Below, in pieces: positions 1 to 64,000 of a stretch of 64,000 bases of DNA. How positions within the stretch are numbered: the first letter of the stretch is position 1; each line of letters opens with the position of its first letter. The stretch lies in the sequence record OZ196593.1. One strand, written 5' to 3'. The position numbers were made by a program, and so were the translations under genes. The notes under the pieces are model-generated. The model searched no databases. It was not told the DNA's origin and worked only from the letters and a program-made list of their open reading frames with translations.

Positions 1-869
1 TCTTGATGCTTAGTGTTGCGCATAGCAGGTGCAATACGACTAGCAATAGTTTGCAAGTCAATTGGGATATCTAATGTACCAAGCGCGATACGAGCAACGT
101 CAGCCACTTCAGGCACACTATGATTCGCAGCGCCTTGCAAGCGTTCACGATATACACCGCGAGTTGCAGGGGTTAGAGCAGGCATCACCATTGGCGTGTT
201 CGGAACACGTTTCGCTGGTTTGTCTTCGATCCATTCAGCTTTCACTTCGTCGTGAAACTCTTCAAATCCTGGTACCATATCAGCCGTAACGATAATCGAG
301 CGTGCAGTCGCGATGTCTGGTTCTTTAGACATTTGAGCAGCTAGAATATTGATAGTCTTTTCTTCAGACTCAAGTAGCTTATCGGTATTGTATCCCGGTT
401 TGTTGATAACGAAGAAGCTGAAATCTTCAGCCATTTCATGATCGCCAACGTTTAGAATCTTAGTTGTTTCACAGCCGTAGCGTAGTTTCTTGAATAGCGT
501 TTTGATACGCATATCGAACATCTTGCCACTGCCTTTCTTTTGTACGCGCATTGATACAGCGTTTGCACGAACTTTCAGCATGAATTCTTGAACAAGTTTA
601 ACCAACGTTTCTTGGAACTTTTGTTGATCACCCATATCACGAATAGTTAATCCGCCTTTTTTACCGCGCATTGCAGTAACAGTACAGAACCAAGCGCGTT
701 TAGTACGGTCGCCTAGCCCCGATTTTGTTTTACTTGTAAACGTGACAACGACATCTTTGGTCTCACCAGCCATATCGATGACAAAGTAACGATTGACTTT
801 GGTCGAGCGAGCCGGGTAGTAGTTATAAGTTGAAGTTGCTGTCTCATTTAATTCTTGAAATCCAATCAT
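1..869 (-). CDS. alt: Alt-like head-packaged protein (ADP-ribosyltransferase family), N-terminal part; runs off window edge
   Basis: Not in ORF track because no stop in window. Manual translation from ATG 869: MIGFQELNETATSTYNYYP...KVRANAVSMRVQKKGSGKMFDMRIKTLFKKLR...FSFFVINKPG...KTINILAAQMSKE, resembling the T4 Alt N-terminal region; late promoter upstream. Catalytic domain not visible in window. Confidence 0.65.
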   Translation of the reverse strand, partial: MIGFQELNETATSTYNYYPARSTKVNRYFVIDMAGETKDVVVTFTSKTKSGLGDRTKRAWFCTVTAMRGKKGGLTIRDMGDQQKFQETLVKLVQEFMLKVRANAVSMRVQKKGSGKMFDMRIKTLFKKLRYGCETTKILNVGDHEMAEDFSFFVINKPGYNTDKLLESEEKTINILAAQMSKEPDIATARSIIVTADMVPGFEEFHDEVKAEWIEDKPAKRVPNTPMVMPALTPATRGVYRERLQGAANHSVPEVADVARIALGTLDIPIDLQTIASRIAPAMRNTKHQ

Positions 870-901
870 TTTTTAGACTCGCCTTATTGAAAATATACCT
901 G

Positions 902-909
902 TATTTATG
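902..909 (-). promoter_or_regulatory. T4-type late promoter (CATAAATA) for alt-like gene
   Basis: Minus-strand CATAAATA about 30 nt upstream of ATG 869; T4 late consensus TATAAATA. Confidence 0.7.
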
Positions 910-960
910 AGAGTGCATTAACACCCATCTAGAACTATTTAAACTTTTTTACGAAAGTGG

Positions 961-1008
961 TTGCATCGAATTCAAAATACGCCTAATATCTCTACATCGA
1001 AACGAAAC
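961..1008 (+). promoter_or_regulatory. Early sigma70-type promoter plus ATCGAAACGAAAC +1 motif
   Basis: TTGCAT-17 bp-TAATAT, motif at 996-1008. Confidence 0.8.
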
Positions 1009-1032
1009 ACACTAATCACAAGAGAGAAAATT

Positions 1033-1551
1033 ATGACTAAACTTAACGCTCAGACTGCTACTAACGCTCAAATCGCTGAATTCTACGGTATGACTCTTGA
1101 TCCGTCGGGTATGCCTTACGCACTTGACGCGAAATCACGTCGTCATTACATCACTGATTTGCGTTCAAAGTTTCGTAAAGAAGCAGCTAAGAAGACTTCA
1201 CGCAAAGTAGCTACTGCGACTCGTAAAATTGAATTACCAAGCGCAGAAGAGCATTTAGCGATGCTGAACACTGATTTCACTGAACATCAATGGTTCATTC
1301 GCGAATCTCAGCCGGGTCTTGATATCTCAGAACTTGGTTTACGCTTCTACTTCATCGGTGGTGCTAACATTCATCAACTGAACATTCGCACAAAACACTT
1401 CTCAAACAAAGAGTTAGAGAATTTCTATGCGAACAAGAAGATTCTGAAAGGTCACAAGGGTACTGGTTCAGTCACAATTGGCTCTCTTTCATACGAAGAA
1501 GTTGTTCAAATCGCACAAGATATGATTGAAAAGTCAGAAAGTGTGATTTAA
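1033..1551 (+). CDS. Hypothetical early protein
   Basis: ORF; true start ATG 1033 after GAGAGAAAATT (ORF track start 961 lies in the promoter). Confidence 0.8.
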   Translation: MTKLNAQTATNAQIAEFYGMTLDPSGMPYALDAKSRRHYITDLRSKFRKEAAKKTSRKVATATRKIELPSAEEHLAMLNTDFTEHQWFIRESQPGLDISELGLRFYFIGGANIHQLNIRTKHFSNKELENFYANKKILKGHKGTGSVTIGSLSYEEVVQIAQDMIEKSESVI

Positions 1552-1570
1552 GTCACGAAAAAGAAGTGTT

Positions 1571-1605
1571 CGGGTATTGACAGTAACATCGAAATACCCG
1601 ATAAT
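1571..1605 (+). promoter_or_regulatory. Early promoter within an inverted repeat
   Basis: TTGACA(1577)-17-GATAAT; CGGGTATT...AATACCCG inverted repeat. Confidence 0.7.
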
Positions 1606-1650
1606 AAACACATCAAGACGACATAGACAACTACTTAAAGAGAGAACATT

Positions 1651-2469
1651 ATGACTATCACTAAAATTCAAATCGAAACTATCGCACAAGACTTAATGAG
1701 CGGCAACAACGCAATGGGACGCGACCTTATTTCTGAAGGTTGGACATTCGGTTGGTCAACTCGTAAAGCTGCACTTGGTGATTGTTCTTACCGTGACCGT
1801 CATCTTCGTCTTTCTTCAGTGTTTCTAAATGCACGTACGCTAGATGAGCAAATCAACACAATCACACACGAAATGGCTCACGCTATCGCATGGACTGATT
1901 TCAACGAGCGTGGTCACGGTGCAACTTGGAAACGTGTTCATCGTCAACTAGGTGGTACTGCGGAACGTTGTTCTTCAGTTTCTAACCCTGACGCTCTTCC
2001 TGATGCAAAATACACTGTGTTTTTCATCAACGCAAACGACGAAATCGAAGTTGTTCAAACTACAGACCGTCGCACTAAGAAATTTCAACCACAATACATC
2101 AAGTCAATCTACTTGCGTGGTCGTAAGTCTGAGACTGAAGGTAAAATTCGTTGTGTAGCAACTGCGACATTCAACGCAATCAAAGCTGACTTAGAAGCTT
2201 CTAAAGAGCCTAAAGCTGAAGTTGCACCTGCTCCAGTAGCTGCTCCTAAGAAAGAAGAGAAAGCAGCACCTGCACCTGCTAAGAAAGTAACTGCACGTGG
2301 TGAAGCAGCTCGTGGTCAAATCGCTGCTAAAGCAATCGCAACGCTTGATTTCACTGACGTATCATTTGAACAACGTGGCAAATACAAAGACTGGTACATT
2401 CTTGCAACTGTTAAAGGCGAGAAATTCGAACAGCGTCTAGACAGCTTCAAAAAGAAAAACAACTTTTAA
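1651..2469 (+). CDS. SprT-like zinc metalloprotease
   Basis: LGDCSY...LRLS...TITHEMAHAI...GHGATWKR (HExxH plus GHG..WK), Ala/Pro/Lys linker, C-terminal domain. Confidence 0.85.
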   Translation: MTITKIQIETIAQDLMSGNNAMGRDLISEGWTFGWSTRKAALGDCSYRDRHLRLSSVFLNARTLDEQINTITHEMAHAIAWTDFNERGHGATWKRVHRQLGGTAERCSSVSNPDALPDAKYTVFFINANDEIEVVQTTDRRTKKFQPQYIKSIYLRGRKSETEGKIRCVATATFNAIKADLEASKEPKAEVAPAPVAAPKKEEKAAPAPAKKVTARGEAARGQIAAKAIATLDFTDVSFEQRGKYKDWYILATVKGEKFEQRLDSFKKKNNF

Positions 2470-2487
2470 GATTTACGAGTAGAGCAT

Positions 2488-2508
2488 AGCCCCGAAAGGG
2501 GCTTTTTT
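2488..2508 (+). terminator. Intrinsic terminator
   Basis: AGCCCC-GAAA-GGGGCT followed by T-run. Confidence 0.9.
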
Positions 2509-2525
2509 AGGTTTGAGCGGAATTA

Positions 2526-2570
2526 TTCCGTCTCATCTTAGTAGTATTAGTGATCTTCGAGATATTCGAG
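2526..2570. repeat. 45-bp intergenic repeat, copy 1
   Basis: TTCCGTCTCATCTTAGTAGTATTAGTGATCTTCGAGATATTCGAG identical to 46910-46954. Confidence 0.95.
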
Positions 2571-2586
2571 TAATTAGGGGTATTAG

Positions 2587-2615
2587 TTTAGAACCACCGC
2601 GAATCGTCGTATAAT
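2587..2615 (+). promoter_or_regulatory. GTTTA-class early promoter
   Basis: (G)TTTAGA-17-TATAAT. Confidence 0.75.
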
Positions 2616-2633
2616 ACACGTCGAGGTGATGAA

Positions 2634-2876
2634 ATGATAACAATCTACACAATTCCTAACTGTGACGGTTGCCGACATGCAATCGCACTCTGTAAGTTCA
2701 AGAAAATCCCTTTCGAAGAAATATCCTTAGATTCTCAGTCTAAAATCGATGCACTTCATCAACGTCTTGGCGGCAATCGAAACATTCGAGTCCCGTTAGC
2801 TGTTGACTCTGACGACACGTATATCGGTCACTTACCAGAGCTTAAACAGTACGTTGATAGCAAGCTGTATAAATAG
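2634..2876 (+). CDS. Glutaredoxin
   Basis: 80 aa, TIYTIPNCDGC (CxxC), VP motif, YIG. Confidence 0.9.
   Translation: MITIYTIPNCDGCRHAIALCKFKKIPFEEISLDSQSKIDALHQRLGGNRNIRVPLAVDSDDTYIGHLPELKQYVDSKLYK
2868..2875 (+). promoter_or_regulatory. Late promoter TATAAATA
   Basis: Perfect T4 late consensus upstream of capsid-family gene. Confidence 0.9.
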
Positions 2877-2933
2877 AAGAAACACGCAAATACTCTCCGC
2901 TGAAATGCGGCAATAAATTAAAGGAACGAACAA

Positions 2934-3833
2934 ATGACTGTATCTATCGGTAACGGTTTACCAGACATTGTTACAGTTCAGAAACGACTATATCCGCTTA
3001 TCTTTACGGAAATTGTGTCTGAACAACCAACAAAACAGCCAATCGCGACTGCGTACGGCTTTAAAGCTATCAAAGACACTGACGATTCAAGTGGCTGGGA
3101 GCAGTGGAAATTCTCGCTTGACCGTTGGTCTGCGACTGCCGAAGCAACAAAGCTAAAAACTGATATCTCTCTTGAAGCAATTCAAGACATGGAAGCACTT
3201 GGGCTTGGCACTGACTTAATCGTTGACTCACTAGCTGATCAAGCGGCAGATGACATCAACACGAATATCATCACTGCACTGAACGCGATTTCAACGCTTG
3301 GCACTGCGGTTAGCGTTAACTCAACAACTGGTAAATTCAACAAAGGTCGTGAGCTGTATGCTCTTGCACACGTCGAAGCTGCTAAACTTGAAAAAGAGAC
3401 TGGTTGCCAGGGTTCGTACATCGTAGCAGGCGGAGAGACATTTGGTCTAATCGTTGGTTCTGGTATGGCGAAACGCATTGGTGAATCGAACGTTTATAAA
3501 TTAGACTCTGGTCTTAAACTTGTTCATGACAAGTACGCAACGTCTGAATACTTCACGGTTGGCGTTAAGAAAGAAATGTCTGATTTCGAAATCTCAAGTC
3601 TGATCTTCAGCCCGTACAATTTCGATGGCGAAACTGGTGGCGGTATTGCTTATCAGCACGAAGGGCAAGACCCTAAGACATTCAACCCAATCTTCGCGAT
3701 TATCGCACGATACGCACTGACAGTTGCACCGCTTGAATCTGATCAAACGGGCGCTAGTGATATCGATTGGGACGATCTTGGTGACAAGGCTAACAGTTCT
3801 AAGCTATCAGCAACATTTGCCGTAACGCTATAG
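2934..3833 (+). CDS. gp24: Capsid vertex protein gp24-like (short gp23/gp24 family member)
   Basis: EIVSEQPTKQP...KFSLDRWSATAEATKLKTDISLEAIQDM...DDINTNII aligns with gp23/gp24 core; late promoter. Confidence 0.75.
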   Translation: MTVSIGNGLPDIVTVQKRLYPLIFTEIVSEQPTKQPIATAYGFKAIKDTDDSSGWEQWKFSLDRWSATAEATKLKTDISLEAIQDMEALGLGTDLIVDSLADQAADDINTNIITALNAISTLGTAVSVNSTTGKFNKGRELYALAHVEAAKLEKETGCQGSYIVAGGETFGLIVGSGMAKRIGESNVYKLDSGLKLVHDKYATSEYFTVGVKKEMSDFEISSLIFSPYNFDGETGGGIAYQHEGQDPKTFNPIFAIIARYALTVAPLESDQTGASDIDWDDLGDKANSSKLSATFAVTL

Positions 3834-3841
3834 GGTGACAC

Positions 3842-4363
3842 ATGAAAACACATTATGTAGATAATAAAGCTCTATACGCATCGATTTGCGAATGGAAAGA
3901 AGAAATGAAGAACGCTGAAGAAGGCGTTTTCGTGCCAGTCCCTGATTTCGTGGCAATTAGTATCATGAAAATCAGCGAGAACTTGACTCGTCGTTACAAC
4001 TTTAGCAATTACACGCAGCCGTGGAAAGAAGAAATGGTTGGTGATGCGATTGAGCATTGCTTACGCTACGTGAAGAACTTCGACACTGAGCGATTCAAAA
4101 ACCCACACGCGTATATCACTCGTATCTGTTTCAATGCATTCGTGCAGCGTATTAAGAAAGAACGCCAAGATACAGCGATTAAATATAAAGTATTCTTGTC
4201 AGATTCGTCAAACTACACCGTTGAGGGTGAAGACGTTGATTTCGACTTCATGCAGCAAATGCTAGAACGCGTGAACTCATTCGACGAATCTCGCAAATCA
4301 AACAAATCTGAATCTGCCCCTAGCAAGAAAGACGATTCGAACTTACAAAAATTTTACGATTAA
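3842..4363 (+). CDS. gp55: Late transcription sigma factor gp55
   Basis: HYVDNKALY...NFSNYTQPWKEEMVGDAIE...NFDTERFKNPHAYITRICFNAFVQRIKKE. Confidence 0.97.
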   Translation: MKTHYVDNKALYASICEWKEEMKNAEEGVFVPVPDFVAISIMKISENLTRRYNFSNYTQPWKEEMVGDAIEHCLRYVKNFDTERFKNPHAYITRICFNAFVQRIKKERQDTAIKYKVFLSDSSNYTVEGEDVDFDFMQQMLERVNSFDESRKSNKSESAPSKKDDSNLQKFYD

Positions 4364-4372
4364 GGAATTAAC

Positions 4373-5809
4373 ATGTTAGGTACCTTTGACTCATTTCTGA
4401 GTGAAAATCGCCGTCAAACTCAGGGTGGTAAAATCTACCCTAAGTTTGGTCAAGTATTTGTTGAGCTAGGCACAGCTTCTACCGACTTCAGCAAAGAAAA
4501 AGGCGTTGAAACAACTATCGGTATGATGGAAAAAGCGAATGAGCTTAAATCTATCATGCAATCTAAACTATTCGAAGACAGCAACGTTGATCACACTAAA
4601 TTCGACATGAATCTAAGTGAAAACGTTTCAGTTATCAACTTGCTAATGGAAGAAGAATTCCTAGCATGTGAGCCGACTGAACTTGCGCAACTAAAGTCGA
4701 TGACCACTGTGTCTGAAGCTCGTATGCCAAGTCTTGTCGTGAAAGGCGGTGAACTTACGACTATCGTTAGCGAAGCAACTAAGCTTGGTTACAAAAAGTC
4801 TGATATTCACGTGATCTTCCCGATGACTGAAATGAAAATCGAACTTGCTGACAGTGACAAGCTAGTGGTTGAGGCACTATCGTTTGATGGTCGTACAGCT
4901 ACTGAGATTCTAGCAATGGGTTCACGCATTCAACTTGGCGACGTTTACGTAGTGAGCGAGTCCGTTGAGTCGAACGCTGACGTGCTAGGTCTTGAAGAGA
5001 TTCGCATCAATCGCATGACGCTTGGCGCTCTTAACCGTCACGTTATGAACTGCTTCGTTGTTAAAGAAGCGGCTGAAACGTCATACGCGCACGCTGCGGT
5101 TAAAGAAATCACTGATCGCCCTGCGCTATCAGGCTTCAAAGCATACGATTTGAAACCAAACGTGACTATGCTTGAACATGCACAAAACGCATTCTCAAAA
5201 GACATTGCTAAAGCTCCGCTTTCTGCAACTGCATGGGAAAAGCTTGTTGATGTGAAAGAAGTGTATTTCGACAATGGTTGGAAACTGAAGCACAACAACA
5301 CAAGTCTTGTTCTAACAAACGCTGAAAACGCTATGCGTCATGGTCGTGTTTGTGAAGAATATCGCGTGCAACTGTCTGAAGCAGGCTATCCGCTTCTTGA
5401 TATGATCGCGATGATGGAACGCAATGAAGAAATTCGTTGGGACTGTGCTTCGTTTGCTAAACATATGATGAAATTCGACGGTGCTATCACCCCAGAACGT
5501 CAATCTGTGACAGCATTTACGACTGAATCCGCTTCTAATCGCGTATTCCACCCGCATGTGATGTCTGACCTACGTCCAGTTACTGAAGCGGCAGACGACG
5601 TTGACAGCTTGATTCGTGCTATCGCGAATGATCAGTTCAGTTCATTCAAGATCAGTCAAGCATTCTCTGAGCAGATGCTAGACCAAGAAACGCTTTACTC
5701 TATGATGGAATCAATCGTTTCTGAAGGCATCGACGTAGACGCTGATGGTGATTTGATTACTTTCAAAGTGAACGCGACTCAGTACCACATCAAACTAGAT
5801 ATTAAGTAG
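4373..5809 (+). CDS. Putative head-packaged protein (478 aa), possible degenerate P-loop kinase N-domain
   Basis: N-terminus MLGTFDSFLSE; many hydrophobic-x-E-A/S motifs; YPKFGQV...LGYKKSDIHV recalls a phage P-loop kinase family but Walker A is eroded. Confidence 0.5.
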   Translation: MLGTFDSFLSENRRQTQGGKIYPKFGQVFVELGTASTDFSKEKGVETTIGMMEKANELKSIMQSKLFEDSNVDHTKFDMNLSENVSVINLLMEEEFLACEPTELAQLKSMTTVSEARMPSLVVKGGELTTIVSEATKLGYKKSDIHVIFPMTEMKIELADSDKLVVEALSFDGRTATEILAMGSRIQLGDVYVVSESVESNADVLGLEEIRINRMTLGALNRHVMNCFVVKEAAETSYAHAAVKEITDRPALSGFKAYDLKPNVTMLEHAQNAFSKDIAKAPLSATAWEKLVDVKEVYFDNGWKLKHNNTSLVLTNAENAMRHGRVCEEYRVQLSEAGYPLLDMIAMMERNEEIRWDCASFAKHMMKFDGAITPERQSVTAFTTESASNRVFHPHVMSDLRPVTEAADDVDSLIRAIANDQFSSFKISQAFSEQMLDQETLYSMMESIVSEGIDVDADGDLITFKVNATQYHIKLDIK

Positions 5810-5815
5810 GGTCAA

Positions 5816-6466
5816 ATGGCTAAATCATTAAACGATTTTCTGACTGAAGTTCAGAAATATAGCTCGGCAGCTACATCTATTCGCGGTAAAGAAGTTGCCG
5901 CGTTGGTTAAACTGTTCAAAGCGGGCATGTTTGTACCGAGTGGTACTGCATTAGATTACGGTGCGGGTAAGTACGGTCGTAATGCTGAATACTTACGTGG
6001 CGAGGGTGTTCGCACTTACGCATACGACAAGTTCAACGGTACATCGGCAGACGGTTGGGTTGACGTGAGTCTAACAATCCCAGCGGGTCAAATGTTCGAT
6101 ACGTCGTTCACGTCGTACGTTCTGAACGTAGTTCCACAAGAAGTCGAAGCTGAAATCATTCGCGAGATTGAATCACTTACGACTGGTAAAGTGTTCCACA
6201 TTACACGTGGTTCTGACATCACTCAAACGGTATTCAACGTTATCAGTGGTAAGTCTAAGAACGCAGTGATGATGGAATTCCTTGAAACTGAGCAACCAGA
6301 TTTGTACGCTCAAGTTCAAGCAGGTGAAAACTTGAAAGCAGTAGCTAAAGAGATCGCGACTCGCGGTGTCGTTACAGCTAAAGACAGTTTCCAACGCATT
6401 CCTGACCTTTCTCAGTACGGTTACAAACGTTCTGGTTCTGGTGCATCGATGGTGTGGACAAAATAA
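5816..6466 (+). CDS. Class I SAM-dependent methyltransferase with capsid-targeting-like N-terminus
   Basis: ALDYGAGKYGRNAEYL (motif I), YAYDKF, FDTSFTSYVLNVV; N-terminus MAKSLNDFLTE. Confidence 0.8.
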   Translation: MAKSLNDFLTEVQKYSSAATSIRGKEVAALVKLFKAGMFVPSGTALDYGAGKYGRNAEYLRGEGVRTYAYDKFNGTSADGWVDVSLTIPAGQMFDTSFTSYVLNVVPQEVEAEIIREIESLTTGKVFHITRGSDITQTVFNVISGKSKNAVMMEFLETEQPDLYAQVQAGENLKAVAKEIATRGVVTAKDSFQRIPDLSQYGYKRSGSGASMVWTK

Positions 6467-6482
6467 TTTCGATTATTTCAAT

Positions 6483-6537
6483 AAAAGGGTTGCTTCGGCA
6501 ACCCTTTTTGCGTATTATAGCTATATCGAAACGAAAC
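6483..6537 (+). promoter_or_regulatory. Terminator/early-promoter hybrid (PeSL-like), copy 1
   Basis: AAAAGGGTTGC-TTCG-GCAACCCTTTT hairpin holding -35 TTGCTT, 17 bp, TATTAT, then ATCGAAACGAAAC. Confidence 0.9.
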
Positions 6538-6542
6538 GACTG

Positions 6543-6571
6543 TTTAATACGTCATCAATCTGTTTTATACT
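6543..6571 (+). promoter_or_regulatory. GTTTA-class early promoter
   Basis: (G)TTTAAT-17-TATACT. Confidence 0.75.
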
Positions 6572-6597
6572 ATGAATCTACTTGAGAGAACAATATT

Positions 6598-7044
6598 ATG
6601 ATCTATATTCAAACTAGCAACATCCTATCTGACGACACTCTTGGCTTTGCGCTTGGTGGTGCCCCTCGTCTCGATACTTTGCCAGAAAAAGAACGCAATA
6701 ATGTTCTTCTCAAAGCACTCGAAATCAAACTATATGAACGTCTGCCGTCAACTGCTGTATTCGATCATCTACTTCAAAACTCTATCCCGTTCATCGCGAT
6801 TCTGAGCGATATCGAAGAAATTGCTATGCAGCAATCGATTTGGTTCGAAGCAATTTCGAAGAACAAAGGTATCGATATCATGTACACTGCGATGTCTGAC
6901 GTTGAACACAGCGAAGACACGATGCTAATTGCTGAAGATCGCGACGCTCTAATTCGTCAAGGTCAAGCAGGTGGTCGTATTCTACCATTTAGCACAGAAA
7001 CGCAGATGCCATTCATCATCGAGACGCTTAACTTACCTCAATAA
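6598..7044 (+). CDS. Hypothetical protein
   Basis: ORF with GAGAGAAC SD-like leader. Confidence 0.8.
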   Translation: MIYIQTSNILSDDTLGFALGGAPRLDTLPEKERNNVLLKALEIKLYERLPSTAVFDHLLQNSIPFIAILSDIEEIAMQQSIWFEAISKNKGIDIMYTAMSDVEHSEDTMLIAEDRDALIRQGQAGGRILPFSTETQMPFIIETLNLPQ

Positions 7045-7053
7045 GGAATCATA

Positions 7054-7428
7054 ATGCAAGAACAGACACCATTAGCTCAAGACACTGACATCGGCGAAGC
7101 AGTCGCTGACCCTGAAGTTCTTGAGTATCTTGAAAAGCTAAAGCAGCATCGCCAAGAAACTATCGAACGCGAAGCTAATCGTCGCATCAAGAAAAACAAG
7201 CGTGAGATTAAACGTCTGCACAAACACGCTCAGGAATGTCTAATCAGTGACAATAAAGACGGTTACATTTATGCTATCGGTAAGCTGCGTAAACTAACTG
7301 GTCATGTTGTCGGTGATGATGTGCTTGAAACTCTATGGCAAACAAGTCGTGAGCAAGTACAAAAGATCGCTGCTTCATTCGCTGAAGCTCAAGCAAACTT
7401 GCCTGAAGGGCAAAATTTCAGTCAATAG
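7054..7428 (+). CDS. a-gt.4: T4 a-gt.4-like conserved protein
   Basis: KKNKREIKRLHKHAQECL...YIYAIGKLR matches a-gt.4; syntenic between gp55 and gp47. Confidence 0.75.
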   Translation: MQEQTPLAQDTDIGEAVADPEVLEYLEKLKQHRQETIEREANRRIKKNKREIKRLHKHAQECLISDNKDGYIYAIGKLRKLTGHVVGDDVLETLWQTSREQVQKIAASFAEAQANLPEGQNFSQ

Positions 7429-7435
7429 GTGATAC

Positions 7436-7891
7436 ATGAACATCAAGTCAGGCGCTGGTTATCCAGCCAGTGCTTTGTCTAACTTCGCACCTCATTCATT
7501 CACACTGGATGGGGTTGAATGCGCGTCTATGGAAGGGTTTCTTCAGTCTTTGAAGTTCAAAAACCCTGAAATGCAACGTGAAGTCTGCAAACTAGTAGGC
7601 AAAGTTGCTAAAGCACGCGGTGCAAAGAAGAACTGGCAACGCACTCAAACTCTATATTGGCAAGGTGTGCCGATTCAACGTGCTTCTGATGGCTATCAGA
7701 CGTTGCTTGATGATGCATACGCTGCATTAGCTCAGAACGAGAAATTCAAGCGTGCATTACTCGCGACTGGTAAAGCTACTCTTACTCACTCTATCGGGCG
7801 TAAGAAGCAATCTGAGACGGTTCTAACGGTACAAGAGTTCTGTAGTCGTCTAACTGACATTCGCGACTTTCTTCAAGGGGTAGAATCATGA
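7436..7891 (+). CDS. 30.3: NADAR-family protein (T4 30.3-like)
   Basis: ALSNFAPHSFTLDGVECASMEGFLQSLKF...LYWQG...FKRALLAT...LTH. Confidence 0.85.
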   Translation: MNIKSGAGYPASALSNFAPHSFTLDGVECASMEGFLQSLKFKNPEMQREVCKLVGKVAKARGAKKNWQRTQTLYWQGVPIQRASDGYQTLLDDAYAALAQNEKFKRALLATGKATLTHSIGRKKQSETVLTVQEFCSRLTDIRDFLQGVES

Positions 7892-8394
7892 GAATGACAA
7901 ATCTTCGATTAGCCTTGAATTCAGTGTTTAAATCGCGTAAAGAAAAGCCTATTCTATATCTCGACATGGACAATGTACTCGTTGATTTTCAGAGTGGTAT
8001 TGATTCTCTCTCAATGTGGGAAAAGCATCAATATGATGGCAAATACGACGAATGTCCGGGAATCTTCGCGAACATGAAACCGTATGCAGGTGCTGTTGCA
8101 GCGTTTCTAGCACTGTCTGATCACTTTGACGTGTATATTCTGTCAACTGCTCCGTGGGAAAACCCGGGTGCATGGCAAGATAAGCGCAATTGGGTTCAGC
8201 GTTATCTAGGTGAACGCGCTCATAAGCGTTTGATTCTGTCGCATAACAAAAATCTGAACTTCGGTCATTATCTCGTCGATGATCGCACCGCGAATGGTGC
8301 AGGCGAGTTCATGGGCGAACATATTCACTTTGGCACTGACAAATTCCCTGATTGGTCGTCTGTTGTGTCATATCTTTTGAAGGAAATAGAATGA
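7888..8394 (+). CDS. 5'(3')-deoxyribonucleotidase, HAD family
   Basis: LYLDMDNVLVDF, ILSTAPW, DKRNWV, LILSHNKNL, LVDDR. Confidence 0.9.
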   Translation: MRMTNLRLALNSVFKSRKEKPILYLDMDNVLVDFQSGIDSLSMWEKHQYDGKYDECPGIFANMKPYAGAVAAFLALSDHFDVYILSTAPWENPGAWQDKRNWVQRYLGERAHKRLILSHNKNLNFGHYLVDDRTANGAGEFMGEHIHFGTDKFPDWSSVVSYLLKEIE

Positions 8395-9431
8395 AAGTAG
8401 CACTTTTAGGCGATTTACATATCGGGGTGCGCGATGATGACTTGTGGATTCAAGATTATCAACGTAAATTCTTTGACTTTATGTTTGCTGAACTTGAGCA
8501 TCGCGGTGTTAAAGATCTCGTTCAACTAGGTGACTGGTTTGACGTGCGTCGTGGCGCGACTCAAGAAACATTGATGTTTCAACGAACGTATCTTAACGAC
8601 ATGTTAGCAGGCATCAATACGCACGTGCTTGTTGGTAACCATGACATGCACTTACGTGAGCGCATCGTACCGAACACGCCATACGAAGTATTGAGCATCG
8701 TTCCTGACGTTACGATTTACGAACACCCGCGAACAGTTGTGTTTGGTGATGTTGCAATCGACATTATCCCGTGGATTTGTAAAGAGAATGAAGCTGAAAT
8801 CGCTGAGTTCATCGAAAACACGACAAGCGAATACTGCGTTGGTCACTTTGAGCTGAACGGCTTTGAGTTCCACAAGGGTCAGAAAGCAACGGGCTGTCTT
8901 GATTCGAGCTTCTTGAAAGGTTACAAGCAAGTTTGGTCTGGTCACTTTCACACGCAATCTGAAGCGGGTAATATCAAGTATCTTGGTACACCGTACACGC
9001 TGACGCTTGCAGATGCTGATGATAAGCGCGGATTCTTCTTGTTTGACACAGAAACGCACGAAATGGAGTTCATTGAGAACCCAGATTGCTGGCACACTAA
9101 GCTGTACTACGACGCGAACACGTTCGACACGAAGACGATTGACAGCTACGCGAACAAGAACGTTAAGATCATCGTTGAACGTCGCTCTAGTGACTCGCGT
9201 GACTTGTCGTTTGATGTAGTCGAAGATCGTATCGCTAACATTGCTCATGCTTGTGACACGCTCGATGAGCTTGAAATCAAGAAAGACATGGCAGAAGACT
9301 TCAAAGACATCAAAGATATCGACGATTATGTTGGCGATTACGCTGACACGCTTGAAGAATCGACTGAAGTCAAGAACAAGGTCAAAGCGATCTTTAGTTC
9401 TCTGCGTGCTGAAGCGATGGAGAATGCTTGA
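8391..9431 (+). CDS. gp47: Recombination endonuclease subunit gp47 (Mre11-like)
   Basis: LLGDLHIG, QLGDWFD, VGNHD, GHFE, SGHFH metallophosphoesterase motifs; start ATG 8391. Confidence 0.97.
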   Translation: MKVALLGDLHIGVRDDDLWIQDYQRKFFDFMFAELEHRGVKDLVQLGDWFDVRRGATQETLMFQRTYLNDMLAGINTHVLVGNHDMHLRERIVPNTPYEVLSIVPDVTIYEHPRTVVFGDVAIDIIPWICKENEAEIAEFIENTTSEYCVGHFELNGFEFHKGQKATGCLDSSFLKGYKQVWSGHFHTQSEAGNIKYLGTPYTLTLADADDKRGFFLFDTETHEMEFIENPDCWHTKLYYDANTFDTKTIDSYANKNVKIIVERRSSDSRDLSFDVVEDRIANIAHACDTLDELEIKKDMAEDFKDIKDIDDYVGDYADTLEESTEVKNKVKAIFSSLRAEAMENA

Positions 9432-9658
9432 TGTCTGACTTAAAACCATGTAAAGTATGTGGCTGCAAGCCGTATGTGCATGAGACGAATATCCATGCAC
9501 ATGGCACAGCATTTCGCGGGTGGGTTGTTGAGTGTACTTTTGACGAAGAAGACTATCGCAATCCACCAAAAGTACCGCCGTATGTCGACCATACGTTGGA
9601 GATTTACGGTGCGACTCAAGAAGAAGCAACCGAACGTTGGGAGCAGCTAAATGATTAA
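9431..9658 (+). CDS. Small Lar-like zinc-finger protein
   Basis: LKPCKVCG...EEATERWEQL pattern resembles Lar family. Confidence 0.5.
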   Translation: MSDLKPCKVCGCKPYVHETNIHAHGTAFRGWVVECTFDEEDYRNPPKVPPYVDHTLEIYGATQEEATERWEQLND

Positions 9659-11888
9659 ATTCAAAAGCGTCACTTACAGCAACATTATGTCAGTCGGTAA
9701 TACGCCGATTACAGTTGAGTTGGACAAGTTCAACAAGACACTGATCACTGGTACTAATGGTGCGGGTAAATCGACGTACATCGAAGCAGTTTGTTTTGCG
9801 TTATACGGCAAGCCGTTTCGTAACATCAAAAAGACTCAGATTGTCAATGCAGTCAACAAGAAAAAGCTTCTTGTTGAGATTGAGTTTCAAGATAAAAAGC
9901 ACTTGTACAAAATCGTGCGTGGCATCAAGCCGAACAAATTCGAAATCTACAAAGATGGCGATTTGATTCCGCAAGAAGCTGCGGTCGCTGATTACCAAGA
10001 TATGCTTGAAAAGAACATCTTGCAGATGAGTTTGAGCACATTCAAACAAATCGCTGTGCTAGGTACGGCTGGTTTCACGCCATTCATGCTTTTACCCGCT
10101 GCGAAGCGTCGTGAAATCGTGGAAGACTTGCTTGATATCGGTATCTTCAGTGACATGGCATCGTTGAACAAAGTCGCGTTGAAAGACTTGAACACGAAGA
10201 TCACTGACATCGAAGCAGATATCGAACGTCGCATGGGCGAACTTCGTCTACACGTCGAATTCCAGAAAGAGCAGAAAGACAATCGCGATGGTGATTTGGC
10301 TCAACTGGTTAGTCGTAAAGCTGAAGCTGAGACGCAAATTGCTCCACTAGCGTCTGCTATGTCTCATCTTGAAGACCAGATCAGCGGTGATAGCACGATT
10401 CTTCGTGACTTGAAAACCAAGCTTGCTGAAGCTCTTGAAACTGCGAGTGCAGAACAAGCGAAAGAACTGTCCGAACTTGATGCTGAACATCGTTCGAATA
10501 AGGCTGAGATCCATGCGGGCTTTGAAAAAGAAGTGTCTGAGCTGAAAGCCAAGCATACGTCTGAGCAAGATGCAACTGATGCACTACACGAATCTGACTT
10601 ACTTGAGTTTGACCGTGTTCAAGCGGAAGCATTGTCTACATTTGACGGTGAAACTGAAAAGAACACACCAGAAGACGCAGACACTGATCAGATTGCGGCT
10701 GACACATCAATGATGTTCAGCAACAAAAAAGAGATCGATCAGCTCAAGACGAACAAAAAATTCTTCGAAGAGAACGGTGACTGCGAGTGTTCAACTTGTA
10801 AGCAAACAATCTCGTCTGATTTCGCTCAGAATGTCATCGACATGGCAGATCAGCGCATTGAAACGCTGACAGCCGAGACGAAAGCACTTGTAGACGCGAT
10901 TCGCACCGCTCAAGACAAAGCTAAAGCACGTAAAGCGTACTTAACAGATCGTTCGACTGAACGTTCGGGTTTAGAAGCAACGCAGCGTACAGAGCGTTCT
11001 ACGTTCGTTAACGAACAGTCAACTGAACGTCAGACAATCGCACGTAATCAGCAAGAAGAAATGAACACCTTTGTTGGTGATGTGCAGAACCCTGCAATTC
11101 GTCTTCTGAATGAGACACAATCGAAAGCGCGTGCTGACATTGTAGCTCAACATGCTGAGTTCAACGCGAATATCACTAAAGGTGATGCGTCTGCGCGTGA
11201 AGAACTGACTGCGAACATCGGTAAGGACAAAGCTGAACTTGCTACTATTGTCGCAAAAGAAGAGGCTTTGAACAAAGCAATTGCTACTATTGTCGCAGAT
11301 ATCGCAGATGTTGAGGCGAAAGCAGCAACTGAAGACCGTTCTGACCTTATCAAAGAGCAAACGGCTGAGATTAAGCGTGTTAAAGCGGGTCTAGCTGTAG
11401 ATCTTCAGACTAAACACTGTCGCGGTATCGTGGCAACGTTGTTGAAAGACGATGGCGTGAAGTCGATGATTGTTAAACAGTACATCCCGATGATTAACAA
11501 GTACATCAACGAATACTTGAAGACTATGAACGCGAACTACAACTTCGTTCTAGACGAAGAGTTCAACGAGACTATCAAATCTCGTGGTCGTGATGACTTC
11601 AGTTACACGTCGTTTTCTCAAGGTGAGCGATGCCGTATTGACTTAGCGTTACTATTCGCGTTCCGTGACTTGGTAAGCGCACGTACGGGTTCAATGACCA
11701 ACTTGCTTGTACTCGATGAGGTGTTCGATTCTGCTGCTGATACTGATGGCGTAGATTCAATTAACCAGATTCTTAGCACAATCAAAGACAACGTGTTTAT
11801 TATCTCACACAGTGAGAAGCATGAGCAAAGCATGTTCGATAAGCACATTCGATTCACCAAGAAAGGCAACTTCACTAAGGAAGTCTAA
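9651..11888 (+). CDS. gp46: Recombination endonuclease subunit gp46 (Rad50-like ATPase), elongated coiled coil
   Basis: Walker A GTNGAGKS, Zn hook CSTC, signature FSQGE, Walker B LLVLDEVFD. Confidence 0.97.
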   Translation: MIKFKSVTYSNIMSVGNTPITVELDKFNKTLITGTNGAGKSTYIEAVCFALYGKPFRNIKKTQIVNAVNKKKLLVEIEFQDKKHLYKIVRGIKPNKFEIYKDGDLIPQEAAVADYQDMLEKNILQMSLSTFKQIAVLGTAGFTPFMLLPAAKRREIVEDLLDIGIFSDMASLNKVALKDLNTKITDIEADIERRMGELRLHVEFQKEQKDNRDGDLAQLVSRKAEAETQIAPLASAMSHLEDQISGDSTILRDLKTKLAEALETASAEQAKELSELDAEHRSNKAEIHAGFEKEVSELKAKHTSEQDATDALHESDLLEFDRVQAEALSTFDGETEKNTPEDADTDQIAADTSMMFSNKKEIDQLKTNKKFFEENGDCECSTCKQTISSDFAQNVIDMADQRIETLTAETKALVDAIRTAQDKAKARKAYLTDRSTERSGLEATQRTERSTFVNEQSTERQTIARNQQEEMNTFVGDVQNPAIRLLNETQSKARADIVAQHAEFNANITKGDASAREELTANIGKDKAELATIVAKEEALNKAIATIVADIADVEAKAATEDRSDLIKEQTAEIKRVKAGLAVDLQTKHCRGIVATLLKDDGVKSMIVKQYIPMINKYINEYLKTMNANYNFVLDEEFNETIKSRGRDDFSYTSFSQGERCRIDLALLFAFRDLVSARTGSMTNLLVLDEVFDSAADTDGVDSINQILSTIKDNVFIISHSEKHEQSMFDKHIRFTKKGNFTKEV

Positions 11889-12361
11889 TGAAACTGATAC
11901 CGGTTCAAATCGACTACCAAGACGATATTTACAAAATGGCGAAATATCTCTTGACTAACGATGGTCATCCGGATTCACTTGAGACGAAGATCGGGCGCTT
12001 TATGCTCGGTCGAGCGACTGGTCACACTTCAGCAATGCAAGCAACTGCTAGTCGCTTGCGTGCTGAGGGCTATCGCGTCACTGAAGTGTATCTGAATCAG
12101 CATATGATGACGGATTCTATTCGAAATTCGCATCACCCACACCCTGATATGTGTATGACATATGGTCATTTAATTGACCGTGGCTTTTCGGCTTCGGCTT
12201 TACGTGGTCGATGCTCACATGATATTTCCGATATCATCTTGTTTGACACATATTCATTTGCAGAACAACGCATTCCGAATCTGTCGGCAAAGGTGGAAGA
12301 ATTCATGTACATCTTGCACAGACATTATCATAAAAGAACTGCGTTTTTCTTCATTCAGTAA
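11888..12361 (+). CDS. Hypothetical protein, possible degenerate P-loop
   Basis: LGRATGHTS and IILFD motifs; weak. Confidence 0.55.
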   Translation: MKLIPVQIDYQDDIYKMAKYLLTNDGHPDSLETKIGRFMLGRATGHTSAMQATASRLRAEGYRVTEVYLNQHMMTDSIRNSHHPHPDMCMTYGHLIDRGFSASALRGRCSHDISDIILFDTYSFAEQRIPNLSAKVEEFMYILHRHYHKRTAFFFIQ

Positions 12362-12416
12362 GTTTAGACACTTAAATAGCTGTGTTATTATAGCGCAGCT
12401 ACTGAGGAAACAACGC

Positions 12417-12629
12417 ATGACTACTTTAGATAATCATATTACAACGCCCGACATTAAACATTGGGTGATAATTGATAACTTCCGTGGTGAAGAAAAGATC
12501 TTGCCCGAAGTGCAATTAATCGAAGCTTTCGGCGAAGAACGTTGGCGAAAGATTACGTCTGGTTTAGACGACTATTTCAAAGCATACGAGTATAACTACG
12601 AATATACTGAGCGTGGCTTTAAACTCTAA
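12417..12629 (+). CDS. 45.2: gp45.2-like protein
   Basis: Start ATG 12417 after GAGG; synteny just upstream of gp45; TTAAATA late-like box at 12372. Confidence 0.6.
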   Translation: MTTLDNHITTPDIKHWVIIDNFRGEEKILPEVQLIEAFGEERWRKITSGLDDYFKAYEYNYEYTERGFKL

Positions 12630-12663
12630 TTGAACAAAACATCATACATTTGAAGGTAAAATA

Positions 12664-13329
12664 ATGAAACTTAACAAATCTACAATTGAAGTGCTAAAAA
12701 ACTTTGCTGGCATCAACAACGGCATGGTTATCCACGCGGGCACTCGTCTACGTACTCAAGATAACTTGAACAAGCAAATCGCTTATGCAGACATCGAAGA
12801 CACGTTCCCTGCTGAATTTGCAGTATACGATCTTGGTGAGTTTCTAAGCGCAATCAACTTGCTTGATAACGCTGAACTTGACTTCCAAGAAAAATACGTT
12901 GTCGTTACTGGCGATGGTGGTACGAAACTGACGTTCCAATATGCAAACGCTGAGTTTGTAACTGAAGCACCAGAGAAAGTGAACTTCCCGACTGACCTTA
13001 CTGGCGGTGCTGAGTTTGACCTTAAAGGTGAAGATCTACAGCGCGTTAAGAAAGCATCGGCAACACTTGGTCTGTCTGATATCTGTGTACGCACGACTGC
13101 GGGTTCAACTGCGGTTACTCTATCTGCGACTGACGCGCAAGGTTCGAGCAAGCACAAATTCGAAATCAACGTTGGTACTGCTGACGAGGCAATCGAATAC
13201 GAGTTCTTCTTCAAATCTGAGCGACTAAACATCGTTGACCAAGACTACAAAGTGTCTATTCACCCAGCGGGCATTTCTCGCTTCTTGGGTCTATCGCTTG
13301 AATACTTCATTGCTACTGAAGCACTGTAA
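12664..13329 (+). CDS. gp45: Sliding clamp gp45
   Basis: MKLNKSTIEVLKNFAGINNG...FAVYDLGEFLS...YFIATE. Confidence 0.97.
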   Translation: MKLNKSTIEVLKNFAGINNGMVIHAGTRLRTQDNLNKQIAYADIEDTFPAEFAVYDLGEFLSAINLLDNAELDFQEKYVVVTGDGGTKLTFQYANAEFVTEAPEKVNFPTDLTGGAEFDLKGEDLQRVKKASATLGLSDICVRTTAGSTAVTLSATDAQGSSKHKFEINVGTADEAIEYEFFFKSERLNIVDQDYKVSIHPAGISRFLGLSLEYFIATEAL

Positions 13330-13344
13330 TTTAAGTTAAGTGTC

Positions 13345-13366
13345 GGGGCTTAATCGCCCCTTTTTT
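13345..13366 (+). terminator. Intrinsic terminator
   Basis: GGGGC-TTAATC-GCCCC-TTTTTT. Confidence 0.85.
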
Positions 13367-13392
13367 GAAAATTTTATTATGGGAAACGAACA

Positions 13393-14349
13393 ATGTCATT
13401 TAATTTCGATCCAAAAGAGCTTCTATGGGAACAACGCTACCGCCCGCAATCAATCAAAGATTGTGTGCTGCCAGAACGCGTTCGTGAACACTTCACGACA
13501 ATGATTGAGAAGAACGAACTTCCGAACATGCTTCTAGCGAGTTCTTCACCGGGTACTGGTAAGACTACAGTAGCGCGTGCATTACTTGCCGATTTGGGTT
13601 ACGATGTTCTATTCGTTAACGCGTCTTCAAGTCGTGGTATTGGTCTAGTTCAGACTGATTTGCCGGCGTTCTGTTCAACTGTTTCATTCTCGGGTAAGCC
13701 GAAAGCGGTAATTCTTGATGAGGCAGATAACTTGACTGCTGATGCACAGAAAGCATTACGTGGTTTGATTGAGCAGTTCAGCAAAAACGTACGTTTTGTT
13801 CTAACGTGTAACTACCCGCAGAAAATCATCACACCGATTCGTTCGCGTCTACAGACTTTCGAGTTTGTCTATGACAAGACCGAACAGCTATCGTGTGTCA
13901 AGCAGATGATTATCCGCTCTATGGGTATTTGTAAAAACGAAGGCATCACTGTAACGAACGCTGCTGTGCTTAAAGAGCTAGTTAAGCGTAACTACCCTGA
14001 TAACCGTGCAACCGTCGTAGCGTTGCAGAACTACGCACGTAAAGGTGTGATTGATGAGGGTATCTTGTCTGAAATCACAGCGAACGACGATATTTCAGAA
14101 ATGATTGCAGCACTGAAATCGAAAGACTTCAAATCTGTGCGTGGTCTGATTCCGAAATACTCTGGTGACATCGCGGGCTTCTTGCACAATCTTTACAAAG
14201 CGGCTTACACTGATCTTGATGGTAACAGCATTGCGATGTTCATTCAGATTGTCGGTGAAGCGAACAACAACGCGACCACGTGTGTTGATACTGAAATTTT
14301 GCTTGCGTACACGCTTGTGCAAATCATGCTTGAATGTACTTTCGTATAG
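13393..14349 (+). CDS. gp44: Clamp loader large subunit gp44
   Basis: LWEQRYRP, SPGTGKTT, VILDEAD, FVLTCNY, IRSR. Confidence 0.97.
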   Translation: MSFNFDPKELLWEQRYRPQSIKDCVLPERVREHFTTMIEKNELPNMLLASSSPGTGKTTVARALLADLGYDVLFVNASSSRGIGLVQTDLPAFCSTVSFSGKPKAVILDEADNLTADAQKALRGLIEQFSKNVRFVLTCNYPQKIITPIRSRLQTFEFVYDKTEQLSCVKQMIIRSMGICKNEGITVTNAAVLKELVKRNYPDNRATVVALQNYARKGVIDEGILSEITANDDISEMIAALKSKDFKSVRGLIPKYSGDIAGFLHNLYKAAYTDLDGNSIAMFIQIVGEANNNATTCVDTEILLAYTLVQIMLECTFV

Positions 14350-14358
14350 GGAATTATC

Positions 14359-14844
14359 ATGGACATCTTTGAACTATTAGCGAAAGGCGAAGAAGCTGAA
14401 GCGAAACAAGCCGAAGATGACGCAGCATACGAAGCAGAAATGAAAGCGGCGAAAGTGAAAAAGCTATCGCCATTTGATTTTCTGAACAGCATTTACATGA
14501 AAGAGCGCATCGATGACGAGCAAGTATCGCAGTATCAACCATTCATGGTGAATCGCGGTATGTCTAACGGCATCGATACGATTGTACACGCGTATATCAT
14601 GGATCAATGCGGTAGTAAGCTACCGAAAGATATGCAGTACGACTACATGTATCACGCAGTTCGTAAAGGCAAGCGTTACAACAAGTGGGCGAAAGAAACG
14701 AAGTACGATTCAGTTGACATGATCATGGAAGTCTATGATTTGAACAAACAGAAAGCAATCGACGTGCTTCATCGACTAACAGAACAAGAACTATTGGATT
14801 TGACTGAATGGTTTGAGTCACGAACCGGGGGCTTAACTCGCTAA
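14359..14844 (+). CDS. gp62: Clamp loader small subunit gp62
   Basis: SPFDFLNSI...YQPFMVNRGMS...QYDYMYHAVRKGKRY; synteny. Confidence 0.93.
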   Translation: MDIFELLAKGEEAEAKQAEDDAAYEAEMKAAKVKKLSPFDFLNSIYMKERIDDEQVSQYQPFMVNRGMSNGIDTIVHAYIMDQCGSKLPKDMQYDYMYHAVRKGKRYNKWAKETKYDSVDMIMEVYDLNKQKAIDVLHRLTEQELLDLTEWFESRTGGLTR

Positions 14845-14878
14845 TAAATATGTTTTTATTATGCAGTTGAGACTACAC

Positions 14879-15259
14879 ATGGACATTATTAACAAACTTG
14901 AAATCAAATTGCCAGATGATGATGCATTCTTGAAGATTCGCGAGACTCTTACAAGAATCGGCATCGCAAACAACAAAACCAACACACTTTACCAATCGTG
15001 TCATATTCTTCAGAAACGCGGTGTTTACTATCTCGTACACTTCAAAGAGCTTCTAGCTCTTGACGGTCGATGCGTAGAAATCACGGCTGAAGACATTGAG
15101 CGTCGTAATAACATTGCGAAGCTACTTGAAGACTGGAGCTTGTGCAGTATCGCACATCCCGAGTCTCATGAGTTCACGGGCGACAACAAATTCCGTGTGA
15201 TCTCATATCGTGATTCGAAAAACTGGGAATTGCGTTACAAGTACAAAATCGGAGCGTAA
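14879..15259 (+). CDS. regA: Translational repressor RegA
   Basis: FLKIRETLTRIGIANNK...LYQSCHILQKRGVYYLVHFKE. Confidence 0.97.
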   Translation: MDIINKLEIKLPDDDAFLKIRETLTRIGIANNKTNTLYQSCHILQKRGVYYLVHFKELLALDGRCVEITAEDIERRNNIAKLLEDWSLCSIAHPESHEFTGDNKFRVISYRDSKNWELRYKYKIGA

Positions 15260-15260
15260 C

Positions 15261-15308
15261 ATGCGCGAAGAAGATTGGGGTTTAGAGTCTGAAGAAGACT
15301 GGTTTTAA
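15261..15308 (+). CDS. 15-aa minigene MREEDWGLESEEDWF
   Basis: GGAG SD 6 nt upstream, starts 1 nt after regA stop, followed by terminator. Confidence 0.45.
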   Translation: MREEDWGLESEEDWF

Positions 15309-15311
15309 TAT

Positions 15312-15333
15312 AGGGGCTACACGCCCCTTTTTT
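15312..15333 (+). terminator. Intrinsic terminator
   Basis: AGGGGC-TACAC-GCCCCT-TTTTT. Confidence 0.85.
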
Positions 15334-15344
15334 GTGAGGAATAT

Positions 15345-15872
15345 ATGAACAACGAACGTTTTCAAGAACTATTACAATTCGGTGGCGAATTCGAAGCTGC
15401 CGTTGAGCCGAAGATCGCAAGGGTATTCTGTCATGCAGACCCGATGGCGATGCTTATCAATACGGCTACATCAAAAACAGATGACAAGCATGGGCGTGGT
15501 CAACGTCTGATGTTCTGTCAAGACACATCCGCAAGCTATATGCTACCAGACGTATTTGTTTTCAGTAAAGGAAAGCAGTTCTGCGTCGAAATCAAGTGTA
15601 AAAATCGATTCTTCCGACATAGTGACGGTAAATTGTATGCTGTCATTGACACATATAAGATCAAAGACTACGACGAAGCGGTTGAGAAGATGAACTTTGA
15701 CGGCATTTACTACGTATTTGGTGATAAGCAGACTCGTTCTGTCTATTTTGCCACTCCCGAACAAGCCAAAGAGATCGTCATTCGACTGGACTCGTTTGTC
15801 AGCAAGAAAAATCCGAAAGGTCAGTTTCATGCATGGGCAATCGACGAATTACATTCTCTAGGGAAATGGTAG
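15345..15872 (+). CDS. PD-(D/E)xK nuclease-like protein
   Basis: E..VE ... MLPDVFVF ... CVEIKCK motif. Confidence 0.7.
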   Translation: MNNERFQELLQFGGEFEAAVEPKIARVFCHADPMAMLINTATSKTDDKHGRGQRLMFCQDTSASYMLPDVFVFSKGKQFCVEIKCKNRFFRHSDGKLYAVIDTYKIKDYDEAVEKMNFDGIYYVFGDKQTRSVYFATPEQAKEIVIRLDSFVSKKNPKGQFHAWAIDELHSLGKW

Positions 15873-15931
15873 TTTAACAGCTAAACAACGCGTGATAGCA
15901 TACATACATCAAACACTTGTGAAGGAATAAT

Positions 15932-18481
15932 ATGTTTTACACATCTATCGAACGAATCGGCTCTAATCTCTGCGAACGCTACATCGATGACGACGGGCTA
16001 GAACATGCTCGTAAAGTCAAGTATGAACCGACTCTGTTCATTCACTGTAACGAAGAAACTGGTTACAAAGACATCTATGGTCGTCACTGTCGTCCTAAGC
16101 TATTCGACACGATGGGCGATGCAAGTAAGTACATCAAAGAAACCAAACAATTCAACGAAGTGTTAGGCATGGACGATTTCGTCGTGACTTACATTTCAGA
16201 TCAATACAAAACACGTGAATTCGACATGAATCGCATTCGTATCGCGAATATCGATATCGAAACACCGTCTGTTGAGTTCCCAGAAGCTGCGCACGCACCT
16301 GTGCCAATTACTTCAATCGGTCACTACGACAACATCGACGACAAGTTCTACGTTTACGGCATTCCGTCGAACGCTGAGTGGTCACGCGAGAGTTCAATCG
16401 TTAAGCCCGAGTTGCTTGAAAAGACTGTGTACATTCGCTGTGCGACTGAGAAAGAGCTACTAGTCAAGTATCTTCAGTTCTGGCGTGAGAAAACACCTGC
16501 AATCGTGACTGGCTGGAACATTGAATCGTTCGATATGCCGTACATCGTGAATCGTTACAAGAAAGTTCTCGGTGAAAAAGCGATGCGTGCTCTATCACCA
16601 TGGGGTAAAGTGAACATCACGAACACTGTGAACGATTACGGTCAAGAAATCTGTAAAGTGAACATTCTTGGTGTGTCTGAACTCGATTACCTTCAACTGT
16701 ACAAGAAATTCACGTACACAACTCGCCCGTCGTATCGTCTAGATTACATCGGTGAAGTTGAGTTGAAAGAAAACAAGGTTGAATTCGAACAAGCGAACTA
16801 TCTTGAGTTTTACGAGCAAGATTACCAGAACTTCATCGACTATCAGATTCAAGATGTTAACTTGGTTAAGCGTCTCGACGAGAAGCTTCAACTGATGCTT
16901 TTGACAATCTCACTTGCGTACTACGCAGGCATCAACTATCAGACGGTACTTGGTACAATCAAGCCGTGGGATGCAATCATTTTCAACTCGCTTAAAGCTG
17001 AGAAGAAAGTCGTTCCGATGATGCGCTCTCACGAGGGTGGTCGATTCATGGGTGCGTTCGTTAAAGCTCCGCAGATTGGTTATCATCGCGGCATTGGCTC
17101 TTTCGATTTAACGTCACTTTACCCGTCGATCATTCGTGAATGTAACATTTCACCAGAGACAATTGTCGGTCAGCTTGACTACAACGGTACTCTTGAAGAT
17201 CGCATCGACAAGATTGTTGATTACGCAGTGTCTTTCCCTGCTGATAATCTGTCGAACAGCGCGAACGGTATGCAATATCGCAAAGACGTGCGTGGTGTAA
17301 TCCCAGTCGAAATCGAAAAAGTATTCTTCCAGCGTAAAGCGAACAAGAAGAAGTCATTCGAGTTCGAGCAGCTTGCGATGGACATTCAGAAGAAAATCGA
17401 CGAAGAGGGTGGTGATGATGCACTAATCTCTGAACTAGCTGAAGCGAAACACCAAGCGAAGATTTACGACGTACAGCAAATGGCTCGTAAGATTCTTATC
17501 AACTCACTTTATGGTGCGTTAGGTAACGAATACTTCCGATTCTACGACTTGCGCAATGCTGAAGCTGTAACAGCATACGGTCAGCTTTCAATCAAATGGG
17601 TAGCGCGTGACGTGAACATTTGGCTGAACAAGATGTGTAAGACGACTGACAAAGATTACGTGATTTACGGTGATACCGATTCAATTTACGTTAACTTCGA
17701 TCCGCTGCTTGAGATTCTTGGAATCAATAAGCTTGAGGGTGACGCGTACACTGACAAGTTCAGCAAAGTGTGTGAGACAGTCGAAGCGAAAGTTATCAAC
17801 CCGTCTTACGATGCACTGCACAAGTACATGAACACGTATGAACGTCAGATGTTCATGGATCGCGAAGTTCTAGCACGTACTGGCTTCTTTATCGCGAAAA
17901 AGCGTTACGCGCTTGACGTACAAGATAATGAGGGCATTCGTAAGCCGAAGCTGAAGATCATGGGTATCGAGACTCAACGTAGTTCAACACCGCCGCTTGC
18001 ACAGAAAGGTCTTAAAGAGTCGATTCGTTTGATTCTTCAAGATGGTCAAGACGCGTTGCAAGCATACGTGAAAACGTATGAGACTGAGTTCAAGAAAGCT
18101 CCGTATCAAGAAATCTCGTTCGTGTCTAGTGCAAACAACATGGCGAAATACTCAGATACGAAAGGTAACCCAGGTAAGGGCTGTCCGGGTCACGTTAAAG
18201 GCGCGTTGTACTACAACAAACTCGCTGAAGAGCATGGCTTTGACAAGATCAACGAGGGCGACAAAATCGCTGTTGTGTTCTTGACGCGTAACAAGCACGG
18301 CATTGACCGTATCGCTTACCCGTCTGGTGGTCGTTTGCCTGATGCACTTGAATATCTAACTGCACACATCGATTACAATCGACTGTACGACGACAAGTTT
18401 GTGAAACCACTGAACGCGATTTCTGAAGCGATCAAGTGGGACTACAAGAAAACGATAACTTTGGAGAGTTTCTTTGGGTAA
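15932..18481 (+). CDS. gp43: DNA polymerase gp43 (family B)
   Basis: DIET exonuclease motif, [30 protein letters not shown]; no intein. Confidence 0.99.
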
Positions 18482-18758
18482 TGTAGACGGCATCGCGTTT
18501 GACGAAGACACGCGAATCATAGACATCGAGGACGGGGCTTTGCCCGTCTTCGTGACCGAAACACCGGTAACGCAAATCAACGAATACAAAGTATGCAACG
18601 ATTGGGTGTTAGATATCGAGTCGTGGCATGTAGGCGATGACGTTGTGAAGATTACGCTTGGTAATAAAAAAGCAACGTACATGGGAATCGAGCATCCCGC
18701 GAATGTTCTCATCGACAAAGCGCAACTGAAATCATTCTTGCAAGATTTGTTGAAATAA
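18474..18758 (+). CDS. Hypothetical protein
   Basis: TTG start with GGAGAG upstream, overlaps gp43 stop. Confidence 0.6.
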
Positions 18759-18761
18759 CGA

Positions 18762-18792
18762 TTGACAGTGTATAGTTTCGGCTGTACACTGT
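18762..18792 (+). promoter_or_regulatory. Early promoter overlapping a 12-bp UUCG hairpin
   Basis: TTGACA-17-TACACT; ACAGTGTATAGT-TTCG-GCTGTACACTGT. Confidence 0.7.
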
Positions 18793-18819
18793 TATTAACT
18801 TAATTGAGAGGATAAAATC

Positions 18820-19980
18820 ATGAAACAACTAACTACTACAAAATTATATGCTGCTCTAGTAGCACTTTCTGCGGGTGATGCGGAAGGCAAGTTCTTTTAC
18901 AATGACTTCGTGACACCGCTTGGTGAGCACATGCGTGTATTCAGCTACCACATTGCATCGTACAGCGATTGGCTATTAGATGGTGCTATCGAATCACGCG
19001 GTATTGTGTTTCAACACGATGGTGCAGGTAACATGATTCGTATCGTATCTCGTCCGATGGAGAAGTTCTTCAACTTGTTCGAGAACCCGTTTACGATGGG
19101 ACTTGACTTGACCACGACTGAATCGTTGTTCGACAAAGCCGATGGTTCACTGATCAGCACGTACTTGACTGGTGAAAACTTCGCGTTGAAGTCGAAAACG
19201 TCGATTTTCTCTGAGCAAGCAGTCGCGGCGAATCGCTATATCAAGCAACCAGAGAACCGCGATCTGTGGGAATTCTGTGATGATTTATCTCAAGCAGGTT
19301 ACACAGTGAACATGGAATGGGTTGCACCGAACAACCGAATCGTACTTGAGTACCCAGAAGCACGCTTGATCATCTTGAACATTCGTGACAATGAAACTGG
19401 TGAGTACATGGCATTTGCTGACATCCCCGTTGTTGCGTTTCAGCGCATTGCACGATGGGTTGTTGACGAATATGACCCTGCTCAAGCACATGCACCAGAC
19501 TTCGTTGAGAAGTTGAAAGCTCAGAAAGGCATCGAAGGCATGATCGGTCGTCTTGCGTCTGGTCAGTCATACAAAATCAAAACTCAATGGTACGTTGATC
19601 TGCACTCGCAGAAAGATTCAGTGAATGTTCCGAAGAAGTTGGTAACGACTATCTTGAACAACAACCATGATGACCTGTATGCATTGTTCGCAGATGACAA
19701 GCCGACTATCGAGCGTATTCGCGAGTTCGAATCGCATGTTGTTCAGCTTGTGCGTTCATCATGGGACTCTGTTCGTGAGTTTTACGTCGCGAATCGTGGT
19801 GCTGAACGTAAAGACTTTGCTATCGCGGGTCAGAAAGCACTTAAACCGTGGGAATTTGGTGTGGCTATGAAAGCATATCAGAATCAAACGATGGAAGGCG
19901 TACACGAAATGCTAATCGATGTTTACTTGCGTAAGCCAGAGTTAGCAGTACCAGAGAAATACTTGAACGAGGGTAAGTAA
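18820..19980 (+). CDS. rnlA: RNA ligase 1 (gp63/RnlA)
   Basis: ESRGIVF...SRPMEKFFNL, KADGSLI (motif I), GIEGMI, YKIKT. Confidence 0.95.
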   Translation: MKQLTTTKLYAALVALSAGDAEGKFFYNDFVTPLGEHMRVFSYHIASYSDWLLDGAIESRGIVFQHDGAGNMIRIVSRPMEKFFNLFENPFTMGLDLTTTESLFDKADGSLISTYLTGENFALKSKTSIFSEQAVAANRYIKQPENRDLWEFCDDLSQAGYTVNMEWVAPNNRIVLEYPEARLIILNIRDNETGEYMAFADIPVVAFQRIARWVVDEYDPAQAHAPDFVEKLKAQKGIEGMIGRLASGQSYKIKTQWYVDLHSQKDSVNVPKKLVTTILNNNHDDLYALFADDKPTIERIREFESHVVQLVRSSWDSVREFYVANRGAERKDFAIAGQKALKPWEFGVAMKAYQNQTMEGVHEMLIDVYLRKPELAVPEKYLNEGK

Positions 19981-20240
19981 TGCAACACTTTGTTTTTCAA
20001 AACGGCAAGCCTGTGCAAACAGGCGACCCGAACGAATTCATGAGTAAGATGCCTGCATTCTTAAAAGAATTGCAGAAGCGTTTAGACGCAGACCCACGCG
20101 GTGGTAAAATCATCTACGCGGGTCCGGCTAAAGCTGATAACTTGACTGGTATCGACGTTGAGATTGAAGACAAGAACGGGAAAGTGTCTAAGTTCTTCAT
20201 CAATCCGTATCAGCAATCGTTTTACACTGTGTTCGGGTAG
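19980..20240 (+). CDS. Hypothetical protein
   Basis: ORF coupled to rnlA stop. Confidence 0.75.
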   Translation: MQHFVFQNGKPVQTGDPNEFMSKMPAFLKELQKRLDADPRGGKIIYAGPAKADNLTGIDVEIEDKNGKVSKFFINPYQQSFYTVFG

Positions 20241-20241
20241 C

Positions 20242-20249
20242 AATAAATA
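20242..20249 (+). promoter_or_regulatory. Late promoter (AATAAATA) for spanins
   Basis: One mismatch to TATAAATA, upstream of lysis genes. Confidence 0.7.
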
Positions 20250-20279
20250 CTCCTGTATTATTTGATATGGGAGTAAAAC

Positions 20280-20663
20280 ATGTTTGCAAAATACAAAATC
20301 TACATTGGCTTTGCTGCTATACTCGTCGCAGTATTGACAATCGGGTATCTAAAACTCGAAAACTCAAGTCTTGAGAAGAGCATTGCGGAGCAAACAGCCA
20401 CGATAGAGCGACTAACTGACGATAAAACTCGCTTAGAGCACGTCATTTCTGATAAGGATGACACTATTGATCAGTGGCAATCAGTCTATCTTGAACAGTC
20501 TGTTTACCGCAAAGCACTTCAGACGGAGCTTGATGAAAAGACTGGCGAACTGAGACGATATCGTGATCGTCAAGATGTCGTGTTTCAAAAGCCAGGTTTA
20601 GTTCAGATCAAAGAGCAAAAAGCCCTTGATAAGTTCTTCAACGAGGTGCGCAGTGAAAAGTAG
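20280..20663 (+). CDS. Inner-membrane spanin (pseT.3/Rz-like)
   Basis: N-terminal TM, coiled coil, KPGLV motif near C-terminus; overlaps lipoprotein gene. Confidence 0.85.
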   Translation: MFAKYKIYIGFAAILVAVLTIGYLKLENSSLEKSIAEQTATIERLTDDKTRLEHVISDKDDTIDQWQSVYLEQSVYRKALQTELDEKTGELRRYRDRQDVVFQKPGLVQIKEQKALDKFFNEVRSEK

Positions 20664-20988
20664 ACTACTAATAATCATCATTGCGGTCATGGCGCTAGTT
20701 GGATGTGGCTCGACACCCGCCCCCGTGATAGTTTACGAAACCAATGAAATCGTGCATCCCTCAATGCCATCCCCTCCGCCAAATCCCGGTGTTAGAATTC
20801 TCGTTTTGACTACTGAGACTATCGAAGACAAGCAAGCATATATCGGCTTTACGTATAACGAATGGTTGAAATTTGCCGAATGGATGCACGCGTACAAGAC
20901 TTACAACAAAGATTTACGTCATGTGATTGAGTTGTATAAAGGTCAAGACCAATCTCTACAGGAAGAAGAGGTGAAAGAAAGTGATTGA
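20653..20988 (+). CDS. Outer-membrane spanin lipoprotein (pseT.2/Rz1-like)
   Basis: GTG start, signal peptide with lipobox ALVGC, Pro-rich segment. Confidence 0.85.
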   Translation: MKSRLLIIIIAVMALVGCGSTPAPVIVYETNEIVHPSMPSPPPNPGVRILVLTTETIEDKQAYIGFTYNEWLKFAEWMHAYKTYNKDLRHVIELYKGQDQSLQEEEVKESD

Positions 20989-21118
20989 GTTGTTTTATGT
21001 CATAATGTTGATTGTGGCAATACTCGGATTATTCGCTTTCGGGTATATGATCGAAGCATGTATTCAACGTGCGGTTGATTCGTATAATCGAGTGCTACAA
21101 GAGTTAAATAAAAAATAA
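20981..21118 (+). CDS. Small membrane protein (45 aa)
   Basis: Manual ORF, GTG start, single TM helix. Confidence 0.55.
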   Translation: MIELFYVIMLIVAILGLFAFGYMIEACIQRAVDSYNRVLQELNKK

Positions 21119-21122
21119 TCAT

Positions 21123-21176
21123 AAAAGGGTTGCTTCGGCAGCCCTTTTTGCGTATTATAGCTCTATCGAAACGAAA
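21123..21176 (+). promoter_or_regulatory. Terminator/early-promoter hybrid, copy 2
   Basis: Near-identical to 6483-6537; stem has one G-U pair. Confidence 0.9.
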
Positions 21177-21187
21177 GAGAGAACATT

Positions 21188-21496
21188 ATGATTGAATTTA
21201 AGCGCGTTAACATGGGTTCTAATCAATATCCACTTTACGTATACGATTCAATTGATGAGTGTGCGTCTGAAGACGTGTTAGACACTCTGACTGATACAAA
21301 CTTCAAAGACCGTCTAACTGGCAAACGTTTTCATAAGTTTCGTGTTGCAAAAACACACATTGAATCTGGTTGGTGCATTCGAGTAAGTGATCCCGAGAAC
21401 TTCTGCAAATTCATCATCACTGATACTGGCTTCAAAACCAAGAAAGCAGCTATTTCATACATCAATCTATGGTACGTAAACGTGAGAGAAGCATAA
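21188..21496 (+). CDS. Hypothetical early protein
   Basis: ORF after GAGAGAACATT leader. Confidence 0.8.
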   Translation: MIEFKRVNMGSNQYPLYVYDSIDECASEDVLDTLTDTNFKDRLTGKRFHKFRVAKTHIESGWCIRVSDPENFCKFIITDTGFKTKKAAISYINLWYVNVREA

Positions 21497-21921
21497 TGAA
21501 CGAACTAAAACAACTAACCCAAGAAGCACGCATTCAATTTGACCAATACGGTATGATTCATACCGAGCTTACAAGCGATTTGATTGACGCAATCGAGAAC
21601 GTATGCGCTACAGCACCGATTATTCGCTCTGTACGTCAAACTATCGAGTCTTTCGGTGCTGTAACAGCAACTGTGGTGCGTGAAGTGATTGAACTCTCTG
21701 AAGAGATTACAAGTGACTCTAGAAGCGTGCGCTATTTCGAGTCTGAGCGTATTGCGATGGCGTATGCTGAGATCATTGAAGGGCTGACGCCAGTCGTGAC
21801 CGTAGCTGAAGTTGTCCAAAGCGAAGAAAACGATAAGTTTTTTATTCGTTTAAATGTTTATGGTACTATCTCTGATGTGCTAAAATCTTCTGACTTAATG
21901 AAAACCGTAGAGGTAATATAA
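21496..21921 (+). CDS. Hypothetical protein
   Basis: ATG 21496 overlapping upstream stop. Confidence 0.75.
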   Translation: MNELKQLTQEARIQFDQYGMIHTELTSDLIDAIENVCATAPIIRSVRQTIESFGAVTATVVREVIELSEEITSDSRSVRYFESERIAMAYAEIIEGLTPVVTVAEVVQSEENDKFFIRLNVYGTISDVLKSSDLMKTVEVI

Positions 21922-22823
21922 TGAAAGTGATTGTAACAGTTGGTGTACCTGCTTCGGGTAAAACAACATGGGCAGAACAGTTCTGTTCAAAAACTGGTGC
22001 AGTGAACGTGAACCGTGATGACGCTCGTCAAGAGCTATTCGGTCCCTTCAAATGGGGTGAATACACGTTCAAAAAAGCTCAAGAAGAGCTTGTGACTAAA
22101 GTCAACAAAGACAAAGCATTGCTTGCACTGAGCAAAGGCAAGAGCGTCGTGATCTCTGATACGAACTTGAACCCTGAGTATCGTCAAGTGTGGAAGTCTA
22201 TCGCTGACCAATTTGATGCTGAATATGAAGAAAAGCTTTTTCATATCAACTTCGACGAAGCACATAAGCGCGATGAAGCACGTGAAATGACGGTTGGTAA
22301 GAAAATTCTAACTAACATGCTTCAAAACTATCATCGCATGAACCGCGACTTAATCATTGCGCACTTCAAAGAGTTGCTTGAGAAGCAGTGGGCTATGTGT
22401 GATCAGCTTGTTGTATTGAGCGACATCGATGGTACAGTGGCAGAAATGCACAAAGGCGTTAAAGGCAAGCGTTCACCGTTTGAGTGGAAGCGTGTTGGTG
22501 AAGATACACCACGTAAAAACGTGCTGTACGCACTAGACTCATTGGCAAAAGACTACGCTGTGTGGTTCATGAGCGGTCGTGACGGTTCATGTGAGCCAGA
22601 GACAGAAGAATGGTTACAAGAACATGCACCGTTCTACACGGGTCTTGTGATGCGTGCTCCTAGCGATTCACGCCCAGATTGGGTAATCAAACTAGAATTG
22701 ATGTACGATCTTGCACTACACGGTATCAAGCCGCTTGTTATGTTCGATGATCGTGATCAAGTAGTAAACACTTTGCGCGAAGTTGGCGTTGAAGTATGGC
22801 AAGTTCAACCAGGTAATTTTTAG
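21921..22823 (+). CDS. pseT: Polynucleotide 5'-kinase / 3'-phosphatase PseT
   Basis: GVPASGKTT, NRDD, SDTNL kinase domain; DIDGT, SGR, FDDR HAD domain. Confidence 0.97.
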   Translation: MKVIVTVGVPASGKTTWAEQFCSKTGAVNVNRDDARQELFGPFKWGEYTFKKAQEELVTKVNKDKALLALSKGKSVVISDTNLNPEYRQVWKSIADQFDAEYEEKLFHINFDEAHKRDEAREMTVGKKILTNMLQNYHRMNRDLIIAHFKELLEKQWAMCDQLVVLSDIDGTVAEMHKGVKGKRSPFEWKRVGEDTPRKNVLYALDSLAKDYAVWFMSGRDGSCEPETEEWLQEHAPFYTGLVMRAPSDSRPDWVIKLELMYDLALHGIKPLVMFDDRDQVVNTLREVGVEVWQVQPGNF

Positions 22824-22832
22824 AGGTAAAAC

Positions 22833-23173
22833 ATGGAATTAGCGTTAATTGTAACATTCATCGTTGTGTGTGCTGTAATCGTGATGGTCGCAAAGCGCCT
22901 GATTTACGCTCACTGAAACAACGTGAGCAAGCAGAATCGATTCGCATGATGTCGAATGCGCCTCATCGCCCTAGCAATCGACAATCGATGGGTCGTCAGT
23001 CGCGACGTGACAACACAGATGACGCGCTATCTGCTGCGATCTTTGTTGATTCGATGACTCGCTCAGAGCCAACGCGTACTGAAACGTCGTTCCCGTCTAG
23101 CACTGGCTCGTACAGCTACAGTAGCGATTCGGGCTCTAGCTCAAGTGACTCTAGCTCAAGTGGTGGTGACTAA
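22833..23173 (+). pseudogene. Membrane-anchored Ser-rich protein apparently split by a 1-nt frameshift
   Basis: 27-aa TM ORF 22833-22916 with good SD; -1 frame continues to Ser/Asp-rich tail ending 23173. Confidence 0.5.
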
Positions 23174-23667
23174 TGATTGTATCTGAACTTCGTGGTGACT
23201 TAGTTGCCACGTTAAAGAAAGCGATTGACACAGATGTTAGTCGCCCGTTTTTCATGGCTCAGGGCTGTAACTGCTTTGTGACGCAAGGTAGCGGCATCGC
23301 GGGTCAACTGCGCTCTGTTCCTGCTGTGTATCAAGCTGACGTTGACTACGGTCGCGAGGGTGACATCACGAAGCTCGGTGAAATGTCTGTTGCAGTCTGG
23401 GAAGATCGTGCTGCTGTATTCAACTTGTATACTCAGTACCACTATGGTGCGGGTGTTCGTCAAGTCGATTACTGTGCAGTGAAAGAATCTGTGCGTGAAA
23501 TGTGTCGTTATCTTGAAGGCGTGAACGCACCTGTATTCGTTCCGTTGATTGGTGCAGGTCTTGCAGGTGGTGAATGGGATTTGATTCGCGCTTGTATTGA
23601 CAAAGCAAGCGGCAAGACGCGTATTATCGTTGTTCACTTTGAACAAGACAAAATCCTAGACTGGTGA
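23173..23667 (+). CDS. Macrodomain ADP-ribose hydrolase (T4 tk.4-like)
   Basis: AQGCNCFVTQGSGIAGQL, FNLYTQY, PLIGAGLAGGEW. Confidence 0.9.
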   Translation: MIVSELRGDLVATLKKAIDTDVSRPFFMAQGCNCFVTQGSGIAGQLRSVPAVYQADVDYGREGDITKLGEMSVAVWEDRAAVFNLYTQYHYGAGVRQVDYCAVKESVREMCRYLEGVNAPVFVPLIGAGLAGGEWDLIRACIDKASGKTRIIVVHFEQDKILDW

Positions 23668-23671
23668 TAAA

Positions 23672-23821
23672 ATGGAAGCGTACGTTGTATTAGGTATCTG
23701 CGTCGTTATTGCGATTGTTGCTGCTAATTCTCTCATGAAAATGATTGACAGACACGAGCAAATGCGTGTTAAGATGATGCATAAAGCAATTCAAGCACGA
23801 GCGAGGAAGAGACTGCCATGA
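23672..23821 (+). CDS. Small membrane protein (49 aa)
   Basis: Manual ORF, N-terminal TM, ATGA overlap with next gene. Confidence 0.55.
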   Translation: MEAYVVLGICVVIAIVAANSLMKMIDRHEQMRVKMMHKAIQARARKRLP

Positions 23822-24042
23822 GCTTTGAAACCAACAAGAAATTAGCTGAAGCGTTTGACGCTTGGCGTGTGGTGCCGAGATTATTGGTTGCAATGTACTG
23901 CTACTTGCTGTATTTTACTGCTATGTGGTTCATGGGTCTACCAGATCCAAGTGGCACGCAATCTGCATTTGTATCGACGATTGTCGGTGCAGGTGCTGCA
24001 ATTTTCGGCTTATATACTAAGTCTGGTAAGAATCAAGAATAG
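23818..24042 (+). CDS. Two-TM membrane protein (holin-like size)
   Basis: WRVVPRLL...SAFVSTIVGAGAAIFGLY; two hydrophobic segments. Confidence 0.7.
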   Translation: MSFETNKKLAEAFDAWRVVPRLLVAMYCYLLYFTAMWFMGLPDPSGTQSAFVSTIVGAGAAIFGLYTKSGKNQE

Positions 24043-24051
24043 GAACATAGC

Positions 24052-24432
24052 ATGATTAACAACGAAATTTTAAAGCCAGTTTTCGAAACAATCGATATTA
24101 CTGACCCGAACAACGTAATCTCAATTGAGGTTATGAACGACGAGATTAGCAGCGACGACTTCGACAACTTCATCGAATACTGCGTTGAAGCTGAAATCAA
24201 CGAACGCAAAACACAGTTCGCGGGCTACTTTAGCGGTGACTTTCTAGTTCTAGGTATTGCAGAAGAGCGTTTTAGCTTCTTTCAAACACTAGACACCGAA
24301 ACTCTATTGAACGAAGACGCAGCAAACAACGCGTTTGACGCGCACATTGAGAAATTCGTTGAATGGTACACCGAGAAAGTGTCTGAGTTCTTCGTGATTG
24401 AAAACGTTGAGTTGAATGTCGAAACTGTCTAA
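24052..24432 (+). CDS. Acidic hypothetical protein
   Basis: ORF with GGA SD, D/E-rich. Confidence 0.75.
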   Translation: MINNEILKPVFETIDITDPNNVISIEVMNDEISSDDFDNFIEYCVEAEINERKTQFAGYFSGDFLVLGIAEERFSFFQTLDTETLLNEDAANNAFDAHIEKFVEWYTEKVSEFFVIENVELNVETV

Positions 24433-24435
24433 ATA
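24429..24435 (+). promoter_or_regulatory. Late promoter variant (CTAAATA)
   Basis: Same CTAAATA variant precedes other CTS-bearing genes. Confidence 0.6.
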
Positions 24436-24466
24436 ACAGAATGACACACAACAAAATGGTAAACAA

Positions 24467-26155
24467 ATGAAACTTAAACTTTTTGAGAATTTTTATCAAG
24501 AAGTGCGACTGGATGAGATTAGCGACCGCGCTAACATCGACATCGATTGGGATTTCGGTGACGAGAATGGTAGCACCGATTCGACTGCAAACTTCACCGC
24601 GGGTGGCGAGAAATTCGACGTTAGTGTTGATGAGAGCAATCCTGGGTACTTCACCGTAACGTTCCAAAACTCTGGCGGTTATTCGCAAACTGGTAAGCAA
24701 GGGCATGGCGCTGCTGCTGTTTTCTCTGGCGTATTGACGTGTTTACGTGAATTCACCGAGCATTACGAATCAGTAATGGACAAGAAGCCGTATAGCTTTG
24801 ACTTCTCTGCCGCGTATGAGCTACCACAGAATCACCCACAAGCACGTCTTGCAGGTCGTCGCCAAGAAGCGTTTGAACTTCCGCTTGATGAGAAGAAAAA
24901 GCTATTGAAAGACTTGATCAGTCGCCCGATGCTTTACTACTCTCTATCGCTGACGTTTGGTAAAGAACAAGGTTATTCTACGCATATGCATGACCGACTG
25001 TTGACTCATTTGGCAGGTAACGCCAACGATTTCCGTTCAGTTCGTAAGAACGTGACGCGCAATATCGTAGCAATGGACGACGCTCAAGTTGACAAAGCAC
25101 TGCGCGAAGCAAGTGGCTCAGTGTCGTTCACTCTAACGAATGATCATGAACGACCAAGCGACTATGACTCACCATTTGGTCAAGCGTCACTTGAAGACCA
25201 CATTGATGACGCGAGTCAATATGAAGTCGAAGAGTGGATTAACGAGGGTCGTGAAGACGAAATCATTGAGCACGCAGACTGGCAGACGCTTGTTCGTATC
25301 GCTACGTGGGGTTTGATGCACGATGAGCTGATTTACCACGATGATTCAGACGTTCGTTGGGCTGTGGTTAAAGCAGATTACGAGTACGGTGATAAACTAG
25401 CCGAATCACCAGAATGGGAGCATCGTAAAGAAGCTGCTGAAAATGGCTTTATGATCTATCAACTTGTAGTCGATGACGACGAAGATGTTCGTGAAGCTGC
25501 ATGGGATTGGGCGTTTGAAAGCGAAGACTCTGATCAACGCATTGAATATGCGAAGAACGTTGACTCTACGCTTGGTCGCTCACATCTTGAAGACGTAATG
25601 GATCGCATGATTGACGACTCAGACGACTACGAAGACCATGTTTTTGTAGCTGAACACGGTTGGCGACTTGAAGAACTGGTCGACAACGGTGACGAAGATG
25701 TTCGTGAAGCTGCGATGAACTGGTACTTCAACAACGAAGATTCAACCGATGCGGTAAGCAACATCATGAGTCACAGCGACGTGTTCGGTGACGAGAACTT
25801 GTCATACATCATGAACGGTAACTTCGGCCCATACGCTGAAGAAAAGGCGATTGAAATGGCGAAAGAAGCTGACTTAGATGTTTCTGAGTGGGTGACTGAA
25901 GCAACAATCACTGATTACACGCTGCATGATGAAGTAGACGAAGCAACTTCCGTAGATGTTGAGGTAATCGACTCTGATGGCAGTGAGTTTGAAGTCACAG
26001 TGACATACGAAGCTGACACGACGTACACAGTGAACGACACCACTCGCGGTAAAGTCGAGACATTCGACGAGTTCAGCGGTGTGTTTGAGTTCTTCAAAGA
26101 CGAATATGGCATTGAGCTAGACGACCACAGTGAAGTCTACGATCATTTGACATAA
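24467..26155 (+). CDS. Putative head-packaged acidic protein with HEAT-like repeats (562 aa)
   Basis: N-terminus MKLKLFENFYQEVRLDE; repeats LxxDDDEDVREAA; 23-bp DNA duplication 25478-25500 / 25691-25713. Confidence 0.65.
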   Translation: MKLKLFENFYQEVRLDEISDRANIDIDWDFGDENGSTDSTANFTAGGEKFDVSVDESNPGYFTVTFQNSGGYSQTGKQGHGAAAVFSGVLTCLREFTEHYESVMDKKPYSFDFSAAYELPQNHPQARLAGRRQEAFELPLDEKKKLLKDLISRPMLYYSLSLTFGKEQGYSTHMHDRLLTHLAGNANDFRSVRKNVTRNIVAMDDAQVDKALREASGSVSFTLTNDHERPSDYDSPFGQASLEDHIDDASQYEVEEWINEGREDEIIEHADWQTLVRIATWGLMHDELIYHDDSDVRWAVVKADYEYGDKLAESPEWEHRKEAAENGFMIYQLVVDDDEDVREAAWDWAFESEDSDQRIEYAKNVDSTLGRSHLEDVMDRMIDDSDDYEDHVFVAEHGWRLEELVDNGDEDVREAAMNWYFNNEDSTDAVSNIMSHSDVFGDENLSYIMNGNFGPYAEEKAIEMAKEADLDVSEWVTEATITDYTLHDEVDEATSVDVEVIDSDGSEFEVTVTYEADTTYTVNDTTRGKVETFDEFSGVFEFFKDEYGIELDDHSEVYDHLT

Positions 26156-26160
26156 AGAAA

Positions 26161-26194
26161 AGGGTTGACTTCGGTCAGCCCTTTCGTGTATTCT
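26161..26194 (+). promoter_or_regulatory. Terminator/early-promoter hybrid, variant
   Basis: AGGGTTGAC-TTCG-GTCAGCCCT with -35 TTGACT and -10 TATTCT. Confidence 0.75.
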
Positions 26195-26223
26195 ACGTAT
26201 AGAAATTCAAAAGAGCGAAAATT

Positions 26224-26484
26224 ATGATTACTGATTTGACTGAAATCTTCATCAACATGAATGATGAAAACTACGATGCAGATACAACACTTGACATCGT
26301 GAAAAAAGCAATCGACCGCGACGACGTTGACGGTGTGATGTTAGCATTCACTCAAGGTGTATCTGTGTTTATTGAAGAAATCACCAACCCCGAACTTGAT
26401 CTAGCGCAATACGAAGAATTCGTTGTGTCTAATCTTGAGAAAGTGCTTGGCGATAAAATGGGCGAGATTGAATTCATTTTCTAA
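26224..26484 (+). CDS. Hypothetical acidic protein
   Basis: ORF after promoter. Confidence 0.75.
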   Translation: MITDLTEIFINMNDENYDADTTLDIVKKAIDRDDVDGVMLAFTQGVSVFIEEITNPELDLAQYEEFVVSNLEKVLGDKMGEIEFIF

Positions 26485-26492
26485 GGTAAATT

Positions 26493-27146
26493 ATGCTACT
26501 TGAAAACTACATTAAACGAGCAATGCAAGAGTATTGCTCCATTTTCCCGACTCGCTTCTCAGTGCTCGACCATCTATTTGCTGTCAACGGCAATGGTATT
26601 CGTTTAGACGAAGATGGTTTTATGGCTGAACGCGATGACACGCTACTTGCTGACGACTTGATCATAGAAGCCGTGAACGACCATCACAGTCACGCGATTG
26701 ATGTGACTGAAAAGATGATCAATTCACTCGAAGAAGAACACCCTGATGGTGAGTTCAGTGTCGCAATCGAGAAGATGCGCAGACGTGTAGACGTGCGCAA
26801 AGAAAAGCGTGCAGCACAGCTAGAGCGTCTGCGTGACATTGACAGCGCGTACAAAGAAGATCCCGATTTCAGCGACATTCACGTATATGGTTGGGGTAGC
26901 GACAAGCAATTCATACCATTTTACATGATGCTTGACTCGAAGTATGACGATCTCATTGAACAGCTTGAATACTTCAGCGAATGCATCAAGAAAGCTGAGA
27001 TTCCGCCAGAAGTTGACTCAGATGACTTGATGGCGAATTATCAGCACGATTCTATCGTTGGTTGGAAACAAGTCGGCGTTGAGCACCTTGATGTCGAGAT
27101 TTACAAGCTGAAACAAGCAAAAATCAAAGAAAAATATCATCAATAG
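26493..27146 (+). CDS. Hypothetical protein
   Basis: 217-aa ORF, AGGT SD. Confidence 0.8.
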   Translation: MLLENYIKRAMQEYCSIFPTRFSVLDHLFAVNGNGIRLDEDGFMAERDDTLLADDLIIEAVNDHHSHAIDVTEKMINSLEEEHPDGEFSVAIEKMRRRVDVRKEKRAAQLERLRDIDSAYKEDPDFSDIHVYGWGSDKQFIPFYMMLDSKYDDLIEQLEYFSECIKKAEIPPEVDSDDLMANYQHDSIVGWKQVGVEHLDVEIYKLKQAKIKEKYHQ

Positions 27147-27148
27147 TG

Positions 27149-27177
27149 TTTAATCTCATGTGTTCTGTGCATATAAT
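27149..27177 (+). promoter_or_regulatory. GTTTA-class early promoter
   Basis: (G)TTTAAT-17-TATAAT. Confidence 0.8.
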
Positions 27178-27204
27178 GTACAAAACACAACGAGAGATTA
27201 TATA

Positions 27205-27420
27205 ATGGCACATTACGATTGTAGACACTGTGGCGAGTTTGGTTGCTTCGGTGAGTGTAAAACTGAAGAAAACCAAGCAGCGAAACGCGCAGAAGAAGCA
27301 CGCCTTGCACTTGCTAATAAATGGAAAGCTGTCTTGCAAAAAGAAGAAAAGCGTATCTCTGACTTAGAAAAAGCACGGGCATTTTTCTTACTTCATGACG
27401 AAAAAGGCAACATGAAATGA
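27205..27420 (+). CDS. Small Cys-rich (zinc-finger-like) protein
   Basis: Start ATG 27205; CRHCGEFGCFGEC then coiled coil. Confidence 0.7.
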   Translation: MAHYDCRHCGEFGCFGECKTEENQAAKRAEEARLALANKWKAVLQKEEKRISDLEKARAFFLLHDEKGNMK

Positions 27421-27794
27421 GACACAAGCATTCAGTTCATGCGATGATGAACATGATCAATTACATGAGTTCGCAATTTGTAACGGGTTCTACTTTTCTG
27501 GGGTTCTTGCCAGTCACGGCAGCCAACGATTCTTGGGGCACTGTTGTTCCCGGGAGTGACCATCGTTGGTGTGCCGTTCATTTTTTTGAAGAAGAGCAGT
27601 TAGAAACGCGTTCAGATGAAGAAGAAACAGAACAAAAGCGTATTGACAAAGGTCTTACGTGGTTGATGGTGTTTTATGGCGTTGATAACACATCGTACAT
27701 GAAAAGATTCAAAACACGTGAACATTTGCTTGACTGGTGGTACAGTCATGATGTACTATTCAGCACAGATGGATTACTTTACTACAATAGCTGA
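27417..27794 (+). CDS. Hypothetical protein
   Basis: ATGA-coupled ORF. Confidence 0.75.
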   Translation: MRHKHSVHAMMNMINYMSSQFVTGSTFLGFLPVTAANDSWGTVVPGSDHRWCAVHFFEEEQLETRSDEEETEQKRIDKGLTWLMVFYGVDNTSYMKRFKTREHLLDWWYSHDVLFSTDGLLYYNS

Positions 27795-27803
27795 GAACAT
27801 ATT

Positions 27804-28412
27804 ATGAACGTGACCGAAACGCTACGAGCTTTGAACCTACTGAACAACTCTATATACACTGAAATCGTGAATGAAGACATGAAGCCGAACATTCTTTCAG
27901 TGTACAACGAAATGAAAAAGATTACCGAATACGGTAATGAAGTGTGGTATGGTGATGCTGACGTGTACGTGAGCATTGAAGAAGCATATGAAGCGTATGG
28001 TGACAAGTACGACGTGCTTATCATTCGCAACGTAGTGTCATGCAGTGACATGCCGTATGTTATTGCTATCATCAACACTGAGACGAATTACATCCCGATT
28101 TGTAAAGTTGTTGCACCACGCGGCAAGAAAAACAACTTCACATTTGGGGATCATCGCGATTGGGATGAGCACGGTCTTGACACGCTACGAGATCACAACT
28201 GGTCATTCGGTTATGAAGATCTGCGCGATGACGGTCTAGTGTTTGAATTGAGTTCTGTGTGGGCTGAAATCAAGAGAGATAAAGCGTACAACGGTTGGTC
28301 TCAGTACAGTTCTGGTTGTGGTTTTCATGTTGAATACTTGCTGTACGCACAGCGTGAGATTCAATACGCATTTCAGATGATTTGTGATATGAAAGATTAC
28401 ACGATTGAATAG
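27804..28412 (+). CDS. Hypothetical protein
   Basis: GAGAAC leader, 202 aa. Confidence 0.8.
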   Translation: MNVTETLRALNLLNNSIYTEIVNEDMKPNILSVYNEMKKITEYGNEVWYGDADVYVSIEEAYEAYGDKYDVLIIRNVVSCSDMPYVIAIINTETNYIPICKVVAPRGKKNNFTFGDHRDWDEHGLDTLRDHNWSFGYEDLRDDGLVFELSSVWAEIKRDKAYNGWSQYSSGCGFHVEYLLYAQREIQYAFQMICDMKDYTIE

Positions 28413-28450
28413 ACCTAAAAAAGCCCCTTAATCGGGGCTTTTGTCGTTTA
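28411..28450. terminator. Bidirectional terminator between convergent genes
   Basis: AGACCTAAAAAAGCCCC-TTAATC-GGGGCTTTTGTCGTTTA. Confidence 0.9.
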
Positions 28451-29503
28451 TGAGCGGTAGATTACGTGATCTCGTCCCATCGCATCCCATGTACCAAGAT
28501 GCATTCCGTTCTTGACTGCGTCCATGAGCGATGCATTGTCACGAATCGCTTCTTTCGGTAAACACACTAGACCGCTTGTCTTCAGTGCAAGAAGTTCAAG
28601 CTCTTCCACCAATTCTTCGCCACGATTACCACTGTATTCAAAATGGCTAAACCAAAAGCCAATTTTGCCATATTTGCTATCAAGAACATAGTCAACATCA
28701 AAACCGCGCAACGCTCTTTTAAGGTCGCTCGGCTTGCCATTAAACTTGCGCTTCGTCTCGCTATGTTCAGCACCAGCCCTTGAAATAAGTCGTTTCTTCT
28801 CTGCATCGCTAATATCATCCCATCCCACAAAGTTCTTCTTGAACTGATTCATCCATGCTTCACCGGTCATCGGGCTACTGTGGAACTTTTTCTTCGTATC
28901 TGCGATTGCCTGTGCATATCTCGCGTTAATCTCATGCGAATAGTTCTGATATTCCGCGTGTGTAGCTCTGTGACCGCTTTTAGCGTGATTAATGAAGTCT
29001 TTATCGATGTAAGCACGTTTGCGCCCTGAGTGGTCATACGTCCCGTCTGCATCGCTCGTGCTAAAGTCTTCAATATCGCCAGAACGCCAGTTATCATACG
29101 CATGTTGCAGTTCGTGAATGGCAGTTGAGATAATTGATTCTTTCTGCACTCTGAATTTCGGCATGATTTGATCGACGCTAGTTATGCCAGTCAAGTTCAC
29201 CACAAGCTCCAAATGCCCTGCTTCGTTCGCTGTTGGGTCATGCAAAGCACCATTCCATACGCCAAGCGTTGTTGGTGATGCGTTATCAAGCTTCAGATAA
29301 GCTATGATGCCCGCTTTTAGCAGTTCGTTGAACTCATCTTCGTCTGTGTGAATGCGAAGGTCTTTGGTATTGACTGCTAAGTTGTTCGGGTTGAACGGCT
29401 TGGTGTGTAAAGCGCGTTCAAGTTTGCGTTCTAGGTCATCAACGATTACTCTCGCTGCTTGTTCTAGCGCACGTTGTGAGGTAACACTTTCAATAATAAT
29501 CAT
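28448..29503 (-). CDS. Putative head-packaged zincin-like metallopeptidase
   Basis: STAIHELQHAYD (HExxH) plus downstream HEINA; N-terminus MIIIE|S; late box CTAAATA at 29541-29535. Confidence 0.65.
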   Translation of the reverse strand: MIIIESVTSQRALEQAARVIVDDLERKLERALHTKPFNPNNLAVNTKDLRIHTDEDEFNELLKAGIIAYLKLDNASPTTLGVWNGALHDPTANEAGHLELVVNLTGITSVDQIMPKFRVQKESIISTAIHELQHAYDNWRSGDIEDFSTSDADGTYDHSGRKRAYIDKDFINHAKSGHRATHAEYQNYSHEINARYAQAIADTKKKFHSSPMTGEAWMNQFKKNFVGWDDISDAEKKRLISRAGAEHSETKRKFNGKPSDLKRALRGFDVDYVLDSKYGKIGFWFSHFEYSGNRGEELVEELELLALKTSGLVCLPKEAIRDNASLMDAVKNGMHLGTWDAMGRDHVIYRS

Positions 29504-29520
29504 CTTTTTTCTCGTAATGG

Positions 29521-29569
29521 TTGACTGTATTCTGTATTTAGGTTAGTATCTATCTCATCGAAACGAAAC
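29521..29569. promoter_or_regulatory. Nested divergent promoters (plus early, minus late)
   Basis: TTGACT-17-TAGTAT on plus with minus CTAAATA inside the spacer; ATCGAAACGAAAC at 29557. Confidence 0.75.
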
Positions 29570-29581
29570 ACGGAAAATATT

Positions 29582-30241
29582 ATGAAAAACTTAGAAGCAC
29601 GCAAACTGATTCACAACACGTTCTACGAACAGCCATTTCAGTGTACAGTTGATATGGAAGTGATGCGCGATAAAAAACAACCAATTGTTTTGCGCAAAGA
29701 GACTCCATACACGTTGTTCTTATTCAACGCAAAAAAGCGTGGTATGCGTTATCACTTCGGCGATAGAGACCCGCAATACATATGTGACGTTGAACACGAG
29801 CCACGCGACATCATGGCACGTTTAATCATCGAAAAGCGTCGTCAATATGCTGCTTTGGTTTCAATCCCGTGGGACAGCCACGAATATGACGTGCATGAGC
29901 CTGCAATTGCAATCATTCAGAAGATGATCACTAAGCCTAAACGCTTTCATGTTGCTGCTGCTATTAACGAAACTATGTGTATCAGCCCAGCAAACTGCAA
30001 GATTGTGTTAGTTGACAAAGACACAGATGTGAAATTTGTCGCTGAGTATAATGGTCGTACTGGTTTTAGACTTTTACAACCAAGTGTATTTACAAGCGAC
30101 GAAGCAACTGTTATAGTGAATTGCATGAACCAACTCATTAGTGATTCGCAAAAAGCGCGATGGGAACTTGAACAATCACGCAAAGAAGCACGCAAAAACA
30201 AACATCGTAACGAATTAATGCAACAATACTGCGGAGAATAA
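29582..30241 (+). CDS. Hypothetical early protein
   Basis: 219-aa ORF. Confidence 0.8.
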   Translation: MKNLEARKLIHNTFYEQPFQCTVDMEVMRDKKQPIVLRKETPYTLFLFNAKKRGMRYHFGDRDPQYICDVEHEPRDIMARLIIEKRRQYAALVSIPWDSHEYDVHEPAIAIIQKMITKPKRFHVAAAINETMCISPANCKIVLVDKDTDVKFVAEYNGRTGFRLLQPSVFTSDEATVIVNCMNQLISDSQKARWELEQSRKEARKNKHRNELMQQYCGE

Positions 30242-30244
30242 GAC

Positions 30245-30637
30245 ATGGCTTACCAAGTAATCAACGGCAAACTACAGAAAATCAAGAAAGATAAACCACG
30301 CGACTACGACAAAGAGTGGAACAAGATGCAAGAAGTGTCGAAAGCGCAAGTTGAAATTCTTAACCGCATTCGTGAGCGTGATGAAATCAACTCACTCGAT
30401 ACACGCCAACGCCATGAAGCGATGATTGAACTTGCTAAACGCAACGAGCGCAAAGGTAAGAAAGGCGGTGACTGTAACGTAACTCAGTGTCAAAACCCAG
30501 GTGCAAGCTCTTACAACACTGCTATGAGAGCGTATTACTGCGAGTCTTGTGCTCATGACATTTGGCAAGCAGGTCAACGTGACGGTCGCGACTTCATTCG
30601 CCCGACGCCTGATTACACTTACAAGTACGAGGGTTAA
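30245..30637 (+). CDS. Hypothetical protein with Cys-rich C-terminus
   Basis: CNVTQC...YYCESCA, probable Zn finger. Confidence 0.75.
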   Translation: MAYQVINGKLQKIKKDKPRDYDKEWNKMQEVSKAQVEILNRIRERDEINSLDTRQRHEAMIELAKRNERKGKKGGDCNVTQCQNPGASSYNTAMRAYYCESCAHDIWQAGQRDGRDFIRPTPDYTYKYEG

Positions 30638-30640
30638 GCT

Positions 30641-30892
30641 ATGTGGGGGGATTTTGGAAATTTCTTATTGTTCATACTGTCATTGATGTACGCCATCTTT
30701 AACGTGATGGCGGGTGGTGCAGTAGTAATCACACTACTCGACCGTGAATGGTCTATCAAGCGAGTCTTGATGATGATTCTCGCGCCTATCGGTGCAGTTG
30801 GTGGGTTTTGTGTGGGGTTGATACTCGTAGCGGCTGGTTTTGTGTTTGACAAGCTTGTTGCTGTCGATTGGGATAAAAAGAGGAAGTTCTAA
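30641..30892 (+). CDS. Two-TM membrane protein
   Basis: Hydrophobic hairpin, basic C-terminus. Confidence 0.75.
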   Translation: MWGDFGNFLLFILSLMYAIFNVMAGGAVVITLLDREWSIKRVLMMILAPIGAVGGFCVGLILVAAGFVFDKLVAVDWDKKRKF

Positions 30893-31134
30893 TGAATGAT
30901 TTTCTAATTGTAGTGTTTGTTATGTCACAAATATTTGCTACTGTAGGTGCAGCGATCATGTTCGCAATGGCACTTCACAAGGGCGAATACTCCATCTTAA
31001 CTGTGATCGTGTGTGTATATGGCATCATTGGTACAGTATTCACGGGGATTGTATTATCGCTCATTGCACTGTCAATCAAAATCGAAGAGTCTCGATTCTG
31101 GGAATTTATAACTAAACCAAGGAACATCAAATGA
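30892..31134 (+). CDS. Two-TM membrane protein (paralog of previous)
   Basis: EYSI vs EWSI loop, IGxV..G(I/L) second helix. Confidence 0.75.
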   Translation: MNDFLIVVFVMSQIFATVGAAIMFAMALHKGEYSILTVIVCVYGIIGTVFTGIVLSLIALSIKIEESRFWEFITKPRNIK

Positions 31135-31469
31135 GGCACGCAATTCTGCTAGATCACTTAACACCGGGTGTTGTGACTGTACTCGAATACGTATATCGAC
31201 CAGGGTTTCATGATCACCCGTCGCTTATTCACACTAACATTCGCACACGTTTGTTCTACGAAGCGAACATGGTAGCAATGCAAGCCTCTGACGGTAAGTA
31301 TAAGCTTGTGAAGAATCGCTACGCAATCAACGCCGATCACGAAGCTATGCGATTCAGTAATATTACTGCGATGATTCATTACATGAATGCATTTCTCGCA
31401 GAAGCTGAACAGCCATTAATCAAGCACATTGATTTCACGTGTACAACTACAGTAAGGGTACCGCTATGA
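31131..31469 (+). CDS. Hypothetical protein
   Basis: ATGA-coupled ORF. Confidence 0.7.
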   Translation: MRHAILLDHLTPGVVTVLEYVYRPGFHDHPSLIHTNIRTRLFYEANMVAMQASDGKYKLVKNRYAINADHEAMRFSNITAMIHYMNAFLAEAEQPLIKHIDFTCTTTVRVPL

Positions 31470-31750
31470 GCTTTGAACAAGTAACCGTAATCTATGCAGC
31501 TCACGTAACAGAGTGGGAAGCAGGGTGGGGAACACGTCCAGATGGCGTTGTTCTTGGTAAAACAGCGGCAGCCGTTGTTGCATGTGGTCAGCGAATGGAG
31601 GCAAATAAGTCGCCGTCTGGCTATGAGTACATCGGTGAAGTATTCGCACTGAAAGCAAACGAAGAAGGCATCAAGTTGCTGACTGACAAAACAGAAACTG
31701 AATCCGTATGGACTCAAGGGTCTGCAAGCAAATACGGCTCAAAACTATAG
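31466..31750 (+). CDS. Hypothetical protein
   Basis: Start ATG 31466; EWEAGWGTRPDG motif. Confidence 0.7.
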   Translation: MSFEQVTVIYAAHVTEWEAGWGTRPDGVVLGKTAAAVVACGQRMEANKSPSGYEYIGEVFALKANEEGIKLLTDKTETESVWTQGSASKYGSKL

Positions 31751-31757
31751 GTGAAAT

Positions 31758-32003
31758 ATGCGTATTTCGACTATTCTGTTGATGTACACGCTAACAGCAT
31801 GTACAATCGTAGATGAAGAGCTACGCATTGCAAACGAGCTTATTATCATTCGTATGGAAAACGATAAGCCGAAAGTGCGCGTCGCTACTGGTCTGGAAGA
31901 CTGCAAGTGGCGCGCAAAGGTCGAAGTTAACGATCTGAGTGACGGTGAACATGAGCTTCATCTTCAATGCGCAGTATCAACAAATTTAATCAAACCATAT
32001 TAG
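31758..32003 (+). CDS. Putative lipoprotein
   Basis: Signal peptide with LTAC lipobox. Confidence 0.65.
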   Translation: MRISTILLMYTLTACTIVDEELRIANELIIIRMENDKPKVRVATGLEDCKWRAKVEVNDLSDGEHELHLQCAVSTNLIKPY

Positions 32004-32012
32004 GAAAATATC

Positions 32013-32255
32013 ATGGAACTACTATCATTTATCTTCGCAGCATCATTCTTCATGGGCTTAGGCATCATGGCGCACTTGCCAATCAGTCTACGCTACAAGG
32101 CGGCTAAATTTCGTACTCTATGGGGTGCAGCACCACGTCTAACACAATTAGGGTTCGTCATTGGCTTTGTTGGTGTGATTGCATACTACATTGTGTTTTT
32201 TGTAGTATGTCAATGGACTAAGTTCTCTAACTCAGATTGGAATAACAAGCGATGA
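32013..32255 (+). CDS. Two-TM membrane protein
   Basis: Two hydrophobic helices. Confidence 0.7.
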   Translation: MELLSFIFAASFFMGLGIMAHLPISLRYKAAKFRTLWGAAPRLTQLGFVIGFVGVIAYYIVFFVVCQWTKFSNSDWNNKR

Positions 32256-32443
32256 GACAGCACGAATTGCAAGAGTTGGTCGAGAAGCACAACTTCGATT
32301 TCGACATCGCGTGCAATGAGTATAACGAGACACGCTACCAAGTAGTGTGTCAAGGTAACGTTATATTCGAATCATACAACGAATACTGCGTCGTATCGTT
32401 CTTAGAGGGCGTTCAGTGGGTACGTAAGGGATTCGAACTATGA
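32252..32443 (+). CDS. Hypothetical protein
   Basis: ATGA-coupled ORF. Confidence 0.7.
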   Translation: MRQHELQELVEKHNFDFDIACNEYNETRYQVVCQGNVIFESYNEYCVVSFLEGVQWVRKGFEL

Positions 32444-32600
32444 TTCTATTGTATTGCGAAGACGAAAATCAGTACATCGTACAGGTCGGGTGTGATGTGT
32501 GTATGCACCCGCGCAAAGATAAAGCAACTGACTTCAAGACTCGCGAGTGTGCGCAAGCATATCTTGACAAGTGGGACTTGTGGGAATGGGAGATTGTAGA

Positions 32601-32900
32601 ATGTTGATCAATAAACGCATTGAGCAGCGACAAGCAAGCGATGCCGAGTTCGAGCAATACAGACGCGGTCAAGCAGCGAGAAAGATCAGTGGTGAGCTGA
32701 TTCGCAACTTGTCTGATGAAAAAGACACGTTCTTGGTCGCCACTTATGTGCTGTACAAAGAGCACGATGTCGATATCGTTCGCAAGTTGCTACGTTACAA
32801 TGGCATCAATGCGACCGTTAAAGTAGTGCCAGTTGTTGGTCAGTTGATGGACTGTTTGAACAAAATTCATGGAATCGGGTTTAGCGTCTGGGTTAAATAA
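32601..32900 (+). CDS. Hypothetical protein
   Basis: Start ATG 32601 after GGGAG. Confidence 0.7.
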   Translation: MLINKRIEQRQASDAEFEQYRRGQAARKISGELIRNLSDEKDTFLVATYVLYKEHDVDIVRKLLRYNGINATVKVVPVVGQLMDCLNKIHGIGFSVWVK

Positions 32901-33184
32901 TGATAGTTAATATTACTCATTCATCATTTGACATCTACATCGGACGCGGAACGCCATTCGGGAATCCATTCAAAAGTGGGAAAGACGGCACTCGCAGCGA
33001 AGTTATTGCGCTTTATCGCGAGTGGTTACGCTTACAACTGCAAGACGACGAATTCAAAGCAATGTTTTTGAAGCTAAGAGGCAAGACATTGGGTTGTCAT
33101 TGTAAACCCAAAGCGTGTCACGGCGATGTGATTTTAGAAGAACTTGATCGATTGAGTAGCCCATTGAACAACTTTATAGGTTAA
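32900..33184 (+). CDS. DUF4326-family protein
   Basis: DIYIGRGTPFGNPF...LRGKTLGCHCKPKACHGDVI. Confidence 0.85.
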   Translation: MIVNITHSSFDIYIGRGTPFGNPFKSGKDGTRSEVIALYREWLRLQLQDDEFKAMFLKLRGKTLGCHCKPKACHGDVILEELDRLSSPLNNFIG

Positions 33185-33187
33185 ACT

Positions 33188-33481
33188 ATGAGAGAAGCAA
33201 TCAACTTAATCAAAAACACCAAAATGAGCTACACAGACATAAGCCCATTTGGTGAACCATCGCTGTACGTACACGCAGGTCATGATACTGTATTGAAAGT
33301 GACGTACACAGAAGACTGTTATTCGTTTTACGACTATCGCAGTCAATACTTGTATGAAGATCAAGACCTAGAAGATCTTGAGATTCACTTAAAATCAATC
33401 AATGTAGGTCTTGATGACGACTTGCCACTGAACGGCTTTGTTGACGAAGATACTATACCAGACGGAGTATTTCTTCAATGA
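33188..33481 (+). CDS. Hypothetical protein
   Basis: 97-aa ORF. Confidence 0.7.
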   Translation: MREAINLIKNTKMSYTDISPFGEPSLYVHAGHDTVLKVTYTEDCYSFYDYRSQYLYEDQDLEDLEIHLKSINVGLDDDLPLNGFVDEDTIPDGVFLQ

Positions 33482-34344
33482 AATTTAGCGAATATCAAAC
33501 CGAGTTGAACGAAGCATTTGATCGCCCTGCACAAATCACAAAGCGAGACATGCAAGGGTCGCATTTCACACTTGGTGACACGCAATATCTAATCGAAATC
33601 TACCCAACGAGCGCACATGGAAATCAGAAAGCACTCGATGTATCGTTTCGCTCGAAGAAAGCAGGCGAACATCGCTACACATACGGATTGACCGGCGGTG
33701 ATCCCAAAGATGCAATGACAGTATTTGCGACTGTAATCTCAGAGATTAAACGCGAAGTTGAGTTGCACCCCGAAATCGCAAAGGTCAAGTTCAGCGCATT
33801 CGAAGATTCGAATCGCGAAGACGCGGCGAAACGAGCACGATTGTACAAACGCATGGCTGAGAAGTTTGCAAAGCAACTTGGCTATAAGCTGAACGTGTAC
33901 GGTAGTGGCTCTGGTCAAGCGTATGTCATGGAAAAGATCGTAGAACTACCTGAACCGACTGGATATTCAAAGCAATGGGGTCAAGAAGAACTCGATCTGT
34001 ATGAAATCAACGACTCTGCGGTCTGCAAAGTTATCGGGGCTGATACTGGCCAATGGTCACTTGCAAACGGAGCGAAGCTGATTCTTGCGCGTGGTAAAGT
34101 AACACTCACAACGGGTCCGATTCAGTCAGTTGATAGTTGGTGGGATGCGTTTCATGAGCTTGAGTGGTACAACGACGAAGAAGGCGAACAGTTCTACGAC
34201 GATGAACAACGTATTTGCGAAGTCGCAGGTAAAATCTGGGTAATTGGTGATATGACTATCACTATATGGCCTAATGCATCAACATTAGAGCGTGATGCTG
34301 AATTAGAGTTAACTAGCGCAACGCGAATGGCACTTGAATTCTAA
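33478..34344 (+). CDS. Putative head-packaged protein (288 aa)
   Basis: N-terminus MKFSEYQTELNE|A; N-domain similar to that of 24467. Confidence 0.65.
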   Translation: MKFSEYQTELNEAFDRPAQITKRDMQGSHFTLGDTQYLIEIYPTSAHGNQKALDVSFRSKKAGEHRYTYGLTGGDPKDAMTVFATVISEIKREVELHPEIAKVKFSAFEDSNREDAAKRARLYKRMAEKFAKQLGYKLNVYGSGSGQAYVMEKIVELPEPTGYSKQWGQEELDLYEINDSAVCKVIGADTGQWSLANGAKLILARGKVTLTTGPIQSVDSWWDAFHELEWYNDEEGEQFYDDEQRICEVAGKIWVIGDMTITIWPNASTLERDAELELTSATRMALEF

Positions 34345-34345
34345 T

Positions 34346-34374
34346 AAAACCCCGAAAGGGGTTTTTTTAGGTCT
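34346..34374 (+). terminator. Intrinsic terminator with TAGGTCT flank
   Basis: AAAACCCC-GAAA-GGGGTTTTTTTAGGTCT. Confidence 0.9.
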
Positions 34375-34390
34375 GAATGAAAGAAAGTGG

Positions 34391-34438
34391 TTGCACGTAA
34401 CTGATATAATGCCTATTATAGCTCTATCGAAACGAAAC
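34391..34438 (+). promoter_or_regulatory. Early promoter plus ATCGAAACGAAAC motif
   Basis: TTGCAC-17-TATTAT, motif 34426-34438. Confidence 0.85.
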
Positions 34439-34458
34439 AACGACCTCAAGGGGAAGTA

Positions 34459-34776
34459 ATGAACATCACTGGTAAAATGCATATCGAATGCACAGCGTTT
34501 GTATCTCTGCCGTGGAACAGTCGCAAAACGCACTGTCTTGTTGGTAAGATGTCAGAACACATGAACGAATCGTTCAACAATCGCGATGACGGTACAATTG
34601 AAACAAGCAACATCAATTACATTGACATCGTAGATGGCGTCGTGTACGCTATAACTCACTCAAAGAGTCGTTACGAGCTAACAAACGTAACGGTCGAGCA
34701 AATCACCGAAATGGTTGAACGTCACAACTCACGTGACCAAGCACCAGTCATCGGTCTATTCACAAACGAATTTTAA
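34459..34776 (+). CDS. Hypothetical early protein
   Basis: ETSNINYIDIVDGVVYAITHSKSRY; similar to next ORF. Confidence 0.75.
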   Translation: MNITGKMHIECTAFVSLPWNSRKTHCLVGKMSEHMNESFNNRDDGTIETSNINYIDIVDGVVYAITHSKSRYELTNVTVEQITEMVERHNSRDQAPVIGLFTNEF

Positions 34777-34803
34777 TCACATTACTTTATTGAGAGAATT
34801 ATT

Positions 34804-35136
34804 ATGAAAACACTAGTTAACTACACTGCTGCAATCGAACTAACTACTAAAACTTTCGCTGATAACGGTCGTCTAAAAGGTCGCTTCTATGCGTCTCGTG
34901 TTGGTCACGAAGCTGGTGTCGAAGACAAGACCGCTCCTGTTAAGTCTTTCAAAGTGATTGACAATAAAGTATACGCTGAGACAGCATCAAGCGTGTTCCA
35001 CGTTCGCAATCTGAACGGCACGTCGCTTGCTGAGTTCAACACACTGAATCTGCCAGTGTACGTGAAGAAAGCTGATCCGGTAATGGACGAGCTAATCAAC
35101 ACGATTGCAATGTCTAACGCGGCTGAACAGTCGTAA
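34804..35136 (+). CDS. Hypothetical early protein
   Basis: KTAPVKSFKVIDNKVYAETASSVF. Confidence 0.75.
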   Translation: MKTLVNYTAAIELTTKTFADNGRLKGRFYASRVGHEAGVEDKTAPVKSFKVIDNKVYAETASSVFHVRNLNGTSLAEFNTLNLPVYVKKADPVMDELINTIAMSNAAEQS

Positions 35137-35591
35137 TGTTCCCGAAGAACTCGCAATACTATGACTTGGTGTACCTAGAAATCGCCAAGACATTTGCAAA
35201 GAAGAGCACTTGCAGACAGAAGTCTGTAGGTGCGGTCATTGTCAAAAATGACAGAATCATTTCACACGGTTACAATGGTGTTCCTGCGGGTATGACACAT
35301 TGCAATCAAACAGAAGACTATGATGGTTTAACTCATCGACAATGGTCTGAAATTCACGAAATACACGCTGAACAGAACGCGCTTTGCTATGCAGCACGCG
35401 CAGGTATACCGACTGAGGGCGCAACGATGTATTGCACAGCGTCTCCGTGTCATAACTGCGCAAAACTGATTGTCGCTTCTGGTATCAAGATCTTAATTGT
35501 TGGCTCTGTCTATAGTGGTTCGCAAAAAGACTGGCATGTTTGGTTAGAACAGCGTGGCGTCACCGTAATTACTTTTGACGAATTTGTTTAA
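35136..35591 (+). CDS. cd: dCMP deaminase
   Basis: HAEQNAL, SPCHNC Zn-deaminase motifs, GYNG. Confidence 0.95.
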   Translation: MFPKNSQYYDLVYLEIAKTFAKKSTCRQKSVGAVIVKNDRIISHGYNGVPAGMTHCNQTEDYDGLTHRQWSEIHEIHAEQNALCYAARAGIPTEGATMYCTASPCHNCAKLIVASGIKILIVGSVYSGSQKDWHVWLEQRGVTVITFDEFV

Positions 35592-35614
35592 TATAAGTAA
35601 TTCGGAATTACAAT
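35587..35614 (+). promoter_or_regulatory. GTTTA-class promoter for deazaguanine island
   Basis: (G)TTTAAT-16-TACAAT. Confidence 0.6.
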
Positions 35615-35638
35615 AGAGACTCAACAAGAGAGATTATT

Positions 35639-36574
35639 ATGAAAAGTACAATGTTTTTGAATAACATCACGTGCATCGATCATGCGTACGTAGATGAAAA
35701 TGGTAAGATTAACGGCATGAGCTACAACTTGTGCGTAGAAATCGTTGGTGAAGTAGATGAAACCGAGCAAGTCGTTATCGACTTCAGCGGCTGCAAGAAA
35801 GCTATCAAGCATCTTGTCGATGAGTCTGAGCACGCGATTGATCACAGACTCGTGCTGATCAACGGCTACAGCGAATACGTAATGGGTGAAGTTGAGAATC
35901 GCGCACGCGTTCAAATCGATACACCGATCTTTGGTGCTGTTGCTACAGTTGACGACTGGTATCAAGAAATCACTGACGTGACGCTGTTTGAAAATGAGCT
36001 GAACATCCCGTCAGATACGAAGTACATGAACTATGTCACCGAGTATCTTGAAGAAATGCTGCTAACACAGCTCAAGAAGCTTGGCTATCCAGTCACACAC
36101 GTCGCTGTAGAGCTTTCAGAGAGCTTTGACTTGCCATCTTGGGCAAACACGCACGTTGAGTTCAATTACGCTCACGGCTTGCGTTCTAGCTCGTCATACG
36201 GATGTCAGAACATTGCACACGGTCACCGTTCGTTCATCGCAGTTGATTCGATGCTGAACAGTCGCGGTCGCAAGGTACTGAAGCAAATCGCTGAAGAAAT
36301 GAGCGGCTACATCGTGTGGAATGAGAACTTGCAAAGCGAACACGAATTATCATACACGTCTGGTCGTGGTAACTTCTACATGTGTATTGACCCAGAAGAA
36401 ATGGTCGTTATTCCAACTGAAACGACTGTTGAAAATCTAGCAGAATACATCAAGAACACGTATCTTGATGAGCTTCAAAAGATTGGTGTTACTCGTATGT
36501 GGGTATCAGAGGGTCTTTCTAAAGGCGCTGTTGTAGATATTCAGCTTAACAAAGCTCTATATACAAAGCAGTAA
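35639..36574 (+). CDS. queD: 6-carboxytetrahydropterin synthase, two-domain QueD-like
   Basis: VIDFSGCKKAIK...DHRL, AHGL...GCQNIAHGHRS, PTETTVENLAEYI; adjacent to folE. Confidence 0.8.
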   Translation: MKSTMFLNNITCIDHAYVDENGKINGMSYNLCVEIVGEVDETEQVVIDFSGCKKAIKHLVDESEHAIDHRLVLINGYSEYVMGEVENRARVQIDTPIFGAVATVDDWYQEITDVTLFENELNIPSDTKYMNYVTEYLEEMLLTQLKKLGYPVTHVAVELSESFDLPSWANTHVEFNYAHGLRSSSSYGCQNIAHGHRSFIAVDSMLNSRGRKVLKQIAEEMSGYIVWNENLQSEHELSYTSGRGNFYMCIDPEEMVVIPTETTVENLAEYIKNTYLDELQKIGVTRMWVSEGLSKGAVVDIQLNKALYTKQ

Positions 36575-36581
36575 TTAAAAG

Positions 36582-36610
36582 TTTAATAGCACGCACTGTC
36601 GTGCTATTAT
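36582..36610 (+). promoter_or_regulatory. GTTTA-class promoter inside a hairpin
   Basis: (G)TTTAAT-17-TATTAT; AATAGCACG...CGTGCTATT. Confidence 0.75.
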
Positions 36611-36635
36611 TCATTCTCACTAACAAGGAGCTACA

Positions 36636-37304
36636 ATGCTAGACAGAAACAAAACAAATCCCGAGCTAGGTGCTCAGGTCGAAGCGCATCTTAAATCTAT
36701 CGGGATGCACACGCCGACTGTTGATAACGGTTTATCTGACGAACAGAAGCGTGTACTGCTTGAGAAACACTTCACAACAATCATGGAAACTCTAGGTCTC
36801 GACTTGAGCGACGATTCGCTTCAAGACACACCGAACCGATGGGCTAAAATGATGGTCAACGACTTAATGGCTGGTCTTTCACCGGATTTATTCCCGAAAT
36901 GTACTGCTGTTGACAACAAAATGAACTACGATCAGATGGTTTGTGAAAAAGGCATTAGCGTTCTATCGCAGTGTGAACATCACATTCAGACTATCGACGG
37001 GTTCGCGACTGTTGCTTACATTCCAAAACAGAAAGTTCTTGGTCTATCTAAAATGAATCGCATCGTTGAGTATTTCGCTCGTCGTCCGCAGATTCAAGAG
37101 CGTCTTACTGTTCAAATCGCTGAAGCACTCAAGTTCATTCTTGAAACTGACGACGTAGCGGTATTGATTGATGCTCGACACTACTGTGTGAAAGCACGTG
37201 GCGTCGAAGATAGCGGCTCAAGCACTGTCACAAGTCATCTATCAGGCGCATTTCGTAACGAGCCAGAAGCACGTGCGGAATTTATGTCTCTTTCACGAGG
37301 TTAA
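36636..37304 (+). CDS. folE: GTP cyclohydrolase I
   Basis: DTPNRWAK, SQCEHH, GLSKMNRIV...RRPQIQERLT, HYCVKARG. Confidence 0.98.
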   Translation: MLDRNKTNPELGAQVEAHLKSIGMHTPTVDNGLSDEQKRVLLEKHFTTIMETLGLDLSDDSLQDTPNRWAKMMVNDLMAGLSPDLFPKCTAVDNKMNYDQMVCEKGISVLSQCEHHIQTIDGFATVAYIPKQKVLGLSKMNRIVEYFARRPQIQERLTVQIAEALKFILETDDVAVLIDARHYCVKARGVEDSGSSTVTSHLSGAFRNEPEARAEFMSLSRG

Positions 37305-37307
37305 TGA

Positions 37308-38681
37308 ATGATCATTGAATACGTTATGTCCGCTACTGGTCACGCTCGACTAGGCGCAGCACATAAACTAATGGATAAGGTCGATACGACTTATCTTCGT
37401 GACATTCTGAACGCTGCACAGAATCAAGACGGTGTACACAAAATCAGTATGCTATACAACGCATACACTGAAAAGAAAGTTGGTCATCAAATCAACGATC
37501 TCTTTGGCGATGCTGTGTACAAAGTTCACGTCGATTCTGGCGGTCTACAGATTGTCAACTTGGGTTTAGACAACACACCAGAGCTTCGTAAAGCAGTTTA
37601 CGAGAATCAAGCAGAGTCCGGTGATATCGGCATGTGCTTTGATGAAATCCCGCTGCACAATGAAGCGAAAGGCGGTGGCGCTGCTCGTATCAACACGAAA
37701 GACAAAGTATTCATGACTGATTTAGCTTATGATTACGGTGTCAAGACTGGTAAGAACATTCGAGCACAGATCGAGACATACATCGAAACTGGCAGTAAGT
37801 GCAAACCATACATCATTCTTCAAGGTAACTCAGACGAAGACTTCTTGAACTTCAGTGACGGCATTATGTCGCAACTTGAAGGCGTTGAAGATTATATCGC
37901 GGGCTGTGCTGCTGCCGATACATGTATTGGTAATGGCGTTCGTGAGTCTATCGACATGATGAGCGTCATTCGTAAGCTGAATATTCCAGAAAAAGCTAAG
38001 AAATCAGTGCATATGCTTGGGGTTGGCTCTGTTAAGCGTCTATTACCCGCTGTTGCTCTTATTCGAAGCGGTTACTTCGGTGATGACTTTCATATCAGTT
38101 ACGATTCGAGCACGCACACTGGTTGTTTGACGAATCGTGAGTACACGGACAAGCTTGGTCGACGCAAGAAGATCAGTGGTCACGGCATCATGAAAGGTGA
38201 CGTTAAGCAGCGTTCACGTGAGCTTGATGACATGCTAGATGAAGTGTACGGTCGTTTCGGTCACGTGTTACCGCGTGATAAAGAAGAGTTCAAAGAGTTC
38301 GCAACTCGCTTGTGGCTAAAAGAACTCGACAAAGAAACGATGACTGACGAAGATATCGTGTTTGAAGTTGCGTGTAACTTGTGTATAATCTTATCTCAAG
38401 TGAACAACTTCCAAGCTATCATTTCTGAGACGTTTGATCTAAACACACCGAAAGTCGCTGACTTAACAGCATTCTTCGGTGGTACAGTTGAAGAGAAAGC
38501 ACCGCAGAGTGGATTCATGCACTGGTCAAGCATTCGCAGACTAACAGTGCTTGATAAGCTGCTTGATGTTGACACAATCGAAGAGTATGATCGCTGGCAC
38601 GCGTCGTACGTTGATCGACTACCGTCGATGCGTATTCGTCGTGGCGTGACTACTGACTATCCCGATTTCAAAGTACAATAA
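37308..38681 (+). CDS. TGT/DpdA-like guanine transglycosylase
   Basis: VDSGGLQ (TGT DSGGFQ), CFDEIP, ILQG, HMLGVGS, SYDSSTH; embedded in preQ0/preQ1 operon. Confidence 0.8.
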   Translation: MIIEYVMSATGHARLGAAHKLMDKVDTTYLRDILNAAQNQDGVHKISMLYNAYTEKKVGHQINDLFGDAVYKVHVDSGGLQIVNLGLDNTPELRKAVYENQAESGDIGMCFDEIPLHNEAKGGGAARINTKDKVFMTDLAYDYGVKTGKNIRAQIETYIETGSKCKPYIILQGNSDEDFLNFSDGIMSQLEGVEDYIAGCAAADTCIGNGVRESIDMMSVIRKLNIPEKAKKSVHMLGVGSVKRLLPAVALIRSGYFGDDFHISYDSSTHTGCLTNREYTDKLGRRKKISGHGIMKGDVKQRSRELDDMLDEVYGRFGHVLPRDKEEFKEFATRLWLKELDKETMTDEDIVFEVACNLCIILSQVNNFQAIISETFDLNTPKVADLTAFFGGTVEEKAPQSGFMHWSSIRRLTVLDKLLDVDTIEEYDRWHASYVDRLPSMRIRRGVTTDYPDFKVQ

Positions 38682-38716
38682 AAAGGGTTGCTTCGGCAAC
38701 CCTTTTCGCGTATTAT
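38681..38716 (+). promoter_or_regulatory. Terminator/early-promoter hybrid, copy 3
   Basis: AAAAGGGTTGC-TTCG-GCAACCCTTTT; TTGCTT-17-TATTAT. Confidence 0.9.
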
Positions 38717-38742
38717 GCCTATACGATAATAGGAGAATTTAT

Positions 38743-39768
38743 ATGAAACGCGGTGTAGAAAGATGGAAAGAAGAGGCGAGAGAAAATGGATTAGAGTATT
38801 TAGTGAAAGTAAACAATCACGAAGCAATATATCGTTTCATAAATTGTCAGCATGAACAAAAATTACGCCCGGGTAATATCCGTCTCGGGCACTTTAAATG
38901 CTCGACGTGTCAAGACGAAAAATTGCACGAAGAAGCAAGTGAATGTGGTCTAGAGTACGTATATAGGGTCAAGGACGGTGTTTCGACATATCGATTCATC
39001 AAATGTGAACATGTTCACGAACTTCGACATGATAATGTTCGAAATGGGCACGTCAAATGCTCGACGTGTCAAGACGAAAGATTGCACGAAGAAGCAAGTG
39101 AATGTGGTCTAGAGCACGTGTCTAGAGTCAAAAACAATGTTTCAACATATCGATTTATCAAATGTGAACATGTTCACGAACTTCGACATGATAATGTTCG
39201 AAATGGGCACGTCAAATGCTCGACGTGCCAAGACAATCGGTGGAGTGAAGAAGCAAGTAAACGTGGTCTAGAGCACGTGTCTAGAGTCAAAAACAATGTT
39301 TCGACATATCGATTCATCAAATGCGGTCATATTCAAGATATACGTCGTGATAATGTTCGCAGTGGTCGATTCTTATGTAATACATGCGAAACTTCAGCAT
39401 GGGAAAAGCCATGTGGTACATATCTAATGACATTCAAGTTTGACATTTTCCGATGGTGTAAGGTAGGTAGCGCAAGTGATATCGAGTCTCGAATTAATGG
39501 CTTCGGATTACGCAATGGCGTTGAGGTATCAGTTAAATACTTCCATATTCAATCAAATCGACGCGTGGCACAAAATCAAGTCGAATATGCTTGTCACGAT
39601 AAATTCAAAGAACATAAACTCCCATGCGATTTGATGAAAGAATTCATGCAAAGTGGGTTTACTGAATGCTACCCACCCGGAATGTTTGGTACACTGTTGC
39701 ATGAAATTTCAACAAATGAAGCAGCGAATGCAGATAACCCATTCACAGATAAGCGTTTCTGCGATTAG
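38743..39768 (+). mobile_element. Free-standing homing endonuclease-like gene (Zn-binding repeats plus GIY-YIG/T5orf172-like domain)
   Basis: About four 53-aa C/H repeats, then YLMTF...CKVGSASDIESRI...VEYACH; own promoter; interrupts que operon. Confidence 0.7.
38896..39372 (+). repeat. Three tandem 159-bp coding repeats
   Basis: AAATGCTCGACGTG at 38896, 39055 and 39214. Confidence 0.95.
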
Positions 39769-39850
39769 ATGTTTACCGCGATGTGTATTCGTGATATATT
39801 AATCGCGTCTGACATGTAATATTGTCACGTTTTGTTAATTAAGGTGAAAC

Positions 39851-40762
39851 ATGAGTTCAAATTATGATCAAGTCTCTGCTATTGCGGCAGAGCATTTAGG
39901 TAAAAAAGCAGGCGATTACAGTGATTTCGTCGATATTGATACAGTCCGCCCCGATTTGCTAGTGCCAATCCCGCGTGAGCTGAATCGTACTGACTACGAC
40001 ATCACTAATGAAACGTTCGTCGGCTTTGATACATGGCATGGCTTTGAAGTGTCAGCACTGACAGAACAAGGTCTACCTGTCTCTGGTATGGCGAAAGTCG
40101 TATATCCGAGCGATAGTCCGAACATCGTTGAAAGTAAGTCGATGAAATTGTACTGGAATAGCTTCAACATGGCTAAGATTGGTACTGATCGCAATGGCGT
40201 TATGCACGCTATTCAGGTTATTGCATCACGCGACTTGTCAACTATCATCGGTGCACCAGTTCAAGTGACGTTCTTCACTGAGCGCAACACGCATCCGCAT
40301 GGCATGACTGGTTATGCTGAACTTGACAAGTACGTTTCTGATGAAGCAGTGTTCGATTCTGAGCAAGGTGCTGATGCTGATATTCTTGTCGCGTCGCATA
40401 TCAAGCGCATGAACGTGTTCACTCCGAATCTGCGTAGTAACTGTCGTGTTACACATCAACCCGATTTCGGTGATTTGTACATCTTCATGCAAGGTGAATC
40501 AACACCAACGGTTGATAGCTTAATGCAATACATCGTGTCTTTCCGTAAAGAGAATCACTTTCACGAAGAATGTGTGGAAATGATCTACAAAGCGTTGCAA
40601 GACAAGTTCAATCCAGACGATCTAATGGTCACAGCGTTGTATACGCGTCGTGGTGGTTGGAATATCTGTCCCGCTCGTGCGTCAAGCATTGAGCTGTTAC
40701 CGTCGGCTCTAAGTAGTTCCGCGGTCTCGCACACTAACGGTTCTTGTTTATTCCGTCAGTAA
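39851..40762 (+). CDS. queF: NADPH-dependent preQ0 reductase (two-domain type)
   Basis: IVESKSMKLYWNSF, LRSNCRVTHQPDFG, FHEECVE, LYTRRGG. Confidence 0.97.
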   Translation: MSSNYDQVSAIAAEHLGKKAGDYSDFVDIDTVRPDLLVPIPRELNRTDYDITNETFVGFDTWHGFEVSALTEQGLPVSGMAKVVYPSDSPNIVESKSMKLYWNSFNMAKIGTDRNGVMHAIQVIASRDLSTIIGAPVQVTFFTERNTHPHGMTGYAELDKYVSDEAVFDSEQGADADILVASHIKRMNVFTPNLRSNCRVTHQPDFGDLYIFMQGESTPTVDSLMQYIVSFRKENHFHEECVEMIYKALQDKFNPDDLMVTALYTRRGGWNICPARASSIELLPSALSSSAVSHTNGSCLFRQ

Positions 40763-40818
40763 TAAGAGATATAATGAGCATTCAATAGTGAGTGCTCATA
40801 TACTTGAGAGGTTATAAA

Positions 40819-41535
40819 ATGAAAGTAGTATCAGTTCTAAGCGGTGGCTTAGACTCAACAATCCTTACATACAAATTAGTAGACGAATACGGTGCCGACA
40901 ATGTGTTTGCATTATCGTTCTTCTATGGTCAAAAGCAGTCAATTGAGCTAGAAAAAGCTAAGTTGACCTGTCAAAAGCTCGGTATCGAGCATCGTCTAAT
41001 CGACATTTCGTTTCTTGGTGATGTAGTTGCTCCGGTGTGTGCAAACATCGTCGGTAGTGATTTAGCAATGCCGACTATTCAAGACGTTCTAGGCGACCCT
41101 CAGCCGCCAACTGAAGTCCCATATCGTAACATGCTGTTGAACACAGTAGCATTCAGCTTTGCGCAAGCTAACGACTGTCAAGCGGTGTACACTGGTATTC
41201 AAGTGCATGACGCATACGGTTATTGGGATTGTACGCAAGACTTCTTAGATGGTATGAATCAAGTGTCTAGCTTGAATCGTCAGCATGAGATTGCGCTCAT
41301 TGCACCATTTGCTCAGATGTCAAAAGCAGATGAAATCGCGATTGGTGTTAAGCTTGGCGTGCCGTTCGAAGATAGCTTAACGTGCTATGACCCGAACGAT
41401 GCAGGTGAGAGCTGTGGCAAATGTCCGTCATGTGCTGAACGCATCATGAACTTCGGAAAAGCAGGTATCAAAGACCCTGCACCGTACTCAGTAGACGTGC
41501 CGTGGGATCAAGTGTTCGCTAAGGCAGGTGTTTAA
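40819..41535 (+). CDS. queC: 7-cyano-7-deazaguanine synthase
   Basis: SGGLDST, VPYRNM, YWDCT, LTCY...SCGKCPSCAER. Confidence 0.98.
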   Translation: MKVVSVLSGGLDSTILTYKLVDEYGADNVFALSFFYGQKQSIELEKAKLTCQKLGIEHRLIDISFLGDVVAPVCANIVGSDLAMPTIQDVLGDPQPPTEVPYRNMLLNTVAFSFAQANDCQAVYTGIQVHDAYGYWDCTQDFLDGMNQVSSLNRQHEIALIAPFAQMSKADEIAIGVKLGVPFEDSLTCYDPNDAGESCGKCPSCAERIMNFGKAGIKDPAPYSVDVPWDQVFAKAGV

Positions 41536-42140
41536 TGTGCGGTCTATTCGCTGCGAAAACTAAAAAGGCGCTAGTTGAACTAGCGCAACATAACATGCAT
41601 CGTGGTTCGCGTACGCACTCAGTGACTGGCATTAAAGGCGGTCAGTTGTATGTCAATCGATACGACGGTGAGTTCAGTGCTGACAATGTACCAGACGGGT
41701 ATGACTTCTATATCTGTCACGTGCAAGCACCGACTAGTGCTCACGCAAAGTCACATCCCGCAGTTGTTGTACGCTCAGAGGGCAGACGTAACTTTGCATC
41801 ATGCGTATGGCACAATGGCATTCTGAAAGACGACTACATGAAAAAGCAGCGATATGATTGGGACACCAGACACATCGCAGACACGTTCCCGCAATCGCTC
41901 GACGAGTACGATGGTACGTTTGCTTGTTTTTACTACGCACTGCGCGAATTAAGCGTGTTTCGTAATGAGATCAGTCCGTTGTTCATGAGCGAAGATGGCG
42001 ATGCTTTCAGTAGCACACGAACAATCATAACTCCCGACGCACTTGAACCAAATAAAGTGTTTAACATCGACCTAACGTCGTTTAAAATGTCGCTTGTTAG
42101 AGAGTTCAAAACAGTAGAAAATCCCTATTTCTTTTTATGA
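41535..42140 (+). CDS. Stand-alone class II (Ntn) glutamine amidotransferase
   Basis: N-terminal (M)CGL, HRG, HVQAPT, HNGIL, RNEISPLF; coupled to queC stop. Confidence 0.85.
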   Translation: MCGLFAAKTKKALVELAQHNMHRGSRTHSVTGIKGGQLYVNRYDGEFSADNVPDGYDFYICHVQAPTSAHAKSHPAVVVRSEGRRNFASCVWHNGILKDDYMKKQRYDWDTRHIADTFPQSLDEYDGTFACFYYALRELSVFRNEISPLFMSEDGDAFSSTRTIITPDALEPNKVFNIDLTSFKMSLVREFKTVENPYFFL

Positions 42141-42149
42141 GGTAACATC

Positions 42150-42437
42150 ATGATTGATACAAACATCGACGACTTGCTGAAGACTGGCATTGTCGAATTC
42201 GAATTTGAAAAGGCTGATGGATCAGTCAAGACCGTGAAAGGCACGCGTGATTTGTCGTGTATCGCAGAAGAATTTCATCCGAAACCGCGTCCAGTTAAGC
42301 TAGACGAAGACGGTAACGAAATCAAGTACGAAAAGACCGAGAAGCAGAAAGCGACTTGTGGTTACTTTGACGTTGACGCGCAAGGCTGGCGTTCGTTCAA
42401 GCGTGCAAATCTAATCAAAGTTGTTTCGTATGACTAA
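42150..42437 (+). CDS. WYL_2/SH3-like beta-barrel protein
   Basis: VEFEFEKADGSVKTVKGT...YFDVDAQGWRSF. Confidence 0.75.
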   Translation: MIDTNIDDLLKTGIVEFEFEKADGSVKTVKGTRDLSCIAEEFHPKPRPVKLDEDGNEIKYEKTEKQKATCGYFDVDAQGWRSFKRANLIKVVSYD

Positions 42438-42636
42438 CGCATCACTCGGTGCGTTTGCTAGAGTCGGCACTGCAATTATTCACGTCAAATCTGGCGGTGA
42501 ATATGTAGTATTGCACGTCGGCAAAGCGAAAGTAAACGGTGAGTGGGTAGAAGCGATTACGTACACGAATCAAAACGGTGAAGTATTCACACGAACAGTC
42601 GATGACTTTCGTGGATTCGAATTAGCACTAATCTAA
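42430..42636 (+). CDS. Small SH3-like (DUF1653-like) protein
   Basis: HVKSGGEYVV...ITY...VFTRTVDDF. Confidence 0.55.
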   Translation: MTNASLGAFARVGTAIIHVKSGGEYVVLHVGKAKVNGEWVEAITYTNQNGEVFTRTVDDFRGFELALI

Positions 42637-42651
42637 TGTGAGAAATATATA

Positions 42652-42858
42652 ATGGCTACAGATAAAGAACTTGTTGATGAAGTAAACGACTACTGGATTG
42701 GTTGGGATGGTCGTGGTGACAATCCCGTTGAGTACGATCTGGAACACGGTCCCATGCGTAAGAAAATGCGTGACTTCATCGAACGCAAGAAAGTAACTGA
42801 CCAACGCACTGCTGAATTTGATGAAGTGCGCAACAAATATAAAAGGCGTGAAAAATGA
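42652..42858 (+). CDS. Hypothetical protein
   Basis: 68-aa ORF. Confidence 0.7.
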   Translation: MATDKELVDEVNDYWIGWDGRGDNPVEYDLEHGPMRKKMRDFIERKKVTDQRTAEFDEVRNKYKRREK

Positions 42859-43190
42859 CATTACAAGCATTTGCTCAAGGTGAGCAAGTTATTATCGATA
42901 CTAAAGCAGTACGTGAGGGTGAAGAACTATTCTCCGCAGGTGGTATCGCACTAGGTCGAGCAACACAAGGTGAAGTGCCACTACACGGTCGCGTTATCTC
43001 TGTTGGTGATGAAGTAGACACAGATGTTATTGACGTTGGCGATTCAGTTCTGTTGCCTCAAGGCAATATGAAAAACGTTCCCGACCCACGTATCATCAAG
43101 GGTGAAATCAAGCCAGATGCTGATGATCGCGAACTGTGGGTTCATACACACTACAAAAACATCGCAGTTGTATACCGCGACGAGGGCTAA
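42855..43190 (+). CDS. gp31: Co-chaperonin gp31 (GroES-like)
   Basis: AQGEQVII...GEVPLHGRVISVG...VGDSVLLP...VPDP...HYKNI. Confidence 0.93.
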   Translation: MTLQAFAQGEQVIIDTKAVREGEELFSAGGIALGRATQGEVPLHGRVISVGDEVDTDVIDVGDSVLLPQGNMKNVPDPRIIKGEIKPDADDRELWVHTHYKNIAVVYRDEG

Positions 43191-43192
43191 CA

Positions 43193-43597
43193 ATGAACGA
43201 CAATACACGTCTTATCGAAGTGACCGCAACTGGTCACTATAGCAACGCAACTGAGACACAAACGTGTTTCGTGACTACTGAGTTCATCGAGAAGTACAGC
43301 GATGCAATCGACACATTCACATACTCGTTCCATGAGCTTGACGGCAAGCATTCAGAGACTGAAGCCGATATTCATATCGTTGAAGAAGTTAAAGAAATGG
43401 CGCTTTCATGGGCTGATTCACGCGGTGAGCATTGGGCGATTACTGAAGTAATGTTCGATCACATTCGCGGCTGGGCTGATGAAGTTGATGAAGAAGATTT
43501 CGCAGCGATGATTTCACTGAACGAAGACATGAACAACACGATTGAAGTACGCACGCGCACTGAAATCACAATCGGTACTGAAACAATTACCGTATAA
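43193..43597 (+). CDS. Acidic hypothetical protein
   Basis: Start ATG 43193 after GAGGG. Confidence 0.75.
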   Translation: MNDNTRLIEVTATGHYSNATETQTCFVTTEFIEKYSDAIDTFTYSFHELDGKHSETEADIHIVEEVKEMALSWADSRGEHWAITEVMFDHIRGWADEVDEEDFAAMISLNEDMNNTIEVRTRTEITIGTETITV

Positions 43598-43636
43598 AAC
43601 GACAAAAGGGAGCTAATTGCTCCCTTTTTTAGGTCT
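43597..43636. terminator. Bidirectional terminator with ACGACAAAA / TAGGTCT flanks
   Basis: AAACGACAAAAGGGAGC-TAATT-GCTCCCTTTTTTAGGTCT. Confidence 0.9.
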
Positions 43637-44141
43637 ATTCTTCGTCTTCATAGCCATACTTGTTGCTTCTGAAGTCACAACGCGGATTGGCTAAGAAACT
43701 CTTGCGATATAGCTTCTCTAAGTCTGCTTTCTTTGCACCGTCTTTGTACTTGATGCCAAGACTATCCAGATGGTCTTTCTGCTCTTGCAGCTTCAAGCGA
43801 CTGAAGATCTTAGTTTGATCTTTCGGATGCTGTGGGTGGTAGTCATTGTCTGAATAGTCAGCGTCCAAGTATTCTACGAGATTACGTAACCACTGTAGAT
43901 AATTCATGCCACGCCCTTTAAGACCAGAGCGACCGAACTTGTGTATGATAACCCCTTCAAAAATATTACATGGGGCGCAAAGAATCCCTCTCATGTGCCC
44001 GAGTTCATGGTCATGGTCTGTATGTGGGGTTCTCTTCTCTTCGCTCAGTCTCGTACCGCACAGAGCGCATTTGTCTAACTGACTCATTGACATTTCATTA
44101 CGTACTTCGGTCAGCTCGGATTGTTTTAATTGTCTGCTCAT
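43635..44141 (-). CDS. gp49: Recombination endonuclease VII
   Basis: CALC...DHDHE...RGILCAPCNIFEG...KFGRSGLKG...YLQWL closely matches T4 gp49. Confidence 0.95.
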   Translation of the reverse strand: MSRQLKQSELTEVRNEMSMSQLDKCALCGTRLSEEKRTPHTDHDHELGHMRGILCAPCNIFEGVIIHKFGRSGLKGRGMNYLQWLRNLVEYLDADYSDNDYHPQHPKDQTKIFSRLKLQEQKDHLDSLGIKYKDGAKKADLEKLYRKSFLANPRCDFRSNKYGYEDEE

Positions 44142-44159
44142 CTTTTTCTCAAATAATAG

Positions 44160-44188
44160 TTGACTGTATTACTGTTTATATGTAATAA
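44160..44188. promoter_or_regulatory. Nested divergent promoters (plus early, minus late)
   Basis: TTGACT-17-TAATAA on plus; minus TATAAACA at 44180-44173. Confidence 0.65.
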
Positions 44189-44218
44189 TTCAGAAGCACT
44201 TTGAAAGAGGGACGAATA

Positions 44219-44479
44219 ATGAAAACAACACATTATCATCGCATACTGCTTGAATCACTCGCAATTGACTTTTTCAGCAACGTTGAAGTCGAGTACAGTG
44301 AGAACGGCAGCGAAACGTACACGGATGGAACTACTAAGTTTCAGTTCAACGACGCGGTCGATATCTGCATCATGACGAAAGCAGGTACGCCACTCAACAC
44401 CACAGATGAGACGAAAATCGAAGTCGTCATCAAATCGTTAGTAGAAAAAGCTCGTGAAGAGCGTTACATGGGAATCTAG
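44219..44479 (+). CDS. Hypothetical protein
   Basis: Start ATG 44219 after GAGGG. Confidence 0.7.
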   Translation: MKTTHYHRILLESLAIDFFSNVEVEYSENGSETYTDGTTKFQFNDAVDICIMTKAGTPLNTTDETKIEVVIKSLVEKAREERYMGI

Positions 44480-44483
44480 AAAC

Positions 44484-45470
44484 ATGTTTGTGAAATACAG
44501 ATCATTGGAAAACAGCTACCGCCAGAAGTTCGTTGACAAATGTGCCGAGCTTGGCATCGATGAGTGGGTAGCACTTGAGAAACTACACGGCGCGAACTTT
44601 GGTTTCATCGTAGCTGTAGGCGAAACGGAACTCACTGTAGAAGCGTTCAAACGCACGTCAACGCTCGAAGCGAATGCGACGGGTGATTACGACTTCTACG
44701 GCTGTACAGCTCTTGTAGAAGCACACAAGAGCAAAATGAAGCTAATCAGCGATTGGGTTTGGGGTCACTTGATGATTCAAGACGGCGAACCAGTCATCGT
44801 GTATGGTGAGCTTGCAGGTAAAGGCGTGCAGAAAGAAGTGAACTACGGTGAAAAAGACTTCTACGCGTTCGATATCTACTTGCCGAAGCGTGATCGCTAT
44901 CTCGATTGGGATGACGTTCAAGCAGCATGTAAGTTCGCTGAAGTGAATACCACCAACGAAATCGCTCGTGGTAAACTTGACAAGCTACTTGCAATCGACC
45001 CGCTGTTCCGTTCAACTCACACACCGAAAGGTATCGAGGGTGAGAACTGGGCTGAGGGCTTCGTCGTTAAGCAATTGCAAAACGAAAAGCTATTCTCTAC
45101 CGGTCAGCGTGCTATCTTGAAAGTGAAGAACGAACGCTTCAAAGAGAAGAAGAACAAAGCAGGCAGATTGCCTAAGCCACCTGCTATTTACACTGAAGAC
45201 CAAGCACAGTTACACGCTGAACTTAGTCTGTATCTTAGTGAAAATCGTCTGAAAAACGTTCTAAGTAAGTTAGAGACTGTTACACAGAAACAGTTCGGGA
45301 TGGTCAGTGGATTGCTTCTAAAAGACGCGAAAGATGAGTTCGAGCGTGATGAGCGCGACGAAGTATCAATCCCTCGCGACGATTGGGATGTGATCAGACG
45401 TTCGTTGTCTAATCTAGCTAATGAGATCGTGAGAAAGAATTGGCTAAACATTCTCGATGGTGAGTTCTAG
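44484..45470 (+). CDS. rnl2: RNA ligase 2
   Basis: FVKYRSLEN, EKLHGANF, YGEL, FYAFDI, AEGFVVK, LKVKNERFKE. Confidence 0.96.
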   Translation: MFVKYRSLENSYRQKFVDKCAELGIDEWVALEKLHGANFGFIVAVGETELTVEAFKRTSTLEANATGDYDFYGCTALVEAHKSKMKLISDWVWGHLMIQDGEPVIVYGELAGKGVQKEVNYGEKDFYAFDIYLPKRDRYLDWDDVQAACKFAEVNTTNEIARGKLDKLLAIDPLFRSTHTPKGIEGENWAEGFVVKQLQNEKLFSTGQRAILKVKNERFKEKKNKAGRLPKPPAIYTEDQAQLHAELSLYLSENRLKNVLSKLETVTQKQFGMVSGLLLKDAKDEFERDERDEVSIPRDDWDVIRRSLSNLANEIVRKNWLNILDGEF

Positions 45471-45490
45471 CACCCGAGAAAGGGGTTGCA

Positions 45491-45679
45491 TTGAAAAAGC
45501 GTCATATATTTCTATTGGCGTGCGTGTGTGGAGCAATAGCATACTTCGCTGTGCTATTCTTCGCGGCATTATTGTACGCCGGTACAATGGAAATCGCATT
45601 ATCATTCGTGATAATCGTATTCATCGTATTGCTAAATATAGCAAGAGCTGAAATACAAAATAACGACAAAGCTCCGTAA
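45491..45679 (+). CDS. Small two-TM protein
   Basis: Hydrophobic 62-aa ORF, TTG start. Confidence 0.55.
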   Translation: MKKRHIFLLACVCGAIAYFAVLFFAALLYAGTMEIALSFVIIVFIVLLNIARAEIQNNDKAP

Positions 45680-45691
45680 GGGGCTTTTTTT
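45668..45691 (+). terminator. Intrinsic terminator
   Basis: AAAGCTCC-GTAA-GGGGCTTTTTTT. Confidence 0.8.
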
Positions 45692-45705
45692 ATGCGAGAA
45701 TACAA

Positions 45706-46287
45706 ATGAAAAAATTCAATGAGTTCGCGAATGAACTAGCAGAAGCAGTCAATGACACAGTGTATCATGGCACTGCGATTGAGTATGCGATTGAAATACT
45801 TCGCCATGACAAGTTCAAGCTGAGTGATTCTAAAGGCAGTTGGTCAGATGACACGGACACTGAGATCAACCAGAAGCAAGGCAAAGACAAGCGATACTTC
45901 TTGTCTACTGCTCGTAGCTCATCTAGTCCATACATCAACGATCTTGACACGTTCATTCACTCAGAAGTGGGCGACGTTATCTTTGTTCTTGATGGTCGTA
46001 AGCTGAGTCACAACTATCGTGGTAAAGCAGTTGACTATGGTCGTGGCGATTATGCACCAGACTATGGCAATGAGCTTGAAGATCGCGTGTTCAGTAAGAA
46101 ACCAGTGTTGCCAAACGCGTCTAAGTACATCACAGAAGCACACGTGTTCATGAAATCAGAGAAGCAAGCAAGCAAGCTCGACGATTTCATGATGGAAGCT
46201 AAGAAGAAAGGCATTCCAGTGTGGGTATATGATGACAAACGCGCTTGGCAGCAAACAAATAAACGTAAGGCTGTCGAGACTCAATAG
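45706..46287 (+). CDS. ADP-ribosyltransferase-like protein with capsid-targeting-like N-terminus
   Basis: VYHGT, YFLSTARS, ELEDRV (H-S-E/ExE ART pattern); N-terminus MKKFNEFANELAE|A. Confidence 0.65.
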   Translation: MKKFNEFANELAEAVNDTVYHGTAIEYAIEILRHDKFKLSDSKGSWSDDTDTEINQKQGKDKRYFLSTARSSSSPYINDLDTFIHSEVGDVIFVLDGRKLSHNYRGKAVDYGRGDYAPDYGNELEDRVFSKKPVLPNASKYITEAHVFMKSEKQASKLDDFMMEAKKKGIPVWVYDDKRAWQQTNKRKAVETQ

Positions 46288-46298
46288 AAGAGATCAAG

Positions 46299-46856
46299 AT
46301 GGCATTTTTGAATAGAAAAGAATTGGATACAAGTGAGATAACCGAAGCTGATATGCAATATGCGATTGCTGTGCAGAGTGTATGGATCAACAAGCGATAC
46401 ACAGCAATGATACCGAACTGCTTCACCACAGTGACACACGACAACGAAGCTGACTTGTATGGCATTCGACCAAGTGGTCTATGTGATGAGATTGAAATCA
46501 AGGTATCGAAAGCTGATTTCCGTGTCGATGAGAAGAAAACAGTCAAAGTATTAGACGAAGCCGCATCAACACGTTGGAATCGATACACAGACGTTCTCAA
46601 ACGCACAGCATTGACCGATGGCAACATGAGCAACTACTTCTGGTATGCTTTCCCTAAAGGGCTTGTAGACCACGCTGACGTTCCAGATTGGGCAGGCATC
46701 ATTGAAGTAGATGGCTTACTGAATGCTCATGAAGTAAGAATGCCAAAGCGACTGCATGGTAGAAAGCTGTCAATCGAAGAACAACTCAAGCAAATCAAGA
46801 AGCTTGGTTACCGATTCTGGAATCTAGTCAAGAAGAACAAATCAAAAGCCCCTTAA
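46299..46856 (+). CDS. MmcB-like PD-(D/E)xK nuclease
   Basis: EADLYGI...DEIEIKVSKADFRVDEKK...NYFWYAFP. Confidence 0.75.
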   Translation: MAFLNRKELDTSEITEADMQYAIAVQSVWINKRYTAMIPNCFTTVTHDNEADLYGIRPSGLCDEIEIKVSKADFRVDEKKTVKVLDEAASTRWNRYTDVLKRTALTDGNMSNYFWYAFPKGLVDHADVPDWAGIIEVDGLLNAHEVRMPKRLHGRKLSIEEQLKQIKKLGYRFWNLVKKNKSKAP

Positions 46857-46874
46857 TGGGGTTTTTTTAGGTCT
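46844..46874 (+). terminator. Intrinsic terminator with TAGGTCT flank
   Basis: AAAAGCCCC-TTAAT-GGGGTTTTTTTAGGTCT. Confidence 0.85.
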
Positions 46875-46909
46875 GAGCGTTAGCGAAAGGAAATGGTGAG
46901 CCGGAAAAA

Positions 46910-46954
46910 TTCCGTCTCATCTTAGTAGTATTAGTGATCTTCGAGATATTCGAG
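46910..46954. repeat. 45-bp intergenic repeat, copy 2
   Basis: Identical to 2526-2570. Confidence 0.95.
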
Positions 46955-46973
46955 ATATTAGAGAAATTATTTG

Positions 46974-47003
46974 TTGACAACTCTGAATACTTGATGCTAA
47001 TAT
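46974..47003 (+). promoter_or_regulatory. Early promoter
   Basis: TTGACA-18-TAATAT with TGn extension. Confidence 0.7.
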
Positions 47004-47042
47004 ACAGACTCTTGAAACGAAGAAGTATTTTTGTGAGGTTCT

Positions 47043-47576
47043 ATGAACATTAAAGAAGCTGAATCTGCACTGCAAGACATTGCACTGCTTTCTGCAAGCG
47101 AAGATGACGGTGATATTGCAGTTGTTGTATCTTGTGCGGGTATGAACAACTACTACACTGTGTGTCCGAGTGAGTTCAAGGACTTTTTGGACAACTATGA
47201 GGGCTTGAGTTATGTAGCTTTTGATTGGGTAGGCATCCCTGATGATCTGCAAGATGAAGAAATCGACTTTGACGGTCTACTAGCATGGTTCAATCTAGAT
47301 GAAGCGCAGCGTGAAATCTGCGAATGTCTCTACGATAACAACGTATGCATGTCTTATGAAGACGCAGCCGAGAAAGTTGATGAATGTAACATCTTCAACG
47401 GCTCTGAAGAAGAGTACGCACAAGAAGTTGTGACTGAATTGATGGGTATCAATCTTGATGATATGCCAACAATAGTCAGCTCGAACATCAATTGGGGTGA
47501 TGTGTTCATCGACTTAGACGCCGATGGTAATATTTACAAACTTGAACACGACAAGTTCTTAACGACGCAGTTCTAA
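47043..47576 (+). CDS. ardA: ArdA-like acidic anti-restriction protein
   Basis: Very acidic; EEEYAQEVV.E..G...DDMP..VSSNINWGDVFIDL..DG resembles the ArdA C-terminal signature. Confidence 0.65.
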   Translation: MNIKEAESALQDIALLSASEDDGDIAVVVSCAGMNNYYTVCPSEFKDFLDNYEGLSYVAFDWVGIPDDLQDEEIDFDGLLAWFNLDEAQREICECLYDNNVCMSYEDAAEKVDECNIFNGSEEEYAQEVVTELMGINLDDMPTIVSSNINWGDVFIDLDADGNIYKLEHDKFLTTQF

Positions 47577-47893
47577 TGTCTTTATTCGATGCAAATATGC
47601 GTGCTTTACCACAAGGCTATGAGTTCGTAGCGAACGTGCGCGGAACAGTTAAAGAGCTGTTGCCGCACGTTGAATCTGGTGATTACGTGCGCTGTAGAAT
47701 GCTTGATGAGTGCGATAAAACGCCACGCGTTGAAATCATACTCAAATCAGGCAACGTTATTCTGCAAGAGACGCTTGGGCGCTTCGATGGTTGGTTGACG
47801 TACGAGGGTCATATTGACCTAGTGACTGACTATCCGTACGAGCGTATTCGTGCAGAAGCTGTTGAGTTTTTTAAAAGGTACGACAATGAGTAG
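47576..47893 (+). CDS. Hypothetical protein
   Basis: TAATG-coupled ORF. Confidence 0.7.
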   Translation: MSLFDANMRALPQGYEFVANVRGTVKELLPHVESGDYVRCRMLDECDKTPRVEIILKSGNVILQETLGRFDGWLTYEGHIDLVTDYPYERIRAEAVEFFKRYDNE

Positions 47894-48461
47894 TACAAGC
47901 GGTAACGTCAACAAAGACGATTACTACGCTACGCCTGACTGGTTAGTTACTGAGTTCTTATTAGAATTCGAGACCAGAATACAACACGAACATGAGAAGA
48001 GCATGGCAGGAATGTATGTGCTTGACCCATCGTGTGGTGGCTGTAGCGAACATGACGCTGCTTACCCTGTTGCATACAAAGACTTGTATCATGTTGACAT
48101 CGACACGATGGACATTCGTGAAGACTCGCACGCTCAACGCGTGTGTAACTATCTCGAAACGCCAGTCGATATGAAGTATGATATGATCATGACTAATCCT
48201 CCATTTAGCTTATCAGTAGATTTTGCTGAAAAAGCGTTATCCGAAGTCGATGATGGTGGATATGTCGTGATGTTGCAACGATTAAACTGGTTAGGTAGCA
48301 TTAAGCGCAAGCCGTTCTGGGACGAAGCTCCGTTAAGAGCAGTGCTTGTGCATCACAGACGCCCGAGCTTTCACGGTACGAAAGGCACAGACTCGATTGA
48401 GTACGCGCACTTTGTATTCCAGAAAGGTTACACGGGTATAGCAGAGTTGATGGTTATATAG
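47886..48461 (+). CDS. Orphan DNA N6-adenine methyltransferase
   Basis: DDYYATP, VLDPSCG, MTNPPF, TDSIEYAHFV. Confidence 0.9.
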   Translation: MSSTSGNVNKDDYYATPDWLVTEFLLEFETRIQHEHEKSMAGMYVLDPSCGGCSEHDAAYPVAYKDLYHVDIDTMDIREDSHAQRVCNYLETPVDMKYDMIMTNPPFSLSVDFAEKALSEVDDGGYVVMLQRLNWLGSIKRKPFWDEAPLRAVLVHHRRPSFHGTKGTDSIEYAHFVFQKGYTGIAELMVI

Positions 48462-48496
48462 CTATTACTCACATTGAAACGAACACGGACTAAACA

Positions 48497-48853
48497 ATGA
48501 ACCAAGTGAATATTTCATCATGCAACGGCTCAGTAACAGTAAACGGGGTCAGTTACAAAGGTAACAACGTATCAGTCAGCAACGGCAAAGTCGTTATTGA
48601 TGGCGTTACTCAAGGCGACGTAGCCGAATCAAAGAACATCGTGATTACTGTACAAGGTAACGTGGGTTCAGTTCAATCACCAGATGGTACTATCATCGTA
48701 CACGGTGACGTATCTGGTGATGTTCAGTCAACTAATGGCGACATTGAAGCTGAGGGTGTAGGCGGCAACGTAACTACGACTAATGGCGATGTTGACTGTT
48801 GGGAAGTCGCAGGTGCTGTGACTACAACTAACGGTGATATCAATCACAAATAA
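48497..48853 (+). CDS. Beta-helix repeat protein (DUF4097-like)
   Basis: Repeats GDVQSTNGDI / GNVTTTNGDV / GAVTTTNGDI. Confidence 0.7.
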   Translation: MNQVNISSCNGSVTVNGVSYKGNNVSVSNGKVVIDGVTQGDVAESKNIVITVQGNVGSVQSPDGTIIVHGDVSGDVQSTNGDIEAEGVGGNVTTTNGDVDCWEVAGAVTTTNGDINHK

Positions 48854-48861
48854 GGGATACT

Positions 48862-49146
48862 ATGTCTGATAAAGACTTCTTTGGTCGCGTCATTAAAGAC
48901 GGCGACTTTCTATACCGAGCGAAGAACGCAGGTCGTAGCTACACGACTGAGATCATTCTAGTTGTTGATTGCCCCGACGGTAAGCGTCGCTACGTAGCAG
49001 TGACTGGTTACGGCAGCAATGCCAAGCTACCAACGCCGAGTCGTGCAATGATCGTCGATCCTAAACTAGTCGAGGTCAATTACAATCCAAATTACCTCAA
49101 TGCGATTGAAAAAGCAATCACGATGAAAATTCAAAAAATCTCTTGA
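48862..49146 (+). CDS. Hypothetical protein
   Basis: KDFFGRVIKDGD KOW-like start. Confidence 0.7.
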   Translation: MSDKDFFGRVIKDGDFLYRAKNAGRSYTTEIILVVDCPDGKRRYVAVTGYGSNAKLPTPSRAMIVDPKLVEVNYNPNYLNAIEKAITMKIQKIS

Positions 49147-49193
49147 TCAACTGACTTGAATAGTGTACACTGCTCGAAAAGAGGAGTGACACT

Positions 49194-49331
49194 ATGATAG
49201 AGAACATGATTCGAGATATGCTAGAGTCTGAAATTGATGTTGAAGACATTCTAGAAACCTTGACTGAAGAGTATGGCATGGACACTGCTGATGCAGTCGC
49301 AGCCATATGTGAAATAGATAATGAAACTTAG
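49194..49331 (+). CDS. Small acidic protein (45 aa) upstream of rIIA
   Basis: Manual ORF with strong GAGGAG SD. Confidence 0.65.
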   Translation: MIENMIRDMLESEIDVEDILETLTEEYGMDTADAVAAICEIDNET

Positions 49332-49339
49332 AGACAAAT

Positions 49340-51451
49340 ATGATTATTCACACTCCTGATTCAACCGTACAAACGTCTGGTAAGATGCGTACGGCTGGTT
49401 TTAATATGAAAGCAAGTGCCAAAGGCTTTCGCATCATTTCAACAACGCTTTACAAAGATCCAATTCTAGCTATTGTGCGTGAGCTAACGTGTAATGGTTG
49501 GGATGCTCATCAAATGAATGGCAACAAAGACACTGCAATCGAAGTACACTTACCGAACCAGTTTGAACCTTGGTTCAGTGTAAAAGATTTCGGCTGTGGT
49601 ATGTCCGATGATGATATCTTTGGCGTTTACACAACTGTTTTCGACTCAACGAAAGACGACTCGAACGACGTTATTGGCGCAATGGGTCTTGGTTCAAAGA
49701 CACCGTTCAGCTACAACAACGGTCAATCGTTTACTGTTAAGTCAGTCAAAGACGGTCTGAAAGCTGTGTACTCTGCATATCTTGATCGCGGTGAGCCTGC
49801 TATCACGTGTATGAACGAGCCTGCACCAACTGATGAACCAGATGGCGTAGAAGTTATCGTTCCTGTGCGTAAAGAAGACTTCAGTCGCTTCAAAGAATCT
49901 GCAAACAGTGTAATGCCGTACTTCAAGTCGCCTGTTGTTAACACCAATATCTCGCTAGATAAACGCGAGTTCGTACACATGGATGGCTACTACACTGAGA
50001 CGAAGACTTACCACTATCGTTCAACTAACGTGTACGCAGTGATGGGCAACGTTTGCTATCCACTGAACTCTGGTTACATTGAAGGCATCAATGATGTGCG
50101 TAGCTACTTCAAGTCAAGTGATCTATACATTGAATTCGCTATCGGTGAGCTAGATGTAAGTGCGTCACGTGAAGAGCTGCACTATGATGACCGTACAATC
50201 GAGAACATCAATACACGTGTCAATGAAATCAACGAAGGTTTCTTGAAACAGTCGCAAGATTGGGTCGATGAACAGAACTTTAAGCATATCAGTGAAGCAT
50301 GGCGCGCTTGTGATAATCGCTTCAGTGACGTGATCATGGGTAAGATGATGTTTGGTGATGTTAGAGTCAACACATATCGCGACCAAATTCAGCGTGAGTT
50401 CTTGATCGATGACAAGCGTGGTCTTGGTGGTAAGACAGTGATGTTCCGTCCAGAGTCAATGAACAAAGAGGGTGTTGCACGTCGTACTGATTACAATCGT
50501 GCGTCTGACATTCTTGATGTGCGTCGCGACTTCGAAGCTAAACCAATCATGGTCGTTCACGATGACTTGAAGACGGGTGGTGTTAGCATTGTTAAAGAGT
50601 ATGTTCGTCAAACTCGCAATGCAGTGTTTTATCATCACGACGAAAAATACTCAACGACTGGTACGATTCTGCTGTTGAAAGCGCGTCTACGTGACAGTGA
50701 ATACGTTGTGCTTAAAACGTCTGACTTGAAAGCTGACTACACGCCAGAGAAGAAGCCGAAGAGCAAGAACGCCAAACCAGTAGCGCGTACTGTTCAACTG
50801 TATCGCGTGACGATTGATGAAGACGACGTGCGCTCGATTGATGTTCATGAGCTTGATAAGAAAGTTCTACGTGAAGATGGTGTTCACTTCGTGAGCTTGT
50901 ATCGTGACTACATCGAACGCAACATCGGTGATGAACATGGCATGGAATACAATCGCGGTGTTGGTCTGGTCGAAACGATCATGCGTCTGAAAGGTCTTAA
51001 AGAAGTGTATATCGTGCGTCGCGGTGAGATTGAACACATCAAATCAAACAAGAACGCGATTAATCTGTTCGATTTGAAGTTTAACAAGCGTGAAGTTCGT
51101 AGTAAAATCGACTGGAAGACGTACACAATCACTGACAATCTACATGGATGGCGTTGTGCGCTTAAATCTGCGTGGTACAATGATGCAGTGCGCGAGTGCT
51201 TCGGCTATGAACGCACTGAACACACATGCAACACAACTATCGACCGTTTGTGTTCTGAATTCCCAGTTATCAAGCAAGTGCGCGAAGCTGAGAAAGAAAA
51301 GCATTTAGCGAAACTGATGAAGATTCAAGAGAATCCGCGCTATCAGTTAGCATGGAACTTGATTGACAACTGCACGTCTAATTCAGATGCGCAACAACTA
51401 ATGACCCTATTGAGAGGAAAACGTAATGGTAAACTTACCAATCGAAACTAA
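49340..51451 (+). CDS. rIIA: rIIA protein
   Basis: GHKL-like IVRELTCNGWDAH, DFGCGMS, IGAMGLGSKTPFSY; adjacent rIIB. Confidence 0.95.
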   Translation: MIIHTPDSTVQTSGKMRTAGFNMKASAKGFRIISTTLYKDPILAIVRELTCNGWDAHQMNGNKDTAIEVHLPNQFEPWFSVKDFGCGMSDDDIFGVYTTVFDSTKDDSNDVIGAMGLGSKTPFSYNNGQSFTVKSVKDGLKAVYSAYLDRGEPAITCMNEPAPTDEPDGVEVIVPVRKEDFSRFKESANSVMPYFKSPVVNTNISLDKREFVHMDGYYTETKTYHYRSTNVYAVMGNVCYPLNSGYIEGINDVRSYFKSSDLYIEFAIGELDVSASREELHYDDRTIENINTRVNEINEGFLKQSQDWVDEQNFKHISEAWRACDNRFSDVIMGKMMFGDVRVNTYRDQIQREFLIDDKRGLGGKTVMFRPESMNKEGVARRTDYNRASDILDVRRDFEAKPIMVVHDDLKTGGVSIVKEYVRQTRNAVFYHHDEKYSTTGTILLLKARLRDSEYVVLKTSDLKADYTPEKKPKSKNAKPVARTVQLYRVTIDEDDVRSIDVHELDKKVLREDGVHFVSLYRDYIERNIGDEHGMEYNRGVGLVETIMRLKGLKEVYIVRRGEIEHIKSNKNAINLFDLKFNKREVRSKIDWKTYTITDNLHGWRCALKSAWYNDAVRECFGYERTEHTCNTTIDRLCSEFPVIKQVREAEKEKHLAKLMKIQENPRYQLAWNLIDNCTSNSDAQQLMTLLRGKRNGKLTNRN

Positions 51452-52511
51452 GCAGTCTATTGTAAAAGCGTCAGCTAATGGCGTTACGCAGAAAGACAAT
51501 GCGGCACAACACAGCACTTCGCCAACTACTGTTCGCCGTGTTCTCGCTGAACACCGCGAGGGTAAGTTTAGTATGAAGACTGCGAAGAAAGTCGTTAAGC
51601 AACGCAAGCCGCGTAAAGAACAAACGCCAGACGAAGCAGCGGCATTCGCGAAGAATCTAAGCAAATTGCTTGGTGCTTCAGTAGAACCTACTGAGAAACC
51701 AAAGAAAACACCTGCGCAGCAAGTGAAAGCTGCTAAAGCACGCAAGCCGTTAGCTGAAGCACAGATGAACAACGTTGCTGAAGCTGAGTTCGCATACGTT
51801 ATCACACCAGTGAACGTGTCATTCAGTTTTGAAGGCGAAGCATACTCTGCTGACTTCACCGCGACGAACTACTCTAAGATTGTTGCAGCACTGATTGATA
51901 ACGATGGTGCGAAAGCTGTATCGTTGCTTGATGTAGCGAAAGGCATCGAAGAGTTCATGCTTGGCAACGTAGTTGTTAAGGGTGGCGTTGTTAAGTATCG
52001 TGATCTAGACATCGACGGTGGCATGACTACTCGCATTCTAGAAGCGATGGAGCAAGGCGACCCGAAGCAAGTAACTAAGCTTGTGAAGTTCTTCGAGAAT
52101 CTAATCAACAACCCGTCTCGTCGTGCTGTTGAAGAGCTGTATGGCTTCCTAGAAGCTGCTGACATCGAGCTTACCGACGATGGTCACTTCTTAGCATACA
52201 AGAAGATTCGCGATAACTGGAAAGATGTACACAGCAACACTATGTACAACAAGCCGGGCATGACTGTGTGGATGCAACGTCATGACGTGAACGACGACAA
52301 AGACCAAACATGTTCTGCCGGTCTGCACGTGTGTTCTAAAGGTTATCTGAGCAGCTTTGGTGGTGCACGCACTATCATGTGTAAAGTGAACCCGCGTGAT
52401 GTAGTGTCAGTACCGAGCGACTACAACAACACGAAACTTCGCTGTAATGAGTATCTGGTTCTGCATGAATTAGATCCAAATACACTGAAACCGCTCAAGG
52501 TTGAGAAGTAG
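51426..52511 (+). CDS. rIIB: rIIB protein
   Basis: FFENLINNPS...ELYGFL...LAYKKI...CSAGLHVCS...KLRCNEY. Confidence 0.95.
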   Translation: MVNLPIETKQSIVKASANGVTQKDNAAQHSTSPTTVRRVLAEHREGKFSMKTAKKVVKQRKPRKEQTPDEAAAFAKNLSKLLGASVEPTEKPKKTPAQQVKAAKARKPLAEAQMNNVAEAEFAYVITPVNVSFSFEGEAYSADFTATNYSKIVAALIDNDGAKAVSLLDVAKGIEEFMLGNVVVKGGVVKYRDLDIDGGMTTRILEAMEQGDPKQVTKLVKFFENLINNPSRRAVEELYGFLEAADIELTDDGHFLAYKKIRDNWKDVHSNTMYNKPGMTVWMQRHDVNDDKDQTCSAGLHVCSKGYLSSFGGARTIMCKVNPRDVVSVPSDYNNTKLRCNEYLVLHELDPNTLKPLKVEK

Positions 52512-52527
52512 ATCACAAAAACTATCA

Positions 52528-52582
52528 CAAAAGGGTTGCTTCGGCAACCCTTTTTGCGTTATATTAGCTCTATCGAAACGAA
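52528..52582 (+). promoter_or_regulatory. Terminator/early-promoter hybrid, copy 4
   Basis: AAAAGGGTTGC-TTCG-GCAACCCTTTTT, TATATT, ATCGAAACGAAC. Confidence 0.85.
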
Positions 52583-52596
52583 CAAGAGAGAACATT

Positions 52597-52920
52597 ATGA
52601 ACATCATGAATGCACAAGACCTGCGAATCGTTGAAGAACTTATCGAGCAGAAAGACGCGACTGTTGTCGAAAAGTCTGACTATCGCGCTGCGATGGCATT
52701 TGCTTATGGTAGTATGTCTGCACCGCAACGCGAGATCTTCAAGACTTATCATAGCCCTTACTTAGCTGAACGCTATGACATTGAATACTGCACTGATACG
52801 CAAGTAATCTTGCCGACTGGTCACTTGAAGACTGCAATCGCGTTCATCAAAGACGTTCTACCAACGCAAGAAATTGATATTTTGAAGCGTGACTTTCAAT
52901 TTGACTTGGGGATATTGTAA
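52597..52920 (+). CDS. Hypothetical early protein
   Basis: Start ATG 52597 after GAGAGAACATT. Confidence 0.75.
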   Translation: MNIMNAQDLRIVEELIEQKDATVVEKSDYRAAMAFAYGSMSAPQREIFKTYHSPYLAERYDIEYCTDTQVILPTGHLKTAIAFIKDVLPTQEIDILKRDFQFDLGIL

Positions 52921-53456
52921 TGAAACTGAGTAACATATTATTATCAATGCTCGTCATTGCACTCATAGTCTCGATGGCTGGGTGCTCAGAGCCTGCAACG
53001 ATACCGACTGCGTATCAAGAAGGCGTGCAGTCTATTGATAGTGAGTTTCCCGATAACTCTCTCGATGCTGGTGGTCTTGATTGGGCGCATGAAGCTGTAG
53101 AAGAGACTGATCATTCGTTTGATGAGTATGATGACAGTGATAGCGGATTTGATTGGGGCGACGCTGCGATTGGTTTTGTAGCTGCTGAAGTGATTGACGA
53201 TGTGTTTGATTCGAGTAGCAGCAAGACAACGACTAAAACAGTCTACGTGCCAGTGTCTGATACTAAGAGTACACAGCCAAAAGCAGTAACGACTAGCACG
53301 AAGTCTGTTGCACCGACGACTAAGAAAGTAGTTAAGCCAAAGGCGAAGACTAAACAATCTAAACCAAAAGCGAAGAAAAAGAAGAAGAAATCTAAGTCTA
53401 AGAGCAAGCCACCTAAGAAGAAAAAGAAGAAGAAAAAGAAGAAAAAGAAACGTTAA
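52920..53456 (+). CDS. Lipoprotein with acidic core and poly-Lys tail
   Basis: Lipobox SMAGC; ends PPKKKKKKKKKKKR. Confidence 0.8.
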   Translation: MKLSNILLSMLVIALIVSMAGCSEPATIPTAYQEGVQSIDSEFPDNSLDAGGLDWAHEAVEETDHSFDEYDDSDSGFDWGDAAIGFVAAEVIDDVFDSSSSKTTTKTVYVPVSDTKSTQPKAVTTSTKSVAPTTKKVVKPKAKTKQSKPKAKKKKKKSKSKSKPPKKKKKKKKKKKKR

Positions 53457-53490
53457 GACCTAAAAAAGGGAGCTATATGCTCCCTTTTTG
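53456..53490. terminator. Bidirectional terminator with TAGGTCT flank (minus)
   Basis: AGACCTAAAAAAGGGAGC-TATAT-GCTCCCTTTTTG. Confidence 0.9.
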
Positions 53491-54051
53491 CTATTTCTTT
53501 TTAGCTGCAAGCGTTTTAGCACGCTTAGTTGCTGTTGATATAGCTTTTAGTTCTTTTTCCATCTTGGCTAAGTCGCTGACAAACTTCTCTGAGTTCTTGA
53601 TGTCGCTACGCAGTGCGCCTTTCGATGTCGCGATGTCTAAATCGCTGTTCAAGCTCGTACGAAGCTTGTGAGTCAAGAATGTTGCACGCTCGATGTCTTG
53701 CTCGAACTTGGCTACTTTCTTCGGCGTCACTTCAGTGTCTTTGCTTACCGATTGGTACTTTTCAATGCGCTTCATTAGCTTTTTCAGCTCTTTGTAGTCT
53801 TTACGTGCTTGACCGCCTGCGAACAACGCGCCACCAATCAAACCATTGATGCCCATACTAATTGCGCCCCACGTTGCCAATGGAATTGCAAGAGCAAGAC
53901 CACCAGTAGCTGCACCTGCACCTGCTGCACCAAGAGCACCAATTGTTGCACCTGCAACTGCACCGGTAGCTGCTGCTCGTTTAGCCCATTGACTAATCGT
54001 TGCCTCGTCGAGTGGTTTTACTTCGAACTCGTCGAATGTTTTTAATTCCAT
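53491..54051 (-). CDS. Putative head-packaged glycine-zipper membrane protein
   Basis: N-terminus MELKTFDEFEVKPLDE|A; about 55-aa Gly/Ala hydrophobic hairpin; basic helical C-terminus. Confidence 0.7.
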   Translation of the reverse strand: MELKTFDEFEVKPLDEATISQWAKRAAATGAVAGATIGALGAAGAGAATGGLALAIPLATWGAISMGINGLIGGALFAGGQARKDYKELKKLMKRIEKYQSVSKDTEVTPKKVAKFEQDIERATFLTHKLRTSLNSDLDIATSKGALRSDIKNSEKFVSDLAKMEKELKAISTATKRAKTLAAKKK

Positions 54052-54070
54052 GTGAATCCCTTATTAAAAG

Positions 54071-54138
54071 TGAGAGAGCGCGACCATCGAACCAATACTC
54101 GCAGTGACCGTGCGAAGAAACTCGGTCACACTCCCTCA
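54071..54138 (-). ncRNA. Candidate structured 5' leader (three-way junction)
   Basis: P1 54130-54138/54071-54079, P2 54123-54129/54104-54110 (7 perfect bp), P3 54099-54102/54080-54083; lies between late box and SD. Confidence 0.5.
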
Positions 54139-54154
54139 AAACTGTGTTATATTA

Positions 54155-54161
54155 TATTTAG
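54155..54161 (-). promoter_or_regulatory. Late promoter variant (CTAAATA)
   Basis: About 105 nt upstream of ATG 54051. Confidence 0.6.
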
Positions 54162-54282
54162 TGACAACTATTAATAAGAATGTCGTTTATAGCTCATTTA
54201 ACTGAAAATAGTTGTTGATTAAAGTGTAAAAATGACGTACTATGACGTAAATCAATATGAACTGCTTAAAAAGGACACAATC

Positions 54283-54711
54283 ATGACATCTACATCAATT
54301 ATGCGCGGCGCTAACACAGTTGTACGTGAGCTACAAATCTTCTCTGGTGACACATCAACTGTTGTAATTGGTGCACCTGCAAGTGGCAAGAATGCAATGC
54401 TGCTTGGTATGTTAGCTCAACGCGGTGCTGAGAACTGCACGTTTATCTGCACAGAAATGTATGCACGTAAAGCAATCAATATGCTACCACCAAAAGGTTT
54501 AGCTGTTCAATCAAATGCATCATTTGAGTCAATTGTCGGTGCTGTGTCGCGTGCGACTGCAAGCGAACGCGAGTTCATTGTCATTGAACATCTACCATCC
54601 AACCCACTGTTCGACGCTGTTGACGTACTAGAGTCAATCGTTCGAGCACACGATAAAAAACTAATCATCGGCATGCAAGCAGCACGCGATGGTATCACGC
54701 GAGATCTATAA
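54283..54711 (+). CDS. Degenerate P-loop (RecA/DnaB-like) protein
   Basis: GAPASGKNA Walker A-like, FIVIEHL Walker B-like; start ATG 54283. Confidence 0.5.
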   Translation: MTSTSIMRGANTVVRELQIFSGDTSTVVIGAPASGKNAMLLGMLAQRGAENCTFICTEMYARKAINMLPPKGLAVQSNASFESIVGAVSRATASEREFIVIEHLPSNPLFDAVDVLESIVRAHDKKLIIGMQAARDGITRDL

Positions 54712-54712
54712 C

Positions 54713-55744
54713 ATGAATCAAGAACAAGTATTGTTTAAGAGTCTGTTCGGCTCTAAACTATATGGTACAGACACACCAGAGTCAGACACTGACTACAAAG
54801 AAGTCTACATGCCATCCGTAAGACGATTGCTTCGCGGGTTGGCTATCAAAAACAGTGCAGAATCAACGGGCGACGACTTCAGCACGAATGGCGCTGACGA
54901 TGAAGACTACGAACGCATCCCTGTTCAAGTGTTCACTCGCGACTATCTAGCAGGTCAATCGTATGCATATGAGCTTGCTCACTACGCATTGCACGATGGC
55001 GTTGAAGTTGACCCAGCATTCCGTAAGCTATGTGCTGAACTTGTTGTGCGTTACTCTACTAGCAATGTGAAAGCAATGACTGGTTATGCAATGAGTCAAG
55101 CGCAGAAGTATGGCGTGAAAGGTACTCGACTGAACAGCATCATGCTATTTCAGAACGCGTTGCTGTATCATCACACTGACAAGACGATGAAGATCGGTGA
55201 CTGTCTTGAGTTGTGTGAAGAGCTATGGGCACTTGCTGCGAACGACGAGAACATCGGATTTGAGTGGTATCGTGGTCCCACGTCACGCACGCCAGAGCAA
55301 GTGAAAGATCCTGCGTTCACTGTGTTAGGCAAAGTCAACGGTCTTGAAGTTACATTCGAAGAAGCGTTGCTGCGATGTGAGAAGCAAGCAGCCAAGTATG
55401 GTGCACGAGCTTATGCAGCACGAGCAGCGTCTGGCTCTGACTGGAAAGCTATCTCTCATGCTCTACGTGTGATCGACCAAGCTATCGATATCTTGAACGG
55501 TAAGATGCTTGAGTTCCCACGCCCGTTAGCGTCGTTCTATCGCGATGTGAAAGCGGGTAAGTACAAATGGGAGTATGTGTCGAGCGTAATCACAGAACGA
55601 TTAGAGACGCTTGCAGAAGCGCAAGAACGTACTGAATTGCAATCACACTCGCCGCAACTCGTTGAATCGTTCTATGAATGGCACGACGACTGGTTAGATG
55701 AGTTGTACTTTCCGTCAATTGAAAGCTTCAGCGACTTAGTATAA
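54713..55744 (+). CDS. Pol-beta-superfamily nucleotidyltransferase (RlaP/nrdC.11-like)
   Basis: FGSKLYGTDTPESDTDYKEV, DWKAISHALR. Confidence 0.85.
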   Translation: MNQEQVLFKSLFGSKLYGTDTPESDTDYKEVYMPSVRRLLRGLAIKNSAESTGDDFSTNGADDEDYERIPVQVFTRDYLAGQSYAYELAHYALHDGVEVDPAFRKLCAELVVRYSTSNVKAMTGYAMSQAQKYGVKGTRLNSIMLFQNALLYHHTDKTMKIGDCLELCEELWALAANDENIGFEWYRGPTSRTPEQVKDPAFTVLGKVNGLEVTFEEALLRCEKQAAKYGARAYAARAASGSDWKAISHALRVIDQAIDILNGKMLEFPRPLASFYRDVKAGKYKWEYVSSVITERLETLAEAQERTELQSHSPQLVESFYEWHDDWLDELYFPSIESFSDLV

Positions 55745-55747
55745 ATA
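55740..55747 (+). promoter_or_regulatory. Late promoter TATAAATA
   Basis: Perfect consensus 28 nt before ATG 55776. Confidence 0.9.
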
Positions 55748-55775
55748 CAGTTAAACGAACAATGGAGTTTAACAC

Positions 55776-56030
55776 ATGACAAAAGGTTTCAATGAATTTC
55801 ACGCGAAAGGTGAAGTTAAGATTCAAGAGACTACACAAGAGTTCCACGAACGTGTAGTCAAGCACCGTAAAGTAGATGATGCACGCTACCCTGACCTATC
55901 TAAATCTGGTCTTGAGGGTCCGTACACAGACTTGAATGGTAAGGTATACTACTACGATTCTCGTGAGGGTATGCACTACGATCCAGATACTGATCTCTAC
56001 ATTACAGCAAAAGACTTACGTTTACCGTAA
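55776..56030 (+). CDS. Small late protein with capsid-targeting-like N-terminus
   Basis: MTKGFNEF...KIQE|T; GLEGPY...YYYDSREG.HYDPDTD aromatic repeat. Confidence 0.7.
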   Translation: MTKGFNEFHAKGEVKIQETTQEFHERVVKHRKVDDARYPDLSKSGLEGPYTDLNGKVYYYDSREGMHYDPDTDLYITAKDLRLP

Positions 56031-56036
56031 TCAAAT

Positions 56037-56057
56037 AGCGCCTACGGGCGCTTTTTT
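56037..56057 (+). terminator. Intrinsic terminator
   Basis: AGCGCC-TACG-GGCGCT-TTTTT. Confidence 0.9.
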
Positions 56058-56071
56058 ATGGGAGAAAGGAA

Positions 56072-56443
56072 ATGTTCAACCCACGCGTGCTCGTGACAGG
56101 CGGGCGAAAGTATTCTAATCGAAAACTTGTTTATGCTGCACTCGACAAGCTGTATAATACTGATTACATTGGACGCATGACACTCATCGAGGGTGGTGCA
56201 TTAGGTGCTGATAGACTTGCGCAAGATTGGGCTAATCAAGCGCACATCGATGTTGATCTCATGACGTGTGAAGCTGATTGGGATACACATGGGCTATCGG
56301 CTGGAATGCGTCGCAATACAGATATGGCAAAATTGAAACCTGACTTGTGTCTCGCGTTCTTGGGCGGACGTGGCACGCAGAATATGGTTGATATTTGTCG
56401 TGAGCGGCACATCAAAGTGCATATTATAGGCTGGAAATACTAA
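56072..56443 (+). CDS. SLOG-family (YspA/DUF2493-like) protein
   Basis: VLVTGGR, IEGGALGAD, AGMRRNTDM, GTQNMV. Confidence 0.85.
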   Translation: MFNPRVLVTGGRKYSNRKLVYAALDKLYNTDYIGRMTLIEGGALGADRLAQDWANQAHIDVDLMTCEADWDTHGLSAGMRRNTDMAKLKPDLCLAFLGGRGTQNMVDICRERHIKVHIIGWKY

Positions 56444-56456
56444 TGAGGAACACATA

Positions 56457-57722
56457 ATGGGCTTGACATCATGCCAACAAGGTGCACATGACAGATTTTT
56501 AGATGGTGAGGGTCACCTTACTATCTCAGGTCCCGCGGGCAGTGGTAAGACATTCTTAATGAAGAGTATTCTTGCATCGCTGAACGCAAAAGGCAAGAAC
56601 GTTGCAATGGTGGCACCGACTCACCAAGCGAAGAACGTTCTGCATAAGATGACTGGTGAAGACGTTAGCACGATTCACAGTCTATTGAAGATTCACCCAG
56701 ACACATACGAAGACCAGAAGCACTTCAAGCAAGCAGGTGAAGTTGAAGGTCTCGACGAAATCGATGTGCTTGTAGTTGAAGAAGCGAGTATGATCGACGA
56801 TGATCTATACGACATCATGGGCAAGACAATGCCGCGCAAGTGTCGTATCTTAGGCGTTGGTGATAAGTTTCAGCTTCAACCAGTGAAGCATGATCCGGGA
56901 GTTATCTCACCGATGTTCACGCGCTTCGAAACATACGAAATGCATGAAGTTGTACGTCAAGCGAAAGACAATCCACTGATTCAAGTAGCAACTGAAGTGC
57001 GAAATGGTCAATGGCTGCGTTCAAACTGGTCAAAAGAGCTTAAACAAGGTGTGCTTCGCGTGCCAAACGTGAATAAGATGCTTGATACTTACTTGAGTAA
57101 GGTCGAAACTGCTGAAGATTTGCTCGACTATCGCATTCTCTCGTACACTAATGACTGCGTTGATACATTCAATGGCATCATTCGCGAACACGTGTACAAC
57201 ACGTCTGAGCCATTCATTCCCGGTGAGTATCTGGTAACACAGATGCCTGTCATGCATTCGAATGGTAAGTATCCCGTTTGTGTGATCGATAACGGTGAGG
57301 TCGTTAAGATCTTAGACGTTAGACAGATCACAATCGATGGTCAGCTACCCAAAGTAGAGAACGAATCGTTCGACGTTGCGTGCTTGACTGTTGAGAAAGA
57401 CGACGGCAATGTGTATGAGTTCAATGTCTTGTGGGATGACCTACAGAAAGAACGCTTTCAACGTTACTTGATGGTCGCGGCTGGTCAGTACAAATCGATT
57501 CGTGGTAACACTAAACGATACTGGCGTGCGTTCTGGGGCTTAAAAGAGCAGATGATTGAAACTAAGTCTCTTGGTGCATCAACTGTGCATAAGTCACAAG
57601 GCACAACTGTGAAAGGCGTGTGTATCTACACGCAAGACATGGGCTACGCTGAACCAGAAATCGTACAGCAACTTGCATATGTTGCACTGACTCGACCAAC
57701 AAACTGGGCATTGTACAATTAA
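56457..57722 (+). CDS. dda: Dda-like SF1 DNA helicase
   Basis: GPAGSGKT, APTHQA, STIHSLL, VEEASM, GDKFQLQPV, TVHKSQG. Confidence 0.95.
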   Translation: MGLTSCQQGAHDRFLDGEGHLTISGPAGSGKTFLMKSILASLNAKGKNVAMVAPTHQAKNVLHKMTGEDVSTIHSLLKIHPDTYEDQKHFKQAGEVEGLDEIDVLVVEEASMIDDDLYDIMGKTMPRKCRILGVGDKFQLQPVKHDPGVISPMFTRFETYEMHEVVRQAKDNPLIQVATEVRNGQWLRSNWSKELKQGVLRVPNVNKMLDTYLSKVETAEDLLDYRILSYTNDCVDTFNGIIREHVYNTSEPFIPGEYLVTQMPVMHSNGKYPVCVIDNGEVVKILDVRQITIDGQLPKVENESFDVACLTVEKDDGNVYEFNVLWDDLQKERFQRYLMVAAGQYKSIRGNTKRYWRAFWGLKEQMIETKSLGASTVHKSQGTTVKGVCIYTQDMGYAEPEIVQQLAYVALTRPTNWALYN

Positions 57723-57735
57723 TTCAAGAAAGTTC

Positions 57736-57777
57736 TTGACGTGGCGTTGAGATAAGCGTAATATCTATCTCAACGCC
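57736..57777 (+). promoter_or_regulatory. Early promoter overlapped by a perfect 12-bp inverted repeat
   Basis: TTGACG-17-TAATAT; GGCGTTGAGATA (57743-54) / TATCTCAACGCC (57766-77). Confidence 0.75.
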
Positions 57778-57802
57778 TAACAACACAACAAGAGAACAGA
57801 TT

Positions 57803-58114
57803 ATGAAATTCAAAATGCCAAACTGGTTAGATAACATCGTCATCTTAGCTCAAGAAGCAAAAGATCATCCGAAGATCGCTATCACTGCTCTAGTAGCTGC
57901 AATCGCTCTCGGTTATGCTACTTACACACGTGCTCCTGCTATTGCATCGTGTACGTGGAAAGCAACTGTCAGTCAATCAGTCGATTGGGACTTGTGGCGT
58001 CATAACATGTGGACGAACGAGTGTCAATACTACAATGGTAAGCGTTGGATTGCTCTAGACAAAGTAATGGACGTTGGTGCAGGTGGTGATGAGCTAGAGG
58101 AGCTGAGTCAATGA
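57803..58114 (+). CDS. Membrane-anchored hypothetical protein
   Basis: TM segment IAITALVAAIALGY. Confidence 0.75.
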   Translation: MKFKMPNWLDNIVILAQEAKDHPKIAITALVAAIALGYATYTRAPAIASCTWKATVSQSVDWDLWRHNMWTNECQYYNGKRWIALDKVMDVGAGGDELEELSQ

Positions 58115-58563
58115 GCAACTTAGTTCAACTCACTGAATCATATTCAATCGAAGAGATTGAAGGGCTATTGCGCGAACGTAAACGTATGTCTACGTTCGAC
58201 ACTAACACGCTTGAAGCGTTCCCTGATAAAGCAGCACGAGTGATTAAACGCGCTCATCAATGCGAGACAGGCAACACTGTTCCGTATCTCGAAGAGTTCT
58301 ATTGTGACATCATGCGTTCAGCATATGGTCAAGACTACTTCGACAAGCTTGAAGCACTGCATGGTGCAGCATATCACTGTGGTCAACTGTCTAAGCAGAC
58401 GTTGAAGCTTGTATCTGACTCTGACGTTGATGACATCACCGCTGAAGCTGAAGCATGGCTCAAGACACACTCAGGTGGCATGTTCAGCTCAACCAAGTCA
58501 GTTGCACGCAGTGCATACAAAGAAGCACTTGCAAACAAACGCGGACTCACGTTCTTTATGTGA
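58111..58563 (+). CDS. Hypothetical protein
   Basis: ATGA-coupled ORF. Confidence 0.75.
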   Translation: MSNLVQLTESYSIEEIEGLLRERKRMSTFDTNTLEAFPDKAARVIKRAHQCETGNTVPYLEEFYCDIMRSAYGQDYFDKLEALHGAAYHCGQLSKQTLKLVSDSDVDDITAEAEAWLKTHSGGMFSSTKSVARSAYKEALANKRGLTFFM

Positions 58564-58653
58564 GAATCGCAACAAAAATAGCACATTTTTGTGCTTTTTG
58601 TAACAAATACACGCTATTCTGTATAATCATTAAACAAATAAGAGTAAATAATT

Positions 58654-59412
58654 ATGAGTATTGCAACAACTTCAGGACATCGCTTCGGTATGCTAGTTAA
58701 GTCAATCACGCAAGGTCTTGAAGGCACGGTGATTGGTATCACTCAATGTATCGCGGGCTGTGAGCTGCTAGAAGTTAACGTGCGTGATAAGAAAGGCGTA
58801 AGTCGCAATCATGTATTCAGTTCTAAGCTCGTTGAGATCATTAACAGCGACAAAGTATCTGAGTACGAAGCTATCTTCGCCAAGACTAATCACGACATGC
58901 CGATTCGCTTAGGCGATGAAGTGCGTGACACTGTATCAGATGAGCAAGGCATTGTTACTGAAATTCAGTACCAAGTGAACACTGATCCAAACGTGCTAAT
59001 GATCAAGAAGTGGAGCGAACACGAGACGAATCTTTATGCGTCTGCTCGTGTAGTGAGCTGTCACCCAACTGGTAAGTCTATTCATGACCAGATCATCAAC
59101 AATCGCAACAAGCGTGAGCGTGATGAGCTGAAAGTGGAGCTTATGCAGAAAGCTGAGTGTCTAGCTACTGGTGCTACTGGTCTAGTGACTGCGATATTCA
59201 ATCAGGCTAACGGAACAATCAGCGTTGGTATTCAGCCAGTGAGCCAAGAAGGCAAACTGCTTGATACGCATTACACTGACATTGAATTAGTTCGTGTTGT
59301 CACTGAAGAGCCGAAAGAAACAGCTCCAACGAACGGTACGCACAAGAAGTCAGGTTGTATGCGTTCACATGAGCTATCTTCTTTGAAGAGCAGTGGCATA
59401 CGCACTGCGTAA
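58654..59412 (+). CDS. Protein with three SH3/KOW-like internal repeats
   Basis: G..V....G..G.V... motif three times. Confidence 0.7.
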   Translation: MSIATTSGHRFGMLVKSITQGLEGTVIGITQCIAGCELLEVNVRDKKGVSRNHVFSSKLVEIINSDKVSEYEAIFAKTNHDMPIRLGDEVRDTVSDEQGIVTEIQYQVNTDPNVLMIKKWSEHETNLYASARVVSCHPTGKSIHDQIINNRNKRERDELKVELMQKAECLATGATGLVTAIFNQANGTISVGIQPVSQEGKLLDTHYTDIELVRVVTEEPKETAPTNGTHKKSGCMRSHELSSLKSSGIRTA

Positions 59413-59444
59413 TAACATGTAGTGCGAACCCAAGAGGTAAGCAC

Positions 59445-59900
59445 ATGAAATACATACTACCCATTGTCTTAACGTCGTTTGCGTGCGGTGCGCACGTTCA
59501 CGATGACTGGACAACAATACATCAAGTACACCCTGATACACATGAGATTGTACATCTAGCATCATCGCATAGTAATAATCGTGACGCTATGTTGACAATT
59601 CAGTGTGATAGACGCTTGACGTTGTACGAACTCGGCACTAACTTAAAGGGAGTACGCATCGAGAATGTTGAGTATTCGCTTGACTACGGTGAGTACGTTG
59701 ATGTAAAATCATATACTGAAATGCTTGGCTATCGCTCTGTGTTTGTTCATACAATCACTGAACGTTCGTACAGTCAAATCATTGCGCGTGATATACTCAG
59801 TTTCAAAGTGACAAGCGTCGAAGGCGAAACTGAAATATACACGTTTAGTCTCAATGGTGTTGATGAAGCATATCATACGCTAATGGATCTATGTGAGTGA
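59445..59900 (+). CDS. Putative exported protein
   Basis: N-terminal signal peptide MKYILPIVLTSFACGA. Confidence 0.7.
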   Translation: MKYILPIVLTSFACGAHVHDDWTTIHQVHPDTHEIVHLASSHSNNRDAMLTIQCDRRLTLYELGTNLKGVRIENVEYSLDYGEYVDVKSYTEMLGYRSVFVHTITERSYSQIIARDILSFKVTSVEGETEIYTFSLNGVDEAYHTLMDLCE

Positions 59901-60415
59901 AAATCATCTTCTTAGACATCGATGGCGTGTTGAACAACGCGCTTGATGCCGATGAACATAAAGATGTTGAGCTGCGCGGAGAGTATCAGGGATTTTACTC
60001 ACCGCGCTGTGTCTTACTTCTTAATGAAATCGTACAGAAAACTAATGCCAAAATCGTGCTGAGTAGCACGTGGCGTCACGGATTAACAATCGATGACGTA
60101 AATGAGTTATTCACTAACATGAATATTCATGCAGAGTGTGTTGGCATCACTCGTGACTTTAGTGAGCACAAATGGTCGTTTCGTGGTAATGAAATCATCG
60201 ATTACATTCAACGACACAAAGACGATCAATGCAGTAGTGAGTTTGTTTATCGTGATTACGTCATTTTAGACGACGATACCGACATGTTACTGTGGCAAAA
60301 GAACAATTACATCAACTGTGACCCAGAGATTGGACTAACTGATCGAACTGTGTCAAAAGCAATCGCAGTGCTGAACAATTCTATTTGTACAGACACTGGA
60401 CAAGAGTTTGCATAA
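59897..60415 (+). CDS. HAD phosphatase (Swiss-Army-knife RNA-repair type)
   Basis: IFLDIDGVLN, IVLSSTWR, RGNEI, YVILDDD. Confidence 0.85.
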   Translation: MKIIFLDIDGVLNNALDADEHKDVELRGEYQGFYSPRCVLLLNEIVQKTNAKIVLSSTWRHGLTIDDVNELFTNMNIHAECVGITRDFSEHKWSFRGNEIIDYIQRHKDDQCSSEFVYRDYVILDDDTDMLLWQKNNYINCDPEIGLTDRTVSKAIAVLNNSICTDTGQEFA

Positions 60416-60450
60416 CAATTCAACTAACGACAACATATAGGGAGCCTATA

Positions 60451-61479
60451 ATGTCACATGCTATCTACATCGGACGCTTTCGTCCATTCCACAATGGTCA
60501 TCTTGCTTCAATCATCGAAGCTTTCAACGTGCTCAATCTTGACAAAATGACTGTCCTCATCGGCTCGTGTAATCGCCATCGCTCACCAAAGAATCCATTT
60601 GTATTCGAAGAAGTGCGCGAAATGATTCAACGCAGTCTACCAGAAGCTATCGCGAACAAAGTAGTAATCAAATCACTGTACGATCATTCTAACAATGACG
60701 TATGGGCAACTGAAGTGCGCGAGAAAGCACGTGGTGCGACTCACATCGTCGGCTTCGACAAAGACGCATCAAGCTTCTACTTGAAGATGTTCCCTGAGCT
60801 TAAATCGTTTGAGCCAACACCAACGCAAATCGGTGATGGTGTTCTAAGCGCATCATTCATTCGTGACTTATACTTCAGAGAAGTTCTGTTGCATAAAGCA
60901 AGAGCTACTACTATCTTACCAACTGGTACTATCGAAGTGCTCGACGAATGGACACTGACTGAAGCGTTCGCTGACATTCAAGCTGAGTACAACAAAGCCA
61001 ACGAAGAAATCTTGAAGTTCGCTGACTACCCGTACAAAGATCACTTGAACATCGCGTGTGCTGATAACGTTGTGACGTGTGCAGGTCATGTGTTGCTTGG
61101 CGTTCGTAAGAACAACCCAGGTAAGGGCTGTCTTGCTATCCCGGGCGGTCATAAGTCTGAACACGAAACATTCTTCGATGCTGCACTGCGTGAACTCGAT
61201 GAAGAAACAAACATCAAAGTACCTGAAAAGGTTCTGCGTGGCTCTCTCAAAGCTGAGAAGATGTTTGATGACCCAACACGCTCTTACCCTCACACTCGTA
61301 TCACAATGGCATATCATATCGATATCGAAACTGATGCGAATGGTAAGTTCCCACGCATCAAAGCAGGCGACGATCTAGAGTCTGTGCATTGGGTACCACT
61401 GAGCGAAGTGCGTGAGCTACAACACAAAATGTATGATGATCACTACCAAATCATTCAACATTTCACTGGCATTTACTAA
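60451..61479 (+). CDS. natV: NMN adenylyltransferase-Nudix fusion (NadM-Nudix/NatV)
   Basis: IGRFRPFHNGH, KNPF, SASFIR; Nudix PGG....E...DAALRELDEET. Confidence 0.93.
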   Translation: MSHAIYIGRFRPFHNGHLASIIEAFNVLNLDKMTVLIGSCNRHRSPKNPFVFEEVREMIQRSLPEAIANKVVIKSLYDHSNNDVWATEVREKARGATHIVGFDKDASSFYLKMFPELKSFEPTPTQIGDGVLSASFIRDLYFREVLLHKARATTILPTGTIEVLDEWTLTEAFADIQAEYNKANEEILKFADYPYKDHLNIACADNVVTCAGHVLLGVRKNNPGKGCLAIPGGHKSEHETFFDAALRELDEETNIKVPEKVLRGSLKAEKMFDDPTRSYPHTRITMAYHIDIETDANGKFPRIKAGDDLESVHWVPLSEVRELQHKMYDDHYQIIQHFTGIY

Positions 61480-61488
61480 AAATGCAAT

Positions 61489-61524
61489 AAAAGGGTTGCT
61501 TCGGCAATCCTTTTGTGTTTTAAT
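61489..61524 (+). promoter_or_regulatory. Terminator/early-promoter hybrid, copy 5
   Basis: AAAAGGGTTGC-TTCG-GCAATCCTTTT; TTGCTT-17-TTTAAT. Confidence 0.8.
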
Positions 61525-61550
61525 GAGTCATCAAACAAACGGAGCACATC

Positions 61551-61901
61551 ATGAACAATCACGCTTATCGCATCAACACTGAAATCCCTATGCTTGCTAT
61601 CGAAAAAGGCGATGTCTTTGTGCAATCACCTTTCAATGGCAATCGCTATCAGTTAGTGCGTCAACCAAATCGTCCAACAACTGATATCAGTCTCATTCAA
61701 CAATTCAGTCACTTGTATGATGAAATCTATGTGCCAGACACTGATATCCCTGAAGTGATTGCTAATTGGAAAGAACACGCTCAAGCTGAACACGATGTTA
61801 ATTTGAAGCTCGTCGATAAACTGTATGAGCAAATCGATTTCATTCAATCGCAAATCACAGTAGCTCAAGATAAAGCACACAAAATGGCAGATTACCTATG
61901 A
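61551..61901 (+). CDS. Hypothetical early protein
   Basis: GGAG SD, 116 aa. Confidence 0.75.
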   Translation: MNNHAYRINTEIPMLAIEKGDVFVQSPFNGNRYQLVRQPNRPTTDISLIQQFSHLYDEIYVPDTDIPEVIANWKEHAQAEHDVNLKLVDKLYEQIDFIQSQITVAQDKAHKMADYL

Positions 61902-62167
61902 ACATAAAACTACTCATTCGAAACGAAATCAAGAACAGCACGCAGAACTATGCGACTGTGTACGACATCATGGACGCTGTTCTAACTAAGTTCCCGCAAG
62001 CAGCTATCAACGATAGAGGTAAGTCGCTTGCTAATAGCACTGTGCGTCGCGAGATCAGTCGATTGCTCGATGAATCATGCAACTGGGAACGCTGTGGCGT
62101 TACTAAAACTGGTCGCAAACTCTATGAGCGAATCAAATCAACTGACCTAAGCGAGTTCACACAATGA
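61898..62167 (+). CDS. Hypothetical protein (winged-helix-like)
   Basis: ATGA-coupled; helical then TGRKLY. Confidence 0.65.
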   Translation: MNIKLLIRNEIKNSTQNYATVYDIMDAVLTKFPQAAINDRGKSLANSTVRREISRLLDESCNWERCGVTKTGRKLYERIKSTDLSEFTQ

Positions 62168-62787
62168 ATCCATACGATTTAGTACGCAAAATGCAAAAAG
62201 TTGTCAACTCATGCACAACTGTTGAACAACTGCGCAATGCTCGTAAGTATCTGCTGCGTTGCTATGACTATGCTAACACGCTCGATGACTCTGGCGCGTT
62301 CTTGACTGTGACTCTTGGTGCTGAAGAAATGGATGGCATCATTACTCAACGTCTGTGTGAACTGAGCGACACGCGTGGCATGTTAGCTGTTGATACTGGC
62401 ATAATCAAACTCGGTCTTGATATTCATGGCGTGATCGATAAAGCACCTGAGCTGTTCACGCTTATCAGCAAACTACCAGTCGAAGTGCATATCATCACTG
62501 GCATTAAAGAAGAGCTTGACGACCAAGTACCTGATGAGCTAGAATACGACAAGTGGTTCAGTATTCATCAACACTTAGAAGACAAAGGCGTTGTATTCTC
62601 ATACGACGAGAAAGGCAGACCGTGGTGCAATCCCAAACTATGGGACGATGCTAAAGCAGAATACTGCAAAGAGCATAACATCACAATGCTTATCGATGAC
62701 TCACCGAACTACGTTGACTCATTCGCTGCTCTTGATACTCTGTATCTTCAGCTTACCAATACTAAACGTGAAGATTGGAGAAAGTAA
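62164..62787 (+). CDS. HAD-like nucleotidase domain protein
   Basis: LGLDIHGVID, IITG, LIDDSP. Confidence 0.7.
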   Translation: MNPYDLVRKMQKVVNSCTTVEQLRNARKYLLRCYDYANTLDDSGAFLTVTLGAEEMDGIITQRLCELSDTRGMLAVDTGIIKLGLDIHGVIDKAPELFTLISKLPVEVHIITGIKEELDDQVPDELEYDKWFSIHQHLEDKGVVFSYDEKGRPWCNPKLWDDAKAEYCKEHNITMLIDDSPNYVDSFAALDTLYLQLTNTKREDWRK

Positions 62788-63023
62788 TGCACACTCTCAA
62801 CCCTGACTTTATTAAACGTGCGATTCAACAAGGCGAAGTGTTCAAACGCGTCGCTGAGATAATCGGTCAAGCGCGTCACGATCACTCGCAACTGCAAAAC
62901 TGTGTGATACTTGATACACGCGTTGTCGTTGTGCTGTTCGTTGCAGGTCATACTAAACGTGAGTTCGTTACGTACGAAGAGATCAGCGACTACATTCACG
63001 AACACGATGTTCAATTCACATAG
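62787..63023 (+). CDS. Hypothetical protein (tandem paralog array)
   Basis: Start ATG 62787; alpha-beta3-alpha pattern. Confidence 0.7.
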   Translation: MHTLNPDFIKRAIQQGEVFKRVAEIIGQARHDHSQLQNCVILDTRVVVVLFVAGHTKREFVTYEEISDYIHEHDVQFT

Positions 63024-63031
63024 GCAATATC

Positions 63032-63271
63032 ATGAACGTATCTCAATTACTTGACCAAGCAAGACAACTACAACTCATTGTTAAACGCATCGCGCTTGAT
63101 CGTCACGATGATGATATGCTCGTTGTCTCTACGTGTTGGACTGGCATCTACTACAAAGTAATGATGTGCAAGAAAGGTCGTGGCGCTAAACCATTTACTG
63201 AAATCATTCGCACGAGTGAACTCGAAGAACGTTTAGCTGAAATTAAACGCATCAAAGATGAACCACTATGA
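63032..63271 (+). CDS. Hypothetical protein (tandem paralog array)
   Basis: 79 aa. Confidence 0.7.
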   Translation: MNVSQLLDQARQLQLIVKRIALDRHDDDMLVVSTCWTGIYYKVMMCKKGRGAKPFTEIIRTSELEERLAEIKRIKDEPL

Positions 63272-63513
63272 CATTTGATCCTAAAATGAAATCAGCACGC
63301 ATCATGCAAGAGTATGAACAACTCAAAGATGCTGTGACTCAATGCATTGACTTGCGTGATGATGAGTCTGTAACTCACGTTGAATACTGTAGACAAAGCA
63401 ATGTGTTCACTGCTGTTGTCGCTACTGATATGTGGCTCGACAATATACAAGTCGATGGCATTACTGTTGAAACTAAATTGAGAGAAATCGATGAACGCAC
63501 ACGAAACAGTTAA
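63268..63513 (+). CDS. Hypothetical protein (tandem paralog array)
   Basis: 81 aa. Confidence 0.7.
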   Translation: MTFDPKMKSARIMQEYEQLKDAVTQCIDLRDDESVTHVEYCRQSNVFTAVVATDMWLDNIQVDGITVETKLREIDERTRNS

Positions 63514-63787
63514 ACATTACCAACGCATCAAGCGAACAATCGTTACCATCATCGATGAGAACTTCAAAGGCAACTTCACTATCATGGATGCTTTCTATGA
63601 TGATGAACACAAGCATTGGGAAGTTAGCGTCTACGATAATGGCAAAACAGTTGAATACTTCATTACTTCTCATGAACTCGACTGCCGATTCGAATTCGAA
63701 GACATGAAACTGTCTGTTCCATTACCTGATGTGCTGTGCATGAACGACGACGTGCTCGATGAACTGAAGAAAAAACTATGGACGTAA
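63491..63787 (+). CDS. Hypothetical protein (tandem paralog array)
   Basis: MNAHETV...FYDDEHKHWEV. Confidence 0.7.
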   Translation: MNAHETVKHYQRIKRTIVTIIDENFKGNFTIMDAFYDDEHKHWEVSVYDNGKTVEYFITSHELDCRFEFEDMKLSVPLPDVLCMNDDVLDELKKKLWT

Positions 63788-64000
63788 AAGAAACTGTTCA
63801 ACGACACGCGTTCATCTTTAAGAAACTCGATGAACTGCTTGAACTAAACTCGTGTCAATACACTGACCTTGTAGTATGGGATGATGAACGCGAACTGTTC
63901 GAAGTGTGCATCGTCACTGAATCAGAGAATGGCACTGAATATGATGACGTTGAAGTAACGCTCATCACAATACAAAACTATATCGATAAGGAACTATCAT
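63778..64000 (+). CDS. Hypothetical protein (tandem paralog array), partial
   Basis: Manual: MDVKETV...VWDDERELFEV; open to window end. Confidence 0.65.
   Translation, partial: MDVKETVQRHAFIFKKLDELLELNSCQYTDLVVWDDERELFEVCIVTESENGTEYDDVEVTLITIQNYIDKELS

Follow-up and report, generated by a model that had tools for sequence, protein, structure and literature searches.

Do nine scattered and mostly unrelated open reading frames (ORFs) with similar N-termini encode proteins that a phage loads into its head along with its DNA? The ORFs lie within 64,000 nucleotides (the window) of Vibrio phage K567, a large T4-like phage of the KVP40-like Schizotequatrovirus group (bases 62001-126000). An earlier note, made from the sequence, had interpreted them as a capsid-targeted payload forming a system of its own. 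All nine ORFs were confirmed in the window sequence with the N-termini quoted for them. We consider the candidates to be T4-type internal head proteins with a probability of about 80%.

According to the proposed mechanism, each protein would carry an N-terminal capsid-targeting leader (CTS), in which two hydrophobic or aromatic residues stand three apart around an acidic/polar pair, with a gp21-type cleavage site, [LI]-x-E, 1-10 residues further on. Most of the proteins would be made late, from their own gp55-type promoters in single-gene cassettes. During prohead formation, the leader would dock its protein onto the scaffolding core (gp22/gp67/gp68), and the prohead protease gp21 would remove it at the Glu, leaving the mature protein inside the head beside the DNA. 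As with T4 Alt and IPI, this protein would be ejected into the Vibrio cell with the genome, where we infer a host-directed activity. K567 encodes the machinery: gp21 (MELLIE…), gp22 (…QLLE/A), gp68 (MKFITE…) and gp67. The nine ORFs, P1-P9, are as follows (a slash marks the predicted cleavage site):

1-869, minus strand: P1, N-terminal 289 codons of an Alt-like ADP-ribosyltransferase; leader MIGFQELNE/T; the gene (564 aa in K567/K566) crosses the left window edge
4373-5809, plus strand: P2, 478 aa; leader-like MLGTFDSFLSE/N; no function assigned
5816-6466, plus strand: P3, 216 aa; leader MAKSLNDFLTE/VQKYSS
24467-26155, plus strand: P4, 562 aa, very acidic (pI 4.2); leader MKLKLFENFYQEVRLDE/ISD
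28448-29503, minus strand: P5, 351 aa; short leader MIIIE/S; gluzincin-like motif HELQH…HEINAR
33478-34344, plus strand: P6, 288 aa; leader MKFSEYQTELNE/AFDRP; DUF6934-family N-domain and variable C-domain
45706-46287, plus strand: P7, 193 aa; leader MKKFNEFANELAE/A; predicted DarT/Tpt1-type ADP-ribosyltransferase fold
53491-54051, minus strand: P8, 186 aa, basic (pI 9.8); leader MELKTFDEFEVKPLDE/A
55776-56030, plus strand: P9, 84 aa, IPI-sized; leader MTKGFNEFHAKGEVKIQE/T

Leaders and their conservation

The N-terminal pattern had been claimed for all nine ORFs. The form Φ-x-[ED/S/N]-Φ followed by [LI]-x-E is present in eight of them, with a partial fit for MIGFQELNE; P5 is the exception, MIIIE being a partial fit with a short [LI]xE leader only. 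There are two leader forms: a long one, similar to those of T4 IPI/IPIII, on P1-P4 and P6-P9, and a minimal one, M-x(2-3)-[IF]-E, on P5, which is also found outside the window in g0091 (MIIFE).

The strict pattern ^M.{0,6}F[QNDES][EDSN][FLY]..[LI].E matched six of the 115 annotated window genes, versus ~0.06 expected (0.05 from internal protein positions, 0.07 from shuffled N-termini), an enrichment of ~100-fold over chance. A looser pattern gave eight matches versus 0.5 expected among the window genes, one of them a false positive, the DNA polymerase. The p-values for the motif are optimistic because the pattern was refined after the hits were seen. Among 7106 candidate starts scanned genome-wide, the strict pattern occurred seven times, always at annotated first starts. 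The motif was absent from the ~440 other genes. The [LI]xE site alone is uninformative (30 observed vs 20-22 expected).

KVP40 orthologues retain the leaders, including where the leader sequence has turned over. The counterparts are MIGFQQLTE/N for P1, MKLFTEFYQEVRLDE/ISD for P4, MELKTFDEFKNSDELKE/A for P8 and MQGFKDYFKKGEVKLQE/T for P9, while P3 has MKQFCNFLAE/VQKYSS in KVP40, where the leader has diverged without loss of the pattern or of the mature N-terminus. The P6 leader MKFSEYQ is invariant in eight orthologues whose bodies are ~50% identical, and in all P7 homologues the leader ends in [LIM]xE. In P5, residues E5, H130, E131, H134 and E191 are invariant across 21 homologues, and more remote homologues have longer leaders ending at the equivalent Glu.

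Late-promoter-like boxes and terminators

Another question is how these genes are expressed. K567 structural genes use the box variants TATAAATA, TCTAAATA, ACTAAATA and CATAAATA, which precede the sheath, tube, gp22, gp23, gp34, gp37 and baseplate genes. Boxes and terminators at the candidate genes are the following:

902-909, minus strand: late-promoter-like box CATAAATA, 32 nt upstream of P1; kept in KVP40
2868-2875, plus strand: box TATAAATA, heading gp24 (2934-3833), gp55 (3842-4363), P2 and P3
6483-6510, plus strand: terminator-like hairpin with T-run, 3' of P3
24428-24435, plus strand: late box TCTAAATA, 31 nt upstream of P4
26158-26185, plus strand: hairpin with weaker T-run, 3' of P4
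28415-28440, minus strand: terminator hairpin with T-run, 3' of P5
29535-29542, minus strand: late box CCTAAATA, 31 nt upstream of P5; kept in KVP40
34346-34368, plus strand: terminator hairpin with T-run, 3' of P6
45631-45638, plus strand: box GCTAAATA, 67 nt upstream of P7
53463-53489: bidirectional terminator hairpin between the convergent gene 52920-53456 and P8
54155-54162, minus strand: late box ACTAAATA, 103 nt upstream of P8
55740-55747, plus strand: late box TATAAATA, 28 nt upstream of P9; kept in KVP40
56037-56052, plus strand: terminator hairpin with T-run, 3' of P9

The five late boxes claimed earlier, those of P1, P4, P5, P8 and P9, are all present. The placement of the boxes is non-random, though their number is at chance: the window contains 10 MTAAATA boxes (13.6±3.4 by chance), and six of these precede candidates in the right orientation at 28-103 nt, in ~0.6% of strand positions (p≈1e-11, hand arithmetic). 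A seventh heads the operon gp24-gp55-ORF4373-ORF5816, and the KVP40 annotation has genes 24 and 55 at the equivalent place. It is uncertain whether the P7 box works as a promoter; a terminator hairpin (45668-45687) lies between it and the start codon. The window box scan found no late box of its own for P6; in the T4 record, the ip genes likewise have none within 70 nt. Three of the nine ORFs are inverted relative to neighboring genes. As had been claimed, most end at their own terminator: a hairpin plus T-run follows seven of the nine, and the search found none after 4373 and 45706.

Particle proteome of a sibling phage

These data raise a key question: are the proteins present in virions? 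Published LC-MS/MS data are available for particles of 6E351A, a sibling of K567 with 98% nucleotide identity to it; the particles were PEG-precipitated rather than gradient-purified (PMC12028318, Tables S4 and S8). Eight of the nine candidates were detected (PMC12028318): P1 with 122/233 counts, P3 with 31/79, P4 with 58/109, P5 with 18/25, P6 with 37/51, the 71% identical P7 orthologue with 12/17, P8 with 7/21 and P9 with 6/13. The P2 orthologue, VP6E351A_0102, was absent from this proteome (PMC12028318), and P2 is probably not a packaged virion protein. The expected presence in virions is thus seen, in the sibling, for P1 and P3-P9 and fails for P2. Only 8 of the 106 other window genes were detected (p = 1.8e-7, Fisher test). 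Eight further leader-bearing genes outside the window, predicted before the proteome was read, were all detected, giving 16/17 for all predictions pooled (p = 8e-11). Look-alikes without [LI]xE or a late box (15345, 32252, 23818 and the DNA polymerase) were absent from the particles.

Could the shared N-terminus be due to chance or translation, and the detection to contamination by abundant late proteins? SSB, dUTPase, ligase, spanins and lipoproteins, at 1-25 counts, show that non-virion proteins are clearly present in the preparation; several candidates have similarly low counts, P2 bears the motif yet was undetected, and the motif was tuned on its hits. Such an origin is nevertheless highly improbable given the detection ratios, and the counts per kDa of Alt, P4, P3 and P6 are about those of gp24 and exceed those of gp21 and gp22. 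The leader pattern also outlasts sequence turnover (P3), the P5 Glu is invariant over deep divergence, and the other genes lack the motif. Since low counts overlap the contaminant range, P8, P9 and P7 are individually less secure.

For P8 alone, a different origin has to be weighed, namely that of a holin-like late membrane protein, involved in lysis or superinfection, that co-purifies with membrane debris. Its body is itself membrane-like, with a Gly/Ala-rich hydrophobic segment of ~55 residues and, after it, a basic tail predicted to be helical; faint Pfam matches (E 0.01-0.04) point to holin and LapA-type proteins, its late box lies far (103 nt) from the start codon, and other membrane proteins and lipoproteins contaminate the same preparation. 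Against this, the leader MELKTFDEF…L[DK]E/A is kept in KVP40, and a similar Gly-rich K567 protein (16727-17323), with a MIEFLTE/ leader, its own late box and a head-gene neighborhood, was detected with 21/34 counts. We regard the membrane origin as unlikely, though deserving some weight, and prefer a head protein here as well.

The leaders match the T4 CTS rule, and for eight of the nine candidates there is good support for capsid targeting; the earlier idea was largely right because eight occur in the particle proteome of a near-identical phage.

Cargo and comparison with known systems

The cargo labels proposed earlier fared unequally. The ADP-ribosyltransferase label holds: P1 belongs to PHROG 802, passes the Pfam ADPrib_exo_Tox cut-off (PF03496, 25.0 vs 23.4 bits) and, judged by these matches, is a true Alt-type enzyme. 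The HEAT and pseudokinase labels found no significant support. For P3, the methyltransferase label retains a motif-level hint (a SAM-methyltransferase-like motif I, ALDYGAGKYG) without statistical support; the TehB profile match is faint (E 0.047). The zincin label of P5 is supported by the invariant HExxH…E and lacks a fold match: its model (pLDDT 86) has no significant match among solved structures, and every predicted viral structure that it matches significantly belongs to an uncharacterized protein.

Two features had been missed. One is the DarT/Tpt1-type fold that P7 has according to its model (pLDDT 78), for which the best Foldseek match is DarT 7omx (E 3e-4, prob 1.0, TM ~0.5), with Tpt1 also matched; polar residues are conserved among P7 homologues. 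P7 adjoins RNA ligase 2, and a role in RNA repair is therefore also possible. A search for P7 in KVP40 gave no match, and its identity between K567 and 6E351A is 71% in genomes otherwise 98% identical; P7 is therefore a variable cassette, a pattern that fits an arms race. The other is a DUF6934-type N-domain common to P6 and P4. The P6 profile search retrieved 1158 relatives, of which those scanned match Pfam DUF6934, and P6 has paralogues in the K567 genome. P4 probably consists of a DUF6934-like N-domain and a D/E-rich repeat region; hhalign aligned it with the P6 N-domain family over 123 columns from the predicted cleavage site (prob 61%, E 8e-5).

Another important question is whether the packaged proteins are mostly morphogenetic or structural passengers rather than host-directed effectors. 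Such passengers might be accessory proteins of the core, head-size factors, or proteins that condense DNA or balance charge in the manner of T4 IPII/IPIII. In T4, IPIII influences head morphogenesis and IPII has no known role (PMC9026906). Five DUF6934 paralogues (P6, g0091, g0237, X_16727 and probably P4) suggest that one structural module is used repeatedly, the large, extremely acidic P4 and the basic P8 would suit charge balancing, and most cargo has no recognizable enzyme signature. The Alt-type P1, the fold and conserved polar residues of P7, its arms-race pattern and the HExxH…E of P5 argue against such a role, which we consider improbable. Moreover, NUDIX, ART-PolyVal, lysozyme and ParB_N proteins, all typical of injected polyvalent proteins, occur next to relatives of P5 and P7 or as fusions with them.

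Head proteins loaded by leaders, the preferred reading, have close parallels in T4, where residues 4 and 7 of the CTS serve targeting and residues 8 and 10 processing (PMC9026906). The T4 record shows the same layout (ipII/ipIII, MKTYQEFIAE/A; ipI, MKTFKEFTSTTTPVSTITE/A): hydrophobic or aromatic residues at 4 and 7, shifted by 1-2 in places in K567, and the [LI]xE gp21 site directly after (ipII/ipIII) or some residues on (ipI). In both phages, the cargo proteins are mutually unrelated and found in particles, and the genes are scattered, some in the tRNA region; K567 216275-216523 begins MKTLQEFLAE/A. Unlike T4, K567 belongs to Schizotequatrovirus and infects Vibrio, and its cargo includes no IPI-III homologue. 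Many of the cargo proteins are large (20-64 kDa) and some enzyme-like, with cleavage and ejection predicted here. Most of the genes have a late box to themselves, in contrast to the early-type promoters of the T4 ip genes. P1 resembles T4 Alt in its families, its position beside DNA ligase gene 30, its short N-terminal propeptide and its abundance in particles. It differs in its ~24% identity in the catalytic region, N-terminal halves that cannot be aligned and a CTS-like leader (that of T4 Alt is very short).

Polyvalent proteins (Iyer et al. 2017, PMC5512222) share the predicted role, diverse enzymatic domains entering with the DNA, and a domain vocabulary of ADP-ribosyltransferase, zincin-like HExxH, GNAT-like/DUF6934 and NUDIX. 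Remote relatives of P5 and of DUF6934 are found beside ART-PolyVal proteins and, as fusions or in multiple copies, within proteins of 800-1500 aa. The K567 set is polyvalent-like in its working and lies outside that class because its domains are separate genes with their own leaders, loaded through a predicted cleavable CTS and not as one large polypeptide or by a MuF-type anchor. The P1 Dar system and the ejection/inner-body proteins of the giant phages phiKZ and SPN3US likewise comprise many head-internal proteins, which a prohead protease cleaves after a motif containing Glu and which are delivered to the host (PMC9026906, PMC7411985, PMC12810830). They differ in cleavage logos, targeting determinants and lineages, whereas K567 has the canonical T4 gp21/gp22 core. 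DarT (a DNA ADP-ribosyltransferase) and Tpt1/KptA (an RNA 2'-phosphotransferase) are the best fold matches of the P7 model, at sequence identities of 10-14% and a TM of only ~0.5; unlike them, P7 bears a CTS and is found in particles as its 6E351A orthologue.

The set does not stand as a new kind of system, because CTS loading of diverse proteins is already established in T-even phages; its proteins are new members of the known T4 CTS/internal-protein system. K567 places on many unrelated proteins a short N-terminal address label similar to that used by T4 for head loading. The finding extends this mechanism to a Vibrio phage cargo set with predicted effector roles, including an Alt-type ADP-ribosyltransferase, a protein of predicted DarT/Tpt1 fold, an HExxH…E protein and DUF6934-domain paralogues.

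Leaders and genomic setting of the candidate genes

The window equals bases 62001-126000 of Vibrio phage K567 (OZ196593.1), a 255-kb T4-type myovirus of the KVP40-like group (Schizotequatrovirus) whose host of isolation is Vibrio crassostreae, and follows a T4-like gene order (alt, 24, 55, 47, 46, 45, 44, 62, regA, 43, rnlA, pseT, cd, the 7-deazaguanine cluster, 31, 49, rnlB, dam, rIIA, rIIB, dda). The 7-deazaguanine (FolE/QueC-type) biosynthesis cluster occupies 35639-42140; according to PMC12028318, the DNA of the sibling phage 6E351A carries dPreQ1 in place of 15% of dG, and FolE is found in its particles. The sole difference from the near-identical sibling K566 indicated by coordinate offsets is an 18-bp indel at 22900, inside ORF 22833-23186, a small membrane-protein gene. 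All nine ORFs of the earlier note exist with the N-termini that it quoted; the first, 869 (-), extends past the window edge, and the full gene encodes a 564-aa Alt-like protein.

Table. Candidate genes P1-P9 (window start coordinate, strand), predicted leaders in K567 and the related phage KVP40, and matched 6E351A genes with particle counts (replicate 1 / 2). The arrow marks the predicted gp21 cleavage point.
P1, 869 (-), Alt-type ADP-ribosyltransferase; K567 MIGFQELNE↓T, KVP40 MIGFQQLTE↓N; _0095, 122 / 233
P2, 4373 (+), no recognisable feature; K567 MLGTFDSFLSE↓N, KVP40 MLGNFDSFLSE↓N; _0102, not detected
P3, 5816 (+), faint methyltransferase-like motif; K567 MAKSLNDFLTE↓VQKYSS, KVP40 MKQFCNFLAE↓VQKYSS; _0103, 31 / 79
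P4, 24467 (+), acidic protein; K567 MKLKLFENFYQEVRLDE↓ISD, KVP40 MKLFTEFYQEVRLDE↓ISD; _0134, 58 / 109
P5, 29503 (-), HExxH protein; K567 MIIIE↓S, KVP40 MIIFE↓N; _0140, 18 / 25
P6, 33478 (+), putative DUF6934 protein; K567 MKFSEYQTELNE↓AFDRP, KVP40 MKFSEYQNELTE↓AFDRP; _0154, 37 / 51
P7, 45706 (+), predicted DarT/Tpt1-type fold; leader described in the text; orthologue (197 aa, 71% identical) _0174, 12 / 17
P8, 54051 (-), basic protein, hydrophobic stretch rich in Gly and Ala; K567 MELKTFDEFEVKPLDE↓A, KVP40 MELKTFDEFKNSDELKE↓A; _0188, 7 / 21
P9, 55776 (+), small protein; K567 MTKGFNEFHAKGEVKIQE↓T, KVP40 MQGFKDYFKKGEVKLQE↓T; _0192, 6 / 13

Are such N-termini unusual in this genome? N-terminal patterns were scored on all 115 genes annotated in the window. 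A strict pattern (in the first 10 residues F, a polar residue, E/D/S/N and an aromatic residue or Leu, followed by [LI]xE) was observed in 6 genes against 0.05-0.07 expected. A looser pattern gave 8 matches where 0.5 were expected, and one of the 8, DNA polymerase, is a false positive; these figures overstate the significance, because the patterns were tuned once matches had been seen. The [LI]xE motif by itself is uninformative (30 observed, 20-22 expected). When all 7106 possible K567 starts were scanned, each of the seven strict matches coincided with an annotated first start and six lay in the window. The common N-terminal pattern proposed earlier holds for P1-P4 and P6-P9, which have two hydrophobic/aromatic residues three apart, and not for P5, whose minimal leader (MIIIE) is without the aromatic pair; two leader forms occur in the K567 set. 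From sequence evidence, a gp21-type [LI]-x-E site closes all nine leaders.

Half-motif N-termini were noted at 15345-15872 (MNNERFQELLQ), 23818-24042 (MSFETNKKLAE) and 32252-32443 (MRQHELQELVE). These three ORFs are useful as negative controls, since they have no late box and are missing from the 6E351A particle proteins, as is DNA polymerase.

The bodies of the KVP40 orthologues are 50-80% identical to those of K567, and the leaders are kept. The P3 leader has been rewritten between the two phages, with the pattern retained and the mature N-terminus identical; MKFSEYQ is invariant across eight P6 orthologues with bodies ~50% identical, and the predicted cleavage Glu of P5 is invariant in 21 homologues, some of which share only 22% identity and have longer leaders, such as MKFTEYTIITE↓N. 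In the P7 family, a short leader closing with [LIM]xE directly precedes the conserved domain in all 13 members. Cassette content varies, since P7 has no counterpart in the KVP40 group and KVP40 carries an additional tandem P6 paralogue, KVP40.0115. All orthologues, the Alt-like gene included, are labelled hypothetical in the KVP40 GenBank record.

Late-promoter variants read from structural genes (TATAAATA, TCTAAATA, ACTAAATA, CATAAATA) sit before the sheath, tube, gp22, gp23, gp34, gp37, gp4, gp48 and gp6 genes. The number of late-promoter-like MTAAATA boxes in the window (10, versus 13.6±3.4 by chance) is at chance level, and the idea that TAAATA boxes are commoner than expected was dropped; their placement alone is significant. 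Six of the ten precede P1, P4, P5, P7, P8 and P9 by 31-103 nt, each on the matching strand; of the other four, one heads the gp24-gp55-P2-P3 run, one precedes the spanin genes, one lies too near regA to serve it and one has no downstream gene. A terminator hairpin separates the P7 box from the start codon, which makes this box doubtful. P6 has no late box, which does not disqualify it, since the promoters of the T4 internal-protein (ip) genes are of early type, with no late box within 70 nt. Hairpin and T-run terminators follow P1, P3, P4, P5, P6, P8 and P9. The earlier picture of autonomous late cassettes suits P1, P4, P5, P8 and P9; the claim that most candidates close with their own terminator agrees with the seven of nine that carry a terminator-like hairpin and T-run downstream. 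At 53463-53489, one perfect hairpin with A-runs and T-runs on its flanks makes up a bidirectional terminator between the convergent 52920-53456 (+) and P8 (-).

Particle proteome of a sibling phage

Do the predicted proteins occur in phage particles? PMC12028318 (ISME J 2025) covers the same phage clade and includes LC-MS/MS of PEG-precipitated 6E351A particles, with a proteome of 94 proteins (Table S4); its Table S8 supplies coordinates, lengths and PHROG numbers. The 6E351A genes were matched to K567 via length, strand, position and PHROG; the two phages are 98% identical over the region compared, with protein identities of 96-100%, and ~71% for P7. Eight of the nine candidates were detected, versus 8 of the 106 other window genes (Fisher p = 1.8e-7), as protein-level counts from a preparation of the sibling phage, not K567, that was not gradient-purified. 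The presence in virions claimed by the earlier note is therefore borne out for P1 and P3-P9 in 6E351A, and P2 was not detected. A scaffold-like P2 degraded by gp21 was considered as the reason for its absence and rejected, its [LI]xE density being ordinary (1.3 per 100 aa versus 5.0 for gp22).

Clear contaminants (SSB, dUTPase, ligase, thymidylate synthase, spanins, lipoproteins) appear at 1-25 counts. Two further window products were found in particles, a 103-aa protein (57803-58114 (+), MKFKMPNWLDN…, 27/20) and an 80-aa membrane protein (32013-32255 (+), 10/5), each with no CTS-like leader (CTS, capsid-targeting sequence, the N-terminal leader of T4 internal head proteins) and no late box; contamination or loading via another route may account for them.

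Eight extra candidates outside the window had been listed from motif, late-box and paralogue scans before the proteome was known, and all eight were detected in 6E351A particles. When all predictions are pooled, 16 of 17 were detected (p = 8e-11).

Table. Candidates outside the window (K567 coordinates), predicted leaders and 6E351A particle counts (replicate 1 / 2).
60286-61146, MIIFE↓AFSRP, 16 / 61
135069-135779, MKFEQFMESLNR…, 15 / 23
15750-16727 (-), 9 / 14
16727-17323 (-), MIEFLTE↓, 21 / 34
18419-18904 (-), MFKFSEYENEV…LDE↓, 17 / 14
192237-193343, MKKLNTFMEELQALNE↓, 18 / 4
211496-211720 (-), MSDKTFDQFMSQLDE↓, 14 / 15
216275-216523 (-), MKTLQEFLAE↓A, 6 / 10

The product of _0391 (12/13), also detected, begins MKTLAEFLGE↓A after start-codon correction, and at least nine leader-bearing K567 genes outside the window, including 215326-215580 (-) and most with their own late box, are all represented in 6E351A particles. 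The tRNA region encodes two small T4-ip-like proteins, with MKTLQEFLAE↓A and MKTLAEFLGE↓A. Annotated starts seem too far upstream in four genes, namely K567 135015-135779 and 215326-215580 (-), and KVP40.0116 (1469-2353) and KVP40.0150 (21441-21992; coordinates in the KVP40 stretch compared): an internal ATG yields a CTS-type N-terminus in each, with a late box upstream of that ATG in both K567 genes. The 6E351A counterpart of 135015-135779 is annotated in the shorter, 236-aa form.

The corresponding machinery is annotated at K567 6018-8190, with the gp21 protease and the gp22/gp67/gp68 scaffolding core. The N-termini of gp68 (MKFITE…), gp21 (MELLIE…) and gp22 (…QLLE↓A) bear [LI]xE sites, gp67 and gp23 are also encoded, and gp21, gp22, gp67 and gp68 of 6E351A are all present in the particle proteome. 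The CTS leader would load each protein onto the scaffolding core in the manner of T4, gp21 would trim the leader, presumably at the predicted Glu to judge by the sequence, and the mature protein would be kept in the head. We place the probability of such T4-type packaging at roughly 80% for eight of the nine candidates and about nine proteins elsewhere in the genome.

In the searched passages of PMC12028318, there is no mention of a targeting sequence or of T4-type internal proteins, and the authors go no further there than to take the FolE, Acb1 and NARP2 found in particles as a hint of immediate deployment. The leader set accounts for about one sixth (16/94) of the proteins in this oyster-associated broad-host-range vibriophage proteome, where they are listed only as hypothetical. 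The sequence rule ([LI]xE leader, usually with a late box) predicts virion content in 16 of 17 cases and also corrects several start codons.

Predicted activities of the cargo

The ADP-ribosyltransferase expected among the cargo is P1, an Alt-type protein that passes the PF03496 cut-off (25.0 bits against 23.4, residues 330-498; T4 Alt scores 124 bits with the same model), matches PHROG 802 and aligns with T4 Alt by BLASTP at E 1e-5. Candidate R-S-E motifs are discernible in the sequence (…LLYRG…, …YMSAST…, …GENEFM…). A P6/DUF6934 domain at the Alt N-terminus was discarded: the faint Pfam matches arose on the truncated protein only; full-length Alt of K567, KVP40 and T4 did not give them, and neither did hhalign.

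For P7, the best structural matches of the model (pLDDT 78) are consistent with a DarT/Tpt1-type ADP-ribosyltransferase fold: Foldseek aligned it with DarT (7omx, 7omy, 7omw, 7omv) at E 3e-4 to 8e-4, prob 1.0 and TM 0.46-0.50, and with Tpt1 (7yw4) at E 4e-3. Residues S67, T68, R70, D96-K99, E123, E125, D126 and R127 are invariant in the family (blocks S-T-x-R, D-G-R-K and E-x-E-D-R), and H21 is near-invariant. An RNA-directed role is possible, as the gene lies just after RNA ligase 2. Elsewhere, a 326-aa P7-family protein stands right after a ParB_N-domain protein (JGI 3300076250, 61.6-kb contig, 7630-8981), with a gp25-like (GPW_gp25) baseplate gene in the region.

The zincin of the earlier note would be P5, for which the PDB and viral libraries gave no annotated fold match. 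All 21 family sequences keep H130, E131 and H134 (HELQH) and the putative third ligand, E191 of HEINAR, unchanged; the confident model (pLDDT 86) has no PDB match with E < 0.1, there is no Pfam or PDB sequence match, and the significant matches in the viral structure library are all uncharacterized, with SprT-like/metallopeptidase matches sub-threshold. In some remote relatives a NUDIX domain forms the C-terminus. One such HExxH-NUDIX fusion, on the metagenomic phage contig ENA ERZ27292209 (5357-11328), lies downstream of RtcB and is flanked by an 858-aa protein (weak ART-PolyVal match) and a 637-aa lysozyme-domain protein; the locus resembles a neighbourhood of injected effectors, here in an unrelated phage.

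In P6 the leader is followed by a ~140-aa domain and then a variable C-domain. Further copies of the ~140-aa domain occur in 60286-61146, in 135069-135779 and in the C-terminal half of the 15750-16727 product, where an internal NLTE↓SLDR precedes it. Compared directly with PF22028 (DUF6934), P6 scores 17 bits (E 0.006), under the 27-bit cut-off. A profile of P6 orthologues retrieved 1158 proteins, many of them stand-alone (140-160 aa) and many of 800-1500 aa with 2-5 copies, and all eight large relatives scanned pass PF22028 at 40-163 bits, some also matching GNAT; the membership of P6 thus rests on transitive homology, its own score being below the cut-off while its profile relatives pass. 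The DUF6934 domain may be GNAT-derived. The multi-copy proteins (800-1500 aa) come from metagenomes.

By sequence comparison, P4 probably opens with a DUF6934-type domain as in P6 (hhalign prob 61%, E 8e-5, the alignment beginning at the cleavage site), followed by a very acidic region (pI 4.2); the HEAT matches are not significant. P3 shows a string resembling methyltransferase motif I and a faint match to TehB (E 0.047), with no Pfam or PDB match. Single-sequence and profile searches of P2-P9 against Pfam, NCBIfam and PDB returned nothing significant.

Possible injection, and comparison with T4 and polyvalent proteins

What would the packaged proteins do? They would be ejected into the host alongside the DNA. 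By analogy with T4 Alt, IPI and the polyvalent-protein literature (PMC5512222), we regard injection and early action of the set as a whole as an even proposition, with higher odds for P1, P7 and P5. The main alternative is that many of the candidates are morphogenetic or charge-balancing passengers. Injection of the packaged set enters a still broader reading, which we advance tentatively and hold somewhat less probable: Schizotequatrovirus heads would hold ~17 or more separate CTS-addressed proteins, injected with the DNA and acting before phage gene expression, an arsenal of Alt-type and DarT/Tpt1-type ADP-ribosyltransferases, an HExxH enzyme, a methyltransferase-like protein, an acidic possible DNA mimic and a five-member DUF6934 family, which would form an unbundled, cassette-swappable equivalent of polyvalent proteins and add to broad host range. 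If this arsenal reading is true, DUF6934 is a previously unrecognised family of phage head-internal/injected proteins. The set nominates candidate pre-made, injected counter-defence/takeover proteins, the packaged DarT/Tpt1-fold protein and the HExxH enzyme above all, in a phage-host pair that offers genetics and well-described host defence repertoires.

Polyvalent proteins combine at least two disparate effector domains per polypeptide, whereas P1-P9 have one recognisable module each, or DUF6934 plus one unknown domain. The set, described earlier as in effect a polyvalent protein split into separate genes, falls outside that class, and only remote relatives are fused.

The closer comparison is with T4, where, from the T4 record, the leaders are MKTYQEFIAE↓A in ipII and ipIII and MKTFKEFTSTTTPVSTITE↓A in ipI. 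The first ten residues of IPIII are sufficient to package, residues 4 and 7 of the CTS target and residues 8 and 10 process, and relatives of T4 encode further proteins with CTS-like leaders (PMC9026906). The K567 leaders share this layout, in register or offset by one or two residues. In contrast to the T4 ip genes with their early-type promoters, most K567 leader genes have their own late box. The T4 CTS is thus retained over deep divergence in Straboviridae, which is of use when engineering non-coli phages for protein delivery. Diverse, fast-evolving internal proteins loaded by a conserved CTS are established for T-even phages (PMC3012670, PMC9026906, PMC4122927), and no new mechanism is revealed; new here are an internal-protein set identified in Schizotequatroviruses, its two leader forms, a packaged protein of predicted DarT/Tpt1 fold, the DUF6934 expansion and the tie to an unexplained particle proteome.

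Follow-up and report, generated by a model that had tools for sequence, protein, structure and literature searches.

We found that a divergent intergenic region of 231 bp in Vibrio phage K566 harbors a structured RNA element, encoded on the minus strand, which the comparison of related sequences indicates is very likely real and conserved. Judged in the same way, the element is common to the KVP40-like vibriophages, that is, Schizotequatrovirus and the nt-1 group. Its conserved fold is probably one imperfect hairpin of about 67 nt (fold B, referred to as the rod here), rather than the three-way junction (fold A) with which an earlier note on this DNA had started. KVP40-like phages are broad-host-range vibriophages that serve as models and as candidates for biocontrol in aquaculture, and to our knowledge their non-coding RNAs are essentially uncharted; likewise, we know of very few RNAs other than tRNAs in T4-type phages. 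Given that it combines invariant sequence, covariation, and a putative late promoter, and that it outlives the gene downstream, the element is a concrete candidate for a regulatory RNA of a lytic phage.

The window analyzed here is a stretch of 64,000 nucleotides from sequence record OZ196593.1 and represents Vibrio phage K566/K567 (100% identity over the 1.4 kb compared). K566 and K567 are KVP40-like T4-type phages of roughly 254 kb, and 16 sister isolates are 97.5 to 98% identical to the window. The element lies in front of a gene for a Gly-zipper membrane protein, which is the sole minus-strand gene for many kilobases around the locus and whose product matched no Pfam family above threshold. 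On the plus-strand side of the intergenic region the run of early genes resumes (nrdC.11-like, Dda, and others), and the divergent plus-strand gene is served by a sigma-70-type early promoter that is conserved among the relatives (Table 1). Since this promoter lies inside the annotated 5' extension of VPHK566_0188 (54232 to 54711, plus strand, 159 amino acids, start at 54232), the start of that gene is probably mis-called; its homologues all align from the ATG at 54283 (142 amino acids, SD AAGGA). The convergent gene at the other end of the locus (52920 to 53456, plus strand) encodes a lipoprotein-like product with a signal peptide ending in ...SMAGC and an extremely Lys-rich C terminus, whose final run of 12 Lys is encoded by a long A-rich DNA tract that could be slippage-prone.

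The Gly-zipper gene has a leader of 103 nt, as measured from the CTAAATA at 54155 to 54161 to the ATG, compared with about 31 to 33 nt for the other three minus-strand genes of the window, each of which stands behind a TAAATA-type motif (CTAAATA, CATAAATA, and TATAAACA). This agrees with the earlier remark that the leader is much longer than the other late leaders. The motif in front of the element, CACTAAATA, is invariant, is accompanied by no conserved -35 element, and fits the T4-type late motif with its TATAAATA-like -10 sequence. We infer that it is a T4-type late promoter, with transcription presumably starting in the spacer between motif and hairpin, whose length ranges from 5 to 27 nt among the relatives. 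As a side observation, AAUACAGUCAAC occurs about 5 to 7 nt after late-promoter-like motifs at two places in the window (29515 to 29526 and 44162 to 44173, both on the minus strand), and its counterpart AUACAGUCAAG is found at positions 720 to 731 of a distant T4-like contig (L332), which makes three unrelated genes in all; the leader of the element has ACAGUUU where AAUACAGUCAAC stands elsewhere. Motifs of this type may be a conserved sequence with which the transcription of late RNAs begins in these phages.

Table 1. Features of the locus and of the RNA element in the K566 window (positions of the whole stretch; H1 to H3 are helices of the rod, P1 to P3 helices of the three-way junction).
Feature	Coordinates	Strand	Remarks
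Bidirectional intrinsic terminator	53463-53489	both	closes the Gly-zipper transcription unit
Gly-zipper membrane-protein gene	53491-54051	-	ATG at 54051; 186 amino acids, Gly/Ala-rich, two-helix
SD AAGGGA of the Gly-zipper gene	54057-54062	-	
C + UUUU run	54066-54070	-	at the hairpin base; terminator-like tail
H1 (= P1) 3' strand, GCUCUCUCA	54071-54079	-	G-U pairs only on minus-strand reading
H2 3' strand, UGGUCGC	54080-54086	-	P3 3' strand in fold A
Near-invariant block, GGUCAC-N-GCGAGUAUUGGUU	54090-54109	-	spans the apical loop and the H3 3' strand and reaches into the 3' internal loop
H3 (apical hairpin) 5' strand, UUCGCA	54111-54116	-	pairs with UGCGAG, 54098-54103
H2 5' strand, GUGACCG	54123-54129	-	partner in the rod is 54080-54086; serves as P2 5' strand in fold A
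H1 (= P1) 5' strand, UGAGGGAGU	54130-54138	-	pairs with 54071-54079
P2, GUGACCG with CGGUCAC	54129-54123 with 54110-54104	-	fold A
P3, GCGA-G-UAUU with GAUG-G-UCGC		-	fold A
Spacer and predicted single-stranded 5' start of the RNA	54139-54154	-	ends in conserved CAGUUU
Late-promoter-like motif (T4-type), CACTAAATA	54155-54163	-	no -35 element; invariant in all variants, flanks diverge
Early promoter (sigma-70-type), TTGATT, 17 nt, TACTAT	54215-54243	+	outside the RNA; conserved block TTTACACTTTAGTCAACA in the alignment

We collected seven distinct sequence variants of the element, stemming from six phage lineages and one metagenomic contig. These are K566 (identical to D480), KVP40 (identical to phi-pp2 and others), VH7D (identical to ValKK3 and others), F86 (with a sequence of its own), VS1 (one core common to VS1, VS2, and QD01), nt-1 (identical to CZ01 and a Logan contig), and the metagenomic contig, L328, which was reached via a 71%-identical Gly-zipper protein. 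L328 was the one new variant that protein searches yielded, together with distant Gly-zipper homologues that lack the element. Exact-pattern scans for further homologues covered IMG/VR, JGI metagenomes, and GTDB genomes; after filtering (in the case of JGI, of the matches listed), only KVP40 and VH7D were genuine, the remaining matches being chance or G+C-rich coding sequence. A search of IMG/VR for related loci with the Gly-zipper alignment found none.

Across the KVP40 group the intergenic sequence is recognizable about as well as its coding flanks, and among the seven variants the element is its best-conserved stretch. Three blocks are conserved, namely, the plus-strand sigma-70-type promoter, the invariant CACTAAATA, and the element with its U-run; the stretches between them and the SD region are not. 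Within the element, the apical block GGUCAC-N-GCGAGUAUUGG is identical in the six phage variants, with variation at the last two bases confined to nt-1, and L328 retains it with one inserted U. This near-invariance contrasts with the flanking genes, whose products share 47 to 66% identity. The element is single copy, as it occupies one place per phage record and gave one covariance-model match in the window.

All helices of the earlier note are present on the minus strand of K566, and RNAfold returned its three-way junction as the minimum-energy structure, with a centroid resembling fold B. The pairings of fold B, GUGACCG with UGGUCGC and UUCGCA with UGCGAG, are both available in K566 as well, and when either inner pairing is enforced, the energies of the two folds are 0.1 kcal/mol apart, so that two alternative folds of near-equal energy do exist in this phage. 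The 81-nt element of K566 has a z-score of -4.45, with 0 of 200 shuffles folding as well, and the elements of the relatives have z-scores of -3.5 to -6.2.

To find out which fold is conserved, we counted pairs on ungapped registers anchored in the flanks, a procedure that is independent of structure and was chosen because MAFFT alignments misalign P1 and H3. Over the six basal positions of P1 (H1) in the seven variants, 41 of 42 cells are paired, and four of these six basal pairs show two-sided changes: position 1 from C-G to U-A in K566 and nt-1, and positions 3, 5, and 6 in F86. H1 and the fold-B helix together form a lower stem of 14 to 17 bp in all seven variants; position 6 of the fold-B helix is U-A in four phage variants and C-G in K566 and F86. 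L328 contains neither GUGAC nor GUCGC. Its H2 is rewritten base for base, from GUGACU/AGUCGC to ACUCGG/CCGAGU, and is stacked on P1, while the apical CGCA-UGGUCAC-UGCG and GUAUUUGGUU are retained. P2 and P3 of the three-way junction are unable to form in this variant, and its sole low-energy fold is the rod (-33 kcal/mol; z = -6.2). This full compensatory replacement of H2 where P2 and P3 are impossible points to the imperfect hairpin as the conserved fold and speaks against the three-way junction in that role.

Further up the hairpin, the closing pair of H3 changes from A-U to U-A in F86, and with only seven variants the support for H3 amounts to this one compensatory pair. P2 also has one compensatory pair (pair 7, A-U to G-C in K566), and P3 has no pair with two-sided changes. 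In a second count, based on a model-fitted alignment that is skewed in favor of the rod and has H3 out of place in K566 and F86, the rod had eight two-sided pairs with 94.8% of cells paired (versus 39 to 52% with the partner columns slid), and the three-way junction had five, four of them in the shared P1, with 96.4% of cells paired. Energy minimization yields the rod in KVP40, VH7D, F86, VS1, and L328, and fold A in K566 and nt-1. Given that G-U pairs in H1 and H2 arise only on the minus-strand reading, the minus strand is the functional one. Covariation among homologues, the absence of which the earlier note would have held against a functional RNA, is therefore present, and it strongly favors P1 and the fold-B helix.

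The same data bear on the idea that the element is a bistable riboregulator or riboswitch, in which a ligand or protein shifts it between three-way junction and rod and thereby controls the Gly-zipper protein, a reading that we consider unlikely. In five of the six phage variants the two folds lie within 0.6 kcal/mol of each other, with fold A at the minimum in two lineages, and this near-isoenergy, combined with the compensatory change at pair 7 of P2, makes bistability possible for those lineages. Moreover, the complementarity between the GGUCAC loop and the 5' strand of H2 is kept in six of the seven variants, and P2 would form first during transcription. However, L328 keeps the block and the rod with P2 and P3 impossible, P3 is devoid of two-sided changes, and the element is also kept where there is no gene to regulate (see below). 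Since P1 is common to both folds, switching would leave the U-run-adjacent stem and the SD unchanged, so that no effect of toggling on termination or the SD is evident. The pairing of the UCUCU in P1 with the AGGGA of the SD, suggested earlier, is possible in K566 but is not conserved, as every relative has a different SD sequence and a different spacing between SD and P1. Hence, we found neither a riboswitch aptamer fold with covariation nor an expression platform. Rfam 15, riboswitch families included, gave no match to the K566 element at an E value of ≤10, nor on the element in KVP40, VS1, F86, nt-1, and L328 at an E value of ≤5, and the only Rfam matches in the scanned loci were terminators downstream of the gene; across these six variants, the RNA is indeed an unrecognized one.

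A more specific version of this reading, in which most KVP40-like phages have a true bistable switch whose junction forms kinetically first and is then converted or held by a late protein or metabolite, seems to us quite improbable. It would imply that the block is invariant partly through serving both folds. If the bistable reading were true, the element would define a new class of phage riboregulators that time a late membrane protein or release a trans-acting RNA, and a functional alternative fold would make the element a natural RNA switch of compact size.

In public records the region is unannotated or covered by a doubtful small open reading frame (ORF), and the literature searched contained no mention of the element. 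K566 carries an annotated coding sequence of 40 amino acids, VPHK566_0187 (54052 to 54174, plus strand), which runs antisense to the structured RNA and its promoter, and on the minus strand there is a TTG-initiated ORF of 48 amino acids. Nevertheless, it is extremely unlikely that we are dealing with a chance structure, a small ORF, or a product of VPHK566_0187: loop indels of 1 to 2 nt between the variants break any frame, which led us to reject a small ORF, the pattern of covariation is that of base pairs, and z-scores reach -6.2. The frame of VPHK566_0187 is not conserved in the relatives, and from the comparison it is probably not a gene, an annotation that should be corrected. F86 has a comparable small coding sequence (L008, 1428 to 1520) that overlaps the promoter and the first part of the element.

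Equally, an invariant core within variable inverted repeats could be a protein site in a cruciform or in a hairpin of single-stranded DNA, so that the element might act not as RNA but at the DNA level, for example in protein binding, as an origin, or as a signal for recombination. We regard this as very unlikely, given that pairing is kept with several G-U pairs, which are C-A mismatches on the other strand, that the U-run exists on one strand only, that a conserved promoter motif immediately precedes the element, and that the element is single copy. A sigma-70-like match on the plus strand opposite the element (GTCACA, 17 nt, TATATT with TG; 54125 to 54153) has its spacing destroyed by an 11-nt indel in the relatives and is probably fortuitous.

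The earlier note had tied the element to the Gly-zipper gene, a connection that does not hold across the relatives. VS1, VS2, and QD01 have no Gly-zipper homologue; the gene is cleanly absent, which shows that it is dispensable for these phages. All three retain CACTAAATA, the hairpin, and the U-run. Ten bases past the U-run there follows a canonical terminator, GGGGCAUUUCUGCCCC-UUUU, behind which the convergent lipoprotein gene has its stop codon, an arrangement that, as read from the sequence, is the layout of a stand-alone small-RNA gene. Conversely, an exhaustive profile search located distant Gly-zipper homologues on other T4-like contigs, where late-promoter motifs (TATAAATA, CATAAATA, or CTAAATA) stand 27 to 30 nt before the first ATG and where the covariance model of the element found no match. 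Given that the element is kept without the gene and that distant homologues of the gene occur without the element, the two are separable modules. By this comparison, the Gly-zipper gene is an ordinary late gene that, specifically in this clade, has the hairpin inserted between promoter and ribosome-binding site. On two of the distant contigs (L330, 195 to 1140; L332, 747 to 1671), the Gly-zipper homologue is second in a two-gene late operon, whose first gene encodes a protein of 144 to 150 amino acids that is absent from the K566 locus.

These observations also weigh on a purely cis-acting leader, which would stabilize the mRNA, limit its transcription or translation, or provide an RNase III or RNase E site, with the copy in VS1, VS2, and QD01 being a leftover. 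The element lies within 0 to 20 nt of the predicted 5' end and, in most lineages, immediately in front of the gene; this position would suit such a role, as would the long and nearly continuous double-stranded stem, which resembles the RNase III sites of phages such as T7 and of the lambda N leader. A stabilizing or processing hairpin, however, needs no invariant block of ~20 nt, and distant homologues of the gene manage without the element. In addition, three phages without the gene have retained the element together with an intact promoter and a terminator behind it; the core in these phages and that of nt-1 are about 93% identical, whereas the adjacent non-promoter intergenic DNA has diverged beyond recognition and is unalignable. 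The hairpin in these phages could be a recent relic, but overall we judge an exclusively cis-acting role to be rather improbable.

Every variant has a run of 4 to 6 U located 0 to 1 nt past the stem, which in nt-1 is interrupted (UAUUCUUUU). A G+C-rich stem of the CGAGGG/CCCUCG type followed by 4 to 6 U is found in seven of seven variants and in none on the reverse strand. The element does not have the compact, short-loop form of a terminator, its hairpin being about 67 nt long with internal loops; a scan for consensus intrinsic terminators did not call it, and a branched or bulged hairpin of 67 nt is atypical for an intrinsic terminator.

Taken together, we tentatively favor a mechanism in which the element is a late, promoter-proximal small RNA or attenuator. 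Transcription would start late in infection, a few bases after CACTAAATA, and the nascent RNA would fold into the imperfect hairpin, with a lower stem (H1 and H2) of 14 to 17 bp, an asymmetric internal loop, and an apical H3 with the loop (U)GGUCAC. Hairpin and U-run would then act as a promoter-proximal intrinsic terminator or attenuator with partial termination, releasing an RNA of about 85 to 110 nt whose 3' end presumably lies at the U-run, while read-through would supply the Gly-zipper mRNA where the gene exists; if termination were efficient, the gene would depend on this read-through. The apical block GGUCAC-N-GCGAGUAUUGG would be the functional surface, bound by a protein or by a base-pairing partner. 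Its invariance is not explained by maintenance of a stem and persists in L328 without fold A, suggesting sequence-specific recognition by protein or RNA; any action in trans is likewise presumptive. When the 64-kb window was scanned for duplexes with the apical block, the only target returned was the self-antisense site. Thus, of what had originally been proposed, an unrecognized structured RNA stands and a separate small RNA fits best, whereas a switch with a conserved junction or with control of the SD does not.

Among known RNAs, ARAGORN found no tRNA or tmRNA in the whole window, and the GGUUCGA of K566 is not conserved in the relatives. By inspection, similarities to a hammerhead core, a tRNA T-arm, and Qrr RNAs did not hold up, and a mimic of the type I-F CRISPR repeat was dismissed, as only about 8 of 9 bases are in common. 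With purine-type riboswitch aptamers, the element shares a compact three-way junction, which in K566 is the structure of lowest energy and in which P1 closes two hairpins joined by linkers of 0/1/0 nt. It differs from them in that it has no Rfam match and that P2 and P3 are not conserved in L328, and we found neither loop-loop covariation nor an expression platform in it.

The R1.1-type hairpins of T7 and the lambda N leader are processing sites for RNase III in phages. The element is similar to them in being an imperfect hairpin of ~60 to 70 nt that lies in the leader of a phage mRNA and whose lower and upper stems are separated by an asymmetric internal loop, but RNase III sites need no invariant primary sequence. 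PeSL (promoter-early stem-loop) cassettes of T4-type phages are multicopy and have early sigma-70 promoters. Like the element, they combine a promoter with a stem-loop in a module that lies in the plastic early region, at a boundary of variable gene content; the element, however, occupies one place per phage record and stands behind a late-type motif, which sets it apart from this family.

The closest parallels are promoter-proximal attenuators and small RNAs derived from 5' leaders. These include products of premature termination such as riboswitch- or leader-derived small RNAs. As in these systems, the element consists of a promoter, a stable hairpin within about 20 nt of it, and a U-run, followed by a promoterless gene, and VS1-type phages illustrate that such a short RNA can persist where the gene is missing. 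Unlike attenuators, it has no identifiable ligand, leader peptide, or antiterminator alternative, its hairpin is unusually long with an invariant apical sequence, and its promoter is of the T4 late type. The trans-acting small RNA of the lytic cycle of phage lambda (bioRxiv 10.1101/2024.10.31.621285) is similarly a small non-coding RNA encoded by a phage and expressed in lytic growth, as the element is predicted to be. The conserved block of the element could be a seed. The element is thus a new RNA family of a familiar general kind, the promoter-proximal hairpin or leader-derived small RNA, and it stands out for its length, for an apex that is invariant, and for a near-degenerate alternative fold that is conserved.
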